A DNA stretch of 64,000 nucleotides from a virus (Duplodnaviria > Caudoviricetes), in the IMG/VR virus record IMGVR_UViG_3300032226_000829. One strand, written 5' to 3'. The position numbers and the translations under genes are program-made. Below, piece by piece: positions 1 to 64,000 of the stretch; within the stretch, counting starts at the first letter, position 1; the number at the start of each line of letters is the position of its first letter. Below the pieces are notes generated by a model. The model saw only the letters and a list, made by a program, of their open reading frames with translations. It did not search any database and was not told the DNA's origin.

Positions 1-3000
1 TAACCAAGAGACCCAGTGGTGGAGCATTTGTTTCTCTTAACCCTGGAAATTCTCCATCAGATACCACTGCATGGATCACCAACAAATCACCCTATGTACA
101 AAATGTCAGTACCTTTGGCACAGGTTGTGTGGGATTAAAAGTGGATGGAGATCTACACAATGGTGGCAACAAATCAGTGGTGGCCAATGACTTCACACAG
201 ATTATTTCAGACGGTATAGGATTTTGGGTCAAAGGTGAAGGAAAATCAGAATTAGTTTCTGTGTTTACATACTACTGTCACATTGGATACTTGGCAGAAG
301 ACGGTGGTAAAGTGCGTGGAACCAACGGTAATAACTCATATGGTTCATATGGTGCTGTGGCTGAAGGTTTTTCTTTGGCAGAAACTCCCATCACTGCTGA
401 AATAGACAATCGATCTGGAGAAGCATTAATCAACAGTGTGTATAACGATGAAAATCAGATATTTTGTTTTGGATATTCGCACACAGGTCAGGATTACACC
501 AGCGCCACAGTGACCATCACAGGTTCAGGTGCAGGAGCAGCTGCCTTCATAGGTTATGACAACACACGCTATCAGTCCATCAGCGAAGTGAGATTGACAG
601 ATCCTTTGGACAGCGGAATCACAGGAGGTTTAGGTTACACCAACATACTGGGCAATGCTCAAGGTGGTGATGATAACAGCATACTGTTGGCTGCACAATA
701 TGAACCACAATATGAAAAACTTTTCACAGCCACCAGCGGAAACCCAGCCAACACCATCACTGTGCAAAACATCACAGAAATGAATGTGAATGATGCAATT
801 ATTTTTCCAAGTTCGGCTTTTGGCAACATAGTGCCAGACACTGTGTACTATGTGAAAGAATTAGTGAATGCTGCCACCATAAGAATAAGTCAAACTCCTG
901 GTGGTGCAGTGTTTGTGCTCACAGGAGCCACAGGCGTAGGATATTTTGTGGCAGCTAGAATAATAGGACAAAGAGTGCAAATCATAGAAGGCACAGGCAG
1001 AGGTCAGTACGGAGTGATATCCTACTATGACCATCCCACCAAAAGTATCAGCGTGGTGAGACAGTTTGATGGATTACCTGGTTTTGAACATCTTTTGGGA
1101 GGGTTGGCCATTGAACCTGTGTTGGATGGATCCACCAAATACAGCATTGAACCTTTGGCATCTTTTTCAGATCCCACATATTCTGTCAGCAACACCACAC
1201 TGCCCATCAGTGCCACATGGGGAGTGGTAGGATCAGCGCGATTCGGCAGCACCAATGTCACTGTGGTACTCAGTGCCAGCGGTGGATATTTTACCACCAA
1301 CGGCAGCACTTGGACAGCTTGCACAGGATTGGCTCCAGTGAATTATCTTTATACAGCTCGCAGCAGCACTCATTTATTGGCCATATCTACCAATGCTATA
1401 TCCGGCACCACCACAGGATCCACTTGGACAGGATTAACCACTCCAGGAGGTTATGGTGCATTTACCAGCATCTCATGTGAACAGGATATTTTTATTATTA
1501 CCACCAATCAGGGTTTTGTATTGAGATCCGCAGACAATGGAGTATCGTGGACTGCAGCAGCAGTAGCGCCTTATGATGGATCCACACCAGCGCTCACACA
1601 TTCAGCCGGTGGATCAGGTCTGTTTATTGTGTGTGATGATCTGGGACAAACTTATGAAAGTCCTAATTTAGCTGTGAGTTGGTATCAAGGACCTGACATT
1701 GGCAGCACAGGAATAAATGTGCAGGACATTGTGTATGGCAACAATAGATTTGTGGCAGCCTGCAATGATAACCCCAATGACTCCAGCACATTGAGCAATA
1801 GATTTTATTACACATTGGCCAATCAAAGCACAGTGGCATCATCAGCTATCACTGTGTGGCAGCCCAGCGAATTACCACCAGAGTCAGATCAATATGTGAT
1901 CAGTTACAGTCAAGGATGTTTTGTGGCCATCACTGAATTGGGAGATCTTGCAGAAAGTATAGACGGCAAACATTGGAAAGTATTGGGCACTCAGTTGGGT
2001 GTAGGAGGCCCTGGATCATGGGTAACTATCGCTGGTGGTTCAGTGAACGGTCCTTGTTTCATTCCTTTGACTGATACAAGTACCAATCAGATCAAGGTGA
2101 TCAGATATGGAGCAAGAGCGTTGGGCAGAGTGAGAACCAATGCTGGAAGAATCAGTCAGATTGAATTGATAGAACCAGGCAGTGGATATTCATTCGCACC
2201 TACCATCACAGTAGTGGATAATGAAAATGTTATTGATGCTCTTTATTCCGTGAGAACCAATAATGGTACCATAAGTCAACCCACATTTACCAACAGAGGC
2301 ACAGGATTTTTAAACGTGAGTGCCACTGTGAACGGTGATGGACTGGCTGACAAATATCAAACAGGAAAATTCTTAAGAATTAAAAATTTATCCAGATTGC
2401 CCAGCCCAGGTGACAACGTGGAATTTGCCAACATTCCCAACTCACTGTTTAAATTGGGTAATTTTGTTTCGCTGGGTGGTGTAGAACCTAATATTTTTGG
2501 CACATTAAGAGTGGGTCCAGGACTGGATGCTTATCTATCTCCTGATCACGAAGAAGAAATCACTATTAGACAAAATTACAGTCAGGTTAGATTGACTGGT
2601 CACGATTTCTTAGACATAGGCACAGGCAATAAATTCACAACCAATTATCCAGATCTTTACAAAACAGGATTCACTGCAGGTTATGAACCTGCACAATTCA
2701 ATGAAGTGGTTGAGTCAGGTGGAGGACGTGTGTTCTACACCAGCACAGATCAAAATGGTAACTTCCGAGTGGGAGAACAATTCAGAGTGGAACAGAACAC
2801 TGGTATTGTGACACTAAGTGCAGATTTCTTCACACTGGATGGTCTGACTGAATTGGCTCTGGGTGGAGTGGTATTGGGTGGATCAGGAGCAGTGATACGT
2901 GAATTCAGCATAGATGCCACCATGGCAGCCAACAGTGACAACATAGTACCCACACAGAAAGCAATCATAGCTTACATACAAAGTAGAATTTCAGGTGGTG

Positions 3001-3233
3001 GATCCTCTTTGAACGTGTCTATTCTAAGGGCAGGTGCCATACAGATACAAAATGACTTCATATTTAATGTGGGTGGAGAGCCTATACAGATAAATTCACC
3101 GGTGAATTTCAAGTCAGGAATCAAAGGATCCATGCTGGCATTGAATTATTTCTTGGGTGGAGTAGCTTCCACAGAGCTCAACGAAGGTGATGCTGTGAGT
3201 GGGATAGACACCAGCAATGGATATGGTAGTTAG
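1..3233 (+). CDS. Giant tail-fibre/virion structural protein (VrlC-like scaffold) with Asp-box beta-propeller; 5'-truncated at the window edge
   Basis: Frame is open from base 3 (TKRPSGGAFVSLNPG...WITNKSPYVQNVSTFGTGCVGLKVDG), so the track start at 129 is not the real start. Paralog of 3270..9290 (shared NDFTQI.SDGIG.W and RLTGHDFLDIGTG motifs). Asp-box-like SADNGVSW and SIDGKHW. Confidence 0.8.
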   Translation, partial: TKRPSGGAFVSLNPGNSPSDTTAWITNKSPYVQNVSTFGTGCVGLKVDGDLHNGGNKSVVANDFTQIISDGIGFWVKGEGKSELVSVFTYYCHIGYLAEDGGKVRGTNGNNSYGSYGAVAEGFSLAETPITAEIDNRSGEALINSVYNDENQIFCFGYSHTGQDYTSATVTITGSGAGAAAFIGYDNTRYQSISEVRLTDPLDSGITGGLGYTNILGNAQGGDDNSILLAAQYEPQYEKLFTATSGNPANTITVQNITEMNVNDAIIFPSSAFGNIVPDTVYYVKELVNAATIRISQTPGGAVFVLTGATGVGYFVAARIIGQRVQIIEGTGRGQYGVISYYDHPTKSISVVRQFDGLPGFEHLLGGLAIEPVLDGSTKYSIEPLASFSDPTYSVSNTTLPISATWGVVGSARFGSTNVTVVLSASGGYFTTNGSTWTACTGLAPVNYLYTARSSTHLLAISTNAISGTTTGSTWTGLTTPGGYGAFTSISCEQDIFIITTNQGFVLRSADNGVSWTAAAVAPYDGSTPALTHSAGGSGLFIVCDDLGQTYESPNLAVSWYQGPDIGSTGINVQDIVYGNNRFVAACNDNPNDSSTLSNRFYYTLANQSTVASSAITVWQPSELPPESDQYVISYSQGCFVAITELGDLAESIDGKHWKVLGTQLGVGGPGSWVTIAGGSVNGPCFIPLTDTSTNQIKVIRYGARALGRVRTNAGRISQIELIEPGSGYSFAPTITVVDNENVIDALYSVRTNNGTISQPTFTNRGTGFLNVSATVNGDGLADKYQTGKFLRIKNLSRLPSPGDNVEFANIPNSLFKLGNFVSLGGVEPNIFGTLRVGPGLDAYLSPDHEEEITIRQNYSQVRLTGHDFLDIGTGNKFTTNYPDLYKTGFTAGYEPAQFNEVVESGGGRVFYTSTDQNGNFRVGEQFRVEQNTGIVTLSADFFTLDGLTELALGGVVLGGSGAVIREFSIDATMAANSDNIVPTQKAIIAYIQSRISGGGSSLNVSILRAGAIQIQNDFIFNVGGEPIQINSPVNFKSGIKGSMLALNYFLGGVASTELNEGDAVSGIDTSNGYGS

Positions 3234-3269
3234 TATGATAAATAACAACACAACAAGGAAATCATAACA

Positions 3270-6200
3270 ATGGCTGAGTTTAAATTAGGTAGGATTAGGT
3301 TCATTTGGAAAGGTGCCTGGATCACTGCCGTTGAGTATTTTATCGATGATGTGATAAGATATGGTGGCCGTACCTATATCTGCGTGGTGGGACACACCAG
3401 CGGTACTTTTCAAACAGATTTAACTGCTGCAAAATGGAACCTGATGAGTGATGGTCAGGAGTGGAAAGCCAACTGGTCTTTGAACACCACATACAAACCC
3501 AATGACATTGTGAAATATGGTGGGTATTTGTACATTGCCAACGAAGGACACACTTCAGCTGCCACAACCACTTTGGGATTAGAAGCAGATCAATCCAAAT
3601 GGGATTTATTTTCAGAAGGATTTGATTACAAATCAGATTGGGCAATCAGTACCAGATACAAAGTAAATGATTTAGTCAAGTACGGTGCATACATCTACAC
3701 CTGTATCACTGCACACACATCAGCTGCCACCACCACTTTAGGTTTGGAAAATAATATTGGCAACTGGGAAGTTTTCTCCAAAGGATTCAATTGGTTGAAT
3801 GCTTGGGCTACCACTACCAGATACAAATTGGGAGACGTGGTCAGATACGGTGGACAACTGTATGTGGCCAACCTAGGACACACTTCAAATGCATCAGCCA
3901 CACTGTTGGGTGGTGGATTGGAAGCTGATCAAGCCAAGTGGGATTATCTACACAAAGGTATTGAATATAAATCAGATTGGGCAGGTACCACCAGATACAA
4001 AATCAATGATGTGGTCAAATGGGGACCAAGTCTTTGGATCTGTACCACTTATCACGTTTCTACTGCCACACTCACTGCAGATCAAGCCAACTGGGCTGTG
4101 TTTGTACCAGGATTAGAATTTGAAGACTCGTGGAGTTCCGCAACCAACTATCAGATAGGTGACTTTGTGACCTATGGTGGTTATGGTTACGTGGCCAAGA
4201 CCAATAGTTTGAATAAAAACCCCAACACCTATGCAGGTGTGGATTGGGATCTATTTGTAACAGGATTCCGTCTAAGAGGTGATTACAACAACGGCACTGC
4301 ATATCTCAATGGTGATGTGGTACGCTTGGGAGGATTCACTTATATCTGTATTGAAGACAGCACAGGCAACAGACCACCCAATGTGACCTACTGGGACAAA
4401 CTCAACGAAGGAATCTATTGGAAAGGCAACTGGGCCAATGCCACTCTGTATGACAAAGGTGATGTGGTACGAGGAATTATTAATACCAACAATTCATATA
4501 TTTGTATACTGGCTCACACTTCCAACAACGTGGGACCTGCCACAATCACACAACCAGATTATGCACCAGGAGCTGGAGTGGACACTGGCACATATTGGCA
4601 ACTATTATCGGGAGGTGCAGAAAGCACAGCACTGACCACACAAGGAGATTTATTATTGTACGGACCATCAGGTCCTACTAGATTACCAATTGGACTTTCA
4701 GGTCAAACATTATTGGTGAACTCTGCAGGCACGCTGCCTGAATGGGGTTACTTTGGAAAGATTGACAATGTATGGTACGTGGCTCTATCAGGTGTGGATG
4801 CACCAGCTCCAGACTACGGTGCCACATTGAACCAACCTTGGAGAACCATTCAATATGCTCTTAAAGAAATAGACAAAGGACCGTTGTATCCTAAAGCAAA
4901 AAATTTATTAGTGAGAAACAAAGCATTCATACAGAGAGAAACTGTGGCCTACATAAATGCCACGTTCCAAGCCACTTGTACCAACACCACCACAAGCACC
5001 AATCTAATCACCTGCAACAGCACTGTGAATCTTAGAGTGGGCATGAGAGTGGAATTCACTGGCACCACATTTGGCGGAGTAAGCACTGTGACTGAATATT
5101 ATATCATCACTAAAACATCTACGCAGATCAGTGTGAGTCTCACACCCACAGGTTCAGCAGTTGCACTCAGCACCGCTGCAGGCACTATGGTGGTAAAATT
5201 AAAATATGACAGTGCCAAATGTCTAAGAGATATAGGACAAATCATTGATGCTGTGCAATGGGATTTGAGTCATGGTGGCAATGAGAAATCAAGATTGGCT
5301 GCTATTTCTTATTACACAGGCAGCGGATCATATGTGTATGGTCAGGAAACAGAGACCAGTGCTGCTATTGAATTTGCCAAGACCGTGATTGATGCTGCCA
5401 TTTCCAATGACGCAACCTATGCAGAATTGCAATTGGTTGTGCCACAAGTGATTGACAACGATATTATGGAAGAACCTCAAGCACAAGGTTTGATAGAATC
5501 ATTGATGGACATCATCATAGATGCAATCACTGCAGGCGATGTGGATGATGTGCCAGCTGAGATTATTGCCGGCAACACTGTGAATGTGAAGACAGGAATA
5601 TTTTATGAAGTATTGCCCATACGTGTGCGCGAAAGCACAGCCATTGTGGGAGATGAGTTGAGAAGCACCAACATCAGACCTGCTCCCAGCTATGTAAATA
5701 TTTCAGACACTCCATACACATTGCTAGGCATTGACAGATTAGAAAATATCATTGATGATATTATTACCAACACTCCTGTATCAGCCACAGCAGCTGGATA
5801 TGTCACATCAGTGTCCACACCAGTACAAGATGTCAACAGAACTTCTGGAGTATACACCAACAGAACAGTGACTGGTGGAACAGGCAGTGGCGCAACATTT
5901 GATGTCACTGTGAATGCCACAGGTTTCGTAACTCTAATCACTGTGAACACTTCAGGCACAGGCTACACAGTGGGCAACACTCTTACCATAGCATCAGGAC
6001 AATTGGGAGTCAGCAGTTTGGCTGCCACTTTCACTGTGAGCACTGTGGGCGCCGGCAACACTATTACACAAAATGTGAGTGCTCCAGCAGGATCTGCTCC
6101 AGCAGCAGCCGCAGCAGTGAGCATTGTGGAAGACATTTATGATTATATCAACTACAATGTGATTGGTGACAGTTCCAGTCCCGAGCCCACTGTGAGTGGT

Positions 6201-9200
6201 TCTAATCTGCCTCAGACTGCAATTGGTTACACAGATGCTGTGTTGAGATTGATTGAAAATAGAGAATTTTTAGCCACTGAAGTGGTGGAATACACCAAAA
6301 AAACCAATCCTGGTGCTTTCCTTACGTATTTTACAGCAGCCAACGAATTGTCTTGCAAAAGAGATGTGAGAGAATATGTGGATGCTGTGGCCCATGATTT
6401 GATCTACACCGGCAATTACAAAGCTATCGTGGCTGCCAAGTATTATGAAACTGCTGTGACCGGCAGTGTGGCTTCGGACATGTTCTACATGAGAAACGGC
6501 ACAGGATTAAGAAACTGCACACTGCAAGGATTAACAGGCTCATTGGGTGCTGTTAACGCTTACGGCACACAGAGACCCACTGCTGGAGCCTATGTATCAT
6601 TGGATGCAGGTTGGGGACCATCACATGAAGATGTGTGGATCACCAACAAATCACCCTATGTACAAAACGTATCCACATTCGGCACAGGTTGCGTGGGATT
6701 AAAAGTGGATGGTGCACTGCACAACGGTGGAAATGATTCAGTGGTGGCCAATGACTTCACACAAATTTTATCAGATGGTATCGGATTCTGGGTGACCAAC
6801 CTAGGTAGATCAGAATTAGTTTCTGTGTTCAGTTACTACAATCACATTGGATACCTAGCTGAAAATGGTGGCAAAGTGCGTGCTACCAACGGAAATAACT
6901 CTTATGGAAAATTTGGATCAGTGTCTGAAGGCGGAGATGCTTCAGAAGTTCCAGTCACATGCGTGGTCAACAACAAAAGCACAGATGCCACAGTGGGAAA
7001 TACTTTCACAGATGGTGATAGAATATTGGCTTTGGAGTATACCAATGCTGGAACCAATTACACCACAGCAGCCACACTGACCATATCAGGAGATGGTTTT
7101 GGTCTTGCTGGTACCACTGCCACAGTGCGCAACGGTGCTGTGTATGAAATTAGATTAGATGAAACTGTCACATCACCTGAGAGCAACTATGGTGGTGATG
7201 GATATATCACAGCCAGCAACGTGTCTCAAAGCGGCACTGATAAAACTATCACTATTTCCAACACTGACACATCATTGGCCAGTCAGTTGACCGGATTATC
7301 CATATACATCACTGAAGGATTAGGAGCAGGACAGTATGCTTACGTGGTGGGATTCAATGCAGGTACCAAGGCTGTCAAAGTGGCCCGACCTTCATTCACA
7401 TCATTCACAGTCACAGCTGCCACAGCGTCAAATGATAGATTCACTTGTGCTAGCAGCAGCACATTAGACATTAACATGCCCATCATGTTCAGCGGCACAG
7501 CATTTGGTGGAGTGACCACCACTGCTACCAATCCAACCATTTACTATGTGTTGAGCAAGCCCACTGGAACCACATTCACTATCAGCACCACACCAGGTGG
7601 ATCAACTTTTGATGTCTCGGCTGATGCTGTAGGCACCATGACCATACACAAAGCAGGTTGGGATCATTTGGTTAACACCACTTGTACCAACACCACAGTG
7701 ACCACAGATGTGATCACTTGTGCATCCACTGCAGGATTGTATGTGGGTGCAGCAGTGCAGTTTGATGGCACCACATTTGGTGGCATAAATCCATACACTC
7801 AATACTATGTGATCAGCACAGGATTCACAGCAACACAATTCAAAGTCAGCACTTCTTTGGGCGGCGCAGCAGTCACGCTCAGCACTGCTGCAGGCACCAT
7901 GAGTGTGAGATTGGTAGAAGTTATATTAGACGGTACCACCAAGTATGACTATGCTCCACGTATTATTGTGAGTGCTCCTCCTTCAGGTATCACAACCATT
8001 GCCAGAGCAGTGGTCACAGCAGAAAAAATATCTGCCATTAGAATTATTGAACCAGGTTCAGGCTATGTGACGGCTCCCACAGTGACCATAGTGGATCCCA
8101 GCAACACAGTGGAAGCACCTGTGGAAGTTTTCATTGGCAATGGAGCTTTGGGTCAACCCACATTCACCAACAGAGGATCATCATTTTTGACAGCCGTAAC
8201 CACAGTGACCGAAACAGGCGTGGTACGCACTGTGAGTGGCATCACCAATGCCAACCCAGGAGTGGTCACAACTTCAACAAACCACACTTACACCAGTGGA
8301 CAAAAAGTTATTTTTGCAAACGTGGCTGGCATGTTCCAAATCAACAGCGGAGTGTACTACTATGTGAATGTGTTGACTCCAAACACTTTTTCATTGTATG
8401 TGGATTCAGCACTGACTGTGCCTTTGAACACCACTGACTACGGAGTTTACATTGCTTCATTGGGCACTGTGACAGAATTTGGCGGATTTAGAAACAGTCT
8501 ACAGAATGGCAAATTTATACAAGTGGAAGGATTGACGCAAATTCCACAGGCAGGAGCCAATGTAGAATTTGCTTCATTGCCAGGCAACTATTACAAACTG
8601 GTAACTGTGCAGAATCTATTGGGCACACAGTATCCATTCACTGCACTGTTGCAAGTGAGCCCACAGATAGAAGTGTCAGAAGCACCACCGCATGGTGATC
8701 CTGTCACAATTAAAATTAGATATTCGCAAATCAGATTAACAGGTCACGATTTCTTAGACATAGGTACAGGTGGTTTTACTAGCACAAACTATCCTGGCAT
8801 ACCTTTAACTCCTGCTGATTCAGACAACGAGACTGTGGAATCAGGTGGAGGACGTGTGTTCTTTACCAGCACAGATCAAGACGGTAACTTCCGAGTGGGA
8901 GATTTATTCTCAGTGGAGCAGAGCACAGGTGTGGCCACATTGAATGCTGATGCGTTCAATATTTCAGGATTACAAGAACTTCAGTTGGGTGAATTAGTAT
9001 TGGGAGGCAGCAGTGCTTCTATCAATGAATTCTCCACAGATGGTACAATGGCAGCCAACAGTGACCAAATTGTGCCCACACAGAGAGCGATTAGAACATA
9101 TATAGCTAGTCAAATCGGTGGTGGAGCCAGCAGTTTGAACGTGAACCAAATCACAGCAGGTTTGATCACAATATTTGCTTCAACCATTGAGACCACCACT

Positions 9201-9290
9201 GGAGTGACAATAAACTTTGAATCCCCTGTGAATTTCACAGCGGGAGTGAACGGAGCGCCCGTAGCAATGGGGCTTTTCCTACAAGGATAA
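3270..9290 (+). CDS. 2006-aa tail-fibre/virion structural protein with 8 N-terminal CBM5/12-like repeats and inserted beta-domains
   Basis: Long ORF with SD AAGGA and upstream TAAATA; W-x5-Y-x3-D-x-V-x-YGG-x2-Y-x-C-x3-HTS repeats; Thr/Ser/Gly-rich; C-terminal half paralogous to the first ORF. Confidence 0.8.
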   Translation: MAEFKLGRIRFIWKGAWITAVEYFIDDVIRYGGRTYICVVGHTSGTFQTDLTAAKWNLMSDGQEWKANWSLNTTYKPNDIVKYGGYLYIANEGHTSAATTTLGLEADQSKWDLFSEGFDYKSDWAISTRYKVNDLVKYGAYIYTCITAHTSAATTTLGLENNIGNWEVFSKGFNWLNAWATTTRYKLGDVVRYGGQLYVANLGHTSNASATLLGGGLEADQAKWDYLHKGIEYKSDWAGTTRYKINDVVKWGPSLWICTTYHVSTATLTADQANWAVFVPGLEFEDSWSSATNYQIGDFVTYGGYGYVAKTNSLNKNPNTYAGVDWDLFVTGFRLRGDYNNGTAYLNGDVVRLGGFTYICIEDSTGNRPPNVTYWDKLNEGIYWKGNWANATLYDKGDVVRGIINTNNSYICILAHTSNNVGPATITQPDYAPGAGVDTGTYWQLLSGGAESTALTTQGDLLLYGPSGPTRLPIGLSGQTLLVNSAGTLPEWGYFGKIDNVWYVALSGVDAPAPDYGATLNQPWRTIQYALKEIDKGPLYPKAKNLLVRNKAFIQRETVAYINATFQATCTNTTTSTNLITCNSTVNLRVGMRVEFTGTTFGGVSTVTEYYIITKTSTQISVSLTPTGSAVALSTAAGTMVVKLKYDSAKCLRDIGQIIDAVQWDLSHGGNEKSRLAAISYYTGSGSYVYGQETETSAAIEFAKTVIDAAISNDATYAELQLVVPQVIDNDIMEEPQAQGLIESLMDIIIDAITAGDVDDVPAEIIAGNTVNVKTGIFYEVLPIRVRESTAIVGDELRSTNIRPAPSYVNISDTPYTLLGIDRLENIIDDIITNTPVSATAAGYVTSVSTPVQDVNRTSGVYTNRTVTGGTGSGATFDVTVNATGFVTLITVNTSGTGYTVGNTLTIASGQLGVSSLAATFTVSTVGAGNTITQNVSAPAGSAPAAAAAVSIVEDIYDYINYNVIGDSSSPEPTVSGSNLPQTAIGYTDAVLRLIENREFLATEVVEYTKKTNPGAFLTYFTAANELSCKRDVREYVDAVAHDLIYTGNYKAIVAAKYYETAVTGSVASDMFYMRNGTGLRNCTLQGLTGSLGAVNAYGTQRPTAGAYVSLDAGWGPSHEDVWITNKSPYVQNVSTFGTGCVGLKVDGALHNGGNDSVVANDFTQILSDGIGFWVTNLGRSELVSVFSYYNHIGYLAENGGKVRATNGNNSYGKFGSVSEGGDASEVPVTCVVNNKSTDATVGNTFTDGDRILALEYTNAGTNYTTAATLTISGDGFGLAGTTATVRNGAVYEIRLDETVTSPESNYGGDGYITASNVSQSGTDKTITISNTDTSLASQLTGLSIYITEGLGAGQYAYVVGFNAGTKAVKVARPSFTSFTVTAATASNDRFTCASSSTLDINMPIMFSGTAFGGVTTTATNPTIYYVLSKPTGTTFTISTTPGGSTFDVSADAVGTMTIHKAGWDHLVNTTCTNTTVTTDVITCASTAGLYVGAAVQFDGTTFGGINPYTQYYVISTGFTATQFKVSTSLGGAAVTLSTAAGTMSVRLVEVILDGTTKYDYAPRIIVSAPPSGITTIARAVVTAEKISAIRIIEPGSGYVTAPTVTIVDPSNTVEAPVEVFIGNGALGQPTFTNRGSSFLTAVTTVTETGVVRTVSGITNANPGVVTTSTNHTYTSGQKVIFANVAGMFQINSGVYYYVNVLTPNTFSLYVDSALTVPLNTTDYGVYIASLGTVTEFGGFRNSLQNGKFIQVEGLTQIPQAGANVEFASLPGNYYKLVTVQNLLGTQYPFTALLQVSPQIEVSEAPPHGDPVTIKIRYSQIRLTGHDFLDIGTGGFTSTNYPGIPLTPADSDNETVESGGGRVFFTSTDQDGNFRVGDLFSVEQSTGVATLNADAFNISGLQELQLGELVLGGSSASINEFSTDGTMAANSDQIVPTQRAIRTYIASQIGGGASSLNVNQITAGLITIFASTIETTTGVTINFESPVNFTAGVNGAPVAMGLFLQG
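3300..4610 (+). repeat. Eight tandem ~50-55-aa carbohydrate-binding-module-like (CBM5/12) protein repeats
   Basis: e.g. WAISTRYKVNDLVKYGAYIYTCITAHTS, WATTTRYKLGDVVRYGGQLYVANLGHTS, WAGTTRYKINDVVKWGPSLWICTTYHVS; counted by eye. Confidence 0.7.
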
Positions 9291-9318
9291 CAAGAGTACA
9301 ACAAAAGGAGAACAGTAA

Positions 9319-9639
9319 ATGGCAACAGGAAGATTGGGAGCGTCGGATGTAACCGCAGCTACCTTAACAACAGTATATACCTGTCCAGCTGATACGTTTG
9401 CAATAGTTGCTGTAAACTTCCTAAATCGAGGCAATCAAGCTCAAACTTTTAGATTGGCTGTGGCTACCACAGGCACTCCTACAGTGGGTGAGTACATTGA
9501 ATACGATGTGGAAGTGCTGTCCAAAGGAGTTCTAGAAAGAACTGGTTTGGTATTGGCAGCAACACAAAGATTAGTGGCATACGCATCTGGTGGCAACGCT
9601 AGCGTGGTGGTTTACGGCATTGAAACATCAACTGCATAA
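9319..9639 (+). CDS. Small virion structural protein (fibre-associated)
   Basis: SD AGGAG; 106-aa beta-rich protein (T.VYTCP...LERTGLVL...VYGIE) of the type found next to myovirus fibre genes. Confidence 0.6.
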   Translation: MATGRLGASDVTAATLTTVYTCPADTFAIVAVNFLNRGNQAQTFRLAVATTGTPTVGEYIEYDVEVLSKGVLERTGLVLAATQRLVAYASGGNASVVVYGIETSTA

Positions 9640-9683
9640 ATCACGGCAATAGCATAAATACAAGCAAACATAAGGACTAAAAC

Positions 9684-10016
9684 ATGGGAAGATACATATC
9701 AACAACCGGAACCGCTGGTATAGTTATACGTGAAGTTAGTACAACGTATCAAGCAGTTGTGAATGATAGAATTTTGGCTAACTCTACTACAGCAGCCTTC
9801 ACTATCACTTTGCCACTGAGCACTGGACTGTTGAACAATGACACCATTCAAATCATAGACGTTGGCAACTTCGCAGGAACCAACAACATCACTGTGGCTA
9901 GAAACGGTGCACTGATCAACGGAGCAGCTGACAATTTAACAATTGACTTGAATCAGGCAATTGTGACTTTGATTTATACAGGCGTAACTTATGGTTGGAT
10001 TGTTGGCGCAGTGTAA
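9684..10016 (+). CDS. Small tail-fibre-related protein (T4 gp34-type repeat: AFTITLP...IQIID...TNNITVARNG...GW)
   Basis: SD AAGGA, upstream TAAATA; motif recognised from myovirus fibre repeats. Confidence 0.55.
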   Translation: MGRYISTTGTAGIVIREVSTTYQAVVNDRILANSTTAAFTITLPLSTGLLNNDTIQIIDVGNFAGTNNITVARNGALINGAADNLTIDLNQAIVTLIYTGVTYGWIVGAV

Positions 10017-10065
10017 TTGATTTTGATAATCACACAGCATCACAATCTACAAAAGAATTAATAGT

Positions 10066-11037
10066 ATGGCAAGTTTGAAAAACCTTACGGCAACCAAGAA
10101 CAATAACTTTCCACAAGTGACGGAGACCAATGTGGAATCTGGTCAGATATATAATTTTCAAACCAACAATTTTGATGGACTGCACGCAGGCATTTGTTTT
10201 CATCCCTGTCAATCAGGCACAGCAATAATTGAGATATGGGGCGCAGGTGGCTCGGGAGCCAAAATGTGCTGTTGTGGATTTGGTACTCCTGGTAACCCAG
10301 GCGCATACAGTAGAAAAACAGTCACTCTCACATGCTGCGGATATATCGCAGGATCACCAGGCATAGCCTGCGGCAATGATGCACTGTGTTTCAGAGGCTG
10401 TTCAGATGCCACTGGAGTGACCATTTATGCCAATGGCAGCAACACAGGTTGTATGTGTGCTCAAGGTGGCCGAGGCGGAATTTCTTATTGCAGCACAGGC
10501 ACCAATGCCTACTGTTGTTTCACAGCAGGCGGTTTTTATACCACTTTGGGAGTGAACGGCAACTGCGGCATAGTGTGCAACAAATGTTGTTCAGGTGGAT
10601 GGTGCGCACAGGCATATGGTGGAGACATCAACTGTCCAGGCGGATTCAGTTGTGTGAGTTTCCTAGGAGAGTCAGGATCATCTTGTCCATGCAGCACACA
10701 TTTTCACATGCAAGGACCAGCAGGATACTACTCCAAATGCGGAGTGGTGGTGAGTTTCAATTCAGATGATGGCAATGGTTTTGCCAACTGGTCAGGACAA
10801 GGCAGAGGACAATATGCTCAAGCATTGGCAGGAGCCAGCAGATGGCCTCAGATGGGATCATTTTTTGCTACCTGTTGGGGATTTTCAGGCAACTGTGGAT
10901 GTTACGAGAATGAAGGCTGTATGAATCTATTGCCTCCAGGATTTCCGTCTGCAGGACCACATCCATGTCCAGGTGTGAGAGATCACGCCAGCAAAGGTGG
11001 CAATGGTGCCATCAGAATTAAATTTATAGCAGGATAA
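10066..11037 (+). CDS. Cys/Gly-rich adhesin-like protein, paralog 1
   Basis: EIWGAGGSG glycine-rich-domain motif and C-terminal GGNGAIRIKF; about 30 Cys in 323 aa. Confidence 0.6.
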   Translation: MASLKNLTATKNNNFPQVTETNVESGQIYNFQTNNFDGLHAGICFHPCQSGTAIIEIWGAGGSGAKMCCCGFGTPGNPGAYSRKTVTLTCCGYIAGSPGIACGNDALCFRGCSDATGVTIYANGSNTGCMCAQGGRGGISYCSTGTNAYCCFTAGGFYTTLGVNGNCGIVCNKCCSGGWCAQAYGGDINCPGGFSCVSFLGESGSSCPCSTHFHMQGPAGYYSKCGVVVSFNSDDGNGFANWSGQGRGQYAQALAGASRWPQMGSFFATCWGFSGNCGCYENEGCMNLLPPGFPSAGPHPCPGVRDHASKGGNGAIRIKFIAG

Positions 11038-11042
11038 ACATT

Positions 11043-12041
11043 ATGGCCACACTGAGATCATTATTAGAAACCAAACTGTCGTTCCAGTTGCAGGGTTTAG
11101 AAAGCAACACTGAAGAAGGTAGAATTTGGTCCTACACTCCAGGCACAGCAGTGGGCACCAACTTCTGTTGTGGTGTGTGTTGGATATCACCAGGCACAGG
11201 CACAGCCACCATTGAGATATGGGGTGCAGGTGGTTCTGGAGCCAAAATGTGCTGCTGCGGATTCGGATTGCCTGGCAATCCAGGTGGATATTCTTCAAGA
11301 ACAGTCAACGTCACTGTGGGCTGTTGTATCAGAGGCAACGTGGGATTATCCTGCGGTAACTCAGACGATTTATGTTACAGAGGCAGATCAGAAAGCACAG
11401 GAGTGTGCTGGCAGGGCAATGGCACCAATGGTTGTATGTGTGCAGAAGGTGGTCAAGGTGGCTACAGCTATTGTTCTACCACTCCATCGGCCTATTGCTG
11501 CTTTGGAGCCAACGGATTTTGCAACACCAAAACCGCTGGTGAAAACTGCGGAATAATTTGCAACTACAGAGGCGCAGGTTGCGCTGTGCATGAAGCTCAA
11601 GGATACGGCGGCACCTGCAACATGGCAGCTGGATTCAGTTGTGTGAGTTTCTTTGGATGCTTGCCATCATGTCCATGTGCATTTTGGTATCACACCAGAA
11701 CACCACCCAAGATGTATGCAGACTGTGGAGCATGGATCACCTACACCAATGATGTGGACAATGGAGCCTACAACTGGAGCGGTGGCGCTCAGTATGGTTA
11801 CATACACACATTAGGACTTACTTCTCGCAATCCCACACATGGCGGTAACTATTCAGCCTGTTGGACTGGTCATAGATATTGCGGTTGCTACAACATGAAC
11901 GGTTGCATAGCATTTGTGCCACCAGGTCATGCAGGAGCACCACCACATCCATGTCCAGATGTGAGAGATCATGCCTACCGAGGTGGACATGGTATAATTA
12001 GAATTAAATACGTGGGAACAGGATATTTGGGGTTAAACTAA
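11043..12041 (+). CDS. Cys/Gly-rich adhesin-like protein, paralog 2
   Basis: EIWGAGGSGAKMCCCG ... PCPDVRDH..RGGHGIIRIKY; about 31 Cys in 332 aa. Confidence 0.6.
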   Translation: MATLRSLLETKLSFQLQGLESNTEEGRIWSYTPGTAVGTNFCCGVCWISPGTGTATIEIWGAGGSGAKMCCCGFGLPGNPGGYSSRTVNVTVGCCIRGNVGLSCGNSDDLCYRGRSESTGVCWQGNGTNGCMCAEGGQGGYSYCSTTPSAYCCFGANGFCNTKTAGENCGIICNYRGAGCAVHEAQGYGGTCNMAAGFSCVSFFGCLPSCPCAFWYHTRTPPKMYADCGAWITYTNDVDNGAYNWSGGAQYGYIHTLGLTSRNPTHGGNYSACWTGHRYCGCYNMNGCIAFVPPGHAGAPPHPCPDVRDHAYRGGHGIIRIKYVGTGYLGLN

Positions 12042-13003
12042 TGGCTGGATTAAAAAGTATATTATCATCAAAAGTGTCATACACCGTGACTGAGAACAAC
12101 CTTGAACAGGGTGTGATCTATGCATTCTCACCCGGCACATTCTACACCAATTACTGCAACGGCTTCTGTTGGAAACCACCAGCCACAGGTTGTGCCATTG
12201 TGGAGATATGGGGTGCTGGTGGATCAGGATCGCGTATGTGCTGTTGTGGTGGAGGATTGCCCGGCAATGCAGGTGGATATTCAAGAAAAAGCATAGCAGT
12301 GACCACTGCCAACTTTGTGTGTGGCTGTGTGGGCTTTCCCAGATATGCTCATGATTTATGTTTTTCAGGTTGCGGTGATCCCAGCACAGTGTGTTGGACC
12401 AGCACTGATTCCAATGGTTGCTTGTGTGCCAGAGGTGGCCGAGGTGGCACTAGTTTCTGCAGCACCGGCACCAGCATGTTCTGTTGCTACAGAGCCAACG
12501 GATTTTGTAGTTTTGGACCCATCAACGACAACTGCGGCATCGTGTGCAATCATTGTTCAGGTGGTTGGGAATCACTGGCATACGGTGGTGACATCAACTG
12601 CTGCGGCACCATAGGCTGCACATCATTCTTGGGCTGTTATCCCACATGTCCTTGTTACACACATCATCATGCTCCTCTGCCAGCCTACATGTTTGCAGAA
12701 AAAGGCGCTAGAGTGAGTTTTCAAACATCAGACGGACAAGCCAACACAAGTGGTATGTCAGGCAGTCAGCTGCCTGCTTATCTACAATCACTGGCAGCAC
12801 TCAGCAAACAACCTACCAGAGGCACTTTCAACTCTTATTGTTGGAGATCAGACAGATCCTGCGGATGTTATGAGATGCAAGGATGTTCACCATTTTTACC
12901 CGTAGGCGCAGGTGGTCTACCTCCACAACCTTGTCCAGATGTGAGAGATCATGGAATCAGAGGCGGCTGGGGTGGTATGCGTATCAGATTTATAGCAAGT
13001 TAA
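12041..13003 (+). CDS. Cys/Gly-rich adhesin-like protein, paralog 3
   Basis: EIWGAGGSGSRMCCCG ... PCPDVRDHGIRGGWGGMRIRF; about 31 Cys in 320 aa; TAATG stop/start overlap with paralog 2. Confidence 0.6.
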   Translation: MAGLKSILSSKVSYTVTENNLEQGVIYAFSPGTFYTNYCNGFCWKPPATGCAIVEIWGAGGSGSRMCCCGGGLPGNAGGYSRKSIAVTTANFVCGCVGFPRYAHDLCFSGCGDPSTVCWTSTDSNGCLCARGGRGGTSFCSTGTSMFCCYRANGFCSFGPINDNCGIVCNHCSGGWESLAYGGDINCCGTIGCTSFLGCYPTCPCYTHHHAPLPAYMFAEKGARVSFQTSDGQANTSGMSGSQLPAYLQSLAALSKQPTRGTFNSYCWRSDRSCGCYEMQGCSPFLPVGAGGLPPQPCPDVRDHGIRGGWGGMRIRFIAS

Positions 13004-13048
13004 TATAATATGTTGATAAATACACTAAATAGCACAGAGGAATAAAAT

Positions 13049-13702
13049 ATGATAAACAAAAATTTCACAATACCTTTGGCAGATGAGCCATATCTAGACA
13101 CCACCACACAGAATAAAACATACCCTGCCACCTACACAGGCCCAAGATATTTAAAAGTGTGTGTGGATAAAGAAACCAAAATAGTGGAAAGATATGTGGC
13201 TGGTGCTGACACCATGGATGGCCTAAGTGCAATCATCGCTATTGAAGAAGCTGAAAAAATATATCAAATTTTAAATGCAGAAACACACACATTTGAAGCT
13301 GCTTATCTCACAGGCATGTACACCACCGGACCAGTGCCCAATTATACAGAAACACTGCCAACTCAAGATGATGAAGGAGTAGATGAAACTTTTGAATATG
13401 GTTGGAACGACAACACAGGAATGATTGCACAACAGTATTACAACATAGATTTAAAATTTGTAAACGGAGCATATGTAAGACCTAGATTTAGAACTCATGC
13501 ATTGACCAGAGCAAGTTTTTTAGCCAGTTTGGTTGTGCAGGCCACAGCAATTGAAGCTGCTATCGAAAGCAATGAATCACTGTCTGATGCAGACATTGCC
13601 CAACTAGAAACTTATGTGACCTGGTTGAGAAATGTACCTACCAAATATGCAAATGTCAAGCATTGGAAAATTCCATTCAAAATCACAGTACCAATTTACT
13701 AG
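13049..13702 (+). CDS. Putative tail-fibre assembly chaperone
   Basis: SD GAGG and two TAAATA upstream; C-terminus ETYVTWLRNVPTKY...HWKIPF resembles the W..YRQALRD.P...WP end of phage tail assembly chaperones; directly follows the adhesin-like genes. Confidence 0.4.
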   Translation: MINKNFTIPLADEPYLDTTTQNKTYPATYTGPRYLKVCVDKETKIVERYVAGADTMDGLSAIIAIEEAEKIYQILNAETHTFEAAYLTGMYTTGPVPNYTETLPTQDDEGVDETFEYGWNDNTGMIAQQYYNIDLKFVNGAYVRPRFRTHALTRASFLASLVVQATAIEAAIESNESLSDADIAQLETYVTWLRNVPTKYANVKHWKIPFKITVPIY

Positions 13703-13712
13703 TCAAGAATAA

Positions 13713-13742
13713 TTCACAACAAAATCACTGTTGATATATAAT
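13713..13742 (+). promoter_or_regulatory. Candidate sigma70-type promoter for the GT9/carbamoyltransferase operon
   Basis: TTCACA (13713-18), 18 nt, TATAAT (13737-42); no TAAATA in this intergenic region. Confidence 0.5.
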
Positions 13743-13768
13743 ACTGTGTGTAAACCCGCACAGTATTA
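13739..13768. repeat. 10-bp inverted repeat overlapping the -10 element
   Basis: TAATACTGTG (13739-48) / CACAGTATTA (13759-68), 10-nt spacer. Confidence 0.75.
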
Positions 13769-13773
13769 CATAT

Positions 13774-14718
13774 ATGAATAGATCCAAAGCATTTTTTTTA
13801 AACGGAGGTATTGGTCGAATTTTGTGTGCTATTCCTGCACTGGAAAAATACGCTGAAGAATCGGGCGATAAAGATTTTTTAGTCATTTGCGAAGGAGCTG
13901 TGGACATACTCAAAGGTCATCCCATACTGGATCAAAAAACCTACGATATTTTTCATAAAAATTTATTTCATTCTAAATTACAATCCAGAGAAATAGTAAG
14001 TTTGGAGCCTTATAGAGTTTGGGAATATTACAATCAAAAATGCAATCTATCTCAGGCTTTTGATATATTGATCAACGCCAAAGGAGTGAGGTCATTGCCC
14101 AAACCCACCATCCATCTCAGCAAGGAAGAAACTGCTCAAGGACAAAAATTGATGGAAGAAATCAAAGCAAAAATTAAAAAAGATAAAGCCATTGTGTTTC
14201 AACCATTTGGCAGAGGCGTAGAGCACATGGACAAAACTCTTTTGGATAAAACTGGACGCAGTTTTGAATACAAAGATGTTAAGAACTTGATACGAAAACT
14301 ACAAAAAGAAAACTTTGCAGTGATACTGATGTCAGAATTTGGCATGGATCTTAAGGATCAAAAATACACAGATGATGTGGCCATGCCCGAAGGATTGAAT
14401 CTAAGAGTGTGGACAGCACTGATCAAACAAGCTGATCATTTCTTAGGCTGTGACAGTGTGGGTCAGCACTTGGCCTACATAGTAGGCACCACTTCCACTG
14501 TGGTATTGGGACCTACCTATCCCGTCAATACCACTTATCCCGATTGTGACTATTTTAACATAATGGATATGGGAGAAATAGATAGGGAGTATGATCCAAT
14601 TAGAATTACCATGGACGAAAGAATTGCTAGAAAAAATGAAATATTGATGTCTATGAACGAAGAGATTGAAGACTATGTGATCAACGGAGTAATGAGAAGA
14701 AATCAAGATGACAAGTAA
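13774..14718 (+). CDS. GT9-like (heptosyltransferase-fold, GT-B) glycosyltransferase, paralog 1
   Basis: N-terminal GGIGRILCAIPAL (compare GT9 G.IGD....P.L) and C-terminal GCDSVGQHLAYIVG...VVLGPT (compare GT9 G.DSG..HLA.A.G...LFGPT). Confidence 0.6.
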   Translation: MNRSKAFFLNGGIGRILCAIPALEKYAEESGDKDFLVICEGAVDILKGHPILDQKTYDIFHKNLFHSKLQSREIVSLEPYRVWEYYNQKCNLSQAFDILINAKGVRSLPKPTIHLSKEETAQGQKLMEEIKAKIKKDKAIVFQPFGRGVEHMDKTLLDKTGRSFEYKDVKNLIRKLQKENFAVILMSEFGMDLKDQKYTDDVAMPEGLNLRVWTALIKQADHFLGCDSVGQHLAYIVGTTSTVVLGPTYPVNTTYPDCDYFNIMDMGEIDREYDPIRITMDERIARKNEILMSMNEEIEDYVINGVMRRNQDDK

Positions 14719-16522
14719 GCCTTCAGGTTATATTGCTGCCATTGCTAGAGGACACAATGCCGGAGTGTGTTTGTTAAAAGATGGCAACGTTGTTTTTTCC
14801 ATAGAAGAAGAAAGATTAAGTAGACAAAAATATGATGGCGGACCTTATGCCAGCATGATGGAAATATTAAAATACACTGACAAAATAGATTATTTGATTG
14901 TGGCTCACACACAAAAACTCAAAGACACAGCAGGCAAAGTGGATTTTACAGGTGATGACGTGTACACTGGACTGGCACGTAAAATGGGATTGATTGATAG
15001 AACAGCTGATCCTCACAACCATCCTCAAGTGATTGATCTCAGTCACATACATCACAAATTACATGCTGCATGTGCTTTTTACAGATCTGGTTGGGAAAGT
15101 GCTGTGTCGGTGATTGTAGATGGTGCTGGAACATTCATTGGCATTAATAATAATATTCAAGGACAGACCACGGTTTGGGAAGTGGAATCAATTATAAATT
15201 GTGCATATCCTTCAAACTTTCATTCATTGTACAAACATTATGCCACTCGTGATGCTATGATTGGTGCAATATTAAAAAATTTTCCTTCGGACATTACTGA
15301 CGAAGCTGGTAAAACTCACGAAGCAATATTCAGTGACAGAGCCGGCATAGTAAAAGTATACGAAGCTGTGACACAATATTGTGGATTCCAAGCAATTGAA
15401 GCAGGCAAAACCATGGGATTATTTCCCTATGGCAAACCCAATGATAAAATTCCGCAATTATTTGAAACTGAAGGAAAATCACCTTTGTCCAATAGAAATT
15501 TAATTGTACCAACCTACCCTAGTGCAGCGTTAGTGAACGCTCTTATTTTTGATTATCTGGAAGATGAAATAGGAAAATCTCATGATGATGTAACATTATT
15601 ACAAAATCGTAGAGATTTGGCTTATGCTTGCCAAACACAAACTCAAGAACAAGTTTTAAAATTAATTCGTAAAGCAGTGTCCATGAGCAACAATAAGAGA
15701 GTGGTGTTGTCAGGAGGATATGGATTAAATTGTGTGGCCAACTATTATTATTTAGAACATTTGAAAGAAGAAGGAATTGAACTGTATGTGGAACCAACTT
15801 CCAACGATGCTGGCACAGCAATGGGTGCAGCATTGATGTTCTATCATCAGATATTTGCTGACAAAACTCCAAAAGTGCATAACACATTATACTTGGGTCC
15901 TATAAGAGAATACACATTGGCAGACATTGAAAAAAGAGCCAGCATCAGTGAAAATAAAAATGTTAAAATAACAGATGCCACACACAAAGATATAGTAAAA
16001 CTTTTAAAATCAAAAAATATAGTGGCCATGTTCCAAGGTAGATCAGAAAACGGTCCTAGAGCATTGGGCAATAGATCCATATTGTTTGACCCAACATTCA
16101 AAGATGGCAAAGATTTTGTAAATCTAGTCAAAAAGAGAGAATACTTCCGTCCATTTGCTGGAACTATATTGCAAGATGATGTGCATGAATGGTTTGATTT
16201 GCGTGGCATGAAAGATTCTCCGTTTATGATGTATGCTGTGAATTGTCAACCAGGTGTTGAAGAAAAAATTCCTGCAATTATTCATGTGGATGGCACTTGT
16301 AGAATACAAACAGTTACTGAAGAACAAAATAAACATTATTATGATTTAATTAAAACATTCAAAGATGAAACAGGTATACCTATATTATTCAATACTTCAT
16401 TTAATTTGGGTGGTGAACCTTTGGTTGAAACTTTGGATGATGCATTTAGAACTCTAGAAAATTCCAAAATTGAATATCTATACTTGCCCGAGCATAAAAA
16501 ATTAATACACATGCCGAATTAA
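14708..16522 (+). CDS. O-carbamoyltransferase, NodU/CmcH/TobZ family
   Basis: Kae1-like HHKLHAACAF, IVDGAG, AGKTMGL, GGYGLNCVAN, NDAG motifs; YrdC-like E.GPRALGNRS, KKREYFRPFA, HVDGTCRIQTV, NTSFNLGGEP. Confidence 0.92.
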   Translation: MTSKPSGYIAAIARGHNAGVCLLKDGNVVFSIEEERLSRQKYDGGPYASMMEILKYTDKIDYLIVAHTQKLKDTAGKVDFTGDDVYTGLARKMGLIDRTADPHNHPQVIDLSHIHHKLHAACAFYRSGWESAVSVIVDGAGTFIGINNNIQGQTTVWEVESIINCAYPSNFHSLYKHYATRDAMIGAILKNFPSDITDEAGKTHEAIFSDRAGIVKVYEAVTQYCGFQAIEAGKTMGLFPYGKPNDKIPQLFETEGKSPLSNRNLIVPTYPSAALVNALIFDYLEDEIGKSHDDVTLLQNRRDLAYACQTQTQEQVLKLIRKAVSMSNNKRVVLSGGYGLNCVANYYYLEHLKEEGIELYVEPTSNDAGTAMGAALMFYHQIFADKTPKVHNTLYLGPIREYTLADIEKRASISENKNVKITDATHKDIVKLLKSKNIVAMFQGRSENGPRALGNRSILFDPTFKDGKDFVNLVKKREYFRPFAGTILQDDVHEWFDLRGMKDSPFMMYAVNCQPGVEEKIPAIIHVDGTCRIQTVTEEQNKHYYDLIKTFKDETGIPILFNTSFNLGGEPLVETLDDAFRTLENSKIEYLYLPEHKKLIHMPN

Positions 16523-16523
16523 T

Positions 16524-17474
16524 ATGAACAAAGCATTTTTTATTAACGGAGGAGCAGGTAGAACATTGTGTTCAGTGCCAGCACTAGAAAATTATGCCAA
16601 CGATAATCCCAATGATGATTTTATTATTGTGTGTGAAGGTGGCACTGATTTCTACAAAGGACATCCTAAATTACATTTTAGAGCGTATGATGTTTGGCAC
16701 AAGAATCTATTCAATGAATACTTAAAAGATAGACAACTGATAACTCCTGAACCATACAGGGTTTGGGAATACTACAATCAAAAATGTAATATTGCACAAG
16801 CATATGACATAGAGATTAATGGCAAAGGACTACGCACATTAGAAAAACCCAAAATTTATCTTTCCAAAGAAGAACTGATCATGGCAAGACAGATGATCAA
16901 AGAAATAAAAGAAACCACTAAAAAAGAAAAAATAGTAGTGTTTCAACCTTTTGGTAGAGTATCTAAAAAAGACAACGATAGTTTTATAGATGTGAGTGGT
17001 AGAAGTTTTGAATTGGAAAACATTATCAATCTAATTAGACAGTTGGGCAAACAATATGCTGTGATGGTGATGTCAGAATTTCCCATAGATTTTAGTAAAC
17101 ATCAGATAAATTTTCCAGTGGCTGTGCCTCAGAATATACATATAAGAATTTGGAGTGCTGTGATAAAAATGTGTGATCATTTCTTAGGCTGTGACAGTTT
17201 GGGCCAACATCTTGCACATGCTTTTGACAAAACAGCCACAGTGGTATTTGGTTCAACATTTCCCAATAATGTTTCTTATCCAGACAATAATAAATTTGAT
17301 ATCATTGACATGAACAAAGACAGTAGAATTTACAGTCCTATACGCATAACCATGGATGAATATGCTGACAGAGCCAATGAAGATGCTATGAAAATGGACA
17401 AAGAAGTGGAAAATAGAATTATGCAATCTGTCAACAGCATGATCAAACACGGCTACAAAAAGAATAAAAAATAA
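16524..17474 (+). CDS. GT9-like glycosyltransferase, paralog 2
   Basis: GGAGRTLCSVPAL; EPYRVWEYYNQKCN shared with paralog 1; GCDSLGQHLAHAF...VVFGST. Confidence 0.6.
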   Translation: MNKAFFINGGAGRTLCSVPALENYANDNPNDDFIIVCEGGTDFYKGHPKLHFRAYDVWHKNLFNEYLKDRQLITPEPYRVWEYYNQKCNIAQAYDIEINGKGLRTLEKPKIYLSKEELIMARQMIKEIKETTKKEKIVVFQPFGRVSKKDNDSFIDVSGRSFELENIINLIRQLGKQYAVMVMSEFPIDFSKHQINFPVAVPQNIHIRIWSAVIKMCDHFLGCDSLGQHLAHAFDKTATVVFGSTFPNNVSYPDNNKFDIIDMNKDSRIYSPIRITMDEYADRANEDAMKMDKEVENRIMQSVNSMIKHGYKKNKK

Positions 17475-17498
17475 AATTATTTTAAGGTAAATACACAC

Positions 17499-17915
17499 AT
17501 GTTCAATGTAAACAACTTGTTTGGCAAGGGTGTAAAGAATACTCTACTGTTAAAAAATGGTTTAAATTTTTCAGTGGGAGGTCCTTTTACCAGTGTGCAA
17601 ACAGACACATTAATAGATAGATGGCAATTCACATCTGTATCAGCTGCTGAGTACACCATGATGGTGGACTATGATACCAACAACAAAGAAATTATAAGAT
17701 GTTTGCTGGTGGGCGGACCAAACGCTGCCACAGTGACCATATATGGTCGTGGAAATCTTGGCAATGAATTAATCACCCTTACTGCCACTGTAAACGATTC
17801 ATATGTGGAGTTACGAGCCACTGCTGCACAAGGTGCTGACAGCACTGTGTATTATGGTTCTAAATGCATCTTCCAAGCCACCTATTTCGAAACTCTTAAT
17901 CCTATCACACGTTAA
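17499..17915 (+). CDS. Small virion structural protein
   Basis: TAAATA 5 nt upstream of ATG; ID.W...AEY....EIIRCLLV...IYG...L..TATV..SYVEL resembles myovirus fibre terminal domains. Confidence 0.45.
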   Translation: MFNVNNLFGKGVKNTLLLKNGLNFSVGGPFTSVQTDTLIDRWQFTSVSAAEYTMMVDYDTNNKEIIRCLLVGGPNAATVTIYGRGNLGNELITLTATVNDSYVELRATAAQGADSTVYYGSKCIFQATYFETLNPITR

Positions 17916-17959
17916 AATAGCAGCTGGTTTTAGATAAATACACTAAAAACTAGACATTT

Positions 17960-18670
17960 ATGCCAGTAGTTAATAATCCATTAAAATCGTTGTATGGCTT
18001 TCAAAGTCCATCATTCAGCGTGAATGCTGCAGGCAATCTTGTGGCCAACAACATTACCACCAACAATATCACAGCCAACAGTATATCAGTGATTGATATT
18101 GACTCCACAGGCACCAGCACTCTTACAGATTTATTGGTCACAGGTTCTACAGAATTGCAAAACACTTTGGCAGTGGATGGTGATTCCATTTTTAATTCCA
18201 CAGTATCCATCACAGATTCAACTGCTGCCACTTCACTGGTAGCGGCTGCTTTGATTGTGACAGGAGGAGTGGCCATACAAAGCAATTTGAGAGTCAACAG
18301 CGATATCAACATAGGTCAAAATTTATTAGCACAGAACAATGTGCAAGCCAACAATTCTTTGGTGTCCAACAGTATCACCACTGTGGATGATGGCAGCACT
18401 TTGAGCGATCTCACCATTGAACCTTTGGGTGATGTGATTTTTAGAACTGCCAGTCAAAGTGTGGAAGTGGGCAGAATAGATGCCACAGGATCCAACTTGC
18501 CTGTGCAAAACACCACCATCAACAATACCACCATAGGATTAACTGTGGCCAGCACTGCTGCTTTTGTCAGCGGCACTGTGGTGAATACTCCCACCAATGC
18601 AGCCAATATCACCAGAAAAGACTACGTGGATCGTACTGCTGTGGCTTTTGCTGTGGCTTTGGGAGCATAG
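17960..18670 (+). CDS. Fibre-like structural protein (Thr/Ser/Asn-rich)
   Basis: TAAATA upstream; ends ITRKDYVDRTAVAFAVALGA, a fibre-type terminus. Confidence 0.5.
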   Translation: MPVVNNPLKSLYGFQSPSFSVNAAGNLVANNITTNNITANSISVIDIDSTGTSTLTDLLVTGSTELQNTLAVDGDSIFNSTVSITDSTAATSLVAAALIVTGGVAIQSNLRVNSDINIGQNLLAQNNVQANNSLVSNSITTVDDGSTLSDLTIEPLGDVIFRTASQSVEVGRIDATGSNLPVQNTTINNTTIGLTVASTAAFVSGTVVNTPTNAANITRKDYVDRTAVAFAVALGA

Positions 18671-18704
18671 GTAAATACAATGTCTAAACATAACTCTGTA
18701 AAAA

Positions 18705-21700
18705 ATGGCTAAAAAACAGTTAAAAAATTTTATATTTGAACCAGGTATTGGCAAGGATGATGGTCTATATCCCAATGCTGCCACACTGGTACTGGCCAAC
18801 AAAGCATTTTTACAACAACAGGTTGTGGCATACATCAACTACAACATCGCCAACGGTATTGCACCCTATGTGGGATATACCTACGCTTCACAAAAATGTA
18901 TCAGAGACGTGGGGTATTTCATAGACGCAGTCACACACGATTTAAGATATGGTGGCAATGTTAAATGTCGTCAGGTGGCAGATTATTTTTGGATAGACGG
19001 AGAACCTCAGATCCGAGGTGATGTCACACCAGAGACCACTGGACAGGCCTATCTGCGTGATATTATCAATCAATTCATACTGACCAAAACACCAGTCACT
19101 CCCACCTACGGCAACACCACACCTCAGGTATTCACTGCAGGCATCAGCACAGAGAGTGATGCTGCCACTGCCAACATAGTGTTGTGGAATATTTTCAGCA
19201 CCGTGATCACCAACGGTCCCAGTGCAATGCCAGCCAAGGTACCAGGTGTGTCTTCCATCAGAGTGATTGGACAGATTGATCCCGCCAGCATATTATTGAT
19301 TACTGATGTGGATTCAGGAAATATCTTATACAGTTTTGCTGATCCTGCCAATAGTATTTCTGTGACCTATAAACAAGGACGCAGCAGCGGCGACGGCAAT
19401 TTATTAAGTGATTTGGATTGGCCCACTTGGTGGCAGACCAGTGATTCAATCACCACCATAGACTTGAGTGCTGATACCAGCACACTCACTGTGGATTCTA
19501 ATATACAATTTTTTGTGGAAGAAGCTGCACAAACAATCAGACCTTGGGAATTCGGCACAGATGCCATTGAGCGTATGCGTGTGGCCATGCCTCAGGCCAT
19601 GTTGGATGCTGACTTTGAATATGGATTACAACCAACCAAATGGCAGGCTTTGGGTACTTTGAGAATGTATCCTTCCACATATGAAGTACCTGGCAGCGAT
19701 CTGACTGTGTTGAGTTGTGTTACTGATGCATCAGTGAACACTGGATTTTTTGGTAGTTCATTGATCACTGTGACCACTTCAGGAGTGCATGGATTCACAG
19801 TGGGTCAACCCATTTCTGTGAAAGGATTAAACAGCACTGTGTCAGGATTTGCCAGAGCAGAAGGATCTTTTTTAGTGTACAGTGTGCCTAGTTCTGTGAG
19901 TTTCACTTATTATGCTAGTGCTAGAGTAGGCACCAGCAACGAACAAAGTTTGTTGACTTCATTCATACAGATACGTCAAGCACAATTTTTCACAGGTGCT
20001 TCCATAGGTCAGCCCAGTTTTTCAGTGTTCACCAATGGTACCACACTCAGCATAGTCACTGCATTATTGGCCACCACAGGAGCCACGTCATTTGTTTACA
20101 TCGGATCAGCACCCACTGTGGGTTCACCCATAACAGGTCCTGCAGAAATTCCAGTGGGCACCAGTGTGTCAGGCACAGTGGGCGCTGCTTCTGTGACCAC
20201 CAATGTGTTATTGAACACTCTGGTCACTGACACTCAAATTAGTTTGACCAATCTCGCTGGCATACAAACCAGCATGGCTTTGGACGTGGGCGGCACAGCA
20301 TCCACCATCAACACCATAGTGGGCAGTGCATTATCATTGAGCAATCAATTGGGCGTGGCATACAAAGGTAGAGATGGAGTCAACAATGCTGTGACTGGTA
20401 CTCTCACAGCCCCAGCAGGAGTAGGTGCACAATTCAATGTGACTCGCAGTGCTGGAGTATACACCTTGGTACAAACACCAGCAGCATCACCCACACCATT
20501 CAACTATCAAAAAGGTGACAGATTAAAAATATTAGGTACCAATTTGGGTGGTGCCACACCAGCCAATGACGTTAATATTTTAATCACTGCCGCAGGCACT
20601 GGTGGTGACATAGATTCATTCACATTCACCGGCACTTCCATCTTGGGCGGTGCCACATACCTCAACATAGGACACACCGGTTACACCGGCAGCACAGGCA
20701 GTGGATTTCAGATCAATGTCACCAGAACAGGTGGCACAGGCACATATTCTATCAACTCAGTAGCAGCAGGCACTGGTTATGTTGTGACTGAACAGGTCAC
20801 ATTTGCAGGCACTCTTTTTGGTGGCACATCACCAGCCAATGACATTGTGTTGGAAATAGCTTCTGTGACTGGCACAGGCGATGTATTAACTTTCACACCA
20901 GTGGGCTCACCAGTGGGGTCATCAGGAGATGTCACTTATTCAGGCACAGCAGCTCCCAACGTGTCACACTTGGGCAATGGAGCAGAATTCAATATAACCA
21001 GAAGCAATGGAGCATATTCAGTCACACTGAACAATGCAGGCACATTGTATGAAGAAGGCAACACAGTTGCAGTATCGGGTACCACACTGAATGGTGCTAC
21101 TCCAACCAACGATGCCACCATTGAAATCACAGGAGTCACAGGAGGAGTCATAGACACAATCACCATCAGTGGAGTGGGTTATGCAGGTGATTCCATCACA
21201 GTGTATCCTACAGTGAGCATCAGTGAACCCATCACTGGCAACATCGCTGCTGGCACAGCTCTAAACGTGGGAGCCATTGCCACTGTACAAGTGGATTTTC
21301 AAGCTCCACACGGATTGGTTCCAGGCACCACCATATTGAGTCAGGTCACTTCGCAACCTGCACCAGAATTAGCATCCACAGCTAGAACCATCACAGGCAG
21401 CGGCACATGGTCTGTGGCTGCTCTGGGTGGAACTTTTGTGGCAGTGAGATCCGGTGCCACAGCCACACAGAGATCCACCAACGGACAAACTTGGGCAGCA
21501 GGCGGAGCATTGGCTTCAACAGCTTCATGGATTTCCGTGGCAGCTGGCAAAGTGAGTGGCGTTGATTATTTTGTGGTTATAGCTTCTGGCAGCACTTCTG
21601 CTGCTTGGTCTGTGAACAGTGGACAGAGCTGGACTGCTGCTGCTCTACCCAGCGGCGCCAACTGGAGCAAAGTGGCCTATGGTGACGGTGTATTTGTGGC

Positions 21701-24700
21701 TGTGTCCACAGGTGGCACTGCTGCTGCCTACAGCACTGATGGTGGAGCCAATTGGTCAGCCAGCACACTGCCCAGCAGCGGCACATGGACCGGCGTAGCC
21801 TCAGGTTTGATAGGAACTTCCACATATTTTGTAGCAGTGGCTTCAGGCGGCACGGTGGCTGCATATTCACCAGACTATGGAGTCAGCTGGATTGCCACAG
21901 GAGCACTGCCAGCCTCAGCCACATGGAGTGCTGTGAGTTACGGCAACAACAGGTTTGTGGCCATCAGCTCCGGCAGCACCAATGCAGCATTTTCCACCAA
22001 CGGAACCACTTGGACACTGAGCACTCTGCCCAGCAGCAGCACATGGAATGAAATAATTTACGGCGATGACGTATTTTTAATCACTGCCACAGGCACCACA
22101 TCAGCTCTCACTTCATTCACTGGTGAAACAGGATCATTCACTGCAAGAACTTTGGCCACTTCATCCACTTGGGATTCGTTGGCTTACACTTTTTACACTG
22201 GTCAAGGATTTGGAAGATTTGTGCTCACTGATCAATCAACCACTGCATTGGAAATCAATCTCACTTCAGCCAATCACCAGTTGGGCACAGGACCACACGT
22301 GGTATCTTCAGTGCCCAGCCCAGCTACCATAAGATTTGTGGCCAGAACCACAGGCATCATCAATATCTCCGGCAGTTCTATCACAGGAGTGGTGTATGCC
22401 AGACCAGACAGTTTCTTTGTGCATAGACCATTTGATGGTGGAGTACAGTTGGGTACAGGTAACCCCAGCCATGGTGCACAGGCCATCAGACAGAGCAAGA
22501 AATATATCAGATATCAATCAGGCAAAGGCATCATGTACACCACTGGAGGATTATTTGCTCCCAGTTACAATTTGTCAGGAGCCACAGCATCTGGCACAGC
22601 AGTGAACAGTTTGATCACGTTCACAGCAGATGACACAGATCACGGAGTGCAGGCAGGCTGTGTGATAGAAACCATAGGATTTGTGAGTTTTGAATACAAT
22701 GGAGAATTCACTGTGGAGAGTGTGATAGATGCACGCAGTTTCACTGCCAGATCAGCAGTGGTATTGAGCACCACCACAGCACTGTTGGGCACTGAATGCA
22801 AAATGCTTATCAAATATTGGCATGGTTCAACTGTGCGTATAGGTGCATTTGATGAACAGAACGGAATATTCTATCAGTATGATGGCGAAGAGATGGCAGT
22901 GGTGCGCAGAAGCAGCACCAATCAATTGACAGGTACCATTGCTGTGAACACAGACAGCAATCAAATCACTGGCACAGGCACAAGATTTCAAGATCAATTA
23001 AAAGTAGGAGATAAGATTGTAATCAGAGGCATGAGTCATTTGGTGACTCAATTGAATTCTCAAACAGCCATGACAGTGGCTCCAGACTGGCGAGGTGCCA
23101 ACAGTATTGTGGGAGCCCGAGTGTGTATCACTGAAGAATTATATGTGCCACAGAGTCAATGGAATTTGGACAAATTGGATGGCACCGGACCCAGCGGATA
23201 TAATCTACTACCATGGCGCATGCAGATGTTGGGCATGCAGTATTCATGGTATGCAGCAGGATTCATTGAATGGATGCTGCGAGGAGCTGACGGAAAATTT
23301 GTGTTCTTACACAAGATAAGAAATTCCAATACCAACACCGAAGCTTACATGCGTACTGCCAACTTGCCTGTGAGATATGAAGTGGAAAATCGTTCAGCAT
23401 TGAGTGAATTATACTCTGCAGTGAATTCTTCTCAAACCACCATAGAATTAGTTGATGCTCGTAGATTTCCTGACAATGGTGTAATTTACGTAGGCAATGA
23501 ATTGATATCATACAATGGAAAATCAGGCAGATCTTTGACTGGATGTACCCGATCAGCTTCATTTGGTTCATTCACTTCTGGAATCAACAGAGTATACACA
23601 GGTGGCACAGCATCATCATATTCCGTGGGCACTGGAGTCACATTGGTCAGTTGCACAGCCACTCCCACTATCAGTCACTGGGGGTCAGCGTTGCTCACTG
23701 ATGGTTTATTTGATGAAGACCGAGGATACATTTTTAACTATGCTGCCACAGGATTGAGTGTGAGCACTGCCAAACAGACTGCCTTTATGATCAGATTGGC
23801 TCCATCTGTTTCCAATGCATTGGTGGGAGATTTGGGTGAAAGAGATTTATTAAACAGAGCACAATTGTTATTGAATGAAGTGGCAGTGACCACTGACACA
23901 GGCTCAGGCACTGTGGTTATAGAAGGAGTATTGAATCCAAGAAATTATCCTGCCAATCCATCCAACATCACTTGGACAGGTCTGGCCAGCTCTGCTGCAG
24001 GAGGTCAACCAAGTTTTGCGCAGATAGCACTGGGGGGTTCTATCAACTGGGGAGGTGTGCCACTGACCACCACCACTGCTACCATACAAGGAGCACTGAC
24101 CACCACTGTGAATGCTAGAGGATTTACCACTGTCACGCAGAACTTGACAGCCATTGCCAACTCAGGATTTAGAACTCGTTCGTTTCAAACCACTGACAAT
24201 GATTTTTTTATCACCAACACAGCTTATGATGCATTAACCAGTACTCCTTTGAGAGTGGGTGACAGACTGTCAGTGGGTACTTTTGTCACTGCAGGACAGA
24301 GTATTTCCAACATCACTCGTGCATATTTGGGGGGTATATACACCAGAATTGAAATGAGTTCTGCTGCCAACGGCAACAGTACTATTGGTGTCAACGTGAC
24401 CATCAGTGTGCAGAACAGTATCTCAACCAACTATGCCAGCGCCTATGTGAATGGCAGAACAGATTTTTTAATCACTAACGCAGAAGCAACATCTTCCAAC
24501 ATCACAGTGGGTGATGTATTGCTGGTCTCCACTTTTGTGATCAGCAGTCAGACAGTGACCACCATCACCAGTTCGTATGCCACTGTCAGCGGAGTAGCTT
24601 ACACACGCATAGTGATGAGCAGTGCAGCCAATGCCACTCAGGCAGTGAATACCAGCACCGCCACCACAGTCACAGCTGCCGGCACAGGAGCAACTTATGC

Positions 24701-25145
24701 AGGTAACTTCATATTCTTCACACAGGCCACTTGGAACAACTCGGGCGCTTCCAATGGTACCAGGGTGGCTACTTCATTCACTCAATTCCCAGCCAACACT
24801 TCTGTGAGTGCTGTGAGCAATAGAAGATTGGGCGGCACCACTGTGATCAGAGCCACATTCACACAGACACTGGCCACTTCAGTATCAGCTGCAGGCACAG
24901 TGACCTTCCAGTTTGGTGATCCACAGTTTGCACTGCCAGGTGAACAGGTGTTTTCATTCTTATTGCAACCAGGAGCATTGGCTGCTTTGAGTTTGAAAGA
25001 ATTAAAAGAGTTAACCACCACTGCCATAGGTGGCAGAGGCACGTTCCCCAATGGTCCAGACGTGTTGGCCATCAATATCTACAAGATATCAGGCACAGCA
25101 GTGAATGGATCTGTTATTTTGCGATGGGGTGAAGCTCAGGCGTAA
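18705..25145 (+). CDS. 2146-aa tail-fibre/virion protein with tandem beta-repeats and Asp-box beta-propeller
   Basis: N-terminal helical KC.RD.G..IDAV..DL..GGN domain shared with 3270..9290; DADFEYGLQPTKW and QSKKYIRYQSGKG motifs; Asp-boxes SVNSGQSW, STDGGANW, SPDYGVSW, STNGTTW. Confidence 0.75.
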   Translation: MAKKQLKNFIFEPGIGKDDGLYPNAATLVLANKAFLQQQVVAYINYNIANGIAPYVGYTYASQKCIRDVGYFIDAVTHDLRYGGNVKCRQVADYFWIDGEPQIRGDVTPETTGQAYLRDIINQFILTKTPVTPTYGNTTPQVFTAGISTESDAATANIVLWNIFSTVITNGPSAMPAKVPGVSSIRVIGQIDPASILLITDVDSGNILYSFADPANSISVTYKQGRSSGDGNLLSDLDWPTWWQTSDSITTIDLSADTSTLTVDSNIQFFVEEAAQTIRPWEFGTDAIERMRVAMPQAMLDADFEYGLQPTKWQALGTLRMYPSTYEVPGSDLTVLSCVTDASVNTGFFGSSLITVTTSGVHGFTVGQPISVKGLNSTVSGFARAEGSFLVYSVPSSVSFTYYASARVGTSNEQSLLTSFIQIRQAQFFTGASIGQPSFSVFTNGTTLSIVTALLATTGATSFVYIGSAPTVGSPITGPAEIPVGTSVSGTVGAASVTTNVLLNTLVTDTQISLTNLAGIQTSMALDVGGTASTINTIVGSALSLSNQLGVAYKGRDGVNNAVTGTLTAPAGVGAQFNVTRSAGVYTLVQTPAASPTPFNYQKGDRLKILGTNLGGATPANDVNILITAAGTGGDIDSFTFTGTSILGGATYLNIGHTGYTGSTGSGFQINVTRTGGTGTYSINSVAAGTGYVVTEQVTFAGTLFGGTSPANDIVLEIASVTGTGDVLTFTPVGSPVGSSGDVTYSGTAAPNVSHLGNGAEFNITRSNGAYSVTLNNAGTLYEEGNTVAVSGTTLNGATPTNDATIEITGVTGGVIDTITISGVGYAGDSITVYPTVSISEPITGNIAAGTALNVGAIATVQVDFQAPHGLVPGTTILSQVTSQPAPELASTARTITGSGTWSVAALGGTFVAVRSGATATQRSTNGQTWAAGGALASTASWISVAAGKVSGVDYFVVIASGSTSAAWSVNSGQSWTAAALPSGANWSKVAYGDGVFVAVSTGGTAAAYSTDGGANWSASTLPSSGTWTGVASGLIGTSTYFVAVASGGTVAAYSPDYGVSWIATGALPASATWSAVSYGNNRFVAISSGSTNAAFSTNGTTWTLSTLPSSSTWNEIIYGDDVFLITATGTTSALTSFTGETGSFTARTLATSSTWDSLAYTFYTGQGFGRFVLTDQSTTALEINLTSANHQLGTGPHVVSSVPSPATIRFVARTTGIINISGSSITGVVYARPDSFFVHRPFDGGVQLGTGNPSHGAQAIRQSKKYIRYQSGKGIMYTTGGLFAPSYNLSGATASGTAVNSLITFTADDTDHGVQAGCVIETIGFVSFEYNGEFTVESVIDARSFTARSAVVLSTTTALLGTECKMLIKYWHGSTVRIGAFDEQNGIFYQYDGEEMAVVRRSSTNQLTGTIAVNTDSNQITGTGTRFQDQLKVGDKIVIRGMSHLVTQLNSQTAMTVAPDWRGANSIVGARVCITEELYVPQSQWNLDKLDGTGPSGYNLLPWRMQMLGMQYSWYAAGFIEWMLRGADGKFVFLHKIRNSNTNTEAYMRTANLPVRYEVENRSALSELYSAVNSSQTTIELVDARRFPDNGVIYVGNELISYNGKSGRSLTGCTRSASFGSFTSGINRVYTGGTASSYSVGTGVTLVSCTATPTISHWGSALLTDGLFDEDRGYIFNYAATGLSVSTAKQTAFMIRLAPSVSNALVGDLGERDLLNRAQLLLNEVAVTTDTGSGTVVIEGVLNPRNYPANPSNITWTGLASSAAGGQPSFAQIALGGSINWGGVPLTTTTATIQGALTTTVNARGFTTVTQNLTAIANSGFRTRSFQTTDNDFFITNTAYDALTSTPLRVGDRLSVGTFVTAGQSISNITRAYLGGIYTRIEMSSAANGNSTIGVNVTISVQNSISTNYASAYVNGRTDFLITNAEATSSNITVGDVLLVSTFVISSQTVTTITSSYATVSGVAYTRIVMSSAANATQAVNTSTATTVTAAGTGATYAGNFIFFTQATWNNSGASNGTRVATSFTQFPANTSVSAVSNRRLGGTTVIRATFTQTLATSVSAAGTVTFQFGDPQFALPGEQVFSFLLQPGALAALSLKELKELTTTAIGGRGTFPNGPDVLAINIYKISGTAVNGSVILRWGEAQA

Positions 25146-25518
25146 CAGTTTTTTGACTGTCACCAGGCACTATTCTATAATTGTCTTCCACGCTGTCTGC
25201 AGTAGAAACTTCTGTGATTGAACTGTTGTCCAATACAGCTTCCAATTGATGAGGTTGTAGAGGAGGATTGTGCCAAGTTTGACCTTCGCTTAATTCCTTC
25301 TGATATATTTTAGCATCCTTGGTGTCTATCCAACGCACTAAAAATTTTCCAGAATTCACAAACCAAGTTTCCTCTTTATGTTTGTGAAAATGCAGTGAAC
25401 ACTTGTTGCCTGCTTTGGTAAACACTAAAATTTTTCCACAGTAATTGTCATTGGTGGCCCATATTAATTCATAACCCCAACCTTTGTCTATTTTGCCTTC
25501 TTGTCTATTCACGGTCAT
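25114..25518 (-). CDS. Cupin-fold protein (sugar isomerase-like)
   Basis: KGWGYE.IW...CSLHFHKHKEETWFV.SG cupin metal motif; last gene of the heptose operon. Confidence 0.7.
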   Translation of the reverse strand: MTVNRQEGKIDKGWGYELIWATNDNYCGKILVFTKAGNKCSLHFHKHKEETWFVNSGKFLVRWIDTKDAKIYQKELSEGQTWHNPPLQPHQLEAVLDNSSITEVSTADSVEDNYRIVPGDSQKTVTPELHPIAK

Positions 25519-26332
25519 TGCGAATATATTCCTCTATGGTTTTGTATTGGATGTTCACATGAGTATTTAAAAGAGTTGTGTCAGCACAGGTATAAGTTTG
25601 ATACTGTGCTTTTAATTGTGTTGGCATGGGCACTAATTCTATACGAGCATTGTATTTTTTGGCAATTATTTCTGCTACTTCAGCAAAACTTGTGGGTGTT
25701 CCTGTGCCCACATTAAAAATACCACTCACACCTTTGGTCAACATTTGTTCATGCACATCACAAACATCATCCGCACACACAAAATCTCTCAGATATTTTT
25801 CACTATTTTCAAAAAGTTTAATTACTCCTGTTTGTTGAGCTTGTTGAATAAATTTTGAAATGGGCGATGCTTGGTTGCCTTTGTGTTCTTCATGCGCTCC
25901 ATACACATTAAAATATCTAAATCCTTGCACTGATATGTTGTATTCACTGTAAGGAACAGATTTAATCATTCTATCAAACAAAAATTTACTCCAAGCATAA
26001 GCACTCAATGGAGACATGGCAGCATCTTCTTTGAAATTTTTTGTTAGACCATACACACTGGCTGAGCTGGCGTATTGAAAATTAATACCCATCATATCAC
26101 ACAGGTACAATAATTTACAACTGAAATCAAAATTTTGAATCATTATTTTTTCCACATCTGTTTCTGTGGTGCTGCTGATAGCACCCAAGTGTATCACTTG
26201 ATCGTGTTTGGTTACATCTGGCATCACATCAGGAATATAATCATATCCTTCCACTGTGTGTCCTTTGTTCACAAGATGTTTGAATAGATTTTGACCGATA
26301 AATCCTTTGTGTCCTGTGATTAATATTCTCAT
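25505..26332 (-). CDS. hldD: ADP-L-glycero-D-manno-heptose 6-epimerase
   Basis: ITGHKGFIG Rossmann motif, YASSASVYG, YAWSK, GFRYFNVYG..E.HKG..AS as in HldD/RfaD. Confidence 0.85.
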   Translation of the reverse strand: MRILITGHKGFIGQNLFKHLVNKGHTVEGYDYIPDVMPDVTKHDQVIHLGAISSTTETDVEKIMIQNFDFSCKLLYLCDMMGINFQYASSASVYGLTKNFKEDAAMSPLSAYAWSKFLFDRMIKSVPYSEYNISVQGFRYFNVYGAHEEHKGNQASPISKFIQQAQQTGVIKLFENSEKYLRDFVCADDVCDVHEQMLTKGVSGIFNVGTGTPTSFAEVAEIIAKKYNARIELVPMPTQLKAQYQTYTCADTTLLNTHVNIQYKTIEEYIRNDRE

Positions 26333-27579
26333 GATTGTAATCTATCTATAATTTTTGTGGTGGAAAATCCTTCCACGGTGGGAAATATAATCACTCGTGC
26401 CAACTCATTGCCCACTGTGGTGGACACTGTGTAATCTCCACCTTTGACAATAATGTCTGGTTTAATTTCTTCTATGATTCTTTGTGGAGTATCTTCTGTG
26501 AATAGCACTACTTCGTCCACCCAAGGCAACATTTCCAATTGACGTTTTCTTGTGGCATAATCATTCACTGGTCTGCCTTCACCTTTTAATCTACGCACAC
26601 TGGCATCATCGTTGATGCCTACTATTAACTTTTTACCTTGATTCCTAGCAAACTTTAATAATTCCAAATGTCCTGTGTGTAATATATCAAACACTCCATT
26701 GGTCCATACTGTGCCTTTGTTCAAATCTTCTTTGGTGACAGGCACAACACCAAACTTTTCCACATTTCTTGCTGCAGCATAGCATGCCAATTCACAAGCA
26801 CGTGGCACAGTCATGCCTTGTTTGATACCATATGCTATCACGGCCAACACAGTATCACCTGCTCCGGTGACATCTGCCACTTCTCTCACGGGTTCTTTCA
26901 CATGTGAGTACGATCCTTCTTTGGAAATGATATGAATACCTTTGGCTCCATCAGTGATTATAAGCCATGTCCAACTGTGTGTTTGAGCAAATTTCACAGC
27001 TGAATCCACATCAAAAGTGCCATTCCATGATTCATATTCTTTCATGTTGGGCTTAACTAAAAATGCTCCATCATAATAATCAGCAGATTGTTTGGGATCT
27101 ACCAACACCCATTGAGTTTTTTCTAAAATGTTTTTTACTGTGTGAGATTTAATAACTCCTTTGGCATAATCACTGATTAATACCATACTTTTTTCTGTGA
27201 GAGAAAATAACAGTTGAGATAAACAACTATCTTTGATGTATTGTTTTTCTCTATCCCAACGCAGTATGTGTTGCCCTCTTTGTTCAACTAATCTTATTTT
27301 TGTTGTGGTAATAGGAGCATCTTCTGCTATGGATAAAAATACATTGCTGTTTTTTAATAAGTTTACTAAACTGTAACCGTCTGTGTCTTTGCCCACTGCT
27401 CCATACAATTGTACATCATTGTGAATGGCAGCCATATTCACTGCTAAATTAGCAGCACCACCTGGAGAAACTTTTTGATTTTGTTCTAATAAAATAGGAA
27501 TGGGTGCTTCAGGTGACATGCGATCAGCAGTGCCCACGATCCAACGATCCAGCATGATATCACCAAGTATTTTGATCAT
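26329..27579 (-). CDS. hldE: Bifunctional heptose-7-phosphate kinase / heptose-1-phosphate adenylyltransferase
   Basis: PfkB kinase (GD.MLD, R.SPEAPIP, GGAANLA, DVTGAGDT) fused to nucleotidyltransferase (TNGVFDILHTGH, KGEGRP, VKGGDY, G.STT). Confidence 0.92.
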   Translation of the reverse strand: MIKILGDIMLDRWIVGTADRMSPEAPIPILLEQNQKVSPGGAANLAVNMAAIHNDVQLYGAVGKDTDGYSLVNLLKNSNVFLSIAEDAPITTTKIRLVEQRGQHILRWDREKQYIKDSCLSQLLFSLTEKSMVLISDYAKGVIKSHTVKNILEKTQWVLVDPKQSADYYDGAFLVKPNMKEYESWNGTFDVDSAVKFAQTHSWTWLIITDGAKGIHIISKEGSYSHVKEPVREVADVTGAGDTVLAVIAYGIKQGMTVPRACELACYAAARNVEKFGVVPVTKEDLNKGTVWTNGVFDILHTGHLELLKFARNQGKKLIVGINDDASVRRLKGEGRPVNDYATRKRQLEMLPWVDEVVLFTEDTPQRIIEEIKPDIIVKGGDYTVSTTVGNELARVIIFPTVEGFSTTKIIDRLQS

Positions 27580-28013
27580 TATAGAAATTTTAACATCTTA
27601 AAAACTGTTTCCAGTTTTATTTGATTATTTTTGTTTTGTAATGTATTTCTCAATCCTTGATGTAAAGGTTTGGGCCATTTGCCAAATATTACCCAAGCGT
27701 AGCCATCGTGTTCTTCATTTAATTTAGGGATAAACTCATTTTTTACCACACACAGATAGGTATGATATAAAAAGTTTTCATCATTGCTCACAAACGTTTC
27801 TAAAGGTATAGTTTTGGTAATATTTACAGAACCAATTTCTTCACTGATTTCTCTTTTGAGCGATTCCCAAGGTGTTTCGCTTGCAATATTCTTGCCGCCC
27901 ACTAATCCCCACACGTTGGATTGTTTGCTTTGAGTTCTGTGTAAAAACAAAAATCTTTTGGTGTCTAGATTATAGAACAAGGCTCCGCAGCCAATTATTT
28001 TCTTATTGGTCAT
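27579..28013 (-). CDS. NUDIX hydrolase
   Basis: Nudix box GGKNIASETPWESLKREISEEIG. Confidence 0.85.
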   Translation of the reverse strand: MTNKKIIGCGALFYNLDTKRFLFLHRTQSKQSNVWGLVGGKNIASETPWESLKREISEEIGSVNITKTIPLETFVSNDENFLYHTYLCVVKNEFIPKLNEEHDGYAWVIFGKWPKPLHQGLRNTLQNKNNQIKLETVFKMLKFL

Positions 28014-28026
28014 ACTGATAATTATG

Positions 28027-29487
28027 CTATAGACTTAGGTTCCAGGTTCCTTTGCGATATTCACCTTCAAAGCTCAATAACCATGCTGTGCCATCCCATT
28101 TGTACTGCACACCTGTGTTTAGATTGGTGATGTAGGTAAATTCAACTGCTGAATCCACAGTGTTAGCATTGGCACTGGCATCAAATAATATGTTCCATTG
28201 AGTGCCATTCCATTCTATGATGTCATTGGATTGAGCCACAAAATCACTACTGTTGGAATTCTTCCATGCATCGGCTCCGTCCACATTACTGTTTGATCCT
28301 ATGTCATTTAAAATTAATAATCGTAATCCAGAAATTTTTGTTGCTGTGGGATTGAATGTGAGTGGATCTATGATGTAATCCACAGTGCCTCTGTTGGTTA
28401 CTCCATTGATAATTGTATTGGTTGGAATAGTATCAGTGTCCCAATTCACTATCAATTGATTTTCATTCAAACTGTTGAGAGCAAACGTTCCTGAAATTGT
28501 GGAATCCATATCAGAACGTTCCAAAAGTATTCTACTGATGCCTGCTTGATAAATTCCTGGATATGCATCCAACACTTTTCTCCAATTGGTTACGCCCACA
28601 ACTCCTTTGTCTACTATTTGAACTATGCTGTTCATTACCACAATATCCCAATCACTGATAGTGGTTGCTATCACAGAATTAGCATCGGTTCTTGCCACTT
28701 TGCTGGTATCCTGAGTGCCATCAGCTGTGGTATTGATATCTGATCTAGCAGTGTCTGTGGGATCATCTGAATATGCTTTGAGTTCAGGCATGCTCATTCC
28801 CAAATCAATATTACCTGTTTGTTCGTTAAAAATACTGGTGATAATTTTTGTAATTACTCCTAATTTTTTTACTTTGGTTGGTGCACTGATATAGATTGGA
28901 GTGGTAAATTGCAGTGTGGCAATGTCTATTTCACTTTCAGTGCCTGTGGGAATTCCTCTGGAACTAAAAGTTATTCCATTAAGATCTAACACAGTTAAAC
29001 TGGTCCAATCAATGTAATTGTCAGTGGTTTGAATTTCTAAACTGGGATTGAATAACATCAATATTTGTTCTAATATTTGTAATTTTTGATCTGTATTGGT
29101 TGACCAAATGTCCACACTCACACCCAAGGTGTAAGGAGTAGGCATTAATCTTTCCACAGTAAAATTGGCTCCTTGAATATTCAAATACTCCTCGTTATTT
29201 TCATCAAATGCTCTTTCTCTCACATGTATTTTACTTACAAATGTAGCATCAGCTGTACGGGTACGATCCATTTCCAATGAAGTCACGTATACTGCCATTC
29301 TAGGAGCACTGGGAATTTTATTTTCACTGTTGTCTCTAATGATATGTGCCACTTGTCTAGTGATATCGCCATACATCACTGGTATGGTCTTCAATTGACC
29401 TTTGCCATCTTTATAAGAAAAATTACTCATTAATCTCACAATCTGAGTAATATATCTGCGTATTTGTCCGTCGTAAAAAAATTCCAT
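28027..29487 (-). CDS. Tail terminator / sheath stabiliser (T4 gp15-like) with C-terminal extension
   Basis: FFYDGQIRRYITQIVRLMSNF, IPVMYG, P.MAVY, PTPY.LGVSVDIW, QILEQIL.LFNP; adjacent to gp14-like gene. Confidence 0.75.
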   Translation of the reverse strand: MEFFYDGQIRRYITQIVRLMSNFSYKDGKGQLKTIPVMYGDITRQVAHIIRDNSENKIPSAPRMAVYVTSLEMDRTRTADATFVSKIHVRERAFDENNEEYLNIQGANFTVERLMPTPYTLGVSVDIWSTNTDQKLQILEQILMLFNPSLEIQTTDNYIDWTSLTVLDLNGITFSSRGIPTGTESEIDIATLQFTTPIYISAPTKVKKLGVITKIITSIFNEQTGNIDLGMSMPELKAYSDDPTDTARSDINTTADGTQDTSKVARTDANSVIATTISDWDIVVMNSIVQIVDKGVVGVTNWRKVLDAYPGIYQAGISRILLERSDMDSTISGTFALNSLNENQLIVNWDTDTIPTNTIINGVTNRGTVDYIIDPLTFNPTATKISGLRLLILNDIGSNSNVDGADAWKNSNSSDFVAQSNDIIEWNGTQWNILFDASANANTVDSAVEFTYITNLNTGVQYKWDGTAWLLSFEGEYRKGTWNLSL

Positions 29488-29489
29488 GT

Positions 29490-30647
29490 TTAATTGTCCG
29501 CTTTGGGTTTAAGTGCTTGTGATAAACTTTGTCTTTGTGGGACAGTTTGACCTGCCACTGTGGTTGTGTTGGTGTTGTTGATAAATCCTGTTTTTTGTGT
29601 GTTTCTGGTGTCAGTGTTGGTCAACGTCATACGCACAGCATCTTCCATTTTGATCCAACGTGTGCTGTCGTATCTAAATAATCTATTGGGTAAAAAATCT
29701 GTTCTTAAAAAATAATCACCTTTGGCAGCACCCAAAGGAAATCCTATGCCGTGACCAAACACTTCACCGTTGGGCGCAAATCCATCTCCCAATAGATAAC
29801 CGTCATAACCATTTCTGTCTGGTGTTTGATTGATTCTATCTGCCATTTCATTGGCAGTGCTGGCATCCAATGTGTTGATATCTGTGGTGACCAATTCAGG
29901 CTTGCCTTGTTCATCCACTTGCAAAGTGAATAAATTTTTAGTATTGTATCCACTCTTGTTTGAGTCTGCTTCTGCTTGTGCCACAACAGCATTGTTGATT
30001 TGCATTTCTTTTTCATATGTGCTCAACACATCTCGTAGAGTGTTTTCACTGCCTTCTTCAGCAGGTAAATCCAGTATTTCTTTGAATTCTTGGCTGTCTA
30101 CTATTTGTTTAAGTTTTAATCTATATAAATGAGGATACCAAGTGGGTGAAAATCCTTCTGCTGCTCTGTTTATATCCTGTATCACATAAAATCTTTTCAA
30201 TGCCACTTTGTAATCATTCAGTGCGTATTGGTCTTTTAAATGTGGTAATTCTATCACATCTCCTGACATTAATTTTCTACCAATGGTTTTGACTGAACTG
30301 TTGATATGCACAGTTAAAAATATTGTATCATTTTGCAGAAATAATCCAAATTGACTCATGTCAAAGTCAATGTCACTCACGTTGTAAATGCCTCTGATCT
30401 GATAGATGTTGGGATCGTATTTTCTATCTCTATTTTCTAAAAATAATAGGTCTTGAATATTGGTTTCTTTCACAGCATTGTATCTGGGCTGTGTGGCTGT
30501 GGCATCTTCTTCATCAGGATTCACAGGTCCAAGGTATTTGTGTACAAACACATCAGTGCCGCCCACTGTGAACATTTCTGCGATTGTTTGATCTAAAAAT
30601 GTGTAATCTTCGCCCTTTTCTGGCTTGTATAAACTGATTCTTGGCAT
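29490..30647 (-). CDS. Neck protein (T4 gp14-like)
   Basis: DMSQFGLFLQNDTIFLTVH...MSGDVIELP core; between gp13-like and gp15-like genes. Confidence 0.7.
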   Translation of the reverse strand: MPRISLYKPEKGEDYTFLDQTIAEMFTVGGTDVFVHKYLGPVNPDEEDATATQPRYNAVKETNIQDLLFLENRDRKYDPNIYQIRGIYNVSDIDFDMSQFGLFLQNDTIFLTVHINSSVKTIGRKLMSGDVIELPHLKDQYALNDYKVALKRFYVIQDINRAAEGFSPTWYPHLYRLKLKQIVDSQEFKEILDLPAEEGSENTLRDVLSTYEKEMQINNAVVAQAEADSNKSGYNTKNLFTLQVDEQGKPELVTTDINTLDASTANEMADRINQTPDRNGYDGYLLGDGFAPNGEVFGHGIGFPLGAAKGDYFLRTDFLPNRLFRYDSTRWIKMEDAVRMTLTNTDTRNTQKTGFINNTNTTTVAGQTVPQRQSLSQALKPKADN

Positions 30648-30652
30648 GTGTA

Positions 30653-30683
30653 TATTTATTCATGCTGTGTCTGGTGCTAAATA
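30653..30683. promoter_or_regulatory. Back-to-back T4-late-type promoters for gp14 (minus) and gp13 (plus)
   Basis: TAAATA on minus at 30658-53 (5 nt from ATG 30647) and on plus at 30678-83. Confidence 0.7.
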
Positions 30684-30701
30684 TGTTATAGGAACCTATT
30701 G

Positions 30702-31460
30702 ATGAGCGAACTACAAACACAAAGACAAGAAATATACAGTTTTGCTAAAGACATGCTGGGTGGGGGTATGGTTGAGGTTGAACTGGATCCCAATCACTAT
30801 GAAACAGCACTAACCAGAGCTTTGGGTAGATATCGTCAAAGATCCGACAATTCAGTGGAGGAAAGTTATTTGTTTTTGACCACAGTGTTGGATCAAAACA
30901 GTTATACCTTGCCCAACGAAGTGATGGAAATTAGACAGATTTTTAGAAGAAGTGTTGGTTCAAGAAGTGGTGGCGGAGATGGTGGCACAGTGTTTGAACC
31001 ATTCAATTTGGCCTACACCAACACCTATCTATTGGCCAGTTCCAACATGGGTGGTTTGGCCACTTACAACATGTTTTCTCAGTATCAGGAAATGGTGGGT
31101 AGAATGTTTGGTTCTTTCATAGAATTCAAATGGAACTCAGTGACCAAAGTTTTAACGTTATTACAAAGACCCCGAGCAGAAGAAACATTGATGTTGTTTG
31201 CTTACAATTACAGACCCGAAAGCCAACTGTTGACCGATTACAAATCTAGAGAATGGATCAAAAGTTACACATTGGCCAATTGCAAATACATGTTGGGTGA
31301 AGCCAGATCCAAATTCAACACTGTGGCAGGACCACAGGGTGGAACCACACTGAATGGTGACACTTTAAAAGCCGAAGCTCAAGCTGAAATGGATAGATTG
31401 GATGCTGAATTGGCCACACAAATGGCTGGTGGCGTGGGCTATCATTTCACAATCGGTTAA
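30702..31460 (+). CDS. Neck protein (T4 gp13-like)
   Basis: LGGGMVEVELD, REWIKSYTLA.CKYMLG..RSKF, GG..LNG; ATG at 30702 after AGGA. Confidence 0.8.
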   Translation: MSELQTQRQEIYSFAKDMLGGGMVEVELDPNHYETALTRALGRYRQRSDNSVEESYLFLTTVLDQNSYTLPNEVMEIRQIFRRSVGSRSGGGDGGTVFEPFNLAYTNTYLLASSNMGGLATYNMFSQYQEMVGRMFGSFIEFKWNSVTKVLTLLQRPRAEETLMLFAYNYRPESQLLTDYKSREWIKSYTLANCKYMLGEARSKFNTVAGPQGGTTLNGDTLKAEAQAEMDRLDAELATQMAGGVGYHFTIG

Positions 31461-31467
31461 TATTTCA

Positions 31468-31496
31468 TTGACATTATTATAAATTTAAAGTACAAT
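31468..31496 (+). promoter_or_regulatory. sigma70-type promoter for dNMP kinase
   Basis: TTGACA (31468-73), 17 nt, TACAAT (31491-96). Confidence 0.75.
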
Positions 31497-31507
31497 AGTG
31501 CTTTAAT

Positions 31508-32101
31508 ATGATTATCGGAATTTGCGGATTAATAGGCAGTGGCAAAGACACCATTGCTGATTGCTTGGTGGAACAACACAATTTTCAAAAAATATCTTTT
31601 GCTGACAAACTCAAAGATGCTGTGGCTCAGATGTTCGATTGGGACAGACAATTGCTGGATGGCAAAACTGATGAAAGCAGAGCTTGGAGAGAACAGCCTG
31701 ATGCTTATTGGAGCAAAGAAGTAGGCAGCACGATCACTCCTAGATTGGCTCTACAAAAGTTTGGTACAGAATGCATGCGTAATGGATTTTATGATGGCAT
31801 ATGGGTCAGTTTGACCAAGAAAAAAATTATAGAAAATCCTCAGATCAACTGGGTTATTCCAGATGTGCGTTTTGTGAATGAAGCTGACATGATCAAAAGT
31901 GTTGGTGGAAAAGTTTGGTGGGTTAAAAGAGGCACATTGCCACTGTGGTTTAAAATATATCAAGATGTGGGCATAGAACCCAAAGACATACATGCCAGTG
32001 AATGGGCATGGGCTAGATTTGCATTTGATGCTGAACTAAACAATAATAGTACTATAGAAGCTCTTAGAAGTCAGGTACAAGGTCTCCTTGCACCCATTTG
32101 A
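31508..32101 (+). CDS. Deoxynucleoside monophosphate kinase (T4 gp1-like)
   Basis: IIGICGLIGSGKDT P-loop, SFADKLK, TPRLALQKFGTE, IPDVRF.NE. Confidence 0.9.
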   Translation: MIIGICGLIGSGKDTIADCLVEQHNFQKISFADKLKDAVAQMFDWDRQLLDGKTDESRAWREQPDAYWSKEVGSTITPRLALQKFGTECMRNGFYDGIWVSLTKKKIIENPQINWVIPDVRFVNEADMIKSVGGKVWWVKRGTLPLWFKIYQDVGIEPKDIHASEWAWARFAFDAELNNNSTIEALRSQVQGLLAPI

Positions 32102-32405
32102 TACCTTGTGATTGTAGCACTCGCTGACAATTGGCACACACTGTTTTAAGATTGTTAAATCTACAGTTGTTGAGATTGCCATCCACATGAAACACATTAA
32201 ACTGCTGAGCATGTTTGCTTTTGTGTGAACACTTATCACACTCGTTTTTTTTCATATAGCCCGACTGCTGCCATTTGGGCATGCCCATGGATCTGCCTTT
32301 GTAACGCACACACTGCTCGCACTGAGATCTATAGAATACCTTGTTTGCTTTGTGATAATTCACAGCACAGGGGCGTTGTTTGCAGGCTTTGCACAAAGGT
32401 CGCAT
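32064..32405 (-). CDS. Zn-ribbon / HNH-endonuclease-like protein
   Basis: CxxC pairs plus VFHVDGNLNN...NLKTVCANC; probable start ATG 32405, 4 nt after a minus-strand TAAATA (track start 32513 crosses the promoter region). Confidence 0.65.
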   Translation of the reverse strand: MRPLCKACKQRPCAVNYHKANKVFYRSQCEQCVRYKGRSMGMPKWQQSGYMKKNECDKCSHKSKHAQQFNVFHVDGNLNNCRFNNLKTVCANCQRVLQSQGIKWVQGDLVPDF

Positions 32406-32514
32406 ACAGTATTTAGCTGCCCTTTTTTGGCCCTTTTTGTTAGGATTAATAAGGTGTATTTTTGAGCTATCTGAATAAATATATTCAAATAAGTCATAGA
32501 TAGGAGAAAACAAT

Positions 32515-35500
32515 ATGGCACTAGTATCACCGGGCGTACAAGTTACAGTAATAGACGAAAGTTTTTATACACCAGCGGAACCAGGTACGGTTCCAATGAT
32601 CTTTATTGCCACTGCTCAGGACAAAGCCAATTCAGCAGGCACAGGCACAGCAGAAGGCACAAGAGCAGCCAATGCTGGTAAACCTTATCTTGTAACTTCT
32701 CAAAGAGATTTGAGTGACACATTTGGTGATGCAATTTTCTACACAGATTCAAACAACAATCCAATTCACGGTGGTGAATTAAATGAGTACGGTTTACAAG
32801 CAGCATATTCTTTCCTAGGAGTGAGCAACAGAGCTTACGTGGTAAGAGCTAACGTAGATTTAGATCAACTTCAAGCATCAGCTGATGCACCAGCCGGAAC
32901 TCCAGCAGCTGGCACATATTGGTTTGACACAGCTAATAGTTTGTTTGGTATATTTGAATGGAATTCTAATCCTGTGACTTCTACAGGAGGTCAAACATTT
33001 ACTAATAAAGTTCCAACTGTGATCACAGATGTTGAACAATTAGTGGGTGAAACAGCAGGCAATGCTCCCAAAGGCGCAGTGGGCCAAATTGGAGATTATG
33101 CTATCAATGCCACAACAACTTTCAATGATTTATATTACAAAAATTATCTAGGCACTTGGGTTCAAGTAGGATCAACTGCTTGGAAAGCCAGTCAGCCAAC
33201 AGTAATAGGATCTAATCAAAACGTATTATCTACATCGGGTACTTTTACTATCAATGGAACACCTATCACAGGAACTTCATACACTCAAGTAATTTCTAAT
33301 ATCAACTCAGCAAATATCGTTGGAGTCACAGCAGCCAGTATCGGCACTGCAGTGGCAATCTTTTCAACCACAAGCAATATTATTTTAGCTTCAGTTTCTG
33401 GAACTTTATTAGCAGACTTAGGATTTACAGCAGGCACAAAATACATTCCTTCAGTAGTGGTTCAACCTCACACACAAATCCCTGCGTTTAAATCTACAGA
33501 TGCTAATCCAAGACCAACTGGATCTTTATGGATTAAAATTACTACTCCAAATCTTGGTGCTAGATTTAAAATTAAAAAATTCAATGGTGTAACCAATTTA
33601 TTTGAAGATATTTCTGCTCCAATTTACAACAGCAATGAATCTGCACTGTACAACATTGACAGAGCGGGTGGTGGAGCAAATATTGCTGTGGGATCACTTT
33701 ATGTGAATTCCAACAATGGCAGCGATGAAGTTGATTTCATAATTAAAAGAAAAGAAACTAGTGGAGCAACCATTATTAAATCCAGTGCAATCACCACTCA
33801 GTGTGTGTCTGGCACATACAGTGTGACCATGCAAGAATCAAAAATCAATCAAGAAGCATTGGGATCTAGCACAACTTTTTCTATCACAACAGTGGGACAA
33901 TCTGGTGATGCTGATACAATTGCTAATGCAATCAATGCTCAAGGGTTTGTTAACATTGAAGCCAGTGTGGACACTTTGAACAGAGTTGTGATATCACACA
34001 ATATCGGCGGAGATATTAAAATTACTGATACTGGTGATTTACTTACTTTGGCAGGATTCATAGCAGATTCTACAACCAATCTATACAACGATGATGCCAC
34101 TGATGGATCAACCAATCCAGTGGTATTGAGAGCCAGCAATTGGAAAACATTATCTTACACAGCTGACAGCAATGCTCCAACCAGTTTGACTGCAGATGGT
34201 CAATTATGGTACAATTCAATTACGGACGAAGCAGATATCATGTATCACAATGGAACCACATGGAAGGGTTACAAAGATGCAGCAGCATTTCCAAATTCTA
34301 GTCCACTGGGACCTATCGTATCAGCCACCAAACCAACAGTACAATCTGATGAGACAGCGTTAGTGACTGGTGATTTATGGATTGATACCAGCGATATTGA
34401 AAACTATCCTCAGATTTACAGATACAACTCAGCAACTGTTACATGGACTTTGATTGACAATTCAGATCAAACCACAGAAGATGGTATCATATTTGCTGAT
34501 GCACGTTACAACACTTCAGGAGCCAACAGCGACACACCAGGCACCATAGAAGCGTTATTAACTTCTAACTTTGTTGATTTTGATGCTCCAGATCCAACAT
34601 TGTATCCAAAAGGCATGTTGTTGTTCAACACACGCAGAAGTGGATTCAACGTTAAAAAATTTGTGAGAAACTATGTTGATCTTACTGATCAAAATACAAG
34701 ATTCAGTGATGAAAACATGACTGCATACTATCCTCATAGATGGGTTTTAGAATCTGGCAATCAAGCCAACGGTGCTGGTAGCTTTGGTAGAAAAGCACAG
34801 AGAAAAGTTGTTATCCAAGCATTACAAGCATTGGTCAACAACAATGATGCCATCAGAGATGATGCTTCTAGAATATTCAACTTGATAGCATGTCCTGGTT
34901 ATTCAGAATTGATCAGTGAAATGATTTCATTAAACTATGACAGAGGTTTAAGTGCTTTTGTTGTAGGAGATTCTCCATTTAGATTGACTCCAGATGCCAC
35001 TTCATTAAACGAATGGGCAACCAACGTGAATCTAGCAGTGCAAGACAGTGACGAAGGTCTAGTTTCATTTGATGAATACATGGGTGTGTTTTATCCATCA
35101 GGATTTACCAGTGACAACTTTGGCAACGACATTGTGGTGCCAGCCAGTCATATGATATTGAGAACTATTGCATTGAGTGACCAAGTTTCTTATCCATGGT
35201 TTGCTCCAGCAGGCACAAGACGTGGTGGCATAACAAATGCATCAAGTGTGGGTTACATCACATCAGAAGGTGAATTTGAAAGCATAGCGTTGAACGAAGG
35301 TCAAAGAGACACATTGTATACTTCTAATGTGAACCCAATCACTTTCATCACAGGTGCTGGTTTAGTCAACTATGGTCAAAAAACCAGAGCAAGAAATGCT
35401 TCAGCACTGGACAGAATCAACGTTGCTAGATTGGTTATCTACTTAAGAAGTCAATTGAACAGATTGGCCAAACCATATGTGTTTGAACCCAATGACAAAA

Positions 35501-35727
35501 TTACTAGAGACGAAATTAAACAGCAAGCAGAAGGTCTAATGCTAGAGCTAGTGGGACAAAGAGCACTATACGACTTTATCGTGGTGTGCGATGAATCCAA
35601 CAATACTCCAGCCAGAATAGATCGTAATGAATTGTACTTGGACATAGCAATTGAACCAGTTAAAGCAGTTGAGTTCATTTACATACCGTTGCGTTTGAAA
35701 AACACAGGAGAAATAAGCGGTTTATAA
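32515..35727 (+). CDS. Contractile tail sheath protein (T4 gp18-like)
   Basis: MALVSPGVQVTVIDES; PWFAPAG.RRG, NPIT, GQKT, DRINVARL, FEPND..TR, DESNNT...IDRNEL, P.KAVEFI. Confidence 0.95.
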   Translation: MALVSPGVQVTVIDESFYTPAEPGTVPMIFIATAQDKANSAGTGTAEGTRAANAGKPYLVTSQRDLSDTFGDAIFYTDSNNNPIHGGELNEYGLQAAYSFLGVSNRAYVVRANVDLDQLQASADAPAGTPAAGTYWFDTANSLFGIFEWNSNPVTSTGGQTFTNKVPTVITDVEQLVGETAGNAPKGAVGQIGDYAINATTTFNDLYYKNYLGTWVQVGSTAWKASQPTVIGSNQNVLSTSGTFTINGTPITGTSYTQVISNINSANIVGVTAASIGTAVAIFSTTSNIILASVSGTLLADLGFTAGTKYIPSVVVQPHTQIPAFKSTDANPRPTGSLWIKITTPNLGARFKIKKFNGVTNLFEDISAPIYNSNESALYNIDRAGGGANIAVGSLYVNSNNGSDEVDFIIKRKETSGATIIKSSAITTQCVSGTYSVTMQESKINQEALGSSTTFSITTVGQSGDADTIANAINAQGFVNIEASVDTLNRVVISHNIGGDIKITDTGDLLTLAGFIADSTTNLYNDDATDGSTNPVVLRASNWKTLSYTADSNAPTSLTADGQLWYNSITDEADIMYHNGTTWKGYKDAAAFPNSSPLGPIVSATKPTVQSDETALVTGDLWIDTSDIENYPQIYRYNSATVTWTLIDNSDQTTEDGIIFADARYNTSGANSDTPGTIEALLTSNFVDFDAPDPTLYPKGMLLFNTRRSGFNVKKFVRNYVDLTDQNTRFSDENMTAYYPHRWVLESGNQANGAGSFGRKAQRKVVIQALQALVNNNDAIRDDASRIFNLIACPGYSELISEMISLNYDRGLSAFVVGDSPFRLTPDATSLNEWATNVNLAVQDSDEGLVSFDEYMGVFYPSGFTSDNFGNDIVVPASHMILRTIALSDQVSYPWFAPAGTRRGGITNASSVGYITSEGEFESIALNEGQRDTLYTSNVNPITFITGAGLVNYGQKTRARNASALDRINVARLVIYLRSQLNRLAKPYVFEPNDKITRDEIKQQAEGLMLELVGQRALYDFIVVCDESNNTPARIDRNELYLDIAIEPVKAVEFIYIPLRLKNTGEISGL

Positions 35728-35733
35728 TAACTT

Positions 35734-35741
35734 TATAAATA
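35734..35741 (+). promoter_or_regulatory. T4 late promoter (full consensus) for tail tube
   Basis: TATAAATA followed by SD AGGAG and ATG 35760. Confidence 0.8.
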
Positions 35742-35759
35742 CTAGCAATAGGAGAAACA

Positions 35760-36386
35760 ATGAGTATATCTACACTATCTAAATTGACAGTACCTTTGGC
35801 CAGCAACGCAAGTGCAGGCAGTCAGGGTCTGTTGATGCCAAAATTATCGTATCGTTTCAGAGTCACATTGGAAAATTTTGGTGTATCGACTCCAACCACA
35901 GAATTAACTAAACAAGTTATTGATGTTACAAGACCCAACGTAAGTTTTGAAAACATCACATTAGATGTGTACAACTCTAAAGTTTATCTTGCTGGTAAAC
36001 ACACTTGGGAACCTATCACATTAAATTTAAGAGAAGATGTGAACAATAATGTACAAAAATTAGTAGGCGAACAGCTACAGAAACAATTTGACTTTTATGA
36101 ACAATCTGCTGCTGCTTCAGGATCTGATTACAAATTTGTAACTAGAATTGAAGTGTTAGATGGTGGTAACGGAGCAAATGCTGCCAACATTTTAGAAACT
36201 TTCGAATTGTATGGTTGCTATGTAGATTCAGCAAACTATAACACATTGGCTTACAACACCAACGATCCTATCAGCGTGACATTATCTATCAGATATGACA
36301 ATGCTATTCAAACGCCTCAGGGTACAGGAATTGGCACTGCAATAGGTCGTACAATTAATACTCTTGCCACAGGCGGCGGACAATAA
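35760..36386 (+). CDS. Tail tube protein (T4 gp19-like)
   Basis: Follows sheath; AGKHTWEPITL.LRED, FELYGC, ..TLSIRYDNA. Confidence 0.85.
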   Translation: MSISTLSKLTVPLASNASAGSQGLLMPKLSYRFRVTLENFGVSTPTTELTKQVIDVTRPNVSFENITLDVYNSKVYLAGKHTWEPITLNLREDVNNNVQKLVGEQLQKQFDFYEQSAAASGSDYKFVTRIEVLDGGNGANAANILETFELYGCYVDSANYNTLAYNTNDPISVTLSIRYDNAIQTPQGTGIGTAIGRTINTLATGGGQ

Positions 36387-36408
36387 TTTAAACATCTTAA
36401 ATTGATTC

Positions 36409-36437
36409 AAAAAGGGGTCTAAATGGCCCCTTTTTTT
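36409..36437 (+). terminator. Rho-independent, possibly bidirectional terminator after tail tube
   Basis: AAAAA-GGGGTC-TAAAT-GGCCCC-TTTTTTT. Confidence 0.85.
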
Positions 36438-36475
36438 ATTTTAGCAGCATAGATTTACAACACATAAATATTAGC

Positions 36476-37594
36476 ATGCCAAACATATTAAAACCTTTTT
36501 TAGATAATCTTTTCAAAGGAGCTTTAAATCCCAAAGGCAACCTTGCTGACTATCAACATGGACAAAGATTATTTGTGGATGACAGTTTTAGATTGGCTCC
36601 AAAACAAAAGTTTCTTTACCACGTATCATTCAATATTAACTCTCGCGCCACAGCAATTATTCCTAATTTCAATTCCACTGTTGGCGAAGAATTAAACATG
36701 TTGGTAAAATCTGTAGATTTACCCAAATACACCATAGAGACTGTGACCAAAAATCAATACAACAAAAAAAGAAAATTACAAACTAGAATAAATTATGATC
36801 CTATTCAAGTAGTATTTCACGATGACAACTATGGCATAACCACTGCTATGTGGCAGATGTATTATCAATATTATTTTAAAGATGGAAACTATGGCAAAAA
36901 AGATCAAACTAAAACCATATCCAGCACTGTGCCTGATCAGTACAACAGAGGAAATACCATATCAGGAGACACGGCAAACAAATATAGATATGGAATGGAT
37001 TCTGATTCTTTTGAACCTTTTTTTACCAGCATACAAATTTATCAAATGGCTAGAAAAAGATACACTTGTTACACATTGGTGAATCCATTGATAACCAATT
37101 GGCAAGGAGACACGTTATCATATGGCAGCAATGATCCAGTGGCCAACAGTATGACCATAGAGTTTGAAACTGTATTCATGAGCAGAGGACCAGTAACTGC
37201 TGGATCAGCACCCAAAGGATTTGGTGTTAGACACTATGATAAAACCCCAAGTCCGTTGTCATTGCCTGGTGGAGGAACCACTAGTGTGTTTGGAGTGGGT
37301 GGAGTATTGAGTGGACTTTTTGGATTGGGTGGAGACAAAAGTGCTTTCAGTGATATTGAATCGGGCGGTGCGGGATCTGGTAGTTTTTTAAAAACAGTTA
37401 TAAGCAGTGCTAACAGACTTAAAAATTTAAAAAAATTAAACAAAGAAGGTTTGAGAGAAGAAGGATTCAATATAGTCAAAGAAGGAATTGGCAGAGTGGG
37501 TGGAACCAATGTGAGTGGTGTGGCCAACACACTGTTTCCTAAAAATACCCCTGTGGCTAATAACGTAACCAAAGCTGAGTTAAAAAGAAGATAA
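36476..37594 (+). CDS. Tube-fold baseplate protein (gp48/gp54-like)
   Basis: LVKSVDLPKY...NQYN...YDPIQVVFHDD aligns by eye with the tube fold of the preceding gene. Confidence 0.6.
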   Translation: MPNILKPFLDNLFKGALNPKGNLADYQHGQRLFVDDSFRLAPKQKFLYHVSFNINSRATAIIPNFNSTVGEELNMLVKSVDLPKYTIETVTKNQYNKKRKLQTRINYDPIQVVFHDDNYGITTAMWQMYYQYYFKDGNYGKKDQTKTISSTVPDQYNRGNTISGDTANKYRYGMDSDSFEPFFTSIQIYQMARKRYTCYTLVNPLITNWQGDTLSYGSNDPVANSMTIEFETVFMSRGPVTAGSAPKGFGVRHYDKTPSPLSLPGGGTTSVFGVGGVLSGLFGLGGDKSAFSDIESGGAGSGSFLKTVISSANRLKNLKKLNKEGLREEGFNIVKEGIGRVGGTNVSGVANTLFPKNTPVANNVTKAELKRR

Positions 37595-37597
37595 TTT

Positions 37598-38074
37598 ATG
37601 TCCAGTGAAAATATTATTAATTCTGATTTTCCTGAATTAGATGTTTCAATTCCTAATATTAATCCTAGAGAATTGAGTGTTACTAACAAAGAAAAAATCA
37701 ATACCTCAAACAATGTTCCCAGCACTGTTTCAAACACTGATAGTGCTCAGCCAGTTAAAACATTTTTTGACAAATATTTTGTTGAGCCTATCAGTATTCC
37801 AGCTGGTGAAATAGATGCTGTGATAGGATTTTTTGAAAAAAGAAATTTTGAAAAAACTGCAGCAGTCAGTGTGTCCACAATTTTATTACAGCAGGCCAAG
37901 TTAGATAATGTAAATATTTTTCAATTGTTGGATACTTTAAAAGGATTGAGCGAATTACAATTGAGTAGTGTTGTTGCAGAAATTTTAAATGTGAACAGAT
38001 CAAAAATTTCCACACTAGGATTCAAAGTGACCAACAATCAAAACCAATTCGAAAAACGCAACATAGTGGTATAA
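37598..38074 (+). CDS. Hypothetical protein
   Basis: 158-aa ORF tightly packed in the operon. Confidence 0.6.
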   Translation: MSSENIINSDFPELDVSIPNINPRELSVTNKEKINTSNNVPSTVSNTDSAQPVKTFFDKYFVEPISIPAGEIDAVIGFFEKRNFEKTAAVSVSTILLQQAKLDNVNIFQLLDTLKGLSELQLSSVVAEILNVNRSKISTLGFKVTNNQNQFEKRNIVV

Positions 38075-38078
38075 TCAG

Positions 38079-38522
38079 ATGCCTCGACGTTTTGCTCAAG
38101 GTAAATTCACTTTAAAAAATCCTGAAAAATATCTAGGAACCAAAGACCCATTGTATAGATCCAGTTGGGAATTTGCTTTTATGAAATTTTGTGATGAAAG
38201 CCCTTCCATTGCCAAATGGGCCAGTGAAGCCGTGAGAATACCTTACAGAAATCCTCTCACCGGAAGATACACCATATATGTGCCAGACTTTTTTATCAAC
38301 TATGTGGACAAGGGTGGACAACCACATGCAGAGATAGTTGAAATCAAACCACAGAATCAATCATTGAGAGAAAAAGTGGGAAAAAATTTAAACAATCAAG
38401 CCAGCTACATTTTGAATCAAGCCAAATGGGAAGCTGCCACTGCATGGTGTCGTCAAAAAGGTTTAAAGTTCAGAGTGATCAACGAAACCGATATTTTTCA
38501 CCAAGGCAGCAAGCGCCGATAA
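38079..38522 (+). CDS. Head completion protein (T4 gp4-like, TnsA-type nuclease fold)
   Basis: GKF..KNPEKY.G....YRSSWE..FM.FCD....KWASE...IPY, Y.PDF, EIKP, KW.AA..WC. Confidence 0.88.
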   Translation: MPRRFAQGKFTLKNPEKYLGTKDPLYRSSWEFAFMKFCDESPSIAKWASEAVRIPYRNPLTGRYTIYVPDFFINYVDKGGQPHAEIVEIKPQNQSLREKVGKNLNNQASYILNQAKWEAATAWCRQKGLKFRVINETDIFHQGSKRR

Positions 38523-38533
38523 ATAATACTATC

Positions 38534-39025
38534 ATGACCAAAAAATTAGAAGATCTATTGAATCTACCAGAATCCAAAGACATAGTGATGGAAGAAAAAA
38601 ATAAAAAAGAACAAGAAAAATCTTTGGATGCTCAAAAAGAAACCCTGCGAGACATTGCTGAGTTTGACAAGATCACTGCAGCACTGCCCATGGTGAAAGA
38701 TTTGGGCGCAATGGCTGATGAAGAACTGGATGAAATAGCCAAAAAAGCCATGACTGCCTATGACGATTTGATGGACTTGGGCATGAACGTGGAGAGCAGA
38801 TACAGTGGTAGAGTGTTTGAAGTGGCTGGCAACATGTTGAAAACCACACTGGAAGCCAAAGCTGCCAAAATAGACAAAAAGCTCAAAATGATAGATCTAC
38901 AGATACGCAAGCAAAAAATGGACAGAGATGGCGGAATTGACGATTCTAACATGGTACAGGGCGAAGGCTACGTGGTTACTGATCGCAACAGTTTGATTGA
39001 AAAACTCAAAAATATGGATAAATAA
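38534..39025 (+). CDS. Probable terminase small subunit (T4 gp16-like)
   Basis: Real start ATG 38534 after TAAATA; helical core DDLMDLGMNVESRYSGRVFEVAGNMLKT and tail VVTDRNSLIEKL resemble gp16 (SPRHMEVFATLM...FMGSPTELMDEI). Confidence 0.55.
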   Translation: MTKKLEDLLNLPESKDIVMEEKNKKEQEKSLDAQKETLRDIAEFDKITAALPMVKDLGAMADEELDEIAKKAMTAYDDLMDLGMNVESRYSGRVFEVAGNMLKTTLEAKAAKIDKKLKMIDLQIRKQKMDRDGGIDDSNMVQGEGYVVTDRNSLIEKLKNMDK

Positions 39026-39031
39026 ACACAT

Positions 39032-39610
39032 ATGGAAACAGAATTTAAAAAAATACTGGCAGAAAGCAAAAAAACCTACAGATTTAAATTGGGTTTAGCT
39101 GGTGAATTGCCTGAAAATATCAATGACACTTTGAAACAAGCACTTAGCAAATATGAAATAGTGAGTTTGTCCAAAGGCAAAAAAACTCCAATCACAGAAA
39201 GACCACTGGATTTCCCCAAACTACAGAACATGGAAGTCACATACTTTGATGCTGAATTGGCCTATCCTACCACTCCAGAAATTTTAGAACAATACGTGAG
39301 TTTGATCACGAAGGTCCCAATGAGTCATGTGATAGTGAGAACAGACGTGCAGCATACGGATTATCCCACAGACAAAAAAGAAGAACCCTATGTAGCAAAA
39401 CTTGAAACCCCATTGGAGCAAGCAGATAAGAAAGCACAAGATCAAGTGGGACAAAAGAGAGTCACAGAAATTTTAAAACAGATGGAAAAAGACAGAAAAG
39501 CAATCACTTTTGCCAAAGTAGATTCAAAAAATAAAAAAGAAAAACAATTGCAGGACAGAGAAGAGAAAGCCTCTGCATCACCTTTAACCAAAGTCAAACA
39601 CGATAAATAG
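39032..39610 (+). CDS. Hypothetical late protein
   Basis: 192-aa ORF with its own TAAATA 7 nt upstream. Confidence 0.65.
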   Translation: METEFKKILAESKKTYRFKLGLAGELPENINDTLKQALSKYEIVSLSKGKKTPITERPLDFPKLQNMEVTYFDAELAYPTTPEILEQYVSLITKVPMSHVIVRTDVQHTDYPTDKKEEPYVAKLETPLEQADKKAQDQVGQKRVTEILKQMEKDRKAITFAKVDSKNKKEKQLQDREEKASASPLTKVKHDK

Positions 39611-39614
39611 AGTT

Positions 39615-40235
39615 ATGGATATCAGAGATATATTAAGCAGGATTGACAAAGTTCAAAACCCCAAAGAACTTGCCAGCGAGATTGTTAAGTCTAATCTTAC
39701 AGAAGCAGCATCTATCAGTGTGAACATGTATGGCAATACACCTGACGAAGTTCAAGCCATGTATCAAATTTTTAAAAATGCAGGATTGACTCCTACAACA
39801 CCAGCAGTGGTTGGACCCGCTCCTGTAGAAGCTGAAGAAAAATCAGTGGGTGAGGATGACAGATATCAAGCCAGCACCACTCCAGATCCTAAATATGCCA
39901 CAATACCAGACACAGTGGATCCCACAGGTGATGATCTTCATAAGAAGAAAAAAATGTATGCCAGAAGTCAACCAGGCGACAATCCAATGGCTGTGAAAGA
40001 AGATGACATTTCATTAGCAGAAAAAATCAAATCACAATTAACTCAAGACTATGCTGCTTTTAAAGAAGGTGCAGTCAAAGGTTGGTTGATGGACATGGAA
40101 TCAGACGCAGCTGAAATGAACAAAGACGAATTCATCAAAAAACACGGTCAAAGACATGCAGATATTTGGGATAGAATAAATTCTGAAAATCCTGATTCAA
40201 ATTCTGATTCTTTTGAAGATATTGAACTAGAATAA
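39615..40235 (+). CDS. Acidic hypothetical late protein (possible head-internal protein)
   Basis: 206 aa, own TAAATA 5 nt upstream; D/E-rich. Confidence 0.6.
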   Translation: MDIRDILSRIDKVQNPKELASEIVKSNLTEAASISVNMYGNTPDEVQAMYQIFKNAGLTPTTPAVVGPAPVEAEEKSVGEDDRYQASTTPDPKYATIPDTVDPTGDDLHKKKKMYARSQPGDNPMAVKEDDISLAEKIKSQLTQDYAAFKEGAVKGWLMDMESDAAEMNKDEFIKKHGQRHADIWDRINSENPDSNSDSFEDIELE

Positions 40236-40283
40236 TCACTTCACAAACAAATTACCTCACATTTAATCAGATAAGTACTACAT

Positions 40284-41885
40284 ATGAGTACCAAAAGTCT
40301 GGATGGAGTTCTTACCAAAAAAGCACACACCAGGGAAAAATACACTGAATCACAATTGAATGAGTTGGCTGCTTGTGCAGACGCCACTCTGGGATATCTT
40401 TATTTTGCCAAGAATTTTTTTAATATTCAACATCCTGTGAGAGGCAAACTGCTGTTTGAACCTTATGCGTATCAAACCAAACTGCTGGAAACCTATCACA
40501 AATATAGATTTAACATAAACATGTTGCCACGTCAAAGTGGCAAGACCACTTGTGCATCATCATACCTGTTGTGGTATGCCATGTTTCATCCTGATCAAAC
40601 CATATTGATTGCTGCTCACAAATACACAGGCGCTCAAGAGATCATGCAACGTATTCGTTATGGATATGAATTGTGTCCAGATCATATCAGAGCGGGTGTG
40701 GTAAACTACAACAAAGGATCTATGGAATTTGAGAATGGATCTAGAATAGTTTCAGCCACCACCACTTCTAACACTGGTAGAGGTATGTCCATATCATTGT
40801 TATACTGTGATGAGTTTGCATTCGTTAATCCAACCATTGCTAGAGAATTCTGGACTTCAATATCTCCAACGTTAGCAACAGGAGGTCGAGCCATCATAAC
40901 TTCCACTCCCAACTCAGATGAAGATGAGTTTGCTGTGATATGGAAAGAATCACAAAATAATTTTGACGAACACGGCAATGAAACTGAAATGGGAATAAAT
41001 GGATTCTTTGGTTACACAGCATCTTGGAATGAACATCCAGAACGAGATGAAAAATGGAAAGAAAGTGAATTGGCACGTATAGGTGAAGAAAGATTTAGAA
41101 GAGAATATGGTTGTGAATTTTTAGTTTACGACGAAACATTGGTAAACAGTATTGTACTTGCTTCATTGGAAGGCAAGCAACCCATATTAACCATGGGCCA
41201 AACTAGATGGTATGAAAAAATAAATCCTGCTGCTACCTATGTGATATCATTGGATCCTGCCATGGGCACTGGTGGAGATTATGCTGCCATTCAAGTGTTT
41301 GAAGTGCCATCATTTAAACAAGTGGCCGAGTGGAGACACAATCAAACACCCATACCACAACAGGTAAGAATATTAAAAGATATTGTAACATTTATCAAAG
41401 AAGAATGCAAAAGTCCATCGGCCAGCAACATCTATTGGAGTGTGGAAAACAATACCATAGGTGAAGCAGCACTGTTGGTAATCAGTGACTTTGGTGAAGA
41501 AAATATTCCAGGATTGTTTGTGAGTGAACCCATAAGAAAAGGACACATAAGAAAATTTAGAAAAGGATTTAATACCACACACAGAACTAAAATCAGTGCT
41601 TGTAGCAGATTGAAAGGCATGATTGAAAACAACAAAATGACCATTAGCAGCAAGGCTTTGATCAGTGAATTAAAAACATACGTGGCAGTGGGATCAGGAT
41701 TCAAAGCCAAATCTGGAGAAACAGATGATCTTATCAGTGCTGTGCTGTTGATTTTAAGAATAGTCAGCATACTGAAAGATTGGGATCCTAGAATTTATAA
41801 TTCATTCTTACAAGTAGAAAATGATGAGGATGGCGGAGAACGCATACTGCCCATGCCAGTGTTTATCAGCACCACTAACAACTAA
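40284..41885 (+). CDS. Terminase large subunit (T4 gp17-like)
   Basis: Q-motif FEPYAYQ, Walker A PRQSGKTT, GRG.S, Walker B LLYCDEFAF, ITSTPN, nuclease ISLDPAMG.GGDY, VENNTIG, DDLISA. Confidence 0.95.
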   Translation: MSTKSLDGVLTKKAHTREKYTESQLNELAACADATLGYLYFAKNFFNIQHPVRGKLLFEPYAYQTKLLETYHKYRFNINMLPRQSGKTTCASSYLLWYAMFHPDQTILIAAHKYTGAQEIMQRIRYGYELCPDHIRAGVVNYNKGSMEFENGSRIVSATTTSNTGRGMSISLLYCDEFAFVNPTIAREFWTSISPTLATGGRAIITSTPNSDEDEFAVIWKESQNNFDEHGNETEMGINGFFGYTASWNEHPERDEKWKESELARIGEERFRREYGCEFLVYDETLVNSIVLASLEGKQPILTMGQTRWYEKINPAATYVISLDPAMGTGGDYAAIQVFEVPSFKQVAEWRHNQTPIPQQVRILKDIVTFIKEECKSPSASNIYWSVENNTIGEAALLVISDFGEENIPGLFVSEPIRKGHIRKFRKGFNTTHRTKISACSRLKGMIENNKMTISSKALISELKTYVAVGSGFKAKSGETDDLISAVLLILRIVSILKDWDPRIYNSFLQVENDEDGGERILPMPVFISTTNN

Positions 41886-41893
41886 ATACTAGC

Positions 41894-44584
41894 ATGAACC
41901 TAAATGACACGTCTAAAGAGCTATTTGCCAAGATAAGGGGGCGATTTCCGTCGGTCTCTATAGGCAATCAAGCAGCAGAAGTGACCAATGATCCCAACGC
42001 AGCAAGATTTTTTGATTTTGATTTCAAAGCAGGTGATAAGGTTTTGGGCAAGGTCAGCATAAGTATTAGTGAGCAAGACGGATTAGTGGTGATACACAGT
42101 GCAGATTTGAGTCAAACAGAAGATTTGGTGGCTCGTGAAAATTGGTTTAGTTTTTTAAAAGAACTGAGACAGTTTGCCAAGTCAAGAATGATGACATTTG
42201 ACACCAGAGACATCACCAAAAGCAATTTGGAAAAAAGAGATTATAATTTTTTAAGTGCTATGACAAAACCAAAAGAAGTAACAGAAGCAGCATTGACTGG
42301 CACCAACAAAACCAGTTTTCAAAACATAGGTGACAGCAAACTGATCATCAAACATTCTGCAGCAGTGGATGCAGACATGGCTACTGGTCGTACTCACAGA
42401 ATTCATTCCATATACATTGAAAGTTCCGAAGGTGAAAGATTCAAGTATCCATTCAAACACATCAATGGTGCTAGAGCAATGGCACGTCACGTGAGCGAAA
42501 GTGGCAAACCATATGATGATTTTGGCAAACACATTGTGGGACTGAGCGAAGAACTTTATAAATTAAAAAAATTTAAAAACTATGTGAATAGATCAGCAGT
42601 GATGGCTGAAACATTAAAAGAATACTCTTCAGTAATCAATGATAGAATAGAAGAAATTAAAGAAACCATTCAAGGATTACAAAAAGAAAGTTTTTATAGA
42701 TTGACCAAAGAAAACTTTAAAACCAACGAAGCTTTAACAGTGCCAGAAGATGTGAAAGAAAACTGGATTGATGAATTAACAATTAAAACTTTCAACGATG
42801 AATTACAAGAAGTGTTTCCTTACATCTACAAATTGGTCACTCAAAAACCAATCAAAGAAATCACTGCTGAAGATTTTGAAACAGAAGCATCTGGTTATCA
42901 AGGCAGCACAGAAACAAGATATTTAAAGTATAATGTGTCTGGAGATTTTGACAGAAGTAGACCAGTGTCAGACAAAGACGCTTTCACCATACAAGATTTA
43001 TTGAAGAAGTCTGGTATTGAATCAGAGGTTACTCCTGACGAAGGCAATTATCAAGGCATAGTGATTTATACCAACGCTGCTCCACAAAGTGTGGAAAAAG
43101 TTTTGGGCAGCATGCTTGAAACCAACATCAATCCCATTGATCAGTTTGAAAAAATTTTAGATTCAATCATTGATGAAGGAGAAAACACATTGTTTTCATC
43201 TGATTCTGAAGAACAAAAACAAGCATTGGACAAATTAAATCAATTGATGAGCAAACATTTTCCCGCAGGTATAAATGGAGTGAATGGTTTGGAAAGTTTG
43301 GAAGGCATTATAGATGACGCCAATTTAAATGATCAGATCAGAGAGATTGGTAAAAAAGACAGTGATGCTTGTATCAGACCTTTGATATATGCTTACATAC
43401 AAAACAAAAAACCAGACATGCTAAAAAGAATCAGCACTGGCGACATGAAGATGTCCACCGAAGGCAATCAATTTGCTCAGGCAGTACGTAAAGCCAAAGC
43501 AGCAGGAATGAAACCAGGTGACAAATTCAAAGTGGGCGACAAAGAATTCACACTTAAAGATGCCATGGATATGGCAGGTATCAGCGACACATCATTGCAA
43601 GATGATGCTGACATGGATCCAAACCAATCACCTCAGGCTCAAGCCTATGCAGGCAAATCTTCTGCATCTCAAGAAAAAGAAGAAGTGCAAAAAATATTGA
43701 ACAAACATCCAAATGCTTACAAACAATTTAAGGCAGGAGATGATTTATACAATCACAAAGAATTGTATTCAGAATTGGCAAACTATTACCACGATAATGG
43801 AGATATGCCCTATGGTACATATACTGCTAAAGATGGCGATCCTATCAATTGGCTCACAACTAGATTGGCCGATATGGGATTGATAGAAACAACTCAGAAA
43901 GAAGCTGAAGCCAGCATAGATGATCAGTATAGATTTCGTGATTGGTTAAAGAAAACACACAATAAACAAGTGCATGAATTAAAACCTCAAGAATACGCAA
44001 TTATTTCAAAACAGTATAGAGACGAAATAGGAAAAAAAGAATCCTATCATCCTGGTGAAGGATCTGCAGAAGAATTGGCCAAAGAGATTTGGAACAACAC
44101 TCCAGCATTGCACGATGAATACAAAGACTGGCGTGAGTATATGAATTCAGAAGATTTTCAAATGGACTCAGACAAATTACGCAGTAAATTTGAAAGCACA
44201 GGCGGTGGTCCTACCATTAGACAAATGAGTGATCTTGAATTGGCCAATTTCCTGCACACCACTGTGGCAGAAGTTAAAAAAGACAGAGAAGCAGCAGAAG
44301 AAGCAGCTATGGAATTGAATCAAAAATATTCTGAAGATAATAAATCCAGCAAAGAAGATTTGCACAAAGCATCTGAAAAAATAGAAGAATTTGTAAAGAG
44401 TTTTTATGACTACACTACCAATAAATTTCCCAAAGGAGAAACAGCAGTGATCACAGCAGTGCAAAAACAATATGGAGATACTGCTGCCAAAACTGCTATC
44501 GAAACCATCAAAACATTGCAGAGCGGTCAGGACAAAGAAATTGAACGCATCAAACAGCTGGCAGGCTATTCCACCAAAAAATAA
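41894..44584 (+). CDS. 896-aa modular acidic late protein of unknown function
   Basis: TAAATA 5 nt upstream; globular-looking N-half followed by short modules; ends EIERIKQLAG. Confidence 0.7.
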   Translation: MNLNDTSKELFAKIRGRFPSVSIGNQAAEVTNDPNAARFFDFDFKAGDKVLGKVSISISEQDGLVVIHSADLSQTEDLVARENWFSFLKELRQFAKSRMMTFDTRDITKSNLEKRDYNFLSAMTKPKEVTEAALTGTNKTSFQNIGDSKLIIKHSAAVDADMATGRTHRIHSIYIESSEGERFKYPFKHINGARAMARHVSESGKPYDDFGKHIVGLSEELYKLKKFKNYVNRSAVMAETLKEYSSVINDRIEEIKETIQGLQKESFYRLTKENFKTNEALTVPEDVKENWIDELTIKTFNDELQEVFPYIYKLVTQKPIKEITAEDFETEASGYQGSTETRYLKYNVSGDFDRSRPVSDKDAFTIQDLLKKSGIESEVTPDEGNYQGIVIYTNAAPQSVEKVLGSMLETNINPIDQFEKILDSIIDEGENTLFSSDSEEQKQALDKLNQLMSKHFPAGINGVNGLESLEGIIDDANLNDQIREIGKKDSDACIRPLIYAYIQNKKPDMLKRISTGDMKMSTEGNQFAQAVRKAKAAGMKPGDKFKVGDKEFTLKDAMDMAGISDTSLQDDADMDPNQSPQAQAYAGKSSASQEKEEVQKILNKHPNAYKQFKAGDDLYNHKELYSELANYYHDNGDMPYGTYTAKDGDPINWLTTRLADMGLIETTQKEAEASIDDQYRFRDWLKKTHNKQVHELKPQEYAIISKQYRDEIGKKESYHPGEGSAEELAKEIWNNTPALHDEYKDWREYMNSEDFQMDSDKLRSKFESTGGGPTIRQMSDLELANFLHTTVAEVKKDREAAEEAAMELNQKYSEDNKSSKEDLHKASEKIEEFVKSFYDYTTNKFPKGETAVITAVQKQYGDTAAKTAIETIKTLQSGQDKEIERIKQLAGYSTKK

Positions 44585-44603
44585 TATTTCATTAACTACG
44601 CAC

Positions 44604-44632
44604 TTGACTAAATACACATATTAATATAGTAT
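44604..44632 (+). promoter_or_regulatory. Overlapping sigma70-type and late-type promoters for SSB
   Basis: TTGACT (44604-09), 17 nt, TAGTAT (44627-32); TAAATA at 44609-14. Confidence 0.65.
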
Positions 44633-44698
44633 GTAGAAATATGTGCTGTATTATAGTGAGGCACAAATACAAACAGGCAAACAATAAGGAGGCTTATA

Positions 44699-45664
44699 AT
44701 GGCTACACTAGCAGAAATCCGCAATAAACTGAAAGAACAAGAAGTTCGTTCAGGCGGTAACACAAAAACAAGCGGCGGCGACAACGCAATCTATCCATTC
44801 TGGAATCTAAAAGAAGGTGAACAATCAACTGTTCGATTCTTGCCAGATGGCGACTCAAACAACACTTTCTTTTGGAGAGAACGTTTGATGATCAAACTTC
44901 CATTCAATGGTATCAAAGGAGAAACTGATTCAAAACCAGTTCAAGTACAAGTGCCATGTATGGAAATGTATGGAGAATCTTGTGCCATACTATCTGAAGT
45001 TAGAGGATGGTTTAAAGATCCTAACTTGGAAGACATGGGCAGAAAATATTGGAAAAAAAGATCATACATTTTCCAAGGTTTTGTCAAAGAAGATCCTCTG
45101 AATGAAGAAAACAAATCAGCAAATCCAATTAGAAGATTTATTATTGGACCACAAATATTCCAAATAATAAAAGGAGCTCTAATGGATCCTGAAATGGAAG
45201 ATCTTCCTACAGACAAAATCAACGGAGTTGATTTTAAAATTGTCAAAACCAGCAAAGGTGGATACGCAGACTATTCAACTTCTGCTTGGTCAAGAAAAAC
45301 CAGACCATTAACCGAAGATGAAAACAAAGCAGTGGAAACACACGGCTTGTTCAACATGAGCGATTACTTGCCTAAAAAACCAACTGAAGTTGAGTTGAAA
45401 GTAATGAAAGAAATGTTTGAAGCATCTGTGGATGGTGAAGCATATGATATGGAAAGATTTGGACAATACTTCCGTCCAGCTGGCATGTCATCAAAAACTG
45501 GAGACCCGGTGATTAACACCAATGTTAAAGCCGAAACACCAAAGCCAATAGAAGTATCAACAGCAAAAGTTGAAGTTAAAACTGAAACTGCTGCTCTAAA
45601 AACTGAGAGCAAAAACAAAGCTGAAGATATTTTGGCAATGATTAGGTCTAGACAAAAACAATAA
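44699..45664 (+). CDS. Single-stranded DNA-binding protein (T4 gp32-like)
   Basis: SD AAGGAGG; VRFLPDGD..NTFFW, PC.EMYG..C, YWKKRSY, GGYADYSTS.W. Confidence 0.9.
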   Translation: MATLAEIRNKLKEQEVRSGGNTKTSGGDNAIYPFWNLKEGEQSTVRFLPDGDSNNTFFWRERLMIKLPFNGIKGETDSKPVQVQVPCMEMYGESCAILSEVRGWFKDPNLEDMGRKYWKKRSYIFQGFVKEDPLNEENKSANPIRRFIIGPQIFQIIKGALMDPEMEDLPTDKINGVDFKIVKTSKGGYADYSTSAWSRKTRPLTEDENKAVETHGLFNMSDYLPKKPTEVELKVMKEMFEASVDGEAYDMERFGQYFRPAGMSSKTGDPVINTNVKAETPKPIEVSTAKVEVKTETAALKTESKNKAEDILAMIRSRQKQ

Positions 45665-45676
45665 AGAGTATATATT

Positions 45677-45706
45677 GTAGTGGAGAGTTTGAATATTCTC
45701 CACTAC
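45677..45706. other. Perfect 10-bp stem-loop between SSB and UvsX
   Basis: GTAGTGGAGA (45677-86) / TCTCCACTAC (45697-706), 10-nt loop, no U-tract. Confidence 0.7.
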
Positions 45707-45728
45707 GAATTAACAAAAGGAAAAATTT

Positions 45729-46811
45729 ATGGCTACTAAGGCTTTTGACATATCGAAATTTAGAAAAACATTAACCAAATCCATTGATGGATTGGGACTG
45801 GGATTCAATGATCCCACAGATTGGATCTCCACAGGCAACTACGCATTGAACTATTTGATGTCAGGTGATTTTGAAAAAGGAATTCCCTTGGGTAAAGTAA
45901 CAGTGTTTGCTGGTGAATCAGGATCAGGCAAATCATACATTGCTTCAGGCAACTTGGTGAGACACGCACAGAAGCAAGGCATATTTGTGGTGTTGGTGGA
46001 CACAGAAAACGCACTGGATCAAAATTGGTTGCAGGCATTGGGTGTGGATTGTGACGAGAAAAAACTATTGAAATTGAATCTTAGCATGATTGATGATGTG
46101 GCCAAAACCATATCAACTTTTATGAAAGAATACAAAACAGAACATGGAGACAACAAAGACACTGCTCCTAAAATATTATTCATCATAGACAGTTTGGGCA
46201 TGCTGATGACTCCCACTGATGTGAATCAGTTTGAAGCAGGAGACATGAAAGGTGACATGGGTCGTAAACCCAAAGCACTCACAGCACTGGTTCGTAATTG
46301 TGTGAACATGTTTGGCAGTTGGAATGTGGGATTGGTAGCAACCAATCACACGTATGCTTCACAAGATATGTTTGATCCAGATGATAAAATATCAGGTGGT
46401 CAAGGATTTGTGTATGCCAGTTCAGTGGTGGTAGCAATGAAAAAATTAAAATTAAAAGAAGACGAAGATGGCAACAAAGTAACAGATGTAAGAGGTATTA
46501 GAGCTGCTTGTAAGATAATGAAAACAAGATTTGCCAAACCTTTTGAAACTGTACAAGTTAAAATACCTTATGAAACAGGCATGGATCCCTACAGTGGATT
46601 GGTGGAACTGTTTGAAAAAGAAGGCATACTGACAGCATCTGGTAATCGACTTAAATATGTGGATCTTAAAGGTACAGAACACTTGGAGTATAGAAAAGGT
46701 TGGACAGGTGAAAAATTGGATATGGTTATGACGGAATATCACAAGATCAAACCTAAATCTGTTACAGAAATAGAAACAGAAGCAGCAGCAGTGAAAGAAG
46801 AGAAAAAATAA
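45729..46811 (+). CDS. uvsX: RecA-like recombinase
   Basis: ISTG..ALN, Walker A GESGSGKS, DTENALD, IIDSLG, MG..PK, ISGGQGF.YASS. Confidence 0.92.
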   Translation: MATKAFDISKFRKTLTKSIDGLGLGFNDPTDWISTGNYALNYLMSGDFEKGIPLGKVTVFAGESGSGKSYIASGNLVRHAQKQGIFVVLVDTENALDQNWLQALGVDCDEKKLLKLNLSMIDDVAKTISTFMKEYKTEHGDNKDTAPKILFIIDSLGMLMTPTDVNQFEAGDMKGDMGRKPKALTALVRNCVNMFGSWNVGLVATNHTYASQDMFDPDDKISGGQGFVYASSVVVAMKKLKLKEDEDGNKVTDVRGIRAACKIMKTRFAKPFETVQVKIPYETGMDPYSGLVELFEKEGILTASGNRLKYVDLKGTEHLEYRKGWTGEKLDMVMTEYHKIKPKSVTEIETEAAAVKEEKK

Positions 46812-47023
46812 TGCGAGAAGCTGATCAATTAATAGAAACTTGGCAATTTTTTAAAGAATATATCGATAAGAAACAAATCGATATAGTGGCTGAGAAGTAT
46901 GTGGAAATGTGCGCCGACTATGGCGCTGATGATGAGGTTTTCAAAGAATCCATGGGCAATGACCAAGACTTGGACAAGGCCATCATGTACTATCTGGACA
47001 TTGAGGAAGACGAGGACAACTAA
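46811..47023 (+). CDS. Small acidic hypothetical protein
   Basis: 70 aa; TAATG coupling on both sides. Confidence 0.65.
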   Translation: MREADQLIETWQFFKEYIDKKQIDIVAEKYVEMCADYGADDEVFKESMGNDQDLDKAIMYYLDIEEDEDN

Positions 47024-47481
47024 TGTCTGGATGGTATCAAAAGATATCCAAAGACATCAGTACTATTCCTGAGGCTTTGGAACATTTCGAAAATCAATTG
47101 CAAGAAGCCAAACTGGAAATCAAAATCAGAGGTAATGTGGAAAAACAAGCAGCAGACATGCCTGGCATTGTGGAACACAGATTCAATCAATTACAAGAAT
47201 TAGAAGCAGTATTAGAATATCTCAACATTGAATTGCGTAGACTACGCAGTTCTTATTTTAAAAAATATTTCGAAAGCTACAACAGAGCACTCACCAGCAG
47301 AGAAGTGGAGAAGTATGTGGATGGTGAAGCAGATGTGGTGGACTATGAAAAGATCATCAATGATTTTGCACTGATGCGCAACAAATGGTTGGGTATTTGC
47401 AAAGGACTAGACCAAAAGCAATGGCAGATGACCAACATAGTCAAATTGCGTGTGGCTGGTATGGAAGACGCCAGCATCTAG
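47023..47481 (+). CDS. uvsY: Recombination mediator
   Basis: Helical; follows uvsX; F..Y...LTSREVEKYVDGE..V...K.LDQKQWQM.N.VK. Confidence 0.8.
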   Translation: MSGWYQKISKDISTIPEALEHFENQLQEAKLEIKIRGNVEKQAADMPGIVEHRFNQLQELEAVLEYLNIELRRLRSSYFKKYFESYNRALTSREVEKYVDGEADVVDYEKIINDFALMRNKWLGICKGLDQKQWQMTNIVKLRVAGMEDASI

Positions 47482-47540
47482 TCGCCAGATCCACTTTTAA
47501 TCCATCAATTTCTATTTAAATACCATACAGAAACATCATC

Positions 47541-48689
47541 ATGAAACTACTGATCAACAACAAAGAATTGGCACACTTTCTCAACAGTATCATCAATCAC
47601 TTTCAAGTGGCCAAAGATAAAGTGACATATGAACACAGCGAAAGTTGGACACATATCAGACAGATTAAAACAAGTATTAGACAGCACAGACGCTGGCTGA
47701 GAAAAATGCGCAATTCGGGAGAAGCAGAACAGGTGCTGGAAGCCAACAATGCCAGATGGAGCTGGGGCAAATGGCCTGGCAAATTGGAGAAAATTTTATA
47801 TCGAGAGTTGACTGATTATGTGGGAAAAATATGGCAACTGATGGATCAAAATAAAGAAAAATATTTTCAAGTCATACATAAGAACATGGATCAGGTGTTG
47901 GAGGCATTGGGCACTGAGCGTGTGCTGAGCATGTACAAAAAAAGTAAGATGCAGCATTTTGTTAAGAGCACAGGGCTGACCATACACAAAAATGCTGAGT
48001 TGGTGCGTAGACAGGACTTCACTGATTATCAACAGGATTGTTTAATTAGAAATACCACAGGCAACGAACAATTACTGGTGCAAAAAATTGACAATCGTTA
48101 TCCTATGTGGTTCATAGACAGTGGGTACACCAACTTCTTAGAACCCAATAAAAAATGGCACAGATTGGTGCGCAATCACATACATCATGATCGGATGTTT
48201 GAAGCTCCTGTGGATAGATTATCCAACTTCACCAGTTTTCCCCAACCATGGAGACAGTCAGGAGAAAAAATACTGATCATAGAACCAGGACCATTTGCTG
48301 CCAGCATATTTCATGTGGATCTTAAAACTTGGAAATATGACGTGGAACGTGAACTGAAGAAACACACAGATAAAAAAATTGTGTTTAGAGAAAAAGCTGA
48401 AAAAAAAGTTCGCACCAGTCTTGTGGAAGAACTCCGCAATGAAGATTATTATTGTGTGGTAAATATTAATTCCAATGCTGCCACAGAAGCCATATGGTGT
48501 GGCATACCAGTGATCACCTTGGACAAACACATCACCAATCCCGTGAGCAGCAACCAGCTGTCAGACATAGAAAATTTACAGAGACCACATCTAGCACGTT
48601 GGCTGTGTGCTTTGAGTTACAGTCAATTTACCCGAGAGGAATTATACGATGGCACAGCTATTAACATTGTAAAAAAATATCATGTCTAA
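47541..48689 (+). CDS. KpsS/GT107-like (capsule-synthesis family) glycosyltransferase, paralog 1
   Basis: FIDSGY, VFREK, NINSNAATEAIWCGIPVITL, L.YSQFT.EE. Confidence 0.5.
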   Translation: MKLLINNKELAHFLNSIINHFQVAKDKVTYEHSESWTHIRQIKTSIRQHRRWLRKMRNSGEAEQVLEANNARWSWGKWPGKLEKILYRELTDYVGKIWQLMDQNKEKYFQVIHKNMDQVLEALGTERVLSMYKKSKMQHFVKSTGLTIHKNAELVRRQDFTDYQQDCLIRNTTGNEQLLVQKIDNRYPMWFIDSGYTNFLEPNKKWHRLVRNHIHHDRMFEAPVDRLSNFTSFPQPWRQSGEKILIIEPGPFAASIFHVDLKTWKYDVERELKKHTDKKIVFREKAEKKVRTSLVEELRNEDYYCVVNINSNAATEAIWCGIPVITLDKHITNPVSSNQLSDIENLQRPHLARWLCALSYSQFTREELYDGTAINIVKKYHV

Positions 48690-49605
48690 ACTGACCACAG
48701 TATCATACCTTGACATATTACCTCCACACAATAAAAGTGAAGAAAAATCCAACATATTGAAATTTTTTCATCAAGGAGTAAATGCAGCAGGAGACACAGG
48801 CATGCTGCACAAAGGATTCAATTGCGTTCCTTGTGATGTGGCTTGTATCATGGGGTATGTACACAAAGATGGCAAACATTTGCCTCATTTGGATTTAAGA
48901 CAAAAAATATTAGATTATCAAAAACAGTCTGGCAAAAAAACTCTCATAGCAGACAGCAATTTATTTTTGTACATGGATAAAAATAATCCCCAACACTACT
49001 TGCGATACAGTTTTGACGGAGTATTTCCCACCACAGGATTTTATTTTGATAAAGATGTGGATCCTAACAGATGGATTAAAATCAGCAGGAACATGAACAT
49101 CACACTTAAACCTTATAGAACACAGGGCAATCATATACTAATCTGTTTGCAACGCAATGGTGGATGGAGTATGGCAGGCTTGAGTGTGATCGATTGGTTG
49201 GATGATGTCGTGAGAAAAATACAACAGATTTCCAGTAGACCTATTGTGGTAAGACCGCATCCAGGCGATAAAAAAATTATGCGTATTTTGAAATTGAAAT
49301 ACAAAAATGTTTCACTGAGTAATAAACCAAGTCTATTGGATGATCTCAAAAACGCTTGGGCCACTGTGGTGCACAATAGTTCACCCAGCGTGGCCAGTAT
49401 CATAGAAGGTGTGCCTGCATTTATCACAGACTCTGAACCCAAACACAGTCAAAGTTATTCAGTGGCCAATACTGATTTAAATCAAATAGAAAATCCTGTG
49501 TTACATGAAAGGCAGTTTTGGATTGAAAAACTAGCCATGTGCCATTGGAACTTTACAGAAATGCAATCTGGCGAAGCTTGGAGTTTTTTTAGGAAATATG
49601 TATGA
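48682..49605 (+). CDS. KpsS/GT107-like glycosyltransferase, paralog 2
   Basis: ILICLQ, IVVRPHP, VHNSSPSVASIIEGVPAF, W...E..SG.AW. Confidence 0.55.
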   Translation: MSKLTTVSYLDILPPHNKSEEKSNILKFFHQGVNAAGDTGMLHKGFNCVPCDVACIMGYVHKDGKHLPHLDLRQKILDYQKQSGKKTLIADSNLFLYMDKNNPQHYLRYSFDGVFPTTGFYFDKDVDPNRWIKISRNMNITLKPYRTQGNHILICLQRNGGWSMAGLSVIDWLDDVVRKIQQISSRPIVVRPHPGDKKIMRILKLKYKNVSLSNKPSLLDDLKNAWATVVHNSSPSVASIIEGVPAFITDSEPKHSQSYSVANTDLNQIENPVLHERQFWIEKLAMCHWNFTEMQSGEAWSFFRKYV

Positions 49606-50327
49606 TTATAAAAACAATTACAAGTTTTAATCAAACTTATTATGATAACATCGGAAAAGATTGTGTAGATTCTTGGTTGAAATATTGGCCTGAAGAGTAT
49701 AGTCTTACTTGCTATGTGGAAGGATTTTCTATGCCCAACCACAAGAGAATTAAACAAATACCATTTGATAATTTACCTAAAGAATATTTTAAATTTCAAA
49801 ATTCTAATCATAATAATGACAGAGAAAAAACATTTGCCAAAAAGGCTTATTCCATTATACATGCTTTTGAAAATCTAAATGCTGACCGTATTATTTGGAT
49901 TGACGCTGACACAATTACCATTCAACCCATAGACATAAGTTTATTATTAACATGTTGTCCTGATGATACACTGGCAACTTTTATGGGAGTTTGGCATCAT
50001 AAAGACAAGAACGATCCCAACAGTGAATTAAAATTTAGTGTGGAATCGGGATTTTTTATAGTCAACAAATCACATGAACAATTTTCTAAATTTTCTCTAA
50101 GATATAGAGAATATTATGATAAAAAAATATCACAAAATTTAAGAAGATTTTACGATGGAGAAGTTTTAGGCGCAGTAATTAAAGAATTTGAAGAAACAAC
50201 TAAATTGAACGACTTATGTTGTCTATTAGATAAGAAATACAAATCACCTTTGCCTCATACTCCTATTGGTAAATACATCAAACATTATAAGTCAAAAAAA
50301 TCAAAAAACGGATACTTAGGAAAATAA
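49602..50327 (+). CDS. GT-A fold glycosyltransferase-like protein
   Basis: IWIDADT DxD motif; paralog of 54912..55727 (T.FNQ..YD..G......WP); AT-rich. Confidence 0.6.
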   Translation: MIIKTITSFNQTYYDNIGKDCVDSWLKYWPEEYSLTCYVEGFSMPNHKRIKQIPFDNLPKEYFKFQNSNHNNDREKTFAKKAYSIIHAFENLNADRIIWIDADTITIQPIDISLLLTCCPDDTLATFMGVWHHKDKNDPNSELKFSVESGFFIVNKSHEQFSKFSLRYREYYDKKISQNLRRFYDGEVLGAVIKEFEETTKLNDLCCLLDKKYKSPLPHTPIGKYIKHYKSKKSKNGYLGK

Positions 50328-50328
50328 T

Positions 50329-51018
50329 ATGTACTTCAAAAACAACTGGTGGTATGTTGATGAACAGCATAGCAAAGATCGTATTTTAAATGAAAACTAT
50401 GTTTATGGAGATACAGTAATAAATTTAGGAATGACTGAAATAATAGAATCATGGTACGAAAAAAATCTAAAGAAAAAAAATCATGTTATTGATGTTGGAG
50501 CAAATATTGGTTTAATGACAGCTTATTTTTCAACTCGTTGGAGTAAGGTCACTGCATTTGAACCTAGTCCTAAATCTTTTTCATGTTTAGAAAAAAACTG
50601 CAATAAAGAGAATGTTAATCTATATAATCTAGGACTTAGTGATAAAGAAGATAAAGTTCTATTTGCACAATGTTCAAATTCCGAAATAGACCAAATAATA
50701 TCAACTAATGCTGTATTAAAAAAAAACTGGAAACCCACGGAAATTCCTGTGACTTATTTAGACAAATTTAATTTTGATTCTGTAGATTTACTAAAGATAG
50801 ATGTTGAAGGTCACGAACTTCAAGTTGTAAAAGGAGCTGAACAAACAATTAAAAACTGTAAACCTTTAATTATTTTAGAAATAAGTTTTGAAAATAAAAT
50901 TTTAGATAAACAAATTAGTAAAGGACACGCTGCTGCTTTAGATTTGGCTTTAACATATGGATATAAAAAAATATGGTATTCAAAACATGATTACATACTG
51001 GAACCAATAAATGACTAA
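50329..51018 (+). CDS. FkbM-family SAM methyltransferase
   Basis: VIDVGANIG, AFEP, LLKIDVEG.EL.V.KGA. Confidence 0.88.
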   Translation: MYFKNNWWYVDEQHSKDRILNENYVYGDTVINLGMTEIIESWYEKNLKKKNHVIDVGANIGLMTAYFSTRWSKVTAFEPSPKSFSCLEKNCNKENVNLYNLGLSDKEDKVLFAQCSNSEIDQIISTNAVLKKNWKPTEIPVTYLDKFNFDSVDLLKIDVEGHELQVVKGAEQTIKNCKPLIILEISFENKILDKQISKGHAAALDLALTYGYKKIWYSKHDYILEPIND

Positions 51019-51868
51019 AATTATTGATGCATTTACTTTTTTAAATGAAATAGATCTAGTAAAAGCTAGATTAGAATATTATAATGATATTGTAACAGAT
51101 TTTGTAATAATTGAAAGTAATCAAACTTGGCGTCATCAAAAAAATCAACCTTTTTTTTCTAAGATATTAGATTCTTTACCTAATGAAATAAAAAATAAAG
51201 TTCATTATGCTGTATGCACCTGGCCGGATATTTGGCTGGAAGATGCTCAAGGCGTTCAAGAAAAATGGGTTGAAAATGGCACTAGAGAGCAAGCTCTTAT
51301 CGAAATAAAAAAATTTGCTAGTGTAGATGATTGGGTAATTATGAATGATTTAGATGAATTTTGGGATAAAAAAAAATTTAAATTAGCTACTGAAGAATAT
51401 AATCAACATGGCCAAGTGGTGTGGGTTCATTCAAATAGACAATGTTTTGTTGATTGGTATACTCCAGCTATGCCTGAATGGCCAGGATCTAAAATGGCTA
51501 AATTGAAAGATATTAATACTATGGCCGATTTTTATTGTAGTAAAAATAAAGCATTAAGAGTAAAAACCCCTGGACAAAAAACAAAGTTTTATCCTGTGCA
51601 TGGTGGATGGCATTTTACAAAAATGGGAGATTTGGTAACCAAAGCCAAATCCATTGGCAGTATCAGAGAATGGAGAACTTGGGGCACCAAGATAGGAAAG
51701 ACCCCGGAAGAAGTGGCGCATGCGATTTTCAACGGTCAAGGATGGAACACAGTAGTAAAAAAAGGAAAACAAAAAACAGCTTATTGTGGAGAAAATGGTA
51801 TATCAGCAGAACTTTCTAAAATTTTAAAAAAAACAGAAATATTCTGGAGTAACGGTTTAAAACCTTAG
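51011..51868 (+). CDS. GT17-like glycosyltransferase
   Basis: IIDAFTFLNEIDL...RL....D.V..FVIIES..T, Q R, ..NDLDE, GGWHF. Confidence 0.65.
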   Translation: MTKIIDAFTFLNEIDLVKARLEYYNDIVTDFVIIESNQTWRHQKNQPFFSKILDSLPNEIKNKVHYAVCTWPDIWLEDAQGVQEKWVENGTREQALIEIKKFASVDDWVIMNDLDEFWDKKKFKLATEEYNQHGQVVWVHSNRQCFVDWYTPAMPEWPGSKMAKLKDINTMADFYCSKNKALRVKTPGQKTKFYPVHGGWHFTKMGDLVTKAKSIGSIREWRTWGTKIGKTPEEVAHAIFNGQGWNTVVKKGKQKTAYCGENGISAELSKILKKTEIFWSNGLKP

Positions 51869-51883
51869 ATACTTAATAACTTT

Positions 51884-52567
51884 ATGATAAAAAAATTTAA
51901 ACTACCAACAAATAAAATAATTAATCCAGAACACGACTATTTTACAGGCAAAGCTAGTACTCGATGGAAAAATAAAGGTAGACTTGTAGCAATAGAAGCA
52001 TGTAATCAAAAATATTCAGTGATTGATATCGGAGCACACGTGGGAATCACTACCACACACTGGTTAGAAAATGAATTCCAACATGTGTATGCTTTTGAAA
52101 TTAATCCTTCACATTTTGATTGTTTAGTTGAAAATACTATTGATTATAAATCTAAAATAACTTATTTTAATTATGGTTGTGGTAATGAAAATAAAAAAGT
52201 ATTTGCAGCATACGGAAGTCATAAGAATTCAGGAAGTTTTCAAATAATTGATGATTCAAACATAAAAAATATTTCTAAAGATTGTATTTTTCAAGTTGAA
52301 ATAAAGCAATTAGATCAACATAAATTTGACAAAGTATCATTGATAAAAATTGACGTGGAAGGTTGGGAATTAGAAGTATTGCAAGGGGCAATTAATACTA
52401 TTAAAGAACATCGCCCAGTGTTAATGATCGAGTATGGACATGGGGTAGAACGTAAATCATTGCATAGGTACGATGATAAAATTTTTCAAACTATTATTAA
52501 TGATTTAAAATACAAAGAATGTGATACAATGCAAGGAGACTCTATATTCCTTCCAATAGTTCCTTAA
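51884..52567 (+). CDS. FkbM-family SAM methyltransferase
   Basis: VIDIGAHVG, AFE, LIKIDVEGWELEVLQGA, PVLMIE. Confidence 0.88.
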   Translation: MIKKFKLPTNKIINPEHDYFTGKASTRWKNKGRLVAIEACNQKYSVIDIGAHVGITTTHWLENEFQHVYAFEINPSHFDCLVENTIDYKSKITYFNYGCGNENKKVFAAYGSHKNSGSFQIIDDSNIKNISKDCIFQVEIKQLDQHKFDKVSLIKIDVEGWELEVLQGAINTIKEHRPVLMIEYGHGVERKSLHRYDDKIFQTIINDLKYKECDTMQGDSIFLPIVP

Positions 52568-53130
52568 ATAAATTTAAAAATTAATTCAGATCCTGTCCAA
52601 TCACTAAACTTATCCTTAAACCATTCAGGATTACGAACTTCTTTAAAGTAAGTGGGGTCAAGTAACTTAGTTTTCTTTGGTTTGACTTTTCCGTAACTAG
52701 AATAACATTCTCCGATAAAACAAAACTTTGTAGCATGGTTCATTAATATATTTTTCAATACATCGATGTCCTGATCGGGTATAAAACCAATAGCTTGTAT
52801 CATTATTACAGCGTCAAATTTTTGATGTTCATTGGGCGGAGTTTTAAATTTTTCCCAGCAAGGATCAAATTTATAAACCGAATCAATATTGAGGTATTCA
52901 TTAAAAGTTTGAAATACTCCAGGAGAATATTCTAATTTTTCTATGTATTGCTCACCTTTGCCACACCCATAATCTAATAAAGATTTTACATTGTGTTTTT
53001 CAACTAATGTTTTAATATCGTTAACATAAGCCGTTTGACTAAACCCGCTCCAAGTCTTGTTGCTTTTGTGAAATTGAGTTGACTTACCAATTAGATCGTA
53101 GTAGTGCTGGCTAAAATTATTATGGTGCAT
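52564..53130 (-). CDS. Class I SAM methyltransferase
   Basis: SLLDYGCGKG, FDP, FDAVI; AT-rich. Confidence 0.75.
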   Translation of the reverse strand: MHHNNFSQHYYDLIGKSTQFHKSNKTWSGFSQTAYVNDIKTLVEKHNVKSLLDYGCGKGEQYIEKLEYSPGVFQTFNEYLNIDSVYKFDPCWEKFKTPPNEHQKFDAVIMIQAIGFIPDQDIDVLKNILMNHATKFCFIGECYSSYGKVKPKKTKLLDPTYFKEVRNPEWFKDKFSDWTGSELIFKFI

Positions 53131-53133
53131 TGC

Positions 53134-53199
53134 TTATGTTCTTTCAAACAATGATCCATATTTTTTTTCAAAGTTTTTTAACCAAATTTGAATATCCAT
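53134..53199 (-). pseudogene. 21-codon mini-ORF (MDIQIWLKNFEKKYGSLFERT), possible truncated gene remnant or leader peptide
   Basis: ATG exactly 5 nt after a minus-strand TAAATA (53210-05); stop 3 nt before the next ATG. Confidence 0.4.
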
Positions 53200-53225
53200 A
53201 ATACTATTTACCAGTTTACTGAGCA

Positions 53226-53233
53226 TATAAATA
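53226..53233 (+). promoter_or_regulatory. T4 late promoter (full consensus) for the GT/gmd/GT unit
   Basis: TATAAATA, back-to-back with the minus-strand TAAATA at 53205-10. Confidence 0.7.
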
Positions 53234-53251
53234 GTTTTATTTAAAATTCTT

Positions 53252-53929
53252 ATGAAGATATTTGTGGGCTATGATACCAGAGAAGATATCACATATCAGG
53301 TGTGTGAGCATTCAATCAAACAGCATCAACCAAAAGCTGAAGTTCTACCACTCAAAATGAAAGAACTGCGTGAGGCAGGTTTGTACACACGCCCCATCGA
53401 TCCACTCAGCACTACCGAATTTACCTTCAGCAGATTTCTCATTCCCTACATGACCAACTACACCGGTTGGGCAGTGTTCTGTGACTGTGACTTTGTGTGG
53501 ACCGTGGATGCGGCAGAATTGTTTGCTCAAGCAGATGATCGCTATGCAGTGATGGTGGTCAAACACGATTACACTCCTGCACCAGGAGTTAAAATGGACA
53601 ATCAAAAACAAATGCCATATCCTAGAAAGAATTGGAGTTCCATGATACTGTGGAATTGTGCTCATCCTGCCAACAGAGCAGTCACTCCTGAAATGGTCAA
53701 TAAAGAAACAGGACAGTATCTGCACAGATTCAGTTGGTTAAAAGATGAAGAGATTGGCAGTGTGGATCACAGTTGGAATTGGTTGGTGGGTTGGTACAAA
53801 GCACCCAAAGATGGTGAACCCAAAGTGTTGCATTACACAGAAGGTGGACCTTGGTTCAAAGAATACAGGGATTGTGAATATAGTGATGTTTGGAAAAAAT
53901 ATCTAGCCAACATGCTTAAAATAAATTAG
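53252..53929 (+). CDS. GT-A glycosyltransferase, GT8/CDI-like
   Basis: IFVGYD.RE, STTEFTFSRFL.P, A.FCDCDF, YPRKNWSS, WNWLVG.Y, HYTEGGPWF. Confidence 0.78.
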   Translation: MKIFVGYDTREDITYQVCEHSIKQHQPKAEVLPLKMKELREAGLYTRPIDPLSTTEFTFSRFLIPYMTNYTGWAVFCDCDFVWTVDAAELFAQADDRYAVMVVKHDYTPAPGVKMDNQKQMPYPRKNWSSMILWNCAHPANRAVTPEMVNKETGQYLHRFSWLKDEEIGSVDHSWNWLVGWYKAPKDGEPKVLHYTEGGPWFKEYRDCEYSDVWKKYLANMLKIN

Positions 53930-53937
53930 GAATTATT

Positions 53938-54912
53938 ATGAAAAAAATTGCGTTTGTAACTGGAATGACTGGACAGGACGGTCCTTATCTAGCAAAACTA
54001 TTATTGGAAAAAGGATATCACGTGATTGGATTGGTCAAAAGATATTCCAGTCCCAATTTGGAAAATATTAAATTCTTAGGCATTGAAAACGATATTGAAT
54101 TGATCACAGGTGATATCACTGACGATAACAGCATGAACCATTTGATAAAAACGTTACGACCAAATGAGTTTTACAATCTTGCTGCTCAAAGTTTTGTGGG
54201 AGCCAGTTGGGATCTTAACAAGGTCACCACAGAGGTAAATGCTGTGGGAGTGTTAAACATATTAAACGCTATTAAACATCATAACCCCAGCACCAAATTT
54301 TATCAAGCCAGCACCAGTGAAATGTATGGCAATGGCATAGGAACCATCAAACAGGATGAGCACACCCCATTCCATCCTAGATCTCCTTATGGAGTGGCCA
54401 AACTGTATGCACATTGGATCACCATAAATTTTCGTGAGAGTTATAGTTTGCATGCATCCACAGGCATATTATTCAATCACGAATCTCCCATCAGAGGCAA
54501 AGAATTTGTCACAAGAAAAATTACTGACGGAGTAGCAAAAATAAAACTAGGACTGGAGAATAAAATCGTTTTAGGCAATCTAGAATCACAAAGAGACTGG
54601 GGGTTTGCTGGAGATTATGTGGAAGCCATGTGGCAGATGCTGCAACAACCAGAACCAGGAGACTATGTGATAGCCACTGGAGAGCAACACAGCATCAAAG
54701 AATTTCTACAATTGGCATTTGACAGTGTGGGCATCACAGACTGGCAACAATATGTGGAAAGTGATCCCAAATTCAAAAGACCTGCAGAACTATATAGACT
54801 GTGTGGTGATGCCACCAAAGCAGAAAAAATATTGGGCTGGCAACGCAAAACAGATTTTAAAACCTTGGTCAGCATGATGGTGGCAGCTGATATCAAACGA
54901 TTACAAAAATAA
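53938..54912 (+). CDS. gmd: GDP-mannose 4,6-dehydratase
   Basis: TG.TGQDG.YLA, YNLAAQSFV, YQASTSEMYG, PRSPYGVAK, FNHESP.RG.EFVTRKI, RDWG.AGDYV. Confidence 0.95.
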   Translation: MKKIAFVTGMTGQDGPYLAKLLLEKGYHVIGLVKRYSSPNLENIKFLGIENDIELITGDITDDNSMNHLIKTLRPNEFYNLAAQSFVGASWDLNKVTTEVNAVGVLNILNAIKHHNPSTKFYQASTSEMYGNGIGTIKQDEHTPFHPRSPYGVAKLYAHWITINFRESYSLHASTGILFNHESPIRGKEFVTRKITDGVAKIKLGLENKIVLGNLESQRDWGFAGDYVEAMWQMLQQPEPGDYVIATGEQHSIKEFLQLAFDSVGITDWQQYVESDPKFKRPAELYRLCGDATKAEKILGWQRKTDFKTLVSMMVAADIKRLQK

Positions 54913-55727
54913 TGCAAAAAAAAGCAGTGGTTACCACATTCAATCAATCTGGATATGACAAGTATGGCAGTAGAATGATACAATCATTCATTCAAAACTG
55001 GCCCACAGATATCACACTGTATGTGTATGCAGAAGATTGCACAGTGAAAGAATCAGCTGCAAATGTTGTGGTAAGAGATCTACATGCAACCATTCCAGCA
55101 TTGGTAGCATTCAAAGAGCGTTGGAAAAATGATCCAAAAGCTGTGGGTAAATTGGCCACAGGACCTGCGGATCGCAGAGGCAAACAGCCTGGCATTGGAT
55201 TTCGTTGGGACGCTATTAGATTCAGTCATAAAGTTTATGCTGTTTGTCACACAGGTGTTAACTGTGATGCTGATGTGCTATTTTGGATGGATGCTGACAC
55301 TTTTTGTCACAGTCCTATACAACATGATTTTATAGATAGTATGATCAATAGTGGTGACTTGTGTTTTTTAGGCAGACCAAATAAATTCACTGAGTGCGGA
55401 TTATATGCTATGAATTTAAAAAATTCTATCACAAATATTTTTTTAAAAGAATTTCAAAACGCATATGATACAGCTAGAATTTTCACAATGAAAGAATGGA
55501 ATGATTGCTGGGTATTTGATGAAGTAAGAAAGGAAGTTAAAAATAAGTATCCTGGATGGAGTTGGAATGATTGGGCTCAAGGTATTATTAAAGATGAAGG
55601 ACATCCATTAATCAATACAGAATGGGGAGAATATTTGGATCACCTCAAAGGAAATCGAAAAACAGCAGGCAAAAGTTCACAAAGAGATTTAATTGTTAAA
55701 AGAAAAAATACCAAATATTGGTCTTAA
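54912..55727 (+). CDS. GT-A fold glycosyltransferase-like protein
   Basis: FWMDADT DxD motif, ECG, WND..VFD, HLKG; TAATG-coupled to gmd. Confidence 0.62.
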   Translation: MQKKAVVTTFNQSGYDKYGSRMIQSFIQNWPTDITLYVYAEDCTVKESAANVVVRDLHATIPALVAFKERWKNDPKAVGKLATGPADRRGKQPGIGFRWDAIRFSHKVYAVCHTGVNCDADVLFWMDADTFCHSPIQHDFIDSMINSGDLCFLGRPNKFTECGLYAMNLKNSITNIFLKEFQNAYDTARIFTMKEWNDCWVFDEVRKEVKNKYPGWSWNDWAQGIIKDEGHPLINTEWGEYLDHLKGNRKTAGKSSQRDLIVKRKNTKYWS

Positions 55728-55754
55728 ATTTATTGTGCCAATATGCTTCTAATG

Positions 55755-56321
55755 TCATTTTCTTCTAAAAACCATACCATTTCTAGAAATATGTTTGCCA
55801 CCATCTTTCTTTGCCAAATCTTGAACAATATTTGTATCGTCAATTAACAATTCATATCCTCTTCTGGCAAGATGATCAATCCAATATTCGCTTGGTTGAC
55901 AATTAACGTGGTGCCATCCTTTTTGTCCAGGCACTGCATGAGTCATTAGTATGTACTTTCCTTGACACATTGTAGTTAACAAGTTATCGATGTATTTTTC
56001 TTCAATGTGTTCTACAACTTCAATGCAGTTTACAAAATCAACAGGCTTTTCGTAATAACCTTCTGTTAGATCTAGTAAAATTGTAGGATGTACTGCGGTG
56101 TCTACATTTTCTTTGAGACCTTCAATAGCTGTAGTATCGATACCTTGTTCTTGAAGCCATTTTGCAGCCCATCCTCGTCCCGATCCAACATCAGTGGCAG
56201 TTTTAATTTGATACTTGTCTATTAAAAACTTCCAGGCACTTGGGCACCAAGTTGCAGGGTCGCCGTTTGGAAAATTTCCACCTAGGTGCGGTTTGTTTTC
56301 GTCTATTGCGTATTTTGACAT
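55755..56321 (-). CDS. Class I SAM methyltransferase
   Basis: TDVGSGRG, C.EVVEHI, GWHHVNCQP..YW. Confidence 0.78.
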   Translation of the reverse strand: MSKYAIDENKPHLGGNFPNGDPATWCPSAWKFLIDKYQIKTATDVGSGRGWAAKWLQEQGIDTTAIEGLKENVDTAVHPTILLDLTEGYYEKPVDFVNCIEVVEHIEEKYIDNLLTTMCQGKYILMTHAVPGQKGWHHVNCQPSEYWIDHLARRGYELLIDDTNIVQDLAKKDGGKHISRNGMVFRRK

Positions 56322-56324
56322 TTT

Positions 56325-56996
56325 TTATCCTTTTCTATAGTTGTCAGCTAATGCTGCAAATTTTTTTTTAAATTTTCTATCGCCCTTGCCAGTCCAAACA
56401 AACGACGAAGATTGAGAAGTAAAATCACTGTATCTCAAATCCATTTCGTTAATTTGTTTATTTTTTAACATATCATCTAGCACATGTTGATCTAAGTACC
56501 ATTTTAAGTTGTCTATACGTTCTAACAATTTTTCTCTAAGTATATATCTAACTGTGTCAGGACCAAATCCAACAGCACTGCCAAGACTGGCTTTGTTTTC
56601 ACCGCGCACAGTTACCCAGCTTTTACTTAGATCGTTATCAAATTGTTTTTCTGTTAAATCGTTTTTAAAAAGACTATCGGAATCTATAGCAATCAATGAA
56701 ATTGAATCATCAAACAATTCAGTAATTCTTATAAATCGAGTGTTGACCCAAAAGGCACGTTTAGTTTCAATGTTAGTAGAATACTTGGCTGGGGTTTTTT
56801 CTACAGTAATAGAAACATTATTTTGTAAGCACCAAGTTTTATCTTCTTCAGTTCCATCAAAAATATGAACGTGAATATGTGCCCAAGGGCAATGAATCTT
56901 AACACTCTTTATAAACAATTTAGTCCAGGTATTAAAATATACAGTGTCGCTAGGACAATAAAACCCCTTCTTAGATATTTTTTTAAAGTTACTCAT
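56325..56996 (-). CDS. Putative nucleotide-sugar transferase (GT-A-like)
   Basis: IAIDSDS DxD motif, W..DQ..L, WTGKG.RK. Confidence 0.5.
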   Translation of the reverse strand: MSNFKKISKKGFYCPSDTVYFNTWTKLFIKSVKIHCPWAHIHVHIFDGTEEDKTWCLQNNVSITVEKTPAKYSTNIETKRAFWVNTRFIRITELFDDSISLIAIDSDSLFKNDLTEKQFDNDLSKSWVTVRGENKASLGSAVGFGPDTVRYILREKLLERIDNLKWYLDQHVLDDMLKNKQINEMDLRYSDFTSQSSSFVWTGKGDRKFKKKFAALADNYRKG

Positions 56997-57001
56997 AACA
57001 A

Positions 57002-57061
57002 TTACTTAGAATGTCCAGCAGTTTCTCTTTTAATGTCTTCTTTTGAAATTAGATTTTTCAT
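57002..57061 (-). pseudogene. 19-codon mini-ORF (MKNLISKEDIKRETAGHSK), possible gene remnant
   Basis: ATG 57061 to TAA 57002 fills the gap between two genes; TAAATA at 57076-71 upstream. Confidence 0.35.
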
Positions 57062-57073
57062 ATTTTAATTTAT

Positions 57074-57712
57074 TTAATGAGCCACAAGTACAACATTACG
57101 ATGCAAAGGATCCCACGCTCCTATTTTATATTGAAACTTTTCAATACAAAACTTTAATGCTGCTGTTTCACCAAATTCTTGTTCTAAAACTAAGACGGGT
57201 TTATATTTTTCTATAGTTTTTATTGCGCCTTGTAAAACATTTAATTCGTATCCGTCTACATCAATTTTAATATAATCAATATTTTCAAAATTAAATTCAT
57301 CTATTGTGTATAGCTGTTCATCATACCATTCTTCCAGCGGTACTTTTCCAGCGGTTATACTTCCAGCACCGCTTACCTTTATAATTTTATGCTCTTCACC
57401 TAGAGCACATTTGAAATGTGTAATTTTAGATAGGTCAACATTTTTATGAAATAATTTTCTTCTTCGATAATCAAAACAATAAACATGTTCAAAATCTTTG
57501 TGAATATATCTTGTATATTCGCCGTCTCTACACCCAACGTCAATGGCATTTCTTTTTGACATAATAAATGGTAAACTTACCATCCAAGTTTGTTTACAAT
57601 GATGATCGGGAAATTCTTCTGTTCCATCTGGACTGTAAAAAAAGTCTTTTTCATACCAATTCCAGTCAAAAGGATTAGAATCAAATACTGTTGGGTTTAA
57701 AGGCCATATCAT
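57074..57712 (-). CDS. FkbM-family SAM methyltransferase
   Basis: AIDVGCRDG, YIKIDVDGYELNVLQGA, PVLVLE. Confidence 0.8.
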   Translation of the reverse strand: MIWPLNPTVFDSNPFDWNWYEKDFFYSPDGTEEFPDHHCKQTWMVSLPFIMSKRNAIDVGCRDGEYTRYIHKDFEHVYCFDYRRRKLFHKNVDLSKITHFKCALGEEHKIIKVSGAGSITAGKVPLEEWYDEQLYTIDEFNFENIDYIKIDVDGYELNVLQGAIKTIEKYKPVLVLEQEFGETAALKFCIEKFQYKIGAWDPLHRNVVLVAH

Positions 57713-58209
57713 AAACTTTTAATCCACACGTAGTTAGGGCCCACATCATATTGTTTGATCATTTCATTCACTGCTTGATTCACTCCTGGGTAATCAATAT
57801 CGTGACCTGTTAACAATCCATTCTCTTTGAGTTTGGGTGTGTATTTGATTATGTCTTTTTTAACATAATCATAACTGTGATTGGCATCTATAAAAACTAA
57901 ATCCAAACTATTGTCAGCTATCTGATCAGCTGCCAGTTCACTTGTAGCTTCTATCGGTATTAATCTATTTTTGTATCTGTTGGCTACTTCTTTGTTGTAA
58001 AATTCTTTAATACTCATATCTATGGCATATATGGTCAGCTCAGGACAATGCTCCAATAAATGAAAAGTGGTTCTGCCATCTCTAACTCCCACTTCAGCCA
58101 TTGTTTTAAAATTATTTTTTTCGATCAAATGTCTTAGGAAATGCTTTCTATTGGTCTTGCCTTCCCATTGAATGGTCATTGGAATGTTTAATCTATCAGA
58201 TCTTTTCAT
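57709..58209 (-). CDS. SAM methyltransferase (Methyltransf_24-like)
   Basis: AEVGVRDG, LDLVFIDANHSY..VK.D, GHD. Confidence 0.8.
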   Translation of the reverse strand: MKRSDRLNIPMTIQWEGKTNRKHFLRHLIEKNNFKTMAEVGVRDGRTTFHLLEHCPELTIYAIDMSIKEFYNKEVANRYKNRLIPIEATSELAADQIADNSLDLVFIDANHSYDYVKKDIIKYTPKLKENGLLTGHDIDYPGVNQAVNEMIKQYDVGPNYVWIKSL

Positions 58210-58212
58210 AAA

Positions 58213-58557
58213 TTATTTTTTATGCCCAACGGTTTCTCTTTCAATGTCTTCATGATTGAATTCGGCCCAATACAATTCAAAGGCCACTGTGTCTTCCACT
58301 GCCTCGAACTGATGATATTCACCGGGAGCTACTTTGGTATACTGACCCGCTGTCAATACCGTTTCGTCTATGAGATCATAATTGTTCTTCCACACTCGGA
58401 TAATCATCTTGCCGGACTCCACAAAGAATCCGTTCCACTTGTATTTGTGAGTGTGTTTGGAACACGTGCCTCCGGCTTTTGCCTCAATGCGATGAAATTC
58501 CAGTACTCCATTGGCCTCCAACAATTCTGTTTTGCCCCATACTTTACCTGCTATCAT
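58213..58557 (-). CDS. Cupin-fold protein
   Basis: KVWG.TE, CS.H.HKYKWNGFFVESG, PGEYHQFEA. Confidence 0.75.
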   Translation of the reverse strand: MIAGKVWGKTELLEANGVLEFHRIEAKAGGTCSKHTHKYKWNGFFVESGKMIIRVWKNNYDLIDETVLTAGQYTKVAPGEYHQFEAVEDTVAFELYWAEFNHEDIERETVGHKK

Positions 58558-59246
58558 AAGTTCTTCCTTTCCCTGTATGTGTTTGAATCGGAAACTGTAA
58601 ATCTACAGATTTTATTTTTCTAGCTGTAGTTAAAATATAATTTTTTTTTGGATGCGATTTCTTATTAAAATCTAAAACTATATCTCCGTACTTATCGATA
58701 ATATTTTGAGATAATATTTCAAAACCATTTTGTGAAAAACCGTCTTCATGGAATATAGGATTAACATTAAAGTATCCATGATTGAGATTATATATCGGAG
58801 CAATCGTAGTTGCTATTCCGCCTACTTTTACAAAATCACAGATATTTAAAAATGCCTGGCCTATATTAAAGCAATGTTCGAGACAACTAGAATCAATTAA
58901 AAAATCAAATTTTTCTTTGTAAATATTTGATATTGGGTAATTAAAATCTAAAATTTCTTCAGTTCCATTATGTTGTTTAATGTCAAACACTGTAATTTTA
59001 CAATTATAAAGAGCTTTTAAAATATCGATCAGATAATAGTTAGAATTGTCAATAGAGTTTTCTTTGCTTTTCTTTAGAATTTCTTCACCAAATGTTTTAT
59101 TTAATAACGGAATATTTTGATGAAGGTCCGGAAAACCTAAAATAACTAAATTTAATTCTTGGTCCGTAACTACTTGAGAATCTAGTAATTCTTTTATTTT
59201 TTCAAAATGCAAATTAAGGATTCCCATATACTTTTCCTGCTATCAT
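58539..59246 (-). repeat. 19-nt direct repeat (18/19) flanking the 227-aa gene
   Basis: ATGATAGCAGGAAAAGTAT (59246-59228) and ATGATAGCAGGTAAAGTAT (58557-58539) on the minus strand. Confidence 0.85.
58544..59227 (-). CDS. Methyltransferase-like protein
   Basis: FDFLIDSSCLEHCFN...VKVGG resembles the class I MTase C-half; no clear GxGxG motif; very AT-rich. Confidence 0.5.
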   Translation of the reverse strand: MGILNLHFEKIKELLDSQVVTDQELNLVILGFPDLHQNIPLLNKTFGEEILKKSKENSIDNSNYYLIDILKALYNCKITVFDIKQHNGTEEILDFNYPISNIYKEKFDFLIDSSCLEHCFNIGQAFLNICDFVKVGGIATTIAPIYNLNHGYFNVNPIFHEDGFSQNGFEILSQNIIDKYGDIVLDFNKKSHPKKNYILTTARKIKSVDLQFPIQTHTGKGRTYDSR

Positions 59247-59274
59247 GATGCATTCGCTCTGGTTGATTTGGTAT

Positions 59275-59292
59275 TAAATACTCACATATTTA
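59275..59292. promoter_or_regulatory. Interleaved divergent late-type promoters
   Basis: TAAATA-CTCACA-TATTTA. Confidence 0.55.
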
Positions 59293-59297
59293 TCCAT

Positions 59298-60140
59298 ATG
59301 AAATTTGGTCTATTCAAAAACAACGGAGCACTCAACAGTGCAGACATCTTCTACTATGTGGCGGACGGCTTGCAGCAGTTGGGTCACACTGTAACATATA
59401 ACACTGTGGAAGACATAGATGTGCCTGTGATATGGTCCATGTTGTGGCATGGTAGAATGCAAGGCAATCACGCCATCTATCAATCATACAGAAGTCGTGG
59501 TAAGAATGTGTTGGTTTTGGAAGTGGGTGGCATACAGAGAAATGTCACTTGGAAAGTGGCGTTGAATGGCATCAATCGTTCTGCTGATTTTGGCATGGGT
59601 GACATGGATTCTGACAGACCCCATAGATTAAAATTAAAATTAAAACCTTGGCGCACTGATGGTGAACACATTTTAATTTGTGCTCAACACGACAAGAGCG
59701 AGCAGTGGCGAGACATGCCCACTCTGGACAGATGGGTTCACAACACTGTGCTCAAAATTAGAGAACATTCCCAAAGACCTATTGTGATCAGACCACACCC
59801 ACGTTGCCCTATCAAAGATACATTTAAAATGTTTGGCAATGTCACTGTTCAAAATCCTGTGCAGATAGATGGAACTTATGATGATTTTAATTTGGATTTT
59901 CGCAACTGTTGGGCAGTGGTGAGTTGGAGCAGCAATCCCGGACCACAAGCAGTGATTGCAGGCGTGCCTGTGTTTGTGGGTCCTGACAGTTTGGCACATG
60001 ATGTGGCCAATACAGATTTGGCAAACATTGAAACACCACACATGCCCCATCGTGAAAATTGGTTGGTGAATTACGCTCACACTGAGTGGACCGTGGATGA
60101 AATCAGAACCGGAATTCCTTTTAAACGCTTGACTTTCTAA
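59298..60140 (+). CDS. KpsS/GT107-like glycosyltransferase, paralog 3
   Basis: Probable start ATG 59298; VLEVG, ILICAQ, IVIRPHP, VSWSSNPGPQAVIAGVPVF, W...E...G. Confidence 0.55.
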   Translation: MKFGLFKNNGALNSADIFYYVADGLQQLGHTVTYNTVEDIDVPVIWSMLWHGRMQGNHAIYQSYRSRGKNVLVLEVGGIQRNVTWKVALNGINRSADFGMGDMDSDRPHRLKLKLKPWRTDGEHILICAQHDKSEQWRDMPTLDRWVHNTVLKIREHSQRPIVIRPHPRCPIKDTFKMFGNVTVQNPVQIDGTYDDFNLDFRNCWAVVSWSSNPGPQAVIAGVPVFVGPDSLAHDVANTDLANIETPHMPHRENWLVNYAHTEWTVDEIRTGIPFKRLTF

Positions 60141-60157
60141 TATCTACCGCTTATAAT
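60129..60157 (+). promoter_or_regulatory. sigma70-type promoter for the UvsW unit
   Basis: TTGACT (60129-34), 17 nt, TATAAT (60152-57). Confidence 0.8.
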
Positions 60158-60163
60158 TAGCGT

Positions 60164-61465
60164 ATGCTAATTTCTAATCAAACACCCATGATATACACAG
60201 TGGAAGACTGTCTGGAAATTATGATGGGCTTCAGTGATATTTTGGTTTCTCCTCCTTTCGAACTGTTGGAACGTGATAAAAAAATCTTACAAAGCATTGC
60301 TTCTAAAACATTTAAAGGTATAGGATTAACTGACAAGCAATTGGCTGTGATTAAAAAAATACTTTTAACTAACTATATTCAACAATTTTCTGATAGAGAT
60401 ATTGATTTAATCAAGTCCTTAGAAACGCTGCGAGGTCCACTGCGTGAATTGGATCGTTCCACATACATCAGACTTAGAAAAGTCCAAGACATTCCCGAAC
60501 TCAAAGACGTGTATAATCAAGGCAACTTTGGCATTGAACTCCAACTGATAGATGTGCGTTTTCCTTTCAACATGTCCTATGCTCGTTTGCTGAATGATGT
60601 GAAGAAAAAATTTAGATACGACGATAGATATTTCAATCATAACAATCATTATTTTTTTCCCTATGACGAAAAATACGTTTATCATTTGATTGATAAATTC
60701 AAAAACAAAATCAAAGACATTGATCCTGAGTTATTGGAAGTTTATCAAAAACTGTGTGACATAAATGCACACCCTGAACAACATCTGCCTGGCATATATG
60801 ATTACGAAATACGCAATGTGCCTCGTGAATATATAAATCATTTGCACAACAACATAGGTATTCCCAACAAAGAAAATTTATATCTTTATCAAGATCGTCG
60901 TCAAGCACTGGCTTTGGAGTTTATGGAGAGTGCTGCTGTGCAGGAGTCATTGGGCAAAATAGATATTCTAAGTCAAAAAATTGCAATGAGAAAAACTTTT
61001 ATTGTGAACATAAACAAACACAAATGGACTCTGGATCAAGTGATTGGATCTTTGAATCAACTGTTGAGATTTCCTCTACTGGTGGTGTTGAATGAAAAAC
61101 AAGCACTGGATGATTATCATCAGATACACAGTAGACTGAAGTTGCTGTTTCCATCTTCTGCACAATCAGTGCTGTTTAGACTGCCAAATGAAGAAGCCAA
61201 CAACATAGAATTCAACCTGCGTGTGTCAGAAGATCGCACAAATAATTCCATTGATGAAAACACAAAAATAGTTTATATTAGTCATAAACGTGTGCCCAAA
61301 CCTTTGATCAAATCTAAATGGCGAGCACAGGCTGCTATCAGTTTAAGAAGTGAAAAGGAACACAACCAAGTACAAAACTTTTTGCAACAGTATGATTTGA
61401 TCATACAGTATGACCATGAAGAAAGTCCTTGGAACATTTGGCATCACGAAGTGGAGATCATATAA
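60164..61465 (+). CDS. Hypothetical protein
   Basis: 433-aa ORF directly upstream of uvsW. Confidence 0.7.
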   Translation: MLISNQTPMIYTVEDCLEIMMGFSDILVSPPFELLERDKKILQSIASKTFKGIGLTDKQLAVIKKILLTNYIQQFSDRDIDLIKSLETLRGPLRELDRSTYIRLRKVQDIPELKDVYNQGNFGIELQLIDVRFPFNMSYARLLNDVKKKFRYDDRYFNHNNHYFFPYDEKYVYHLIDKFKNKIKDIDPELLEVYQKLCDINAHPEQHLPGIYDYEIRNVPREYINHLHNNIGIPNKENLYLYQDRRQALALEFMESAAVQESLGKIDILSQKIAMRKTFIVNINKHKWTLDQVIGSLNQLLRFPLLVVLNEKQALDDYHQIHSRLKLLFPSSAQSVLFRLPNEEANNIEFNLRVSEDRTNNSIDENTKIVYISHKRVPKPLIKSKWRAQAAISLRSEKEHNQVQNFLQQYDLIIQYDHEESPWNIWHHEVEII

Positions 61466-61466
61466 C

Positions 61467-62924
61467 ATGAGCGCTTGTAAAATTATTATTCAGGATGAAG
61501 TCAATGTGAAGATTGATGGATTGGATGTGGATATACGCAGAAAAATAGCCAACAAATTAAAGTGGGCTGTGCCATATGCTAGATATCTTCCACAATACAA
61601 ACTGGGCAGATGGGATGGCAAAGTGGGATTCTTTGGATTAGGTGGCAATGGCTATGTGAATCATTTGGACATCATCATTCAACTGTTGAATGACTATGGC
61701 ATAGAGATCACAGAGGTTGTTGACAATCGTCACAAAGTGGATCTTAAATTCAACAAAATAGACAAAAACTTTTTTGCTGATAAAACTTGGCCCAAAGGAC
61801 ACATTATGGAAGGACAGCCAATAGAGTTGAGAGATTATCAAGTGGACGTGGTGAATAACTTTTTAGAAAATCCTCAGAGCCTACAAGAAGTGGCCACTGG
61901 AGCAGGTAAAACAATTATCACTGCATGTCTCAGCAAGTTGTGTGAACCGTTTGGCAGAACCATTGTGGTGGTGCCCAACAAGAGTTTGGTCACACAGACC
62001 GAAGAGGATTATATCAATTGTGGATTGGATGTGGGAGTATATTTTGGAGATAGAAAAGAATTGAAACATATTCATACCATTTGCACATGGCAATCATTGA
62101 ACGTGCTGGACAAGAAGACCAAAGACGGTGATGCTGTGTTAACATTGGCTGAATTTTTAGAAGGAGTAAACACCATTATTATAGACGAAGTGCATCAAGC
62201 CAAAGCAGAAGTATTAAAAAAACTACTCACGCACAATTTAAGAAATGCTGCCATACGTTGGGGACTCACAGGTACCATTCCCAAAGAACAATTTGAATTT
62301 CAAGCCATACTGGCCAGCATTGGTCCTGTGATCAATCAGATATCTGCCAAAGAATTACAAGACAAAGGAGTGCTGTCACAGTGTCATGTGAACGTGGTAC
62401 AACTGGTGGACACAGTGGTGCATAGAAACTATCAAGAAGAATTGAAATATCTAATGACTCATGAACCACGCATGAAATTTTTATCCAAAATGCTGAACAG
62501 AATCAAAGACTCAGGCAATACATTAATATTGGTGGATAGATTGGCAGCAGGCGAACTGTTGCAAAAATTAATTCCAGATTCTGTGTTTATTCAAGGAGAA
62601 ATGAAGTTGGCTGAGCGTAAAGAAGAATATGACCAAATATCCAATTCAACCAATAAGGTATTAATTGCCACCTATGGTGTGGCTTCTGTGGGTATTAATA
62701 TTCCCAGAATTTTTAATCTAGTTTTAATTGAACCTGGCAAGAGCTTTGTGAGAGTGATACAGAGTATTGGCAGAGGCATAAGAAAGGCGCAAGACAAAGA
62801 CTTTGTACAGATTTGGGACATAACGTCCAGCTGTAAATTTGCCAAAAGGCACTTAACCCAAAGGAAAAAGTTTTACAAAGAAGCAAACTATCCTTTCACA
62901 ATGGAAAAAATGGAGTGGAATTAA
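61467..62924 (+). CDS. uvsW: SF2 DNA helicase
   Basis: LRDYQ, ATGAGKT, IIIDEVH, GLTGT, VGINIP, QSIGRGIR; ATG 61467 follows the upstream stop. Confidence 0.9.
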   Translation: MSACKIIIQDEVNVKIDGLDVDIRRKIANKLKWAVPYARYLPQYKLGRWDGKVGFFGLGGNGYVNHLDIIIQLLNDYGIEITEVVDNRHKVDLKFNKIDKNFFADKTWPKGHIMEGQPIELRDYQVDVVNNFLENPQSLQEVATGAGKTIITACLSKLCEPFGRTIVVVPNKSLVTQTEEDYINCGLDVGVYFGDRKELKHIHTICTWQSLNVLDKKTKDGDAVLTLAEFLEGVNTIIIDEVHQAKAEVLKKLLTHNLRNAAIRWGLTGTIPKEQFEFQAILASIGPVINQISAKELQDKGVLSQCHVNVVQLVDTVVHRNYQEELKYLMTHEPRMKFLSKMLNRIKDSGNTLILVDRLAAGELLQKLIPDSVFIQGEMKLAERKEEYDQISNSTNKVLIATYGVASVGINIPRIFNLVLIEPGKSFVRVIQSIGRGIRKAQDKDFVQIWDITSSCKFAKRHLTQRKKFYKEANYPFTMEKMEWN

Positions 62925-62928
62925 AATT

Positions 62929-63435
62929 ATGAGAATATTAACAGTGGACAACAATACTTTTTTACTGTCCAAAATGCCTGAGCAGATCACTGAAGATATC
63001 AGTTTTAGTGTGTTGGACAACAGCAATCCCAAAGACCCGGATTTCTTTTTTATGCCTTTGATTTTTATTGAAAGTTTTTCAAGCCCAGCAATAGTGCTGG
63101 AGATTGGAGGTCAAGAACTCAGTATGCCTTTGGACTGGAGTGTGGCCGTGGGAGATCCTGAGAGTGGTTTTGATTTACAAATAATACCATTGACCAGTTT
63201 GAGTGACAGAGGATTCGAAGCATTCAGCCTTAATCCATTATCGGGATTCAGACCAGAATTTGTGCCCATCAAGGTGATTAATTTTTACAATGATGTCAAA
63301 TGGTACTTCCCTAAAGTCAAAAACAATCAATTAATCACCACACCGTTGACTGATGTAGTTAAACCAAAATGTGTATTTTTTATCAAGGACGTGAGTAGAC
63401 AGTGTGAAAGCATTGACCATTCATTGCTGTATTAA
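62929..63435 (+). CDS. Hypothetical protein
   Basis: 168-aa ORF coupled to uvsW. Confidence 0.65.
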   Translation: MRILTVDNNTFLLSKMPEQITEDISFSVLDNSNPKDPDFFFMPLIFIESFSSPAIVLEIGGQELSMPLDWSVAVGDPESGFDLQIIPLTSLSDRGFEAFSLNPLSGFRPEFVPIKVINFYNDVKWYFPKVKNNQLITTPLTDVVKPKCVFFIKDVSRQCESIDHSLLY

Positions 63436-63575
63436 TGACCAAAAAAAGAAAACCCCAAGAACAGGATCCAAACACAGATCTGTTTACAAATGAAGACCAC
63501 AGTGAAGAAGATTTATCTTGGATGATCGAAGACCCTGATACTGAAAAAAAAAATAAAAATGGAAAAGAAATTTAA
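63435..63575 (+). CDS. 46-aa acidic peptide not in the ORF track
   Basis: TAATG-coupled start; MTKKRKPQEQDPNTDLFTNEDHSEEDLSWMIEDPDTEKKNKNGKEI. Confidence 0.45.
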   Translation: MTKKRKPQEQDPNTDLFTNEDHSEEDLSWMIEDPDTEKKNKNGKEI

Positions 63576-63831
63576 ATACAAAGCAGGAGTAATTTATTCA
63601 CACGAATCTCCGGATGGGGGTCGAACTGTTTACGCAGTAGAAACCGGAACCAAAAATAAAAAAAGAGAATTGGTTTATAGAGATGAAGAATCTTTGATTG
63701 AAGAAGAAAGCCAAATTAGAAACCAATATGTTACACCCGAAGCAATTAGACTGTGTAATCAAAACAAAGGATTGCAAAAAGCCTGGGAAAAGTATATAGT
63801 ACTATTGAGATTATCAGGATTCAATGACTAA
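63559..63831 (+). CDS. Hypothetical protein
   Basis: 90 aa; IYSHESPDGGRTVY motif. Confidence 0.6.
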   Translation: MEKKFKYKAGVIYSHESPDGGRTVYAVETGTKNKKRELVYRDEESLIEEESQIRNQYVTPEAIRLCNQNKGLQKAWEKYIVLLRLSGFND

Positions 63832-64000
63832 CAAATTACCATTAAAAGACATACTGGCAGCCATAGACATGAACGCTAAAAACGTTTGGGATGAGCTGCC
63901 TGATGATGAACAGAAACAGGTGAGTTTCTTTTTGTTGAACAGATATGCCAGTGCTGTGAAAGGCAATAACACACAAAAAGAATTGGCCATATTCAAAACC
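63824..64000 (+). CDS. Probable clamp-loader small subunit (T4 gp62-like), 3'-truncated
   Basis: MTNKLPLKDILAAIDMNAKNVWDELPDDEQKQVSFFLLNRYAS resembles gp62 (..I.AI...Y..FMV.N.LS). Confidence 0.5.
   Translation, partial: MTNKLPLKDILAAIDMNAKNVWDELPDDEQKQVSFFLLNRYASAVKGNNTQKELAIFKT

Follow-up and report, generated by a model that had tools for sequence, protein, structure and literature searches.

An open reading frame check of the window, by which we mean the whole analyzed stretch of 64,000 nucleotides, recovered three tandem cysteine-rich genes (the trio) and a gene for a 217-aa protein (p217), all on the plus strand and at the coordinates given in Table 1. The earlier note on this DNA had described three paralogs of 320-332 aa with about 30 cysteines each, and the reading frames, the cysteine counts and the pairwise identities of 48-50% (50% between positions 1 and 2, 49% between positions 1 and 3) bear this description out. 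The genes are separated by a 5-nt gap between positions 1 and 2, and the position 2 stop and position 3 start overlap as ATGA. Cysteine makes up 9.3-9.7% of the trio proteins (30-31 per chain), approximately ten times the mean of 0.91% in the 53 other open reading frames of the window and far past chance, while the fibre genes flanking the trio contain 0-0.9%. The premise that phage proteins are usually Cys-poor thus holds in this window. The motifs MCCCG, C.CA.GG.GG, CC, NCGI.CN, CPC, PCP.VRDH, EIWGAGGSG and GG.G..RI are invariant across the three paralogs. All motifs listed in the earlier note are present, with the correction that the spacer of CW....CGCY is five residues, not four.

Table 1. 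Coordinates of the trio and the neighboring genes of its module in the window
Feature	Coordinates	Strand	Description
p106, 106-aa first module gene	9319-9639	+	similar to an inner segment of tail-fibre proteins; PHROG 11338 'tail fiber protein', E 9e-9
p110, 110-aa second module gene	9684-10016	+	small tail-protein-like domain
Cys-rich TG-fold protein, position 1 (predicted fibre tip)	10066-11037	+	323 aa, 30 Cys, 18.3% Gly; AF2 model and Pam3 gp24 fold match
Cys-rich TG-fold paralog, position 2	11043-12041	+	332 aa, 31 Cys; short C-terminal extension
Cys-rich TG-fold paralog, position 3	12041-13003	+	320 aa, 31 Cys
p217, candidate fibre-assembly chaperone	13049-13702	+	217 aa, 1 Cys; N-terminal beta domain, C-terminal helical hairpin
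GT9-like / O-carbamoyltransferase / GT9-like cassette	13774-17474	+	Pfam Carbam_trans_C, E 4e-59; Glyco_transf_9 weak

Profile matches to PHROG 4205, a family with no function assigned, were obtained for positions 1, 2 and 3 (E 9e-11, 2e-5 and 6e-10, respectively). Sequence searches of PDB, Pfam and NCBIfam with the trio proteins returned nothing usable. Pfam PF21722 (Gly_rich_2) stayed below its gathering score, with a best E of 0.94 and hits in 2 of 46 trio-family members, and gave no match in four related phage records. A language-model feature search (Atlas) with a trio protein led to PF21722 clusters at 0.94, and the relation of the trio to PF21722 is visible only through fold and language-model features. 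A tblastn search with two proteins against 50,697 phage records gave no match even at E <= 1, likely caused by low-complexity filtering since profile searches do recover cyanophage S-CAM3. We found no published descriptions of the family in the literature.

The trio proteins are not orphans; their family is already widespread in viral contigs and is abundant in those of marine and freshwater origin. It comprises 198 clusters at 50% identity, with 5.6-12.3% cysteine in all full-length members and a family-wide composition of 16% Gly, 4.4% Phe, 4.1% Tyr and 2% Trp. The cysteine positions, whose conservation in homologs had been singled out as telling, are indeed conserved: approximately 24 cysteine columns are at least 83% conserved over 364 distinct family members. 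Copy number is three at almost every one of 78 loci from IMG/VR, and exactly three copies in tandem were counted in a complete relative of 364 kb. Single-copy (L080, L082 and L087) and two-copy (L081) lineages were also identified. In a tree of 218 sequences, position labels require 9 changes compared with 102 when shuffled, and window proteins 2 and 3 fall in the position-2 and position-3 clades, respectively. Positional orthology was not resolved in a carefully built tree of 15 sequences, and position-specific profiles could not place the trios of the most divergent genomes or of S-CAM3 by position.

The Synechococcus cyanophages S-CAM1 and S-CAM3 possess three copies each. The S-CAM3 copies (AOV59083-AOV59085), annotated as hypothetical only, are tandem and lie within the same eight-gene module. 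Their homology to the trio was detected by profile (E 8e-12), and they match PHROG 4205 at E 1e-76 to 4e-100. Judged by sequence profiles, the S-CAM3 proteins and their S-CAM1 counterparts are true though distant homologs of the window trio. Cysteine in the S-CAM3 trio is kept at 8-11.6% despite strong divergence, yet many cysteine positions do not align with the window family. The phage carrying it has a genome of ~198 kb and belongs to Kyanoviridae, whereas the window comes from an uncultured aquatic giant phage of ~360 kb.

Gene order is fixed in the 78 viral contigs from IMG/VR (106 aa, 110 aa, Cys-rich trio, 217-aa gene, GT9-like, carbamoyltransferase), and the same order was found in 6 other contigs and in S-CAM3. 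The first gene, p106, is upstream of the trio at nearly all 78 loci and has a homolog in S-CAM3 (E 4e-28). The second, p110, always lies between p106 and the trio in this set; it has a homolog in S-CAM3 (E 2e-18) and profile matches (E 1e-15 to 1e-7) to PHROG 9648 'tail protein' and to two families of unknown function, PHROG 31104 and PHROG 4302, and is possibly an adaptor. An Atlas search with p110 yielded leads only. The trio stands 3' of these two tail-protein-like genes and adjoins giant fibre proteins; three giant fibre-like proteins are encoded nearby, and a C-terminus is common to only two of them. The cassette lies 3' of p217 in every locus long enough to show it, and the co-occurrence of trio and GT9/carbamoyltransferase operon, which had been proposed as a check, amounts to very strong genomic linkage. 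The cassette is syntenic with the fibre-tip genes but does not belong to the tip. The T4 late-promoter motif TATAAATA was not enriched, with none near the trio, and psbA (PF00124) was not found in four related records.

The AF2 model of the position 1 protein (pLDDT 76, pTM 0.78) was used as the query for structural alignment by VIA-align. Its best match is cyanophage Pam3 gp24 (7ypx_A; Z 15.1, rmsd 2.9 A, 191 aligned, residues 25-323), with lower scores for the Bxb1 tail tip (9d93_Qa; Z 11.9, rmsd 5.0 A, 193 aligned) and ALK TG domains (Z 7.8-8.7, rmsd 3.5-5.9 A, 145-153 aligned); unrelated TNF/C1q folds gave Z 4-4.7, none above 4.7. Foldseek matched the same PDB entries at E 4e-5 to 1e-4, and BFVD gave 133 viral matches at E <= 0.001, many of them called glycine-rich-domain proteins. 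The predicted fold of the trio is a TNF-like beta-sandwich fused to a polyglycine-II bundle, which together make up the 'TG' head of phage fibres. The glycine motifs WGAGGSG, G.G.PGN.G, GGRGG, YGGD and GG.G are conserved in the family, with Cys-rich segments where further motifs would be expected. A long N-terminal helical shaft is absent from the model; ~25 residues precede the sandwich, with a short low-confidence helix at residues 4-8 followed by a conserved strand.

This head fold and the fibre-gene neighbors support the earlier descriptions 'fibre-tip scaffold' and 'adhesin-like', and from fold and gene context we infer a receptor-binding role at the fibre tip of the virion. The best explanation, to which we assign a rough probability of 0.6, is that the trio proteins are virion TG fibre tips, most likely a threefold heterotrimer, with p217 as chaperone and the cysteines mostly in disulfides. 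It is also conceivable that the trio proteins are not in the virion and act as intracellular or released Cys-rich proteins, e.g., late redox or metal buffers, as so high a share of cysteine would be extreme among structural proteins of phages. Such a role is very unlikely given the fibre-head fold, the location of the genes inside a fibre module and the predicted trimer, and neither a signal peptide nor an enzyme motif was seen.

Pam3 gp24 with its chaperone gp25 (PDB 7ypx, 7yfw; PMC9608196, PMC9942802) has the head class in common with the trio. Pam3 gp24 is trimeric, as the trio is by prediction; the next gene downstream encodes a proven chaperone in Pam3 and the candidate chaperone p217 here, and the Pam3 virion also uses disulfides. 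Sequence similarity between the two is undetectable, with 18% identity in the structural alignment. The trio has ~30 cysteines per chain, whereas only Cys28 of gp24 is named as disulfide-linked (PMC9608196, PMC9942802). Glycine accounts for 16-18% of the trio overall compared with 39% of the Pam3 glycine-rich domain, which has 12 motifs (PMC9608196), and the trio motifs are fewer and poorer. Pam3 gp24 docks to the baseplate through a long N-terminal alpha-helical shaft that is missing from the trio, and Pam3 has one gene in place of three diverged paralogs.

The polyglycine-II domains of Bxb1 (PDB 9d93; 'wing brush' gp33 and tail spike gp29, PMC13243192) are of the same domain class, yet this siphophage infects a Gram-positive-type host and its domain is neither Cys-rich nor in a trio. 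The TG ligand-binding domain of ALK/LTK (PDB 7nx3, 7ls0, 7lrz, 7lir) has the same supradomain architecture; this animal receptor, however, stays a monomer in the absence of ligand, matches far less well and shows an unrelated cysteine pattern. Salmonella phage S16 gp38 (PDB 6F45), as it is presented where PMC9608196 cites it, is a fibre-tip adhesin with a polyglycine-II lattice, as the trio proteins are predicted to be, but it caps trimeric gp37 as a monomer and its middle domain is a beta-helix. S16 gp38 was absent among the fold matches listed for the trio.

In a fibre tip built by the trio, the subunits would form a threefold ring, head-to-tail, with the N-terminal strand E-x-N-x-E-x-G-x-I (residues ~20-30) adding onto the strand of the neighbor at ~219-233. 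The predicted complex of positions 1, 2 and 3, in which position 2 is chain 2 and position 3 the partner chain, scored 0.88, compared with 0.02 for the best of three controls. Among complexes of solved structure 58 of 80 attained this mark, as did 2 of 110 mismatched pairs; these counts apply only approximately here because we used three chains and alignments of our own. Between runs, at least 82% of contacts agree, and the pLDDT of the partner chain is at least 77. This result may echo memory of solved TNF-like and Pam3 trimers. Homotrimers of paralogs that are ~50% identical would probably pass the same test, the model being blind to hetero versus homo assembly. The trimer idea of the earlier note is moderately supported, since the predicted complex passes its controls, but the model does not separate a heterotrimer from three homotrimers. 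Interface covariation favors the hetero order 1->3->2->1, though not significantly (z 0.77, 0.96 and 0.76; combined ~1.4), with z of 0.18, 0.07 and -0.06 for self pairs.

The C1q head is a TNF-like jelly-roll heterotrimer of three paralogous chains encoded by tandem genes. This is an analogy with no homology claimed; C1q is without a glycine-rich bundle or Cys enrichment. Because three diverged, tightly spaced copies occur in most lineages, the trio product would most likely be one 1:1:1 heterotrimer as in C1q, yet not an obligatory one because single-copy and two-copy lineages exist. Alternatively, each paralog could be a receptor binder of its own, as a homotrimer or an S16 gp38-like monomeric cap, on a different fibre or site, giving three specificities. 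One protein can function by itself, as the single-copy lineage shows, three giant fibre-like proteins are close by, and homo-assembly is sterically plausible because all three paralogs have much the same N-terminal strand and acceptor strand; the predicted complex is compatible with this possibility as well. However, binder arsenals usually vary in number, whereas three copies are found at almost every locus and in the distant S-CAM1 and S-CAM3. The tight spacing with gene ends that overlap or nearly touch, the non-significant lean of covariation toward the hetero order and the C-terminus common to only two of the three giant proteins also count against separate binders, which we consider possible but doubtful.

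The description of the 217-aa gene as chaperone-like received weak to moderate support, all from predicted folds. The AF2 model of p217 (pLDDT 95.5) has a beta-then-helix layout that agrees with the tail fibre chaperone type, in which a variable N-terminal beta domain is joined to a helical C-terminal domain for trimerisation. In AFDB it matched a cluster bearing the name 'Phage tail assembly chaperone-like domain' (E 7e-8, TM 0.60) and four more at E ~0.02. The Caudo_TAP profile (PF02413) weakly matched 1 of 38 p217 members (E 0.022). Searches of solved structures returned generic helical hairpins only and no convincing match, with none to Pam3 gp25 or Mu Tfa. The p217 gene follows the trio in every locus reaching that far and is duplicated in ~20 loci; Pam3 has the same order of fibre gene and chaperone gene (PMC9608196). 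By likeness of predicted fold, p217 is probably a fibre-assembly chaperone, which would help assemble the fibre and would not be expected in the virion.

In such a fibre tip the cysteines would most likely help the head withstand conditions outside the cell, chiefly through disulfides formed after leaving the reducing cytoplasm, and some may stay free or metal-bound. There is precedent for a polyglycine-II bundle stabilised by disulfides (bioRxiv 10.1101/2023.11.25.568672), and disulfide-linked virions have been described for Pam3 (PMC9942802) and Milano (PMC10811340). The cysteines are mostly outside the interface of the predicted trimer. An even number of cysteines was found in 193 of 364 family proteins and an even sum in 30 of 55 trios; this absence of a preference for even numbers is a poor fit to a fully paired, all-disulfide protein. 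When cysteine presence and absence were correlated, a single plausible pair emerged, columns 158 and 202 (phi 0.64), along with two sets of three, with columns 48/90/91 present in a clade without 119/158/202. As to the phage thiol oxidase that the earlier note proposed to look for, four related records, of which one is 100% complete, gave no match to Erv1/ALR (PF04777), thioredoxin (PF00085) or DsbA (PF01323).

Another possibility is that the cysteines are mainly metal ligands, in Zn, Fe or Cu thiolate sites or clusters which would fold in the reducing cytoplasm and stiffen the head or carry metal on the fibre. Metal in fibres is known from Fe in T4 gp37 and Zn in gp12. The CCC, CC, CxC and CPC motifs of the trio are common in thiolate clusters, and both the absence of an even-number preference and the gain or loss of cysteines in threes would suit this role, although each set of three probably represents a single evolutionary event. 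No metal-binding family of Pfam or NCBIfam was matched, conserved histidines are few and these aromatic-rich beta proteins are unlike metallothioneins, making a mainly metal-binding role rather unlikely. A metallothionein-like identity was rejected: metallothioneins are small, poor in aromatic residues and low in regular structure, with cysteines clustered as CxC/CC, whereas the trio proteins do have CxC and CC but reach 320 aa, are of beta type, contain 4.4% Phe, 4.1% Tyr and 2% Trp and match no Pfam or NCBIfam family. This rejection does not extend to metal binding as such.

Autotransporter heptosyltransferases decorate adhesins, and by analogy the trio could be the acceptor of the sugar cassette, receiving carbamoylated heptose on Ser, Thr or Cys, which is compatible with the other explanations. 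The trio, p217, GT9 and carbamoyltransferase genes are adjacent in all loci reaching that far and in S-CAM3, where ADP-heptose genes directly follow; the glycosyltransferase and carbamoyltransferase homologs in S-CAM3 (E 1e-108 and 5e-181) are far better conserved than the trio. This link is, however, positional only, the giant fibre proteins are just as adjacent, no such cassette was found in the 8 kb downstream in the single-copy lineage, and a sigma-70-like promoter and a G+C fall lie between trio and cassette. We know of no sequon for such a modification and consider it unlikely. Similarly improbable is a C1q-like heterotrimeric head decorated with carbamoyl-heptose by the linked enzymes, in which ~90 cysteines would form a redox- or metal-dependent cage that locks only after release and maybe unlocks at the host surface.

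While the polyglycine-II 'TG' fibre head was already known, ~30 cysteines per chain and three maintained paralogs are added here. Polyglycine-II heads are a recently recognised class of receptor binders (S16 gp38, Pam3 gp24, Bxb1, ALK), and this sub-family would give the fold two new design principles, i.e., dense thiol chemistry in a cytoplasm-made virion part and a probable heterotrimer. Since the trio travels with a heptose and carbamoyl cassette, it bears on host recognition by aquatic phages and their survival outside cells. If true, a redox or metal cage would represent a chemically switchable receptor-binding device conserved in cyanophages and giant aquatic phages alike. Both S-CAM1 and S-CAM3 exist in culture and possess the trio, the latter within the whole module, so these possibilities are directly testable at the bench.

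The three tandem genes p1, p2 and p3, the first two 5 nt apart and the last two overlapping at ATGA, encode paralogs of 323, 332 and 320 residues with 48-50% pairwise identity. They contain 30, 31 and 31 cysteines (9.3-9.7%) and 15.6-18.3% glycine, while cysteine averages 0.91% in the window's remaining 53 ORFs and 0-0.9% in the adjoining fibre genes. The earlier note had placed these ORFs and the following p217 gene at exactly the coordinates found here; the motifs it quoted are present, with five rather than four residues as the spacer of CW...CGCY. A word-indexed search retrieved 492 relatives, and an exhaustive profile search gave 198 clusters at 50% identity, including 91 with E <= 1e-30. 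Every full-length family member has 5.6-12.3% cysteine, and in 364 distinct sequences 19 cysteine columns are conserved at 90% or more and about 24 at 83% or more. This cysteine-rich trio is a real, strongly conserved feature, representing a new version of a fibre head of already known kind.

Searches of Pfam and NCBIfam with the three paralogs gave no match, and a search of solved structures by sequence with the family profile found none. By sequence the family could not be placed in Pfam Gly_rich_2, and its sole library match was PHROG 4205 (unknown function, E about 1e-10). An AlphaFold2 model of p1, built from an alignment of 46 diverse sequences (pLDDT 76, pTM 0.78), was compared structurally in an all-against-representatives search. 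The Pam3 fibre gp24 (7ypx_A) matched model residues 25-323 with Z 15.1 (rmsd 2.9 A, 191 aligned), followed by the Bxb1 tail tip (9d93_Qa; Z 11.9, rmsd 5.0 A, 193 aligned), ALK glycine-rich domains (Z 7.8-8.7, rmsd 3.5-5.9 A, 145-153 aligned) and plain TNF/C1q folds (Z 4.7 or less). Foldseek showed the same picture. A viral structure library gave 133 matches at E <= 0.001, many named glycine-rich-domain proteins and the top one an S-CAM3 protein, and a language-model search also reached Gly_rich_2 clusters. The Pam3 head consists of a TNF-like domain and a lattice of glycine-rich motifs; it is trimeric, binds the receptor and folds with a dedicated chaperone (PMC9608196, PMC9942802). Together with the p1 matches, this description supports the "fibre-tip scaffold" proposed from sequence at the level of the predicted fold. 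Pam3 gp24 has a long N-terminal helical shaft, which the p1 model lacks.

The p217 model is very confident (pLDDT 95.5) and has a predicted beta domain followed by a helical hairpin, a layout in common with the Pam3 chaperone gp25. It matched a predicted-structure cluster named "phage tail assembly chaperone-like domain" (E 7e-8, TM 0.60) and several further predicted-structure clusters at E about 0.02. Pfam Caudo_TAP was touched by one of 38 p217 family members (E 0.022), and solved-structure searches with the model returned nothing specific. A chaperone is the best reading of the modeled p217, and probably the right one.

Coordinates of the features discussed
Feature	Sequence	Position	Strand
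Upstream giant fibre protein, first	window	3-3233	
Upstream giant fibre protein, second	window	3270-9290	
p106 (106-aa protein)	window	9319-9639	+
p110 (110-aa protein)	window	9684-10016	+
p1	window	10066-11037	+
p2	window	11043-12041	+
p3	window	12041-13003	+
p217 (candidate chaperone)	window	13049-13702	+
Sigma-70-like promoter	window	13713-13742	
GT9-like/O-carbamoyltransferase/GT9-like cassette	window	13774-17474	+
Downstream giant protein	window	18705-25145	
149-aa ORF	window	32064-32513	-
Large terminase	window	40284-41885	
Region with the entire module	S-CAM3 (L095)	13251-23020	
p217-type gene, first tandem copy	L025	11025-11678	
p217-type gene, second tandem copy	L025	11725-12372	
Single-copy Cys-rich gene	L080	3035-3991	

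A single fixed gene order was found in six contigs retrieved through exact protein look-up and in 78 IMG/VR loci: giant fibre protein(s), the 106-aa and 110-aa genes, three Cys-rich genes, the 217-aa gene, a GT9-like gene and the carbamoyltransferase, often followed by a second GT9-like gene. About 20 loci of one sub-lineage carry the p217-type gene doubled in tandem and still have three Cys-rich genes. A 364-kb relative rated 100% complete has exactly three copies, all in tandem. The copy number departs from three in one locus, which has two, and in a distinct single-copy lineage (L080, L082, L087), where a Cys-rich gene for a TNF-like and polyglycine-II head (318 aa, 31 Cys) precedes a 1337-aa baseplate-wedge-like protein, with the major head gene a few kb away and neither chaperone-like gene nor sugar cassette in the neighbourhood. 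On a tree of 218 sequences the position labels 1, 2 and 3 change 9 times versus 102 when shuffled, which argues that within the core clade the three genes are old orthologs, each kept separately; positional orthology could not be recovered in the most divergent genomes. The two giant fibre proteins upstream of the trio have their last ~270 residues in common (51% identity), and the C-terminus of the downstream giant protein is unrelated to theirs. Between p217 and the first GT9-like gene lies a near-consensus sigma-70-like promoter (11 of 12), and G+C is lower in the cassette (0.35-0.38) than in the trio (about 0.48). Although its place beside the trio is fixed, the cassette may thus be transcribed separately.

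The entire module also occurs, in the same order, in the cultured Synechococcus phage S-CAM3 (KU686199). Its three tandem PHROG 4205 genes (329, 302 and 300 aa) have 36, 35 and 24 cysteines, with 0.2% cysteine or less in adjoining fibre genes. Upstream are counterparts of p106 (E 4e-28) and p110 (E 2e-18); downstream come a 242-aa p217 homolog (profile E 5e-17), GT9 (E 1e-108) and carbamoyltransferase (E 5e-181) homologs and, directly after these, ADP-heptose synthesis genes (kinase, isomerase, adenylyltransferase and epimerase). S-CAM1 likewise has three copies. All copies in both phages are annotated as hypothetical, and a literature search for them found no discussion.

Complex prediction of p1, p2 and p3 together, with a 20-row alignment per chain, scored 0.88, versus 0.02 for the best of three controls; contacts agreed between runs by at least 82%, with partner pLDDT of at least 77. 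Of 80 solved complexes 58 attained this mark, as did 2 of 110 mismatched pairs; these counts apply only roughly here, because the prediction used three chains and alignments of our own. Since TNF-like and Pam3 trimers have been solved, the pass may also derive from resemblance to them. In the prediction the chains form a cyclic ring (1->3->2->1), each conserved N-terminal strand pairing with the next chain's strand at about 219-233, a pairing that would account for conservation of the N-terminal E-N-E-G-I motif. Three separate homotrimers are the less probable arrangement, though such close paralogs would probably pass the same prediction. Interface covariation across 55 genomes leaned towards the hetero-order, with z of 0.77, 0.96 and 0.76 versus about 0 for self pairs, but not significantly. 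We tentatively favor one heterotrimer, at slightly short of even odds.

The cysteines lie mostly away from the predicted trimer interface. Of 364 sequences, 193 have an even and 171 an odd number of cysteines, and the total over the trio is even in 30 of 55 genomes. Without an even-number excess, it seems unlikely that each protein is fully paired in disulfides; some of its thiols must stay free, bind metal or form cross-links with other partners. The covariation of columns 158 and 202 resembles that of a disulfide pair, and the set 48/90/91 occurs in a clade without 119/158/202. Stabilisation by disulfides is known for a polyglycine-II bundle (bioRxiv 10.1101/2023.11.25.568672) and for phage baseplates (PMC9942802, PMC10811340). 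We rank first, at a probability of about 0.5, that the cysteines mainly form disulfides after release. That they are mainly metal thiolates ranks second and is rather unlikely; a role of the cysteines or the trio as sugar acceptor, compatible with either chemistry, ranks third and is quite improbable.

The large terminase has its nearest cultured relatives among PA5oct-like giant Pseudomonas phages (55% identity), and completeness estimates of related contigs imply genomes of about 340-364 kb; on this basis we class the source as an uncultured aquatic giant myophage. No psbA match was found in four related contigs, and these results do not support a cyanophage. An ORF of 149 aa that starts with TTG occupies an otherwise non-coding gap, and no family match for it rose beyond noise; with 11 cysteines in CxxC-type pairs, its sequence looks like a small zinc-ribbon protein.

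Follow-up and report, generated by a model that had tools for sequence, protein, structure and literature searches.

Clusters of 'LPS genes' in cyanomyoviruses such as P-SSM2, S-SSM7 and S-CAM1 have been published since 2005, when a change of the host surface was proposed as the role of the 24 LPS genes of P-SSM2 (Sullivan et al. 2005, PMC1079782), a proposal that later papers repeat. TibC and AAH, which act on the adhesins TibA and AIDA-I, are soluble GT9-fold enzymes that O-heptosylate adhesins in the cytoplasm from ADP-heptose and are encoded beside their substrates. Chlorovirus PBCV-1 builds a methylated deoxyhexose capsid glycan with its own Gmd, cytoplasmic glycosyltransferases and sugar methyltransferases. 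In mycobacteriophages, virion proteins are reportedly glycosylated by one or two phage GT-A-type enzymes, which are encoded next to structural genes and act on capsid and tail tube C-termini (Freeman et al. 2023, PMC10527164). Phage DNA hypermodification clusters are defined by adjacent 5mC methyltransferase, TET-type dioxygenase and T4 beta-GT-like enzymes (bioRxiv 10.1101/2023.12.21.572611).

The original prediction held that the sugar genes of positions 10066-60140 in a 64,000-nucleotide stretch of viral DNA, here termed the window, form one undescribed system building an LPS/capsule-like coat for the virion. The window derives from a jumbo myophage of the T4 superfamily from fresh water, and the terminase closest to its own is that of Pseudomonas phage PA5oct (55%). 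Gene content of this kind is not undescribed, given the cyanophage clusters, and the genes are not one system but two sets, A and B, inherited separately, only one of which is linked to fibre genes (Table 1). Decoration of virion proteins with modified sugars is nevertheless the best reading, to which we assign a rough probability of 0.45.

Table 1. Position and assignment of Set A and Set B features, and of the gp15 region beside Set A, in the window
Feature	Position	Strand	Remarks
Long fibre gene 1	3-3233	+	Open at 5' end; paralogous to 3270-9290
Long fibre gene 2	3270-9290	+	2006 aa; four CBM_5_12 modules, Pfam E 3e-32
Two small fibre-cassette proteins (106, 110 aa)	9319..10016	+	38-48% identity to S-CAM1 equivalents, same position
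Three Gly/Cys-rich paralogs (323, 332, 320 aa)	10066..13003	+	Structural/adhesin-like
217-aa 'TYTGP'-motif protein	13049..13702	+	First gene of enzyme operon; phrog_9740
GT9-like transferase a	13774..14718	+	Pfam GT9 E 0.0028 (below cut-off); phrog_8954 E 5e-136
NodU/CmcH-type O-carbamoyltransferase	14708..16522	+	Carbam_trans_C E 4e-59; Carbam_trans_N E 3e-24
GT9-like transferase b	16524..17474	+	AF2 pLDDT 84; Foldseek top matches GT9
138-aa and 236-aa small structural proteins, 2146-aa giant virion protein	17499..25145	+	Own TAAATA box each
Cupin	25114-25518	-	Heptose supply run
HldD-like epimerase	25505-26332	-	TIGR02197 236 bits, cut-off 274.6
Bifunctional HldE	26329-27579	-	NF008454 E 2e-105
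NUDIX	27579-28013	-	Adjoins HldE
gp15-like tail sheath stabiliser and virion structural protein	28027..30647	-	PF16724 E 6e-26; phrog_11591
Two GT-B-like paralogs (382, 307 aa)	47541..49605	+	First genes of Set B; preceded by TAAATA at 47517
GT-A-like DxD protein	49602-50327	+	Weak call
FkbM methyltransferase	50329-51018	+	
GT17-like gene	51011-51868	+	E 2e-11, partial match
Second FkbM methyltransferase	51884-52567	+	
SAM methyltransferase-like (weak)	52564..53130	-	Methyltransf_23 E 1.4e-4, below cut-off
GT8-like gene	53252-53929	+	Weak, E 1e-3; TAAATA at 53228 heads 53252..55727
GDP-mannose 4,6-dehydratase (Gmd)	53938-54912	+	E 8e-122
GT-A-like DxD protein	54912-55727	+	Weak call
Methyltransferase	55755-56321	-	
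GT-A/GT8-like gene	56325-56996	-	Weak; Atlas lead only
FkbM methyltransferase	57074-57712	-	
Methyltransferase	57709-58209	-	
Cupin	58213-58557	-	
227-aa protein	58544-59227	-	No assigned family
Third GT-B-like paralog	59268..60140	+	Last Set B gene; 35% identical to 48682-49605

Results

Set A (3-28013) is a fibre cassette that is conserved and confined to phages. Its long fibre genes are followed by two small proteins, three Gly/Cys-rich proteins, the 'TYTGP' protein and an O-carbamoyltransferase gene enclosed by two GT9-like genes, after which come a pair of small structural proteins and then the giant virion protein. The fibre genes (3-9290) are homologous to 'tail fiber protein' genes of S-CAM1 and S-SSM7, the one at 3270 having a TAAATA 26 nt upstream. 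Fibres of over 2000 aa are indeed encoded (ORFs of 2006 and 2146 aa) but the description of them as very Ser/Thr-rich is too strong, S+T contents of 20% and 24%, respectively, being raised, not extreme, and neither Ser/Thr sequon nor DS enrichment was seen in the fibres. The three genes at 10066-13003, the first of the interval named in the prediction, were rejected as glycosyltransferases or sugar enzymes, as their translations are Gly/Cys-rich, share 45-49% mutual identity and fall in the viral Gly_rich_2 family of the Atlas. This triplet is found in every module version, and the 'TYTGP' motif is conserved across versions. The giant protein carries BNR/Asp-box-like repeats, its residues 1191-1394 match a virion structural protein of S-CAM1 at 57% identity, and gene order across its region (17499..25145) is the same in the loci L083-L086 and L092-L098.

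Convergent to the fibre and GT9-like genes, and downstream of gp15, a single minus-strand run (25114..28013) supplies heptose, with HldE, the HldD-like epimerase and the cupin making ADP-heptose; all three have homologues in the cyanophage module. GmhA and GmhB were not found within the window. The predicted nucleotide-sugar genes (HldE, the epimerase, albeit below the TIGR02197 cut-off, Gmd, NUDIX and two cupins) were recovered, as was the carbamoyltransferase, which is 65% identical to its S-SSM7 orthologue. The Pseudomonas LPS core contains 7-O-carbamoyl-heptose, a pairing mirrored here.

The two GT9-like enzymes are 51% identical, and although their Pfam matches are sub-threshold or absent, the predicted assignment is upheld by fold. 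The top structural matches of the AF2 model (pLDDT 84) are GT9 only, 3tov (E 5e-12) followed by WaaC, WaaF and TibC, and its AFDB cluster matches are also GT9. The donor-side D-S-x-G-x-H motif is invariant in the family, as is Arg13, which occupies the place of the catalytic Asp13 of WaaC. Because of this replacement, the chemistry and even the donor of these enzymes are uncertain.

The order fibre, small proteins, Gly/Cys triplet, TYTGP, GT9-like, carbamoyltransferase, giant protein, then cupin, epimerase and HldE recurs in three settings: relatives L085/L086 (73% identity), L083/L084, which belong to another lineage of 264 kb, and S-CAM1 and S-SSM7 among the cyanomyoviruses. Of several hundred records of cultured phages, the same ~20-24 cyanophage records hold the GT9-like gene, HldE, the 106-aa protein and a carbamoyltransferase orthologue of at least 44% identity, the 106-aa protein being almost confined to carriers of the GT9-like gene. 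A search of 185,579 species genomes returned 10 matches to the GT9-like family, 10/10 of which are this phage cassette mis-binned into MAGs. In relatives, cyanomyoviruses and species genomes alike, the GT9-like/carbamoyltransferase pair occurs only within one phage fibre cassette.

This distribution bears on the proposal that the phage alters the LPS of the infected cell, or another of its surface glycans, which, if true, would mean superinfection exclusion, less trapping of progeny on debris, or grazer avoidance. Such host-envelope remodelling is how cyanophage genes of this kind are ordinarily read ('LPS gene / AMG'), the enzyme families belong to LPS core and O-antigen pathways, and receptor-modifying genes can travel alongside receptor-binding genes. 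However, none of the species genomes searched carries the GT9-like family as a genuine cellular gene, the family lacks the catalytic Asp of LPS heptosyltransferases, and carriers infect Synechococcus without a heptose or Kdo acceptor in LPS; phage Sf-FS3, which has the module, infects WH8102, a marine strain whose LPS contains neither sugar (PMC4515613). Furthermore, no Wzx, Wzy, WaaL, flippase, polymerase, ligase, initiating transferase or exporter gene is present in the window, the sugar enzymes are soluble, with no membrane segment in any, and their operons are headed by a late-type motif, not early promoters. Combined, these observations make envelope remodelling unlikely. The term 'LPS/capsule-like coat' is likewise an overstatement, since the window has neither export or polymerase genes nor Kdo supply genes; this term and 'Kdo-like' were based on weak fold resemblance.

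Nod factors and antibiotics are further substrates of enzymes such as NodU-type carbamoyltransferases, FkbM methyltransferases and Gmd, which would suit a different product: a soluble glycoconjugate or small molecule, tailored as natural products are, or manipulation of nucleotide-sugar pools (ADP-heptose, GDP-mannose) with a metabolic or anti-defence role. The halogenase and 2OG oxygenases added in cyanophage versions of the module, the NUDIX gene adjoining HldE and the Arg13 substitution, which hints at a non-canonical acceptor, are consistent with this. We consider it distinctly unlikely, as no scaffold-synthesis genes (NRPS, PKS, lipid) are seen in the window and a macromolecular acceptor accords better with some ten transferases and with the strict linkage to fibres.

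Set B (47541-60140) forms a hypervariable island flanked by uvsY and uvsW. The closest fibre gene is 22 kb away, so that the predicted linkage to fibres holds for Set A but not for Set B. Besides Gmd and a cupin, the island carries six methyltransferases and about eight glycosyltransferase-like genes; a seventh methyltransferase had been claimed and was not identified. Close relatives carry sulfotransferases, an acyltransferase and an oxidoreductase instead, and the island of relative L087 differs in gene content with TAAATA still heading its operons. The three genes predicted as KpsS/GT107-like are real paralogs with a GT-B-type C-terminal domain (AF2 pLDDT 74). Their identity as KpsS did not hold, as the model weakly matches KpsC, WbbB and GT1-type C-terminal domains, KpsC (Z 8.1) ties with GT1 enzymes, and no member has a Pfam match, Capsule_synth included. 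The GT17-like call stands as a partial match, the GT8-like call is weak, and so are the three GT-A calls, two of which (49602 and 54912) have a DxD motif and weak GT2 matches in 6/21 family members, with the third (56325) an Atlas lead.

The position of Set B between recombination genes, and a related cassette in Pelagibacter phage Mosig that lies beside RuvC and RNR, would suit DNA hypermodification, in which some or all transferases glycosylate phage bases late, before packaging, against restriction. Phage clusters placing mono- or di-heptose and Kdo on 5hmC are documented, some near structural genes (Pyle et al.), and a T4 gp1-type dNMP kinase is encoded in the window. Cytosine methyltransferase, TET-type dioxygenase and hydroxymethylase, however, were not found in the window, the fold of the GT9-like enzymes is that of GT9 and not that of T4 beta-glucosyltransferase, and a DNA function would not be expected to leave Set A strictly tied to one fibre cassette in different lineages. 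This makes base modification quite improbable.

TAAATA is a real promoter-like motif, as the prediction had it. Of 46 copies, 19 fall in non-coding DNA, which totals 2165 bases, and 21 are in the sense orientation no more than 70 nt ahead of a start, a strong enrichment. The motif heads structural and sugar operons, not replication genes: two boxes (13017 and 13026) precede the gene at 13049, one (30653-30658) the minus-strand run headed by the gp15-like and virion structural genes, and one (59287-59292) the minus-strand run 55755..59227. Sigma-70-like sites stand in place of TAAATA at the dNMP kinase gene, gp32, uvsX and the 60164-uvsW unit, one such site (60129-60157) following the third GT-B-like paralog. 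From the motif we infer late timing of the sugar genes. Contigs from four lake RNA libraries, possibly reflecting DNA carry-over, span the Gly/Cys-rich genes, the gene at 13049, the GT9-like and carbamoyltransferase genes, and also fibre, cupin and epimerase genes.

Discussion

Virion decoration is the favoured reading because both sets lie behind a late-type motif and Set A always lies amid tail-fibre genes; the soluble enzymes without export and the confinement to a fibre cassette agree with the original prediction in this respect. Counting against it are the Arg13 substitution, the failure to find GmhA and GmhB in the window, the distance of Set B from fibre genes, the Mosig cassette, which is placed amid replication genes and has no late box, the lack of sequon or DS enrichment in the fibres, and the known phage clusters that add heptose or Kdo to DNA. 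Gene identities and folds are observed, as are synteny, co-occurrence and the enrichment of the motif; building on these, we propose that late in infection the phage would make ADP-heptose in the cytoplasm, soluble GT9-derived enzymes would attach heptose to a Set A cassette protein before assembly, and the carbamoyltransferase would then O-carbamoylate the transferred sugar. The Set B product would be a strain-specific, methylated, 6-deoxyhexose-type oligosaccharide, whose acceptor may likewise be a virion protein.

Among known systems, WaaC and WaaF (CAZy GT9) are the best structural matches and share the donor-side motif, but the phage enzymes fall below the Pfam GT9 threshold, carry Arg13 for Asp13, form a phage-only family and occur in phages whose hosts lack the Kdo-lipid A acceptor. 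TibC structurally matches GT9-like b (E 4e-7) at about 10% sequence identity; relative to TibC and AAH, the phage enzymes lack the conserved four-Cys iron site, two Cys being invariant, have Arg in place of the catalytic Asp, and no acceptor repeat was recognised in the phage. DNA hypermodification clusters likewise combine phage sugar activation with GT-A/GT-B enzymes and heptose or Kdo, some near structural genes, but none of their three defining enzymes was seen in the window. The mycobacteriophage case is not known to involve heptose, a sugar-nucleotide pathway of the phage, or carbamoylation and methylation. PBCV-1 glycan machinery resembles Set B in content, differing in that it belongs to a eukaryotic virus, uses unrelated enzymes and adds N-linked glycans to the major capsid protein. 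With the cyanomyovirus clusters, Set A shares both homology and synteny, at identities of 47-54% (GT9-like), 47-65% (carbamoyltransferase), 39% (cupin) and 41% (epimerase); the fibre genes at its flank match as well, as does HldE. Unlike those clusters, the locus described here has no HAD phosphatase, a fused HldE and two GT9-like genes, and resides in a freshwater jumbo phage.

Inheritance and occurrence of the fibre cassette

The GT9-like, carbamoyltransferase and heptose genes of the window belong to a fibre cassette, Set A, whose gene order recurs in three settings, namely relatives (L085/L086, 73% identity), another lineage (L083/L084, 264-kb contig) and the cyanomyoviruses S-CAM1 and S-SSM7. 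The first half of the order comprises long fibres, proteins of 106 and 110 aa, three Gly/Cys-rich proteins and the TYTGP protein, and the second half the GT9-like and carbamoyltransferase genes, small structural proteins and the giant virion protein, followed by the cupin, epimerase and HldE genes. The GT9-like, carbamoyltransferase and second GT9-like genes are translationally coupled. A GT9-like gene, a carbamoyltransferase orthologue (at least 44% identity), HldE and the 106-aa protein are common to the same ∼20–24 cultured records out of several hundred cyanophage records (P-SSM2, P-SSM5, S-CAM1, S-CAM3, S-SSM7, S-SSM6a, Sf-FS3 and marine single-cell viruses). When 185,579 prokaryote species, one genome each, were scanned for the GT9-like family, 10 loci only were recovered; at all 10 the gene adjoins an orthologous carbamoyltransferase, and fibre-cassette genes surround the pair where the flank is long enough. 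The loci lie on contigs of unrelated MAGs (Methanobacteriota, Neomarinimicrobiota on 335-kb and 153-kb contigs, Chitinophagales, Polynucleobacter and others), most likely phage contigs mis-binned into these MAGs. As all 10 represent the phage cassette, the GT9-like family is in effect confined to it. The family has 3402 homologues in metagenomes at E 1e-5 or better.

The window derives from a T4-superfamily myophage and spans its late and recombination regions, with structural and packaging genes (gp15-like tail sheath stabiliser, tail sheath, tail tube, large terminase) and replication and recombination genes (gp32-like protein, UvsX, UvsY, UvsW-like helicase, gp1-type dNMP kinase). The large terminase shares 55% identity with its counterpart in Pseudomonas phage PA5oct, a jumbo phage, and 73–100% with those of many uncultured IMG/VR contigs. 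Megablast with 48 kb of window sequence as query gave no match in the phage collection, which contains no near-identical cultured phage. The lineage is widespread in fresh water, and lake metagenomes from 11 or more studies contain window DNA. For positions 12900–18800, 79–90% of sampled words are present in these metagenomes and partly in lake metatranscriptomes. Lake metatranscriptome contigs span many Set A genes, an observation that denotes presence in RNA libraries only and carries no level, strand or timing. The fibre genes of the window resemble cyanophage fibre genes. Between the tail tube genes and the terminase lies a TnsA-like endonuclease gene, also present in relatives (L088), which may encode a domesticated or homing-type nuclease. 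Directly after the terminase, an 896-aa ORF without family match has its own TAAATA box and is kept in relatives (858–867 aa), with weak UvsX similarity in residues 338–428.

Features of the window and of two cyanophages
Feature	Position	Strand	Observation
Set A, fibre cassette	3-28013		
Gly/Cys-rich paralogs (three)	10066-13003		16-18% Gly, many Cys; viral Gly_rich_2 family
TYTGP protein	13049 (start)		TAAATA ahead
GT9-like gene	13774-14718		PF01075, 17.5 bits, under gathering cut-off 22
Carbamoyltransferase (NodU/CmcH O-carbamoyltransferase)	14708-16522		Both Carbam_trans domains above gathering score, 199.6 and 86.7 bits
GT9-like gene	16524-17474		No PF01075 match
TAAATA boxes ending 6 nt before start codon	17488-17498, 30648-30658, 36465-36475, 39604-39614, 41883-41893		
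Giant virion protein	18705-25145		BNR/Asp-box-like repeats (S-x-D/N-x-G-x-[ST]-W), ~residues 900-1200
Cupin	25114-25518	-	
HldD-like epimerase	25505-26332	-	
HldE	26329-27579	-	
NUDIX	27579-28013	-	
Sugar operon	29490	-	TAAATA ahead
Sigma-70-type promoter, dNMP kinase gene	31470-31507		TTGACA-17-TACAAT
TnsA-like endonuclease	38079-38522		PF08722, E 3e-20
896-aa ORF	41894-44584		
Set B, sugar island	47541-60140		
GT-B-like genes	47541, 48682, 59268 (starts)		TAAATA ahead of 47541
GT-A-like DxD paralogs	49602, 54912		
Sugar operon	53252		TAAATA ahead
GT-A-like gene	56325	-	
Sugar operon	58544	-	TAAATA ahead
Sigma-70-type promoter, 60164-uvsW unit	60129-60157		TTGACT-17-TATAAT; best sigma-70-like site in 20 kb
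S-CAM1 "phosphoheptose isomerase"	L081:12910-13233		
S-SSM7 "phosphoheptose isomerase"	L082:17705-18040		

Structure and motifs of the GT9-like enzymes

The original prediction of two GT9-like enzymes is upheld by fold, all best structural matches being GT9 (3tov, WaaC, WaaF and TibC), while by sequence they fall below the Pfam threshold. The two paralogs share 51% identity, and a profile of 23 family members found no GT9 chain in the PDB by sequence. For an AF2 model with a pLDDT of 84, the top Foldseek matches were 3tov (E 5e-12, TM 0.68), WaaC (9e-9) and WaaF (1e-8), and GT9 clusters in the AlphaFold DB were matched at E 1e-12. The C-terminal donor-binding motif D-[ST]-G-x-x-H is present, with Asp224, Ser225, Gly227 and His229 invariant (D-S-x-G-x-H), and a partial match to NCBIfam heptosyltransferase III spans this stretch. 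Within the N-terminal motif G-G-A/I-G-R, Gly12-Arg13 is invariant (23/23 members) and is placed by hhalign opposite Gly12-Asp13 of WaaC, in an alignment of low overall probability that is ungapped from the N-terminus. Asp13 of WaaC is the catalytic base; with Arg13 at this position, the GT9-like enzymes are therefore GT9-derived and not canonical.

The fold also bears on whether phage DNA could be the acceptor. Phage gene clusters, some of them near structural genes, place heptose and Kdo on 5hmC (Pyle et al., bioRxiv 10.1101/2023.12.21.572611), a precedent for DNA glycosylation. Such a role is nonetheless improbable here, as the fold is that of GT9 and not of T4 beta-glucosyltransferase and the window has no 5mC or 5hmC enzymes, neither a methyltransferase plus TET-type dioxygenase nor a dCMP hydroxymethylase being found among its scanned ORFs.

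Sugar-gene inventory

Much of the predicted nucleotide-sugar supply was confirmed. HldE matches NF008454 (E 2e-105; 353 bits against an equivalog cut-off of 521) and is recognised by both domain models, the runner-up family, ribokinase, reaching 65 bits. Gmd is supported at E 8e-122, and the NUDIX protein, the two cupins and the NodU-type carbamoyltransferase were also recovered. The HldD-like epimerase scores 236 bits with TIGR02197 (cut-off 274.6); at 275 aa it is a short protein, in which a gap follows the Rossmann start. GmhA and GmhB are absent from the window, in which no SIS or HAD protein occurs; a HAD phosphatase is carried by relatives. The conserved cupin has a weak mannose-6-phosphate-isomerase match and may supply an isomerase or epimerase step. 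Only co-occurrence with HldE and the epimerase points to ADP-heptose as the donor of the GT9-like enzymes. In S-CAM1 and S-SSM7, genes annotated as "phosphoheptose isomerase" encode proteins of 107–111 aa that open with a HAD-type D-x-D-G-T motif; judged by this motif, they are probably small phosphatases in the GmhB role rather than SIS-fold GmhA, and the annotation is probably wrong.

Other assignments stood in reduced form. Six of the seven predicted methyltransferase-like genes were found, three FkbM and three other SAM methyltransferases. The GT17-like call corresponds to a partial match (E 2e-11) and the GT8-like call to a weak one (E 1e-3). Of the three GT-A calls, two are weak, resting on DxD paralogs with weak GT2 matches in 6 of 21 family members, and the sole support for the third is an Atlas lead to nucleotide-diphospho-sugar transferases. 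The three genes thought to be KpsS-like remain candidates for KpsS/GT107. The C-terminal half of their products forms a Rossmann domain of GT-B type, for which KpsC and WbbB are tied with GT1: Foldseek returned KpsC and WbbB at E 0.03–0.2, VIA-align gave a Z of 8.1, tied with GT1 C-terminal domains, and the Atlas lead scored 0.87. Pfam Capsule_synth matched neither the GT-B-like window protein nor 20 homologues, and the window has no kdsB. Single-sequence phmmer searches of 16524, 47541, 48682 and 60164 against PDB sequences gave nothing useful, and profiles A1, A2 and A3 had no significant match.

The three genes that open the originally stated interval (10066–13003) were considered as glycosyltransferases and rejected, as their products are structural paralogs and not enzymes (Table). 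A Gly/Cys-rich paralog gave no tblastn match in the phage collection, probably owing to the low-complexity filter. The giant ORFs (2006 and 2146 aa), described originally as very Ser/Thr-rich fibres, are real, and their Ser plus Thr content of 20% and 24%, compared with 8–13% in enzymes, is elevated in the way typical of fibres without being extreme. Neither Asp-Ser nor any other Ser/Thr dipeptide is enriched in the fibres (DS observed/expected 7/7.3 and 8/8.1). The run of BNR/Asp-box-like repeats in the giant virion protein suggests a beta-propeller, possibly a glycan-binding domain.

The TAAATA motif and predicted cytoplasmic synthesis

T4-type late promoters have a TATAAATA-like box upstream of late genes that is read by a gp55-type sigma factor. 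TAAATA occurs in 46 copies on both strands of the window, compared with 37–174 copies of hexamers of the same composition; 19 copies fall within the 2165 bases of non-coding sequence, and 21 are in sense orientation at most 70 nt upstream of a start codon. The motif precedes fibre, sheath, tube and gp15-operon genes and, as predicted, sugar operons (Table). It is absent before replication genes, and sigma-70-like sites take its place ahead of the dNMP kinase gene, gp32, uvsX and the 60164-uvsW unit. In the relative L087, TAAATA also heads island operons of different content. The analogy to the T4 TATAAATA box makes it reasonable to infer that TAAATA units are late. The sites before the dNMP kinase gene and the 60164-uvsW unit are near-consensus, and these two units are early-type islands amid late operons. 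Five TAAATA boxes end 6 nt before the start codon, a spacing that would imply leaderless or nearly leaderless late mRNAs.

No membrane segment is found in the sugar enzymes, and no initiating transferase, flippase, polymerase, ligase or exporter in the window; any product would therefore be made on a cytoplasmic acceptor. That the pathway yields a soluble or small-molecule product is improbable. Host-envelope remodelling is the published default for such genes, yet the lack of export genes, the late motif and the existence of hosts without heptose are all hard to reconcile with it. The LPS of Synechococcus WH8102 contains neither heptose nor Kdo (PMC4515613), and the Set A module occurs in phages of this strain. 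We regard host-envelope remodelling as unlikely.

The island between uvsY and uvsW

The proposal of a single coat system placed most of the sugar genes next to fibres. For Set B this did not hold, as it fills the gap between uvsY and uvsW. In relatives with 75–79% terminase identity the same gap is occupied by different sugar genes, namely methyltransferases (FkbM and others), GT8-like and GT-B-like genes, sulfotransferases, a GFO oxidoreductase and a hexapeptide acyltransferase, and in some relatives it holds nothing resembling the Set B genes of the window. The GT-A-like and GT-B-like pair recurs in Pelagibacter phage Mosig, where it is accompanied by a sulfotransferase and methyltransferases, is located next to RuvC and RNR, and lacks a late box. 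This position, the variable content and the Mosig setting indicate that Set B is not fibre-linked and is inherited independently of Set A. The Gmd, cupin and FkbM methyltransferases suggest that Set B produces methylated 6-deoxyhexose glycans.

Discussion

A fibre-cassette protein is the most likely acceptor for Set A, with a probability of about 0.45. This reading is favoured because cassette linkage is strict, the GT9-like family is phage-only, the motif is of late type, WH8102 phages carry the module, the genes are coupled, and TibC and AAH, which act on adhesins, offer a precedent. A phage-only derivative of LPS heptosyltransferases, with Arg for the catalytic Asp, would act with the carbamoyltransferase to place carbamoyl-heptose on Cys/Gly-rich receptor-binding fibre proteins, while the second, hypervariable late island would add strain-specific methylated deoxyhexose glycans. 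The resulting phage-particle glycan "serotypes" could tune adsorption or conceal particles from defences and grazers. Extended to aquatic phages of the T4 superfamily, ranging from cyanomyoviruses to freshwater jumbo phages, this picture is tentative and, taken whole, doubtful.

Genes of this kind are common in ocean and lake phages and are, as a matter of routine and without test, classed among the host-envelope "auxiliary metabolic genes" (AMGs). Virion glycosylation is known in giant viruses. If the virion is decorated, a widespread "AMG" class needs reclassifying, abundant aquatic myophages join mycobacteriophages and giant viruses in virion glycosylation, and a new protein-modifying GT9 branch with altered catalytic residues is added. 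The question is directly testable because the cultured phages S-CAM1, S-SSM7, P-SSM2 and Sf-FS3 share the module.

Contrary to the original proposal, the system is not undescribed, since the cyanophage version of its gene content has been published as "LPS genes" (Sullivan et al. 2005, PMC1079782), and virion glycosylation is reported in mycobacteriophages (Freeman et al. 2023, PMC10527164). The literature searched contained no report linking cyanophage, carbamoyltransferase and heptose and no heptosylated phage fibre, and fibre heptosylation was neither stated nor tested there. New with respect to this literature are the module in a freshwater PA5oct-related jumbo phage, the phage-only distribution with the Arg-for-Asp substitution, and the late-motif-driven, hypervariable second glycan island.

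With respect to known enzymes, TibC matches the GT9-like enzyme in fold at E 4e-7 and a TM of about 0.5. The TibC structure is a dodecamer with a Cys-coordinated iron site; this TibC/AAH site is not matched in the GT9-like family, in which Cys37 and Cys223 are the only invariant Cys. For WaaC and WaaF the acceptor is Kdo2-lipid A or the heptosylated core; on whether this applies to the GT9-like enzymes, the family's absence from cellular genomes and the want of heptose and Kdo in some carrier hosts bear indirectly. Although they lack the catalytic Asp and score below the Pfam GT9 cut-off, the GT9-like enzymes share both fold and donor motif with WaaC and WaaF (CAZy GT9).
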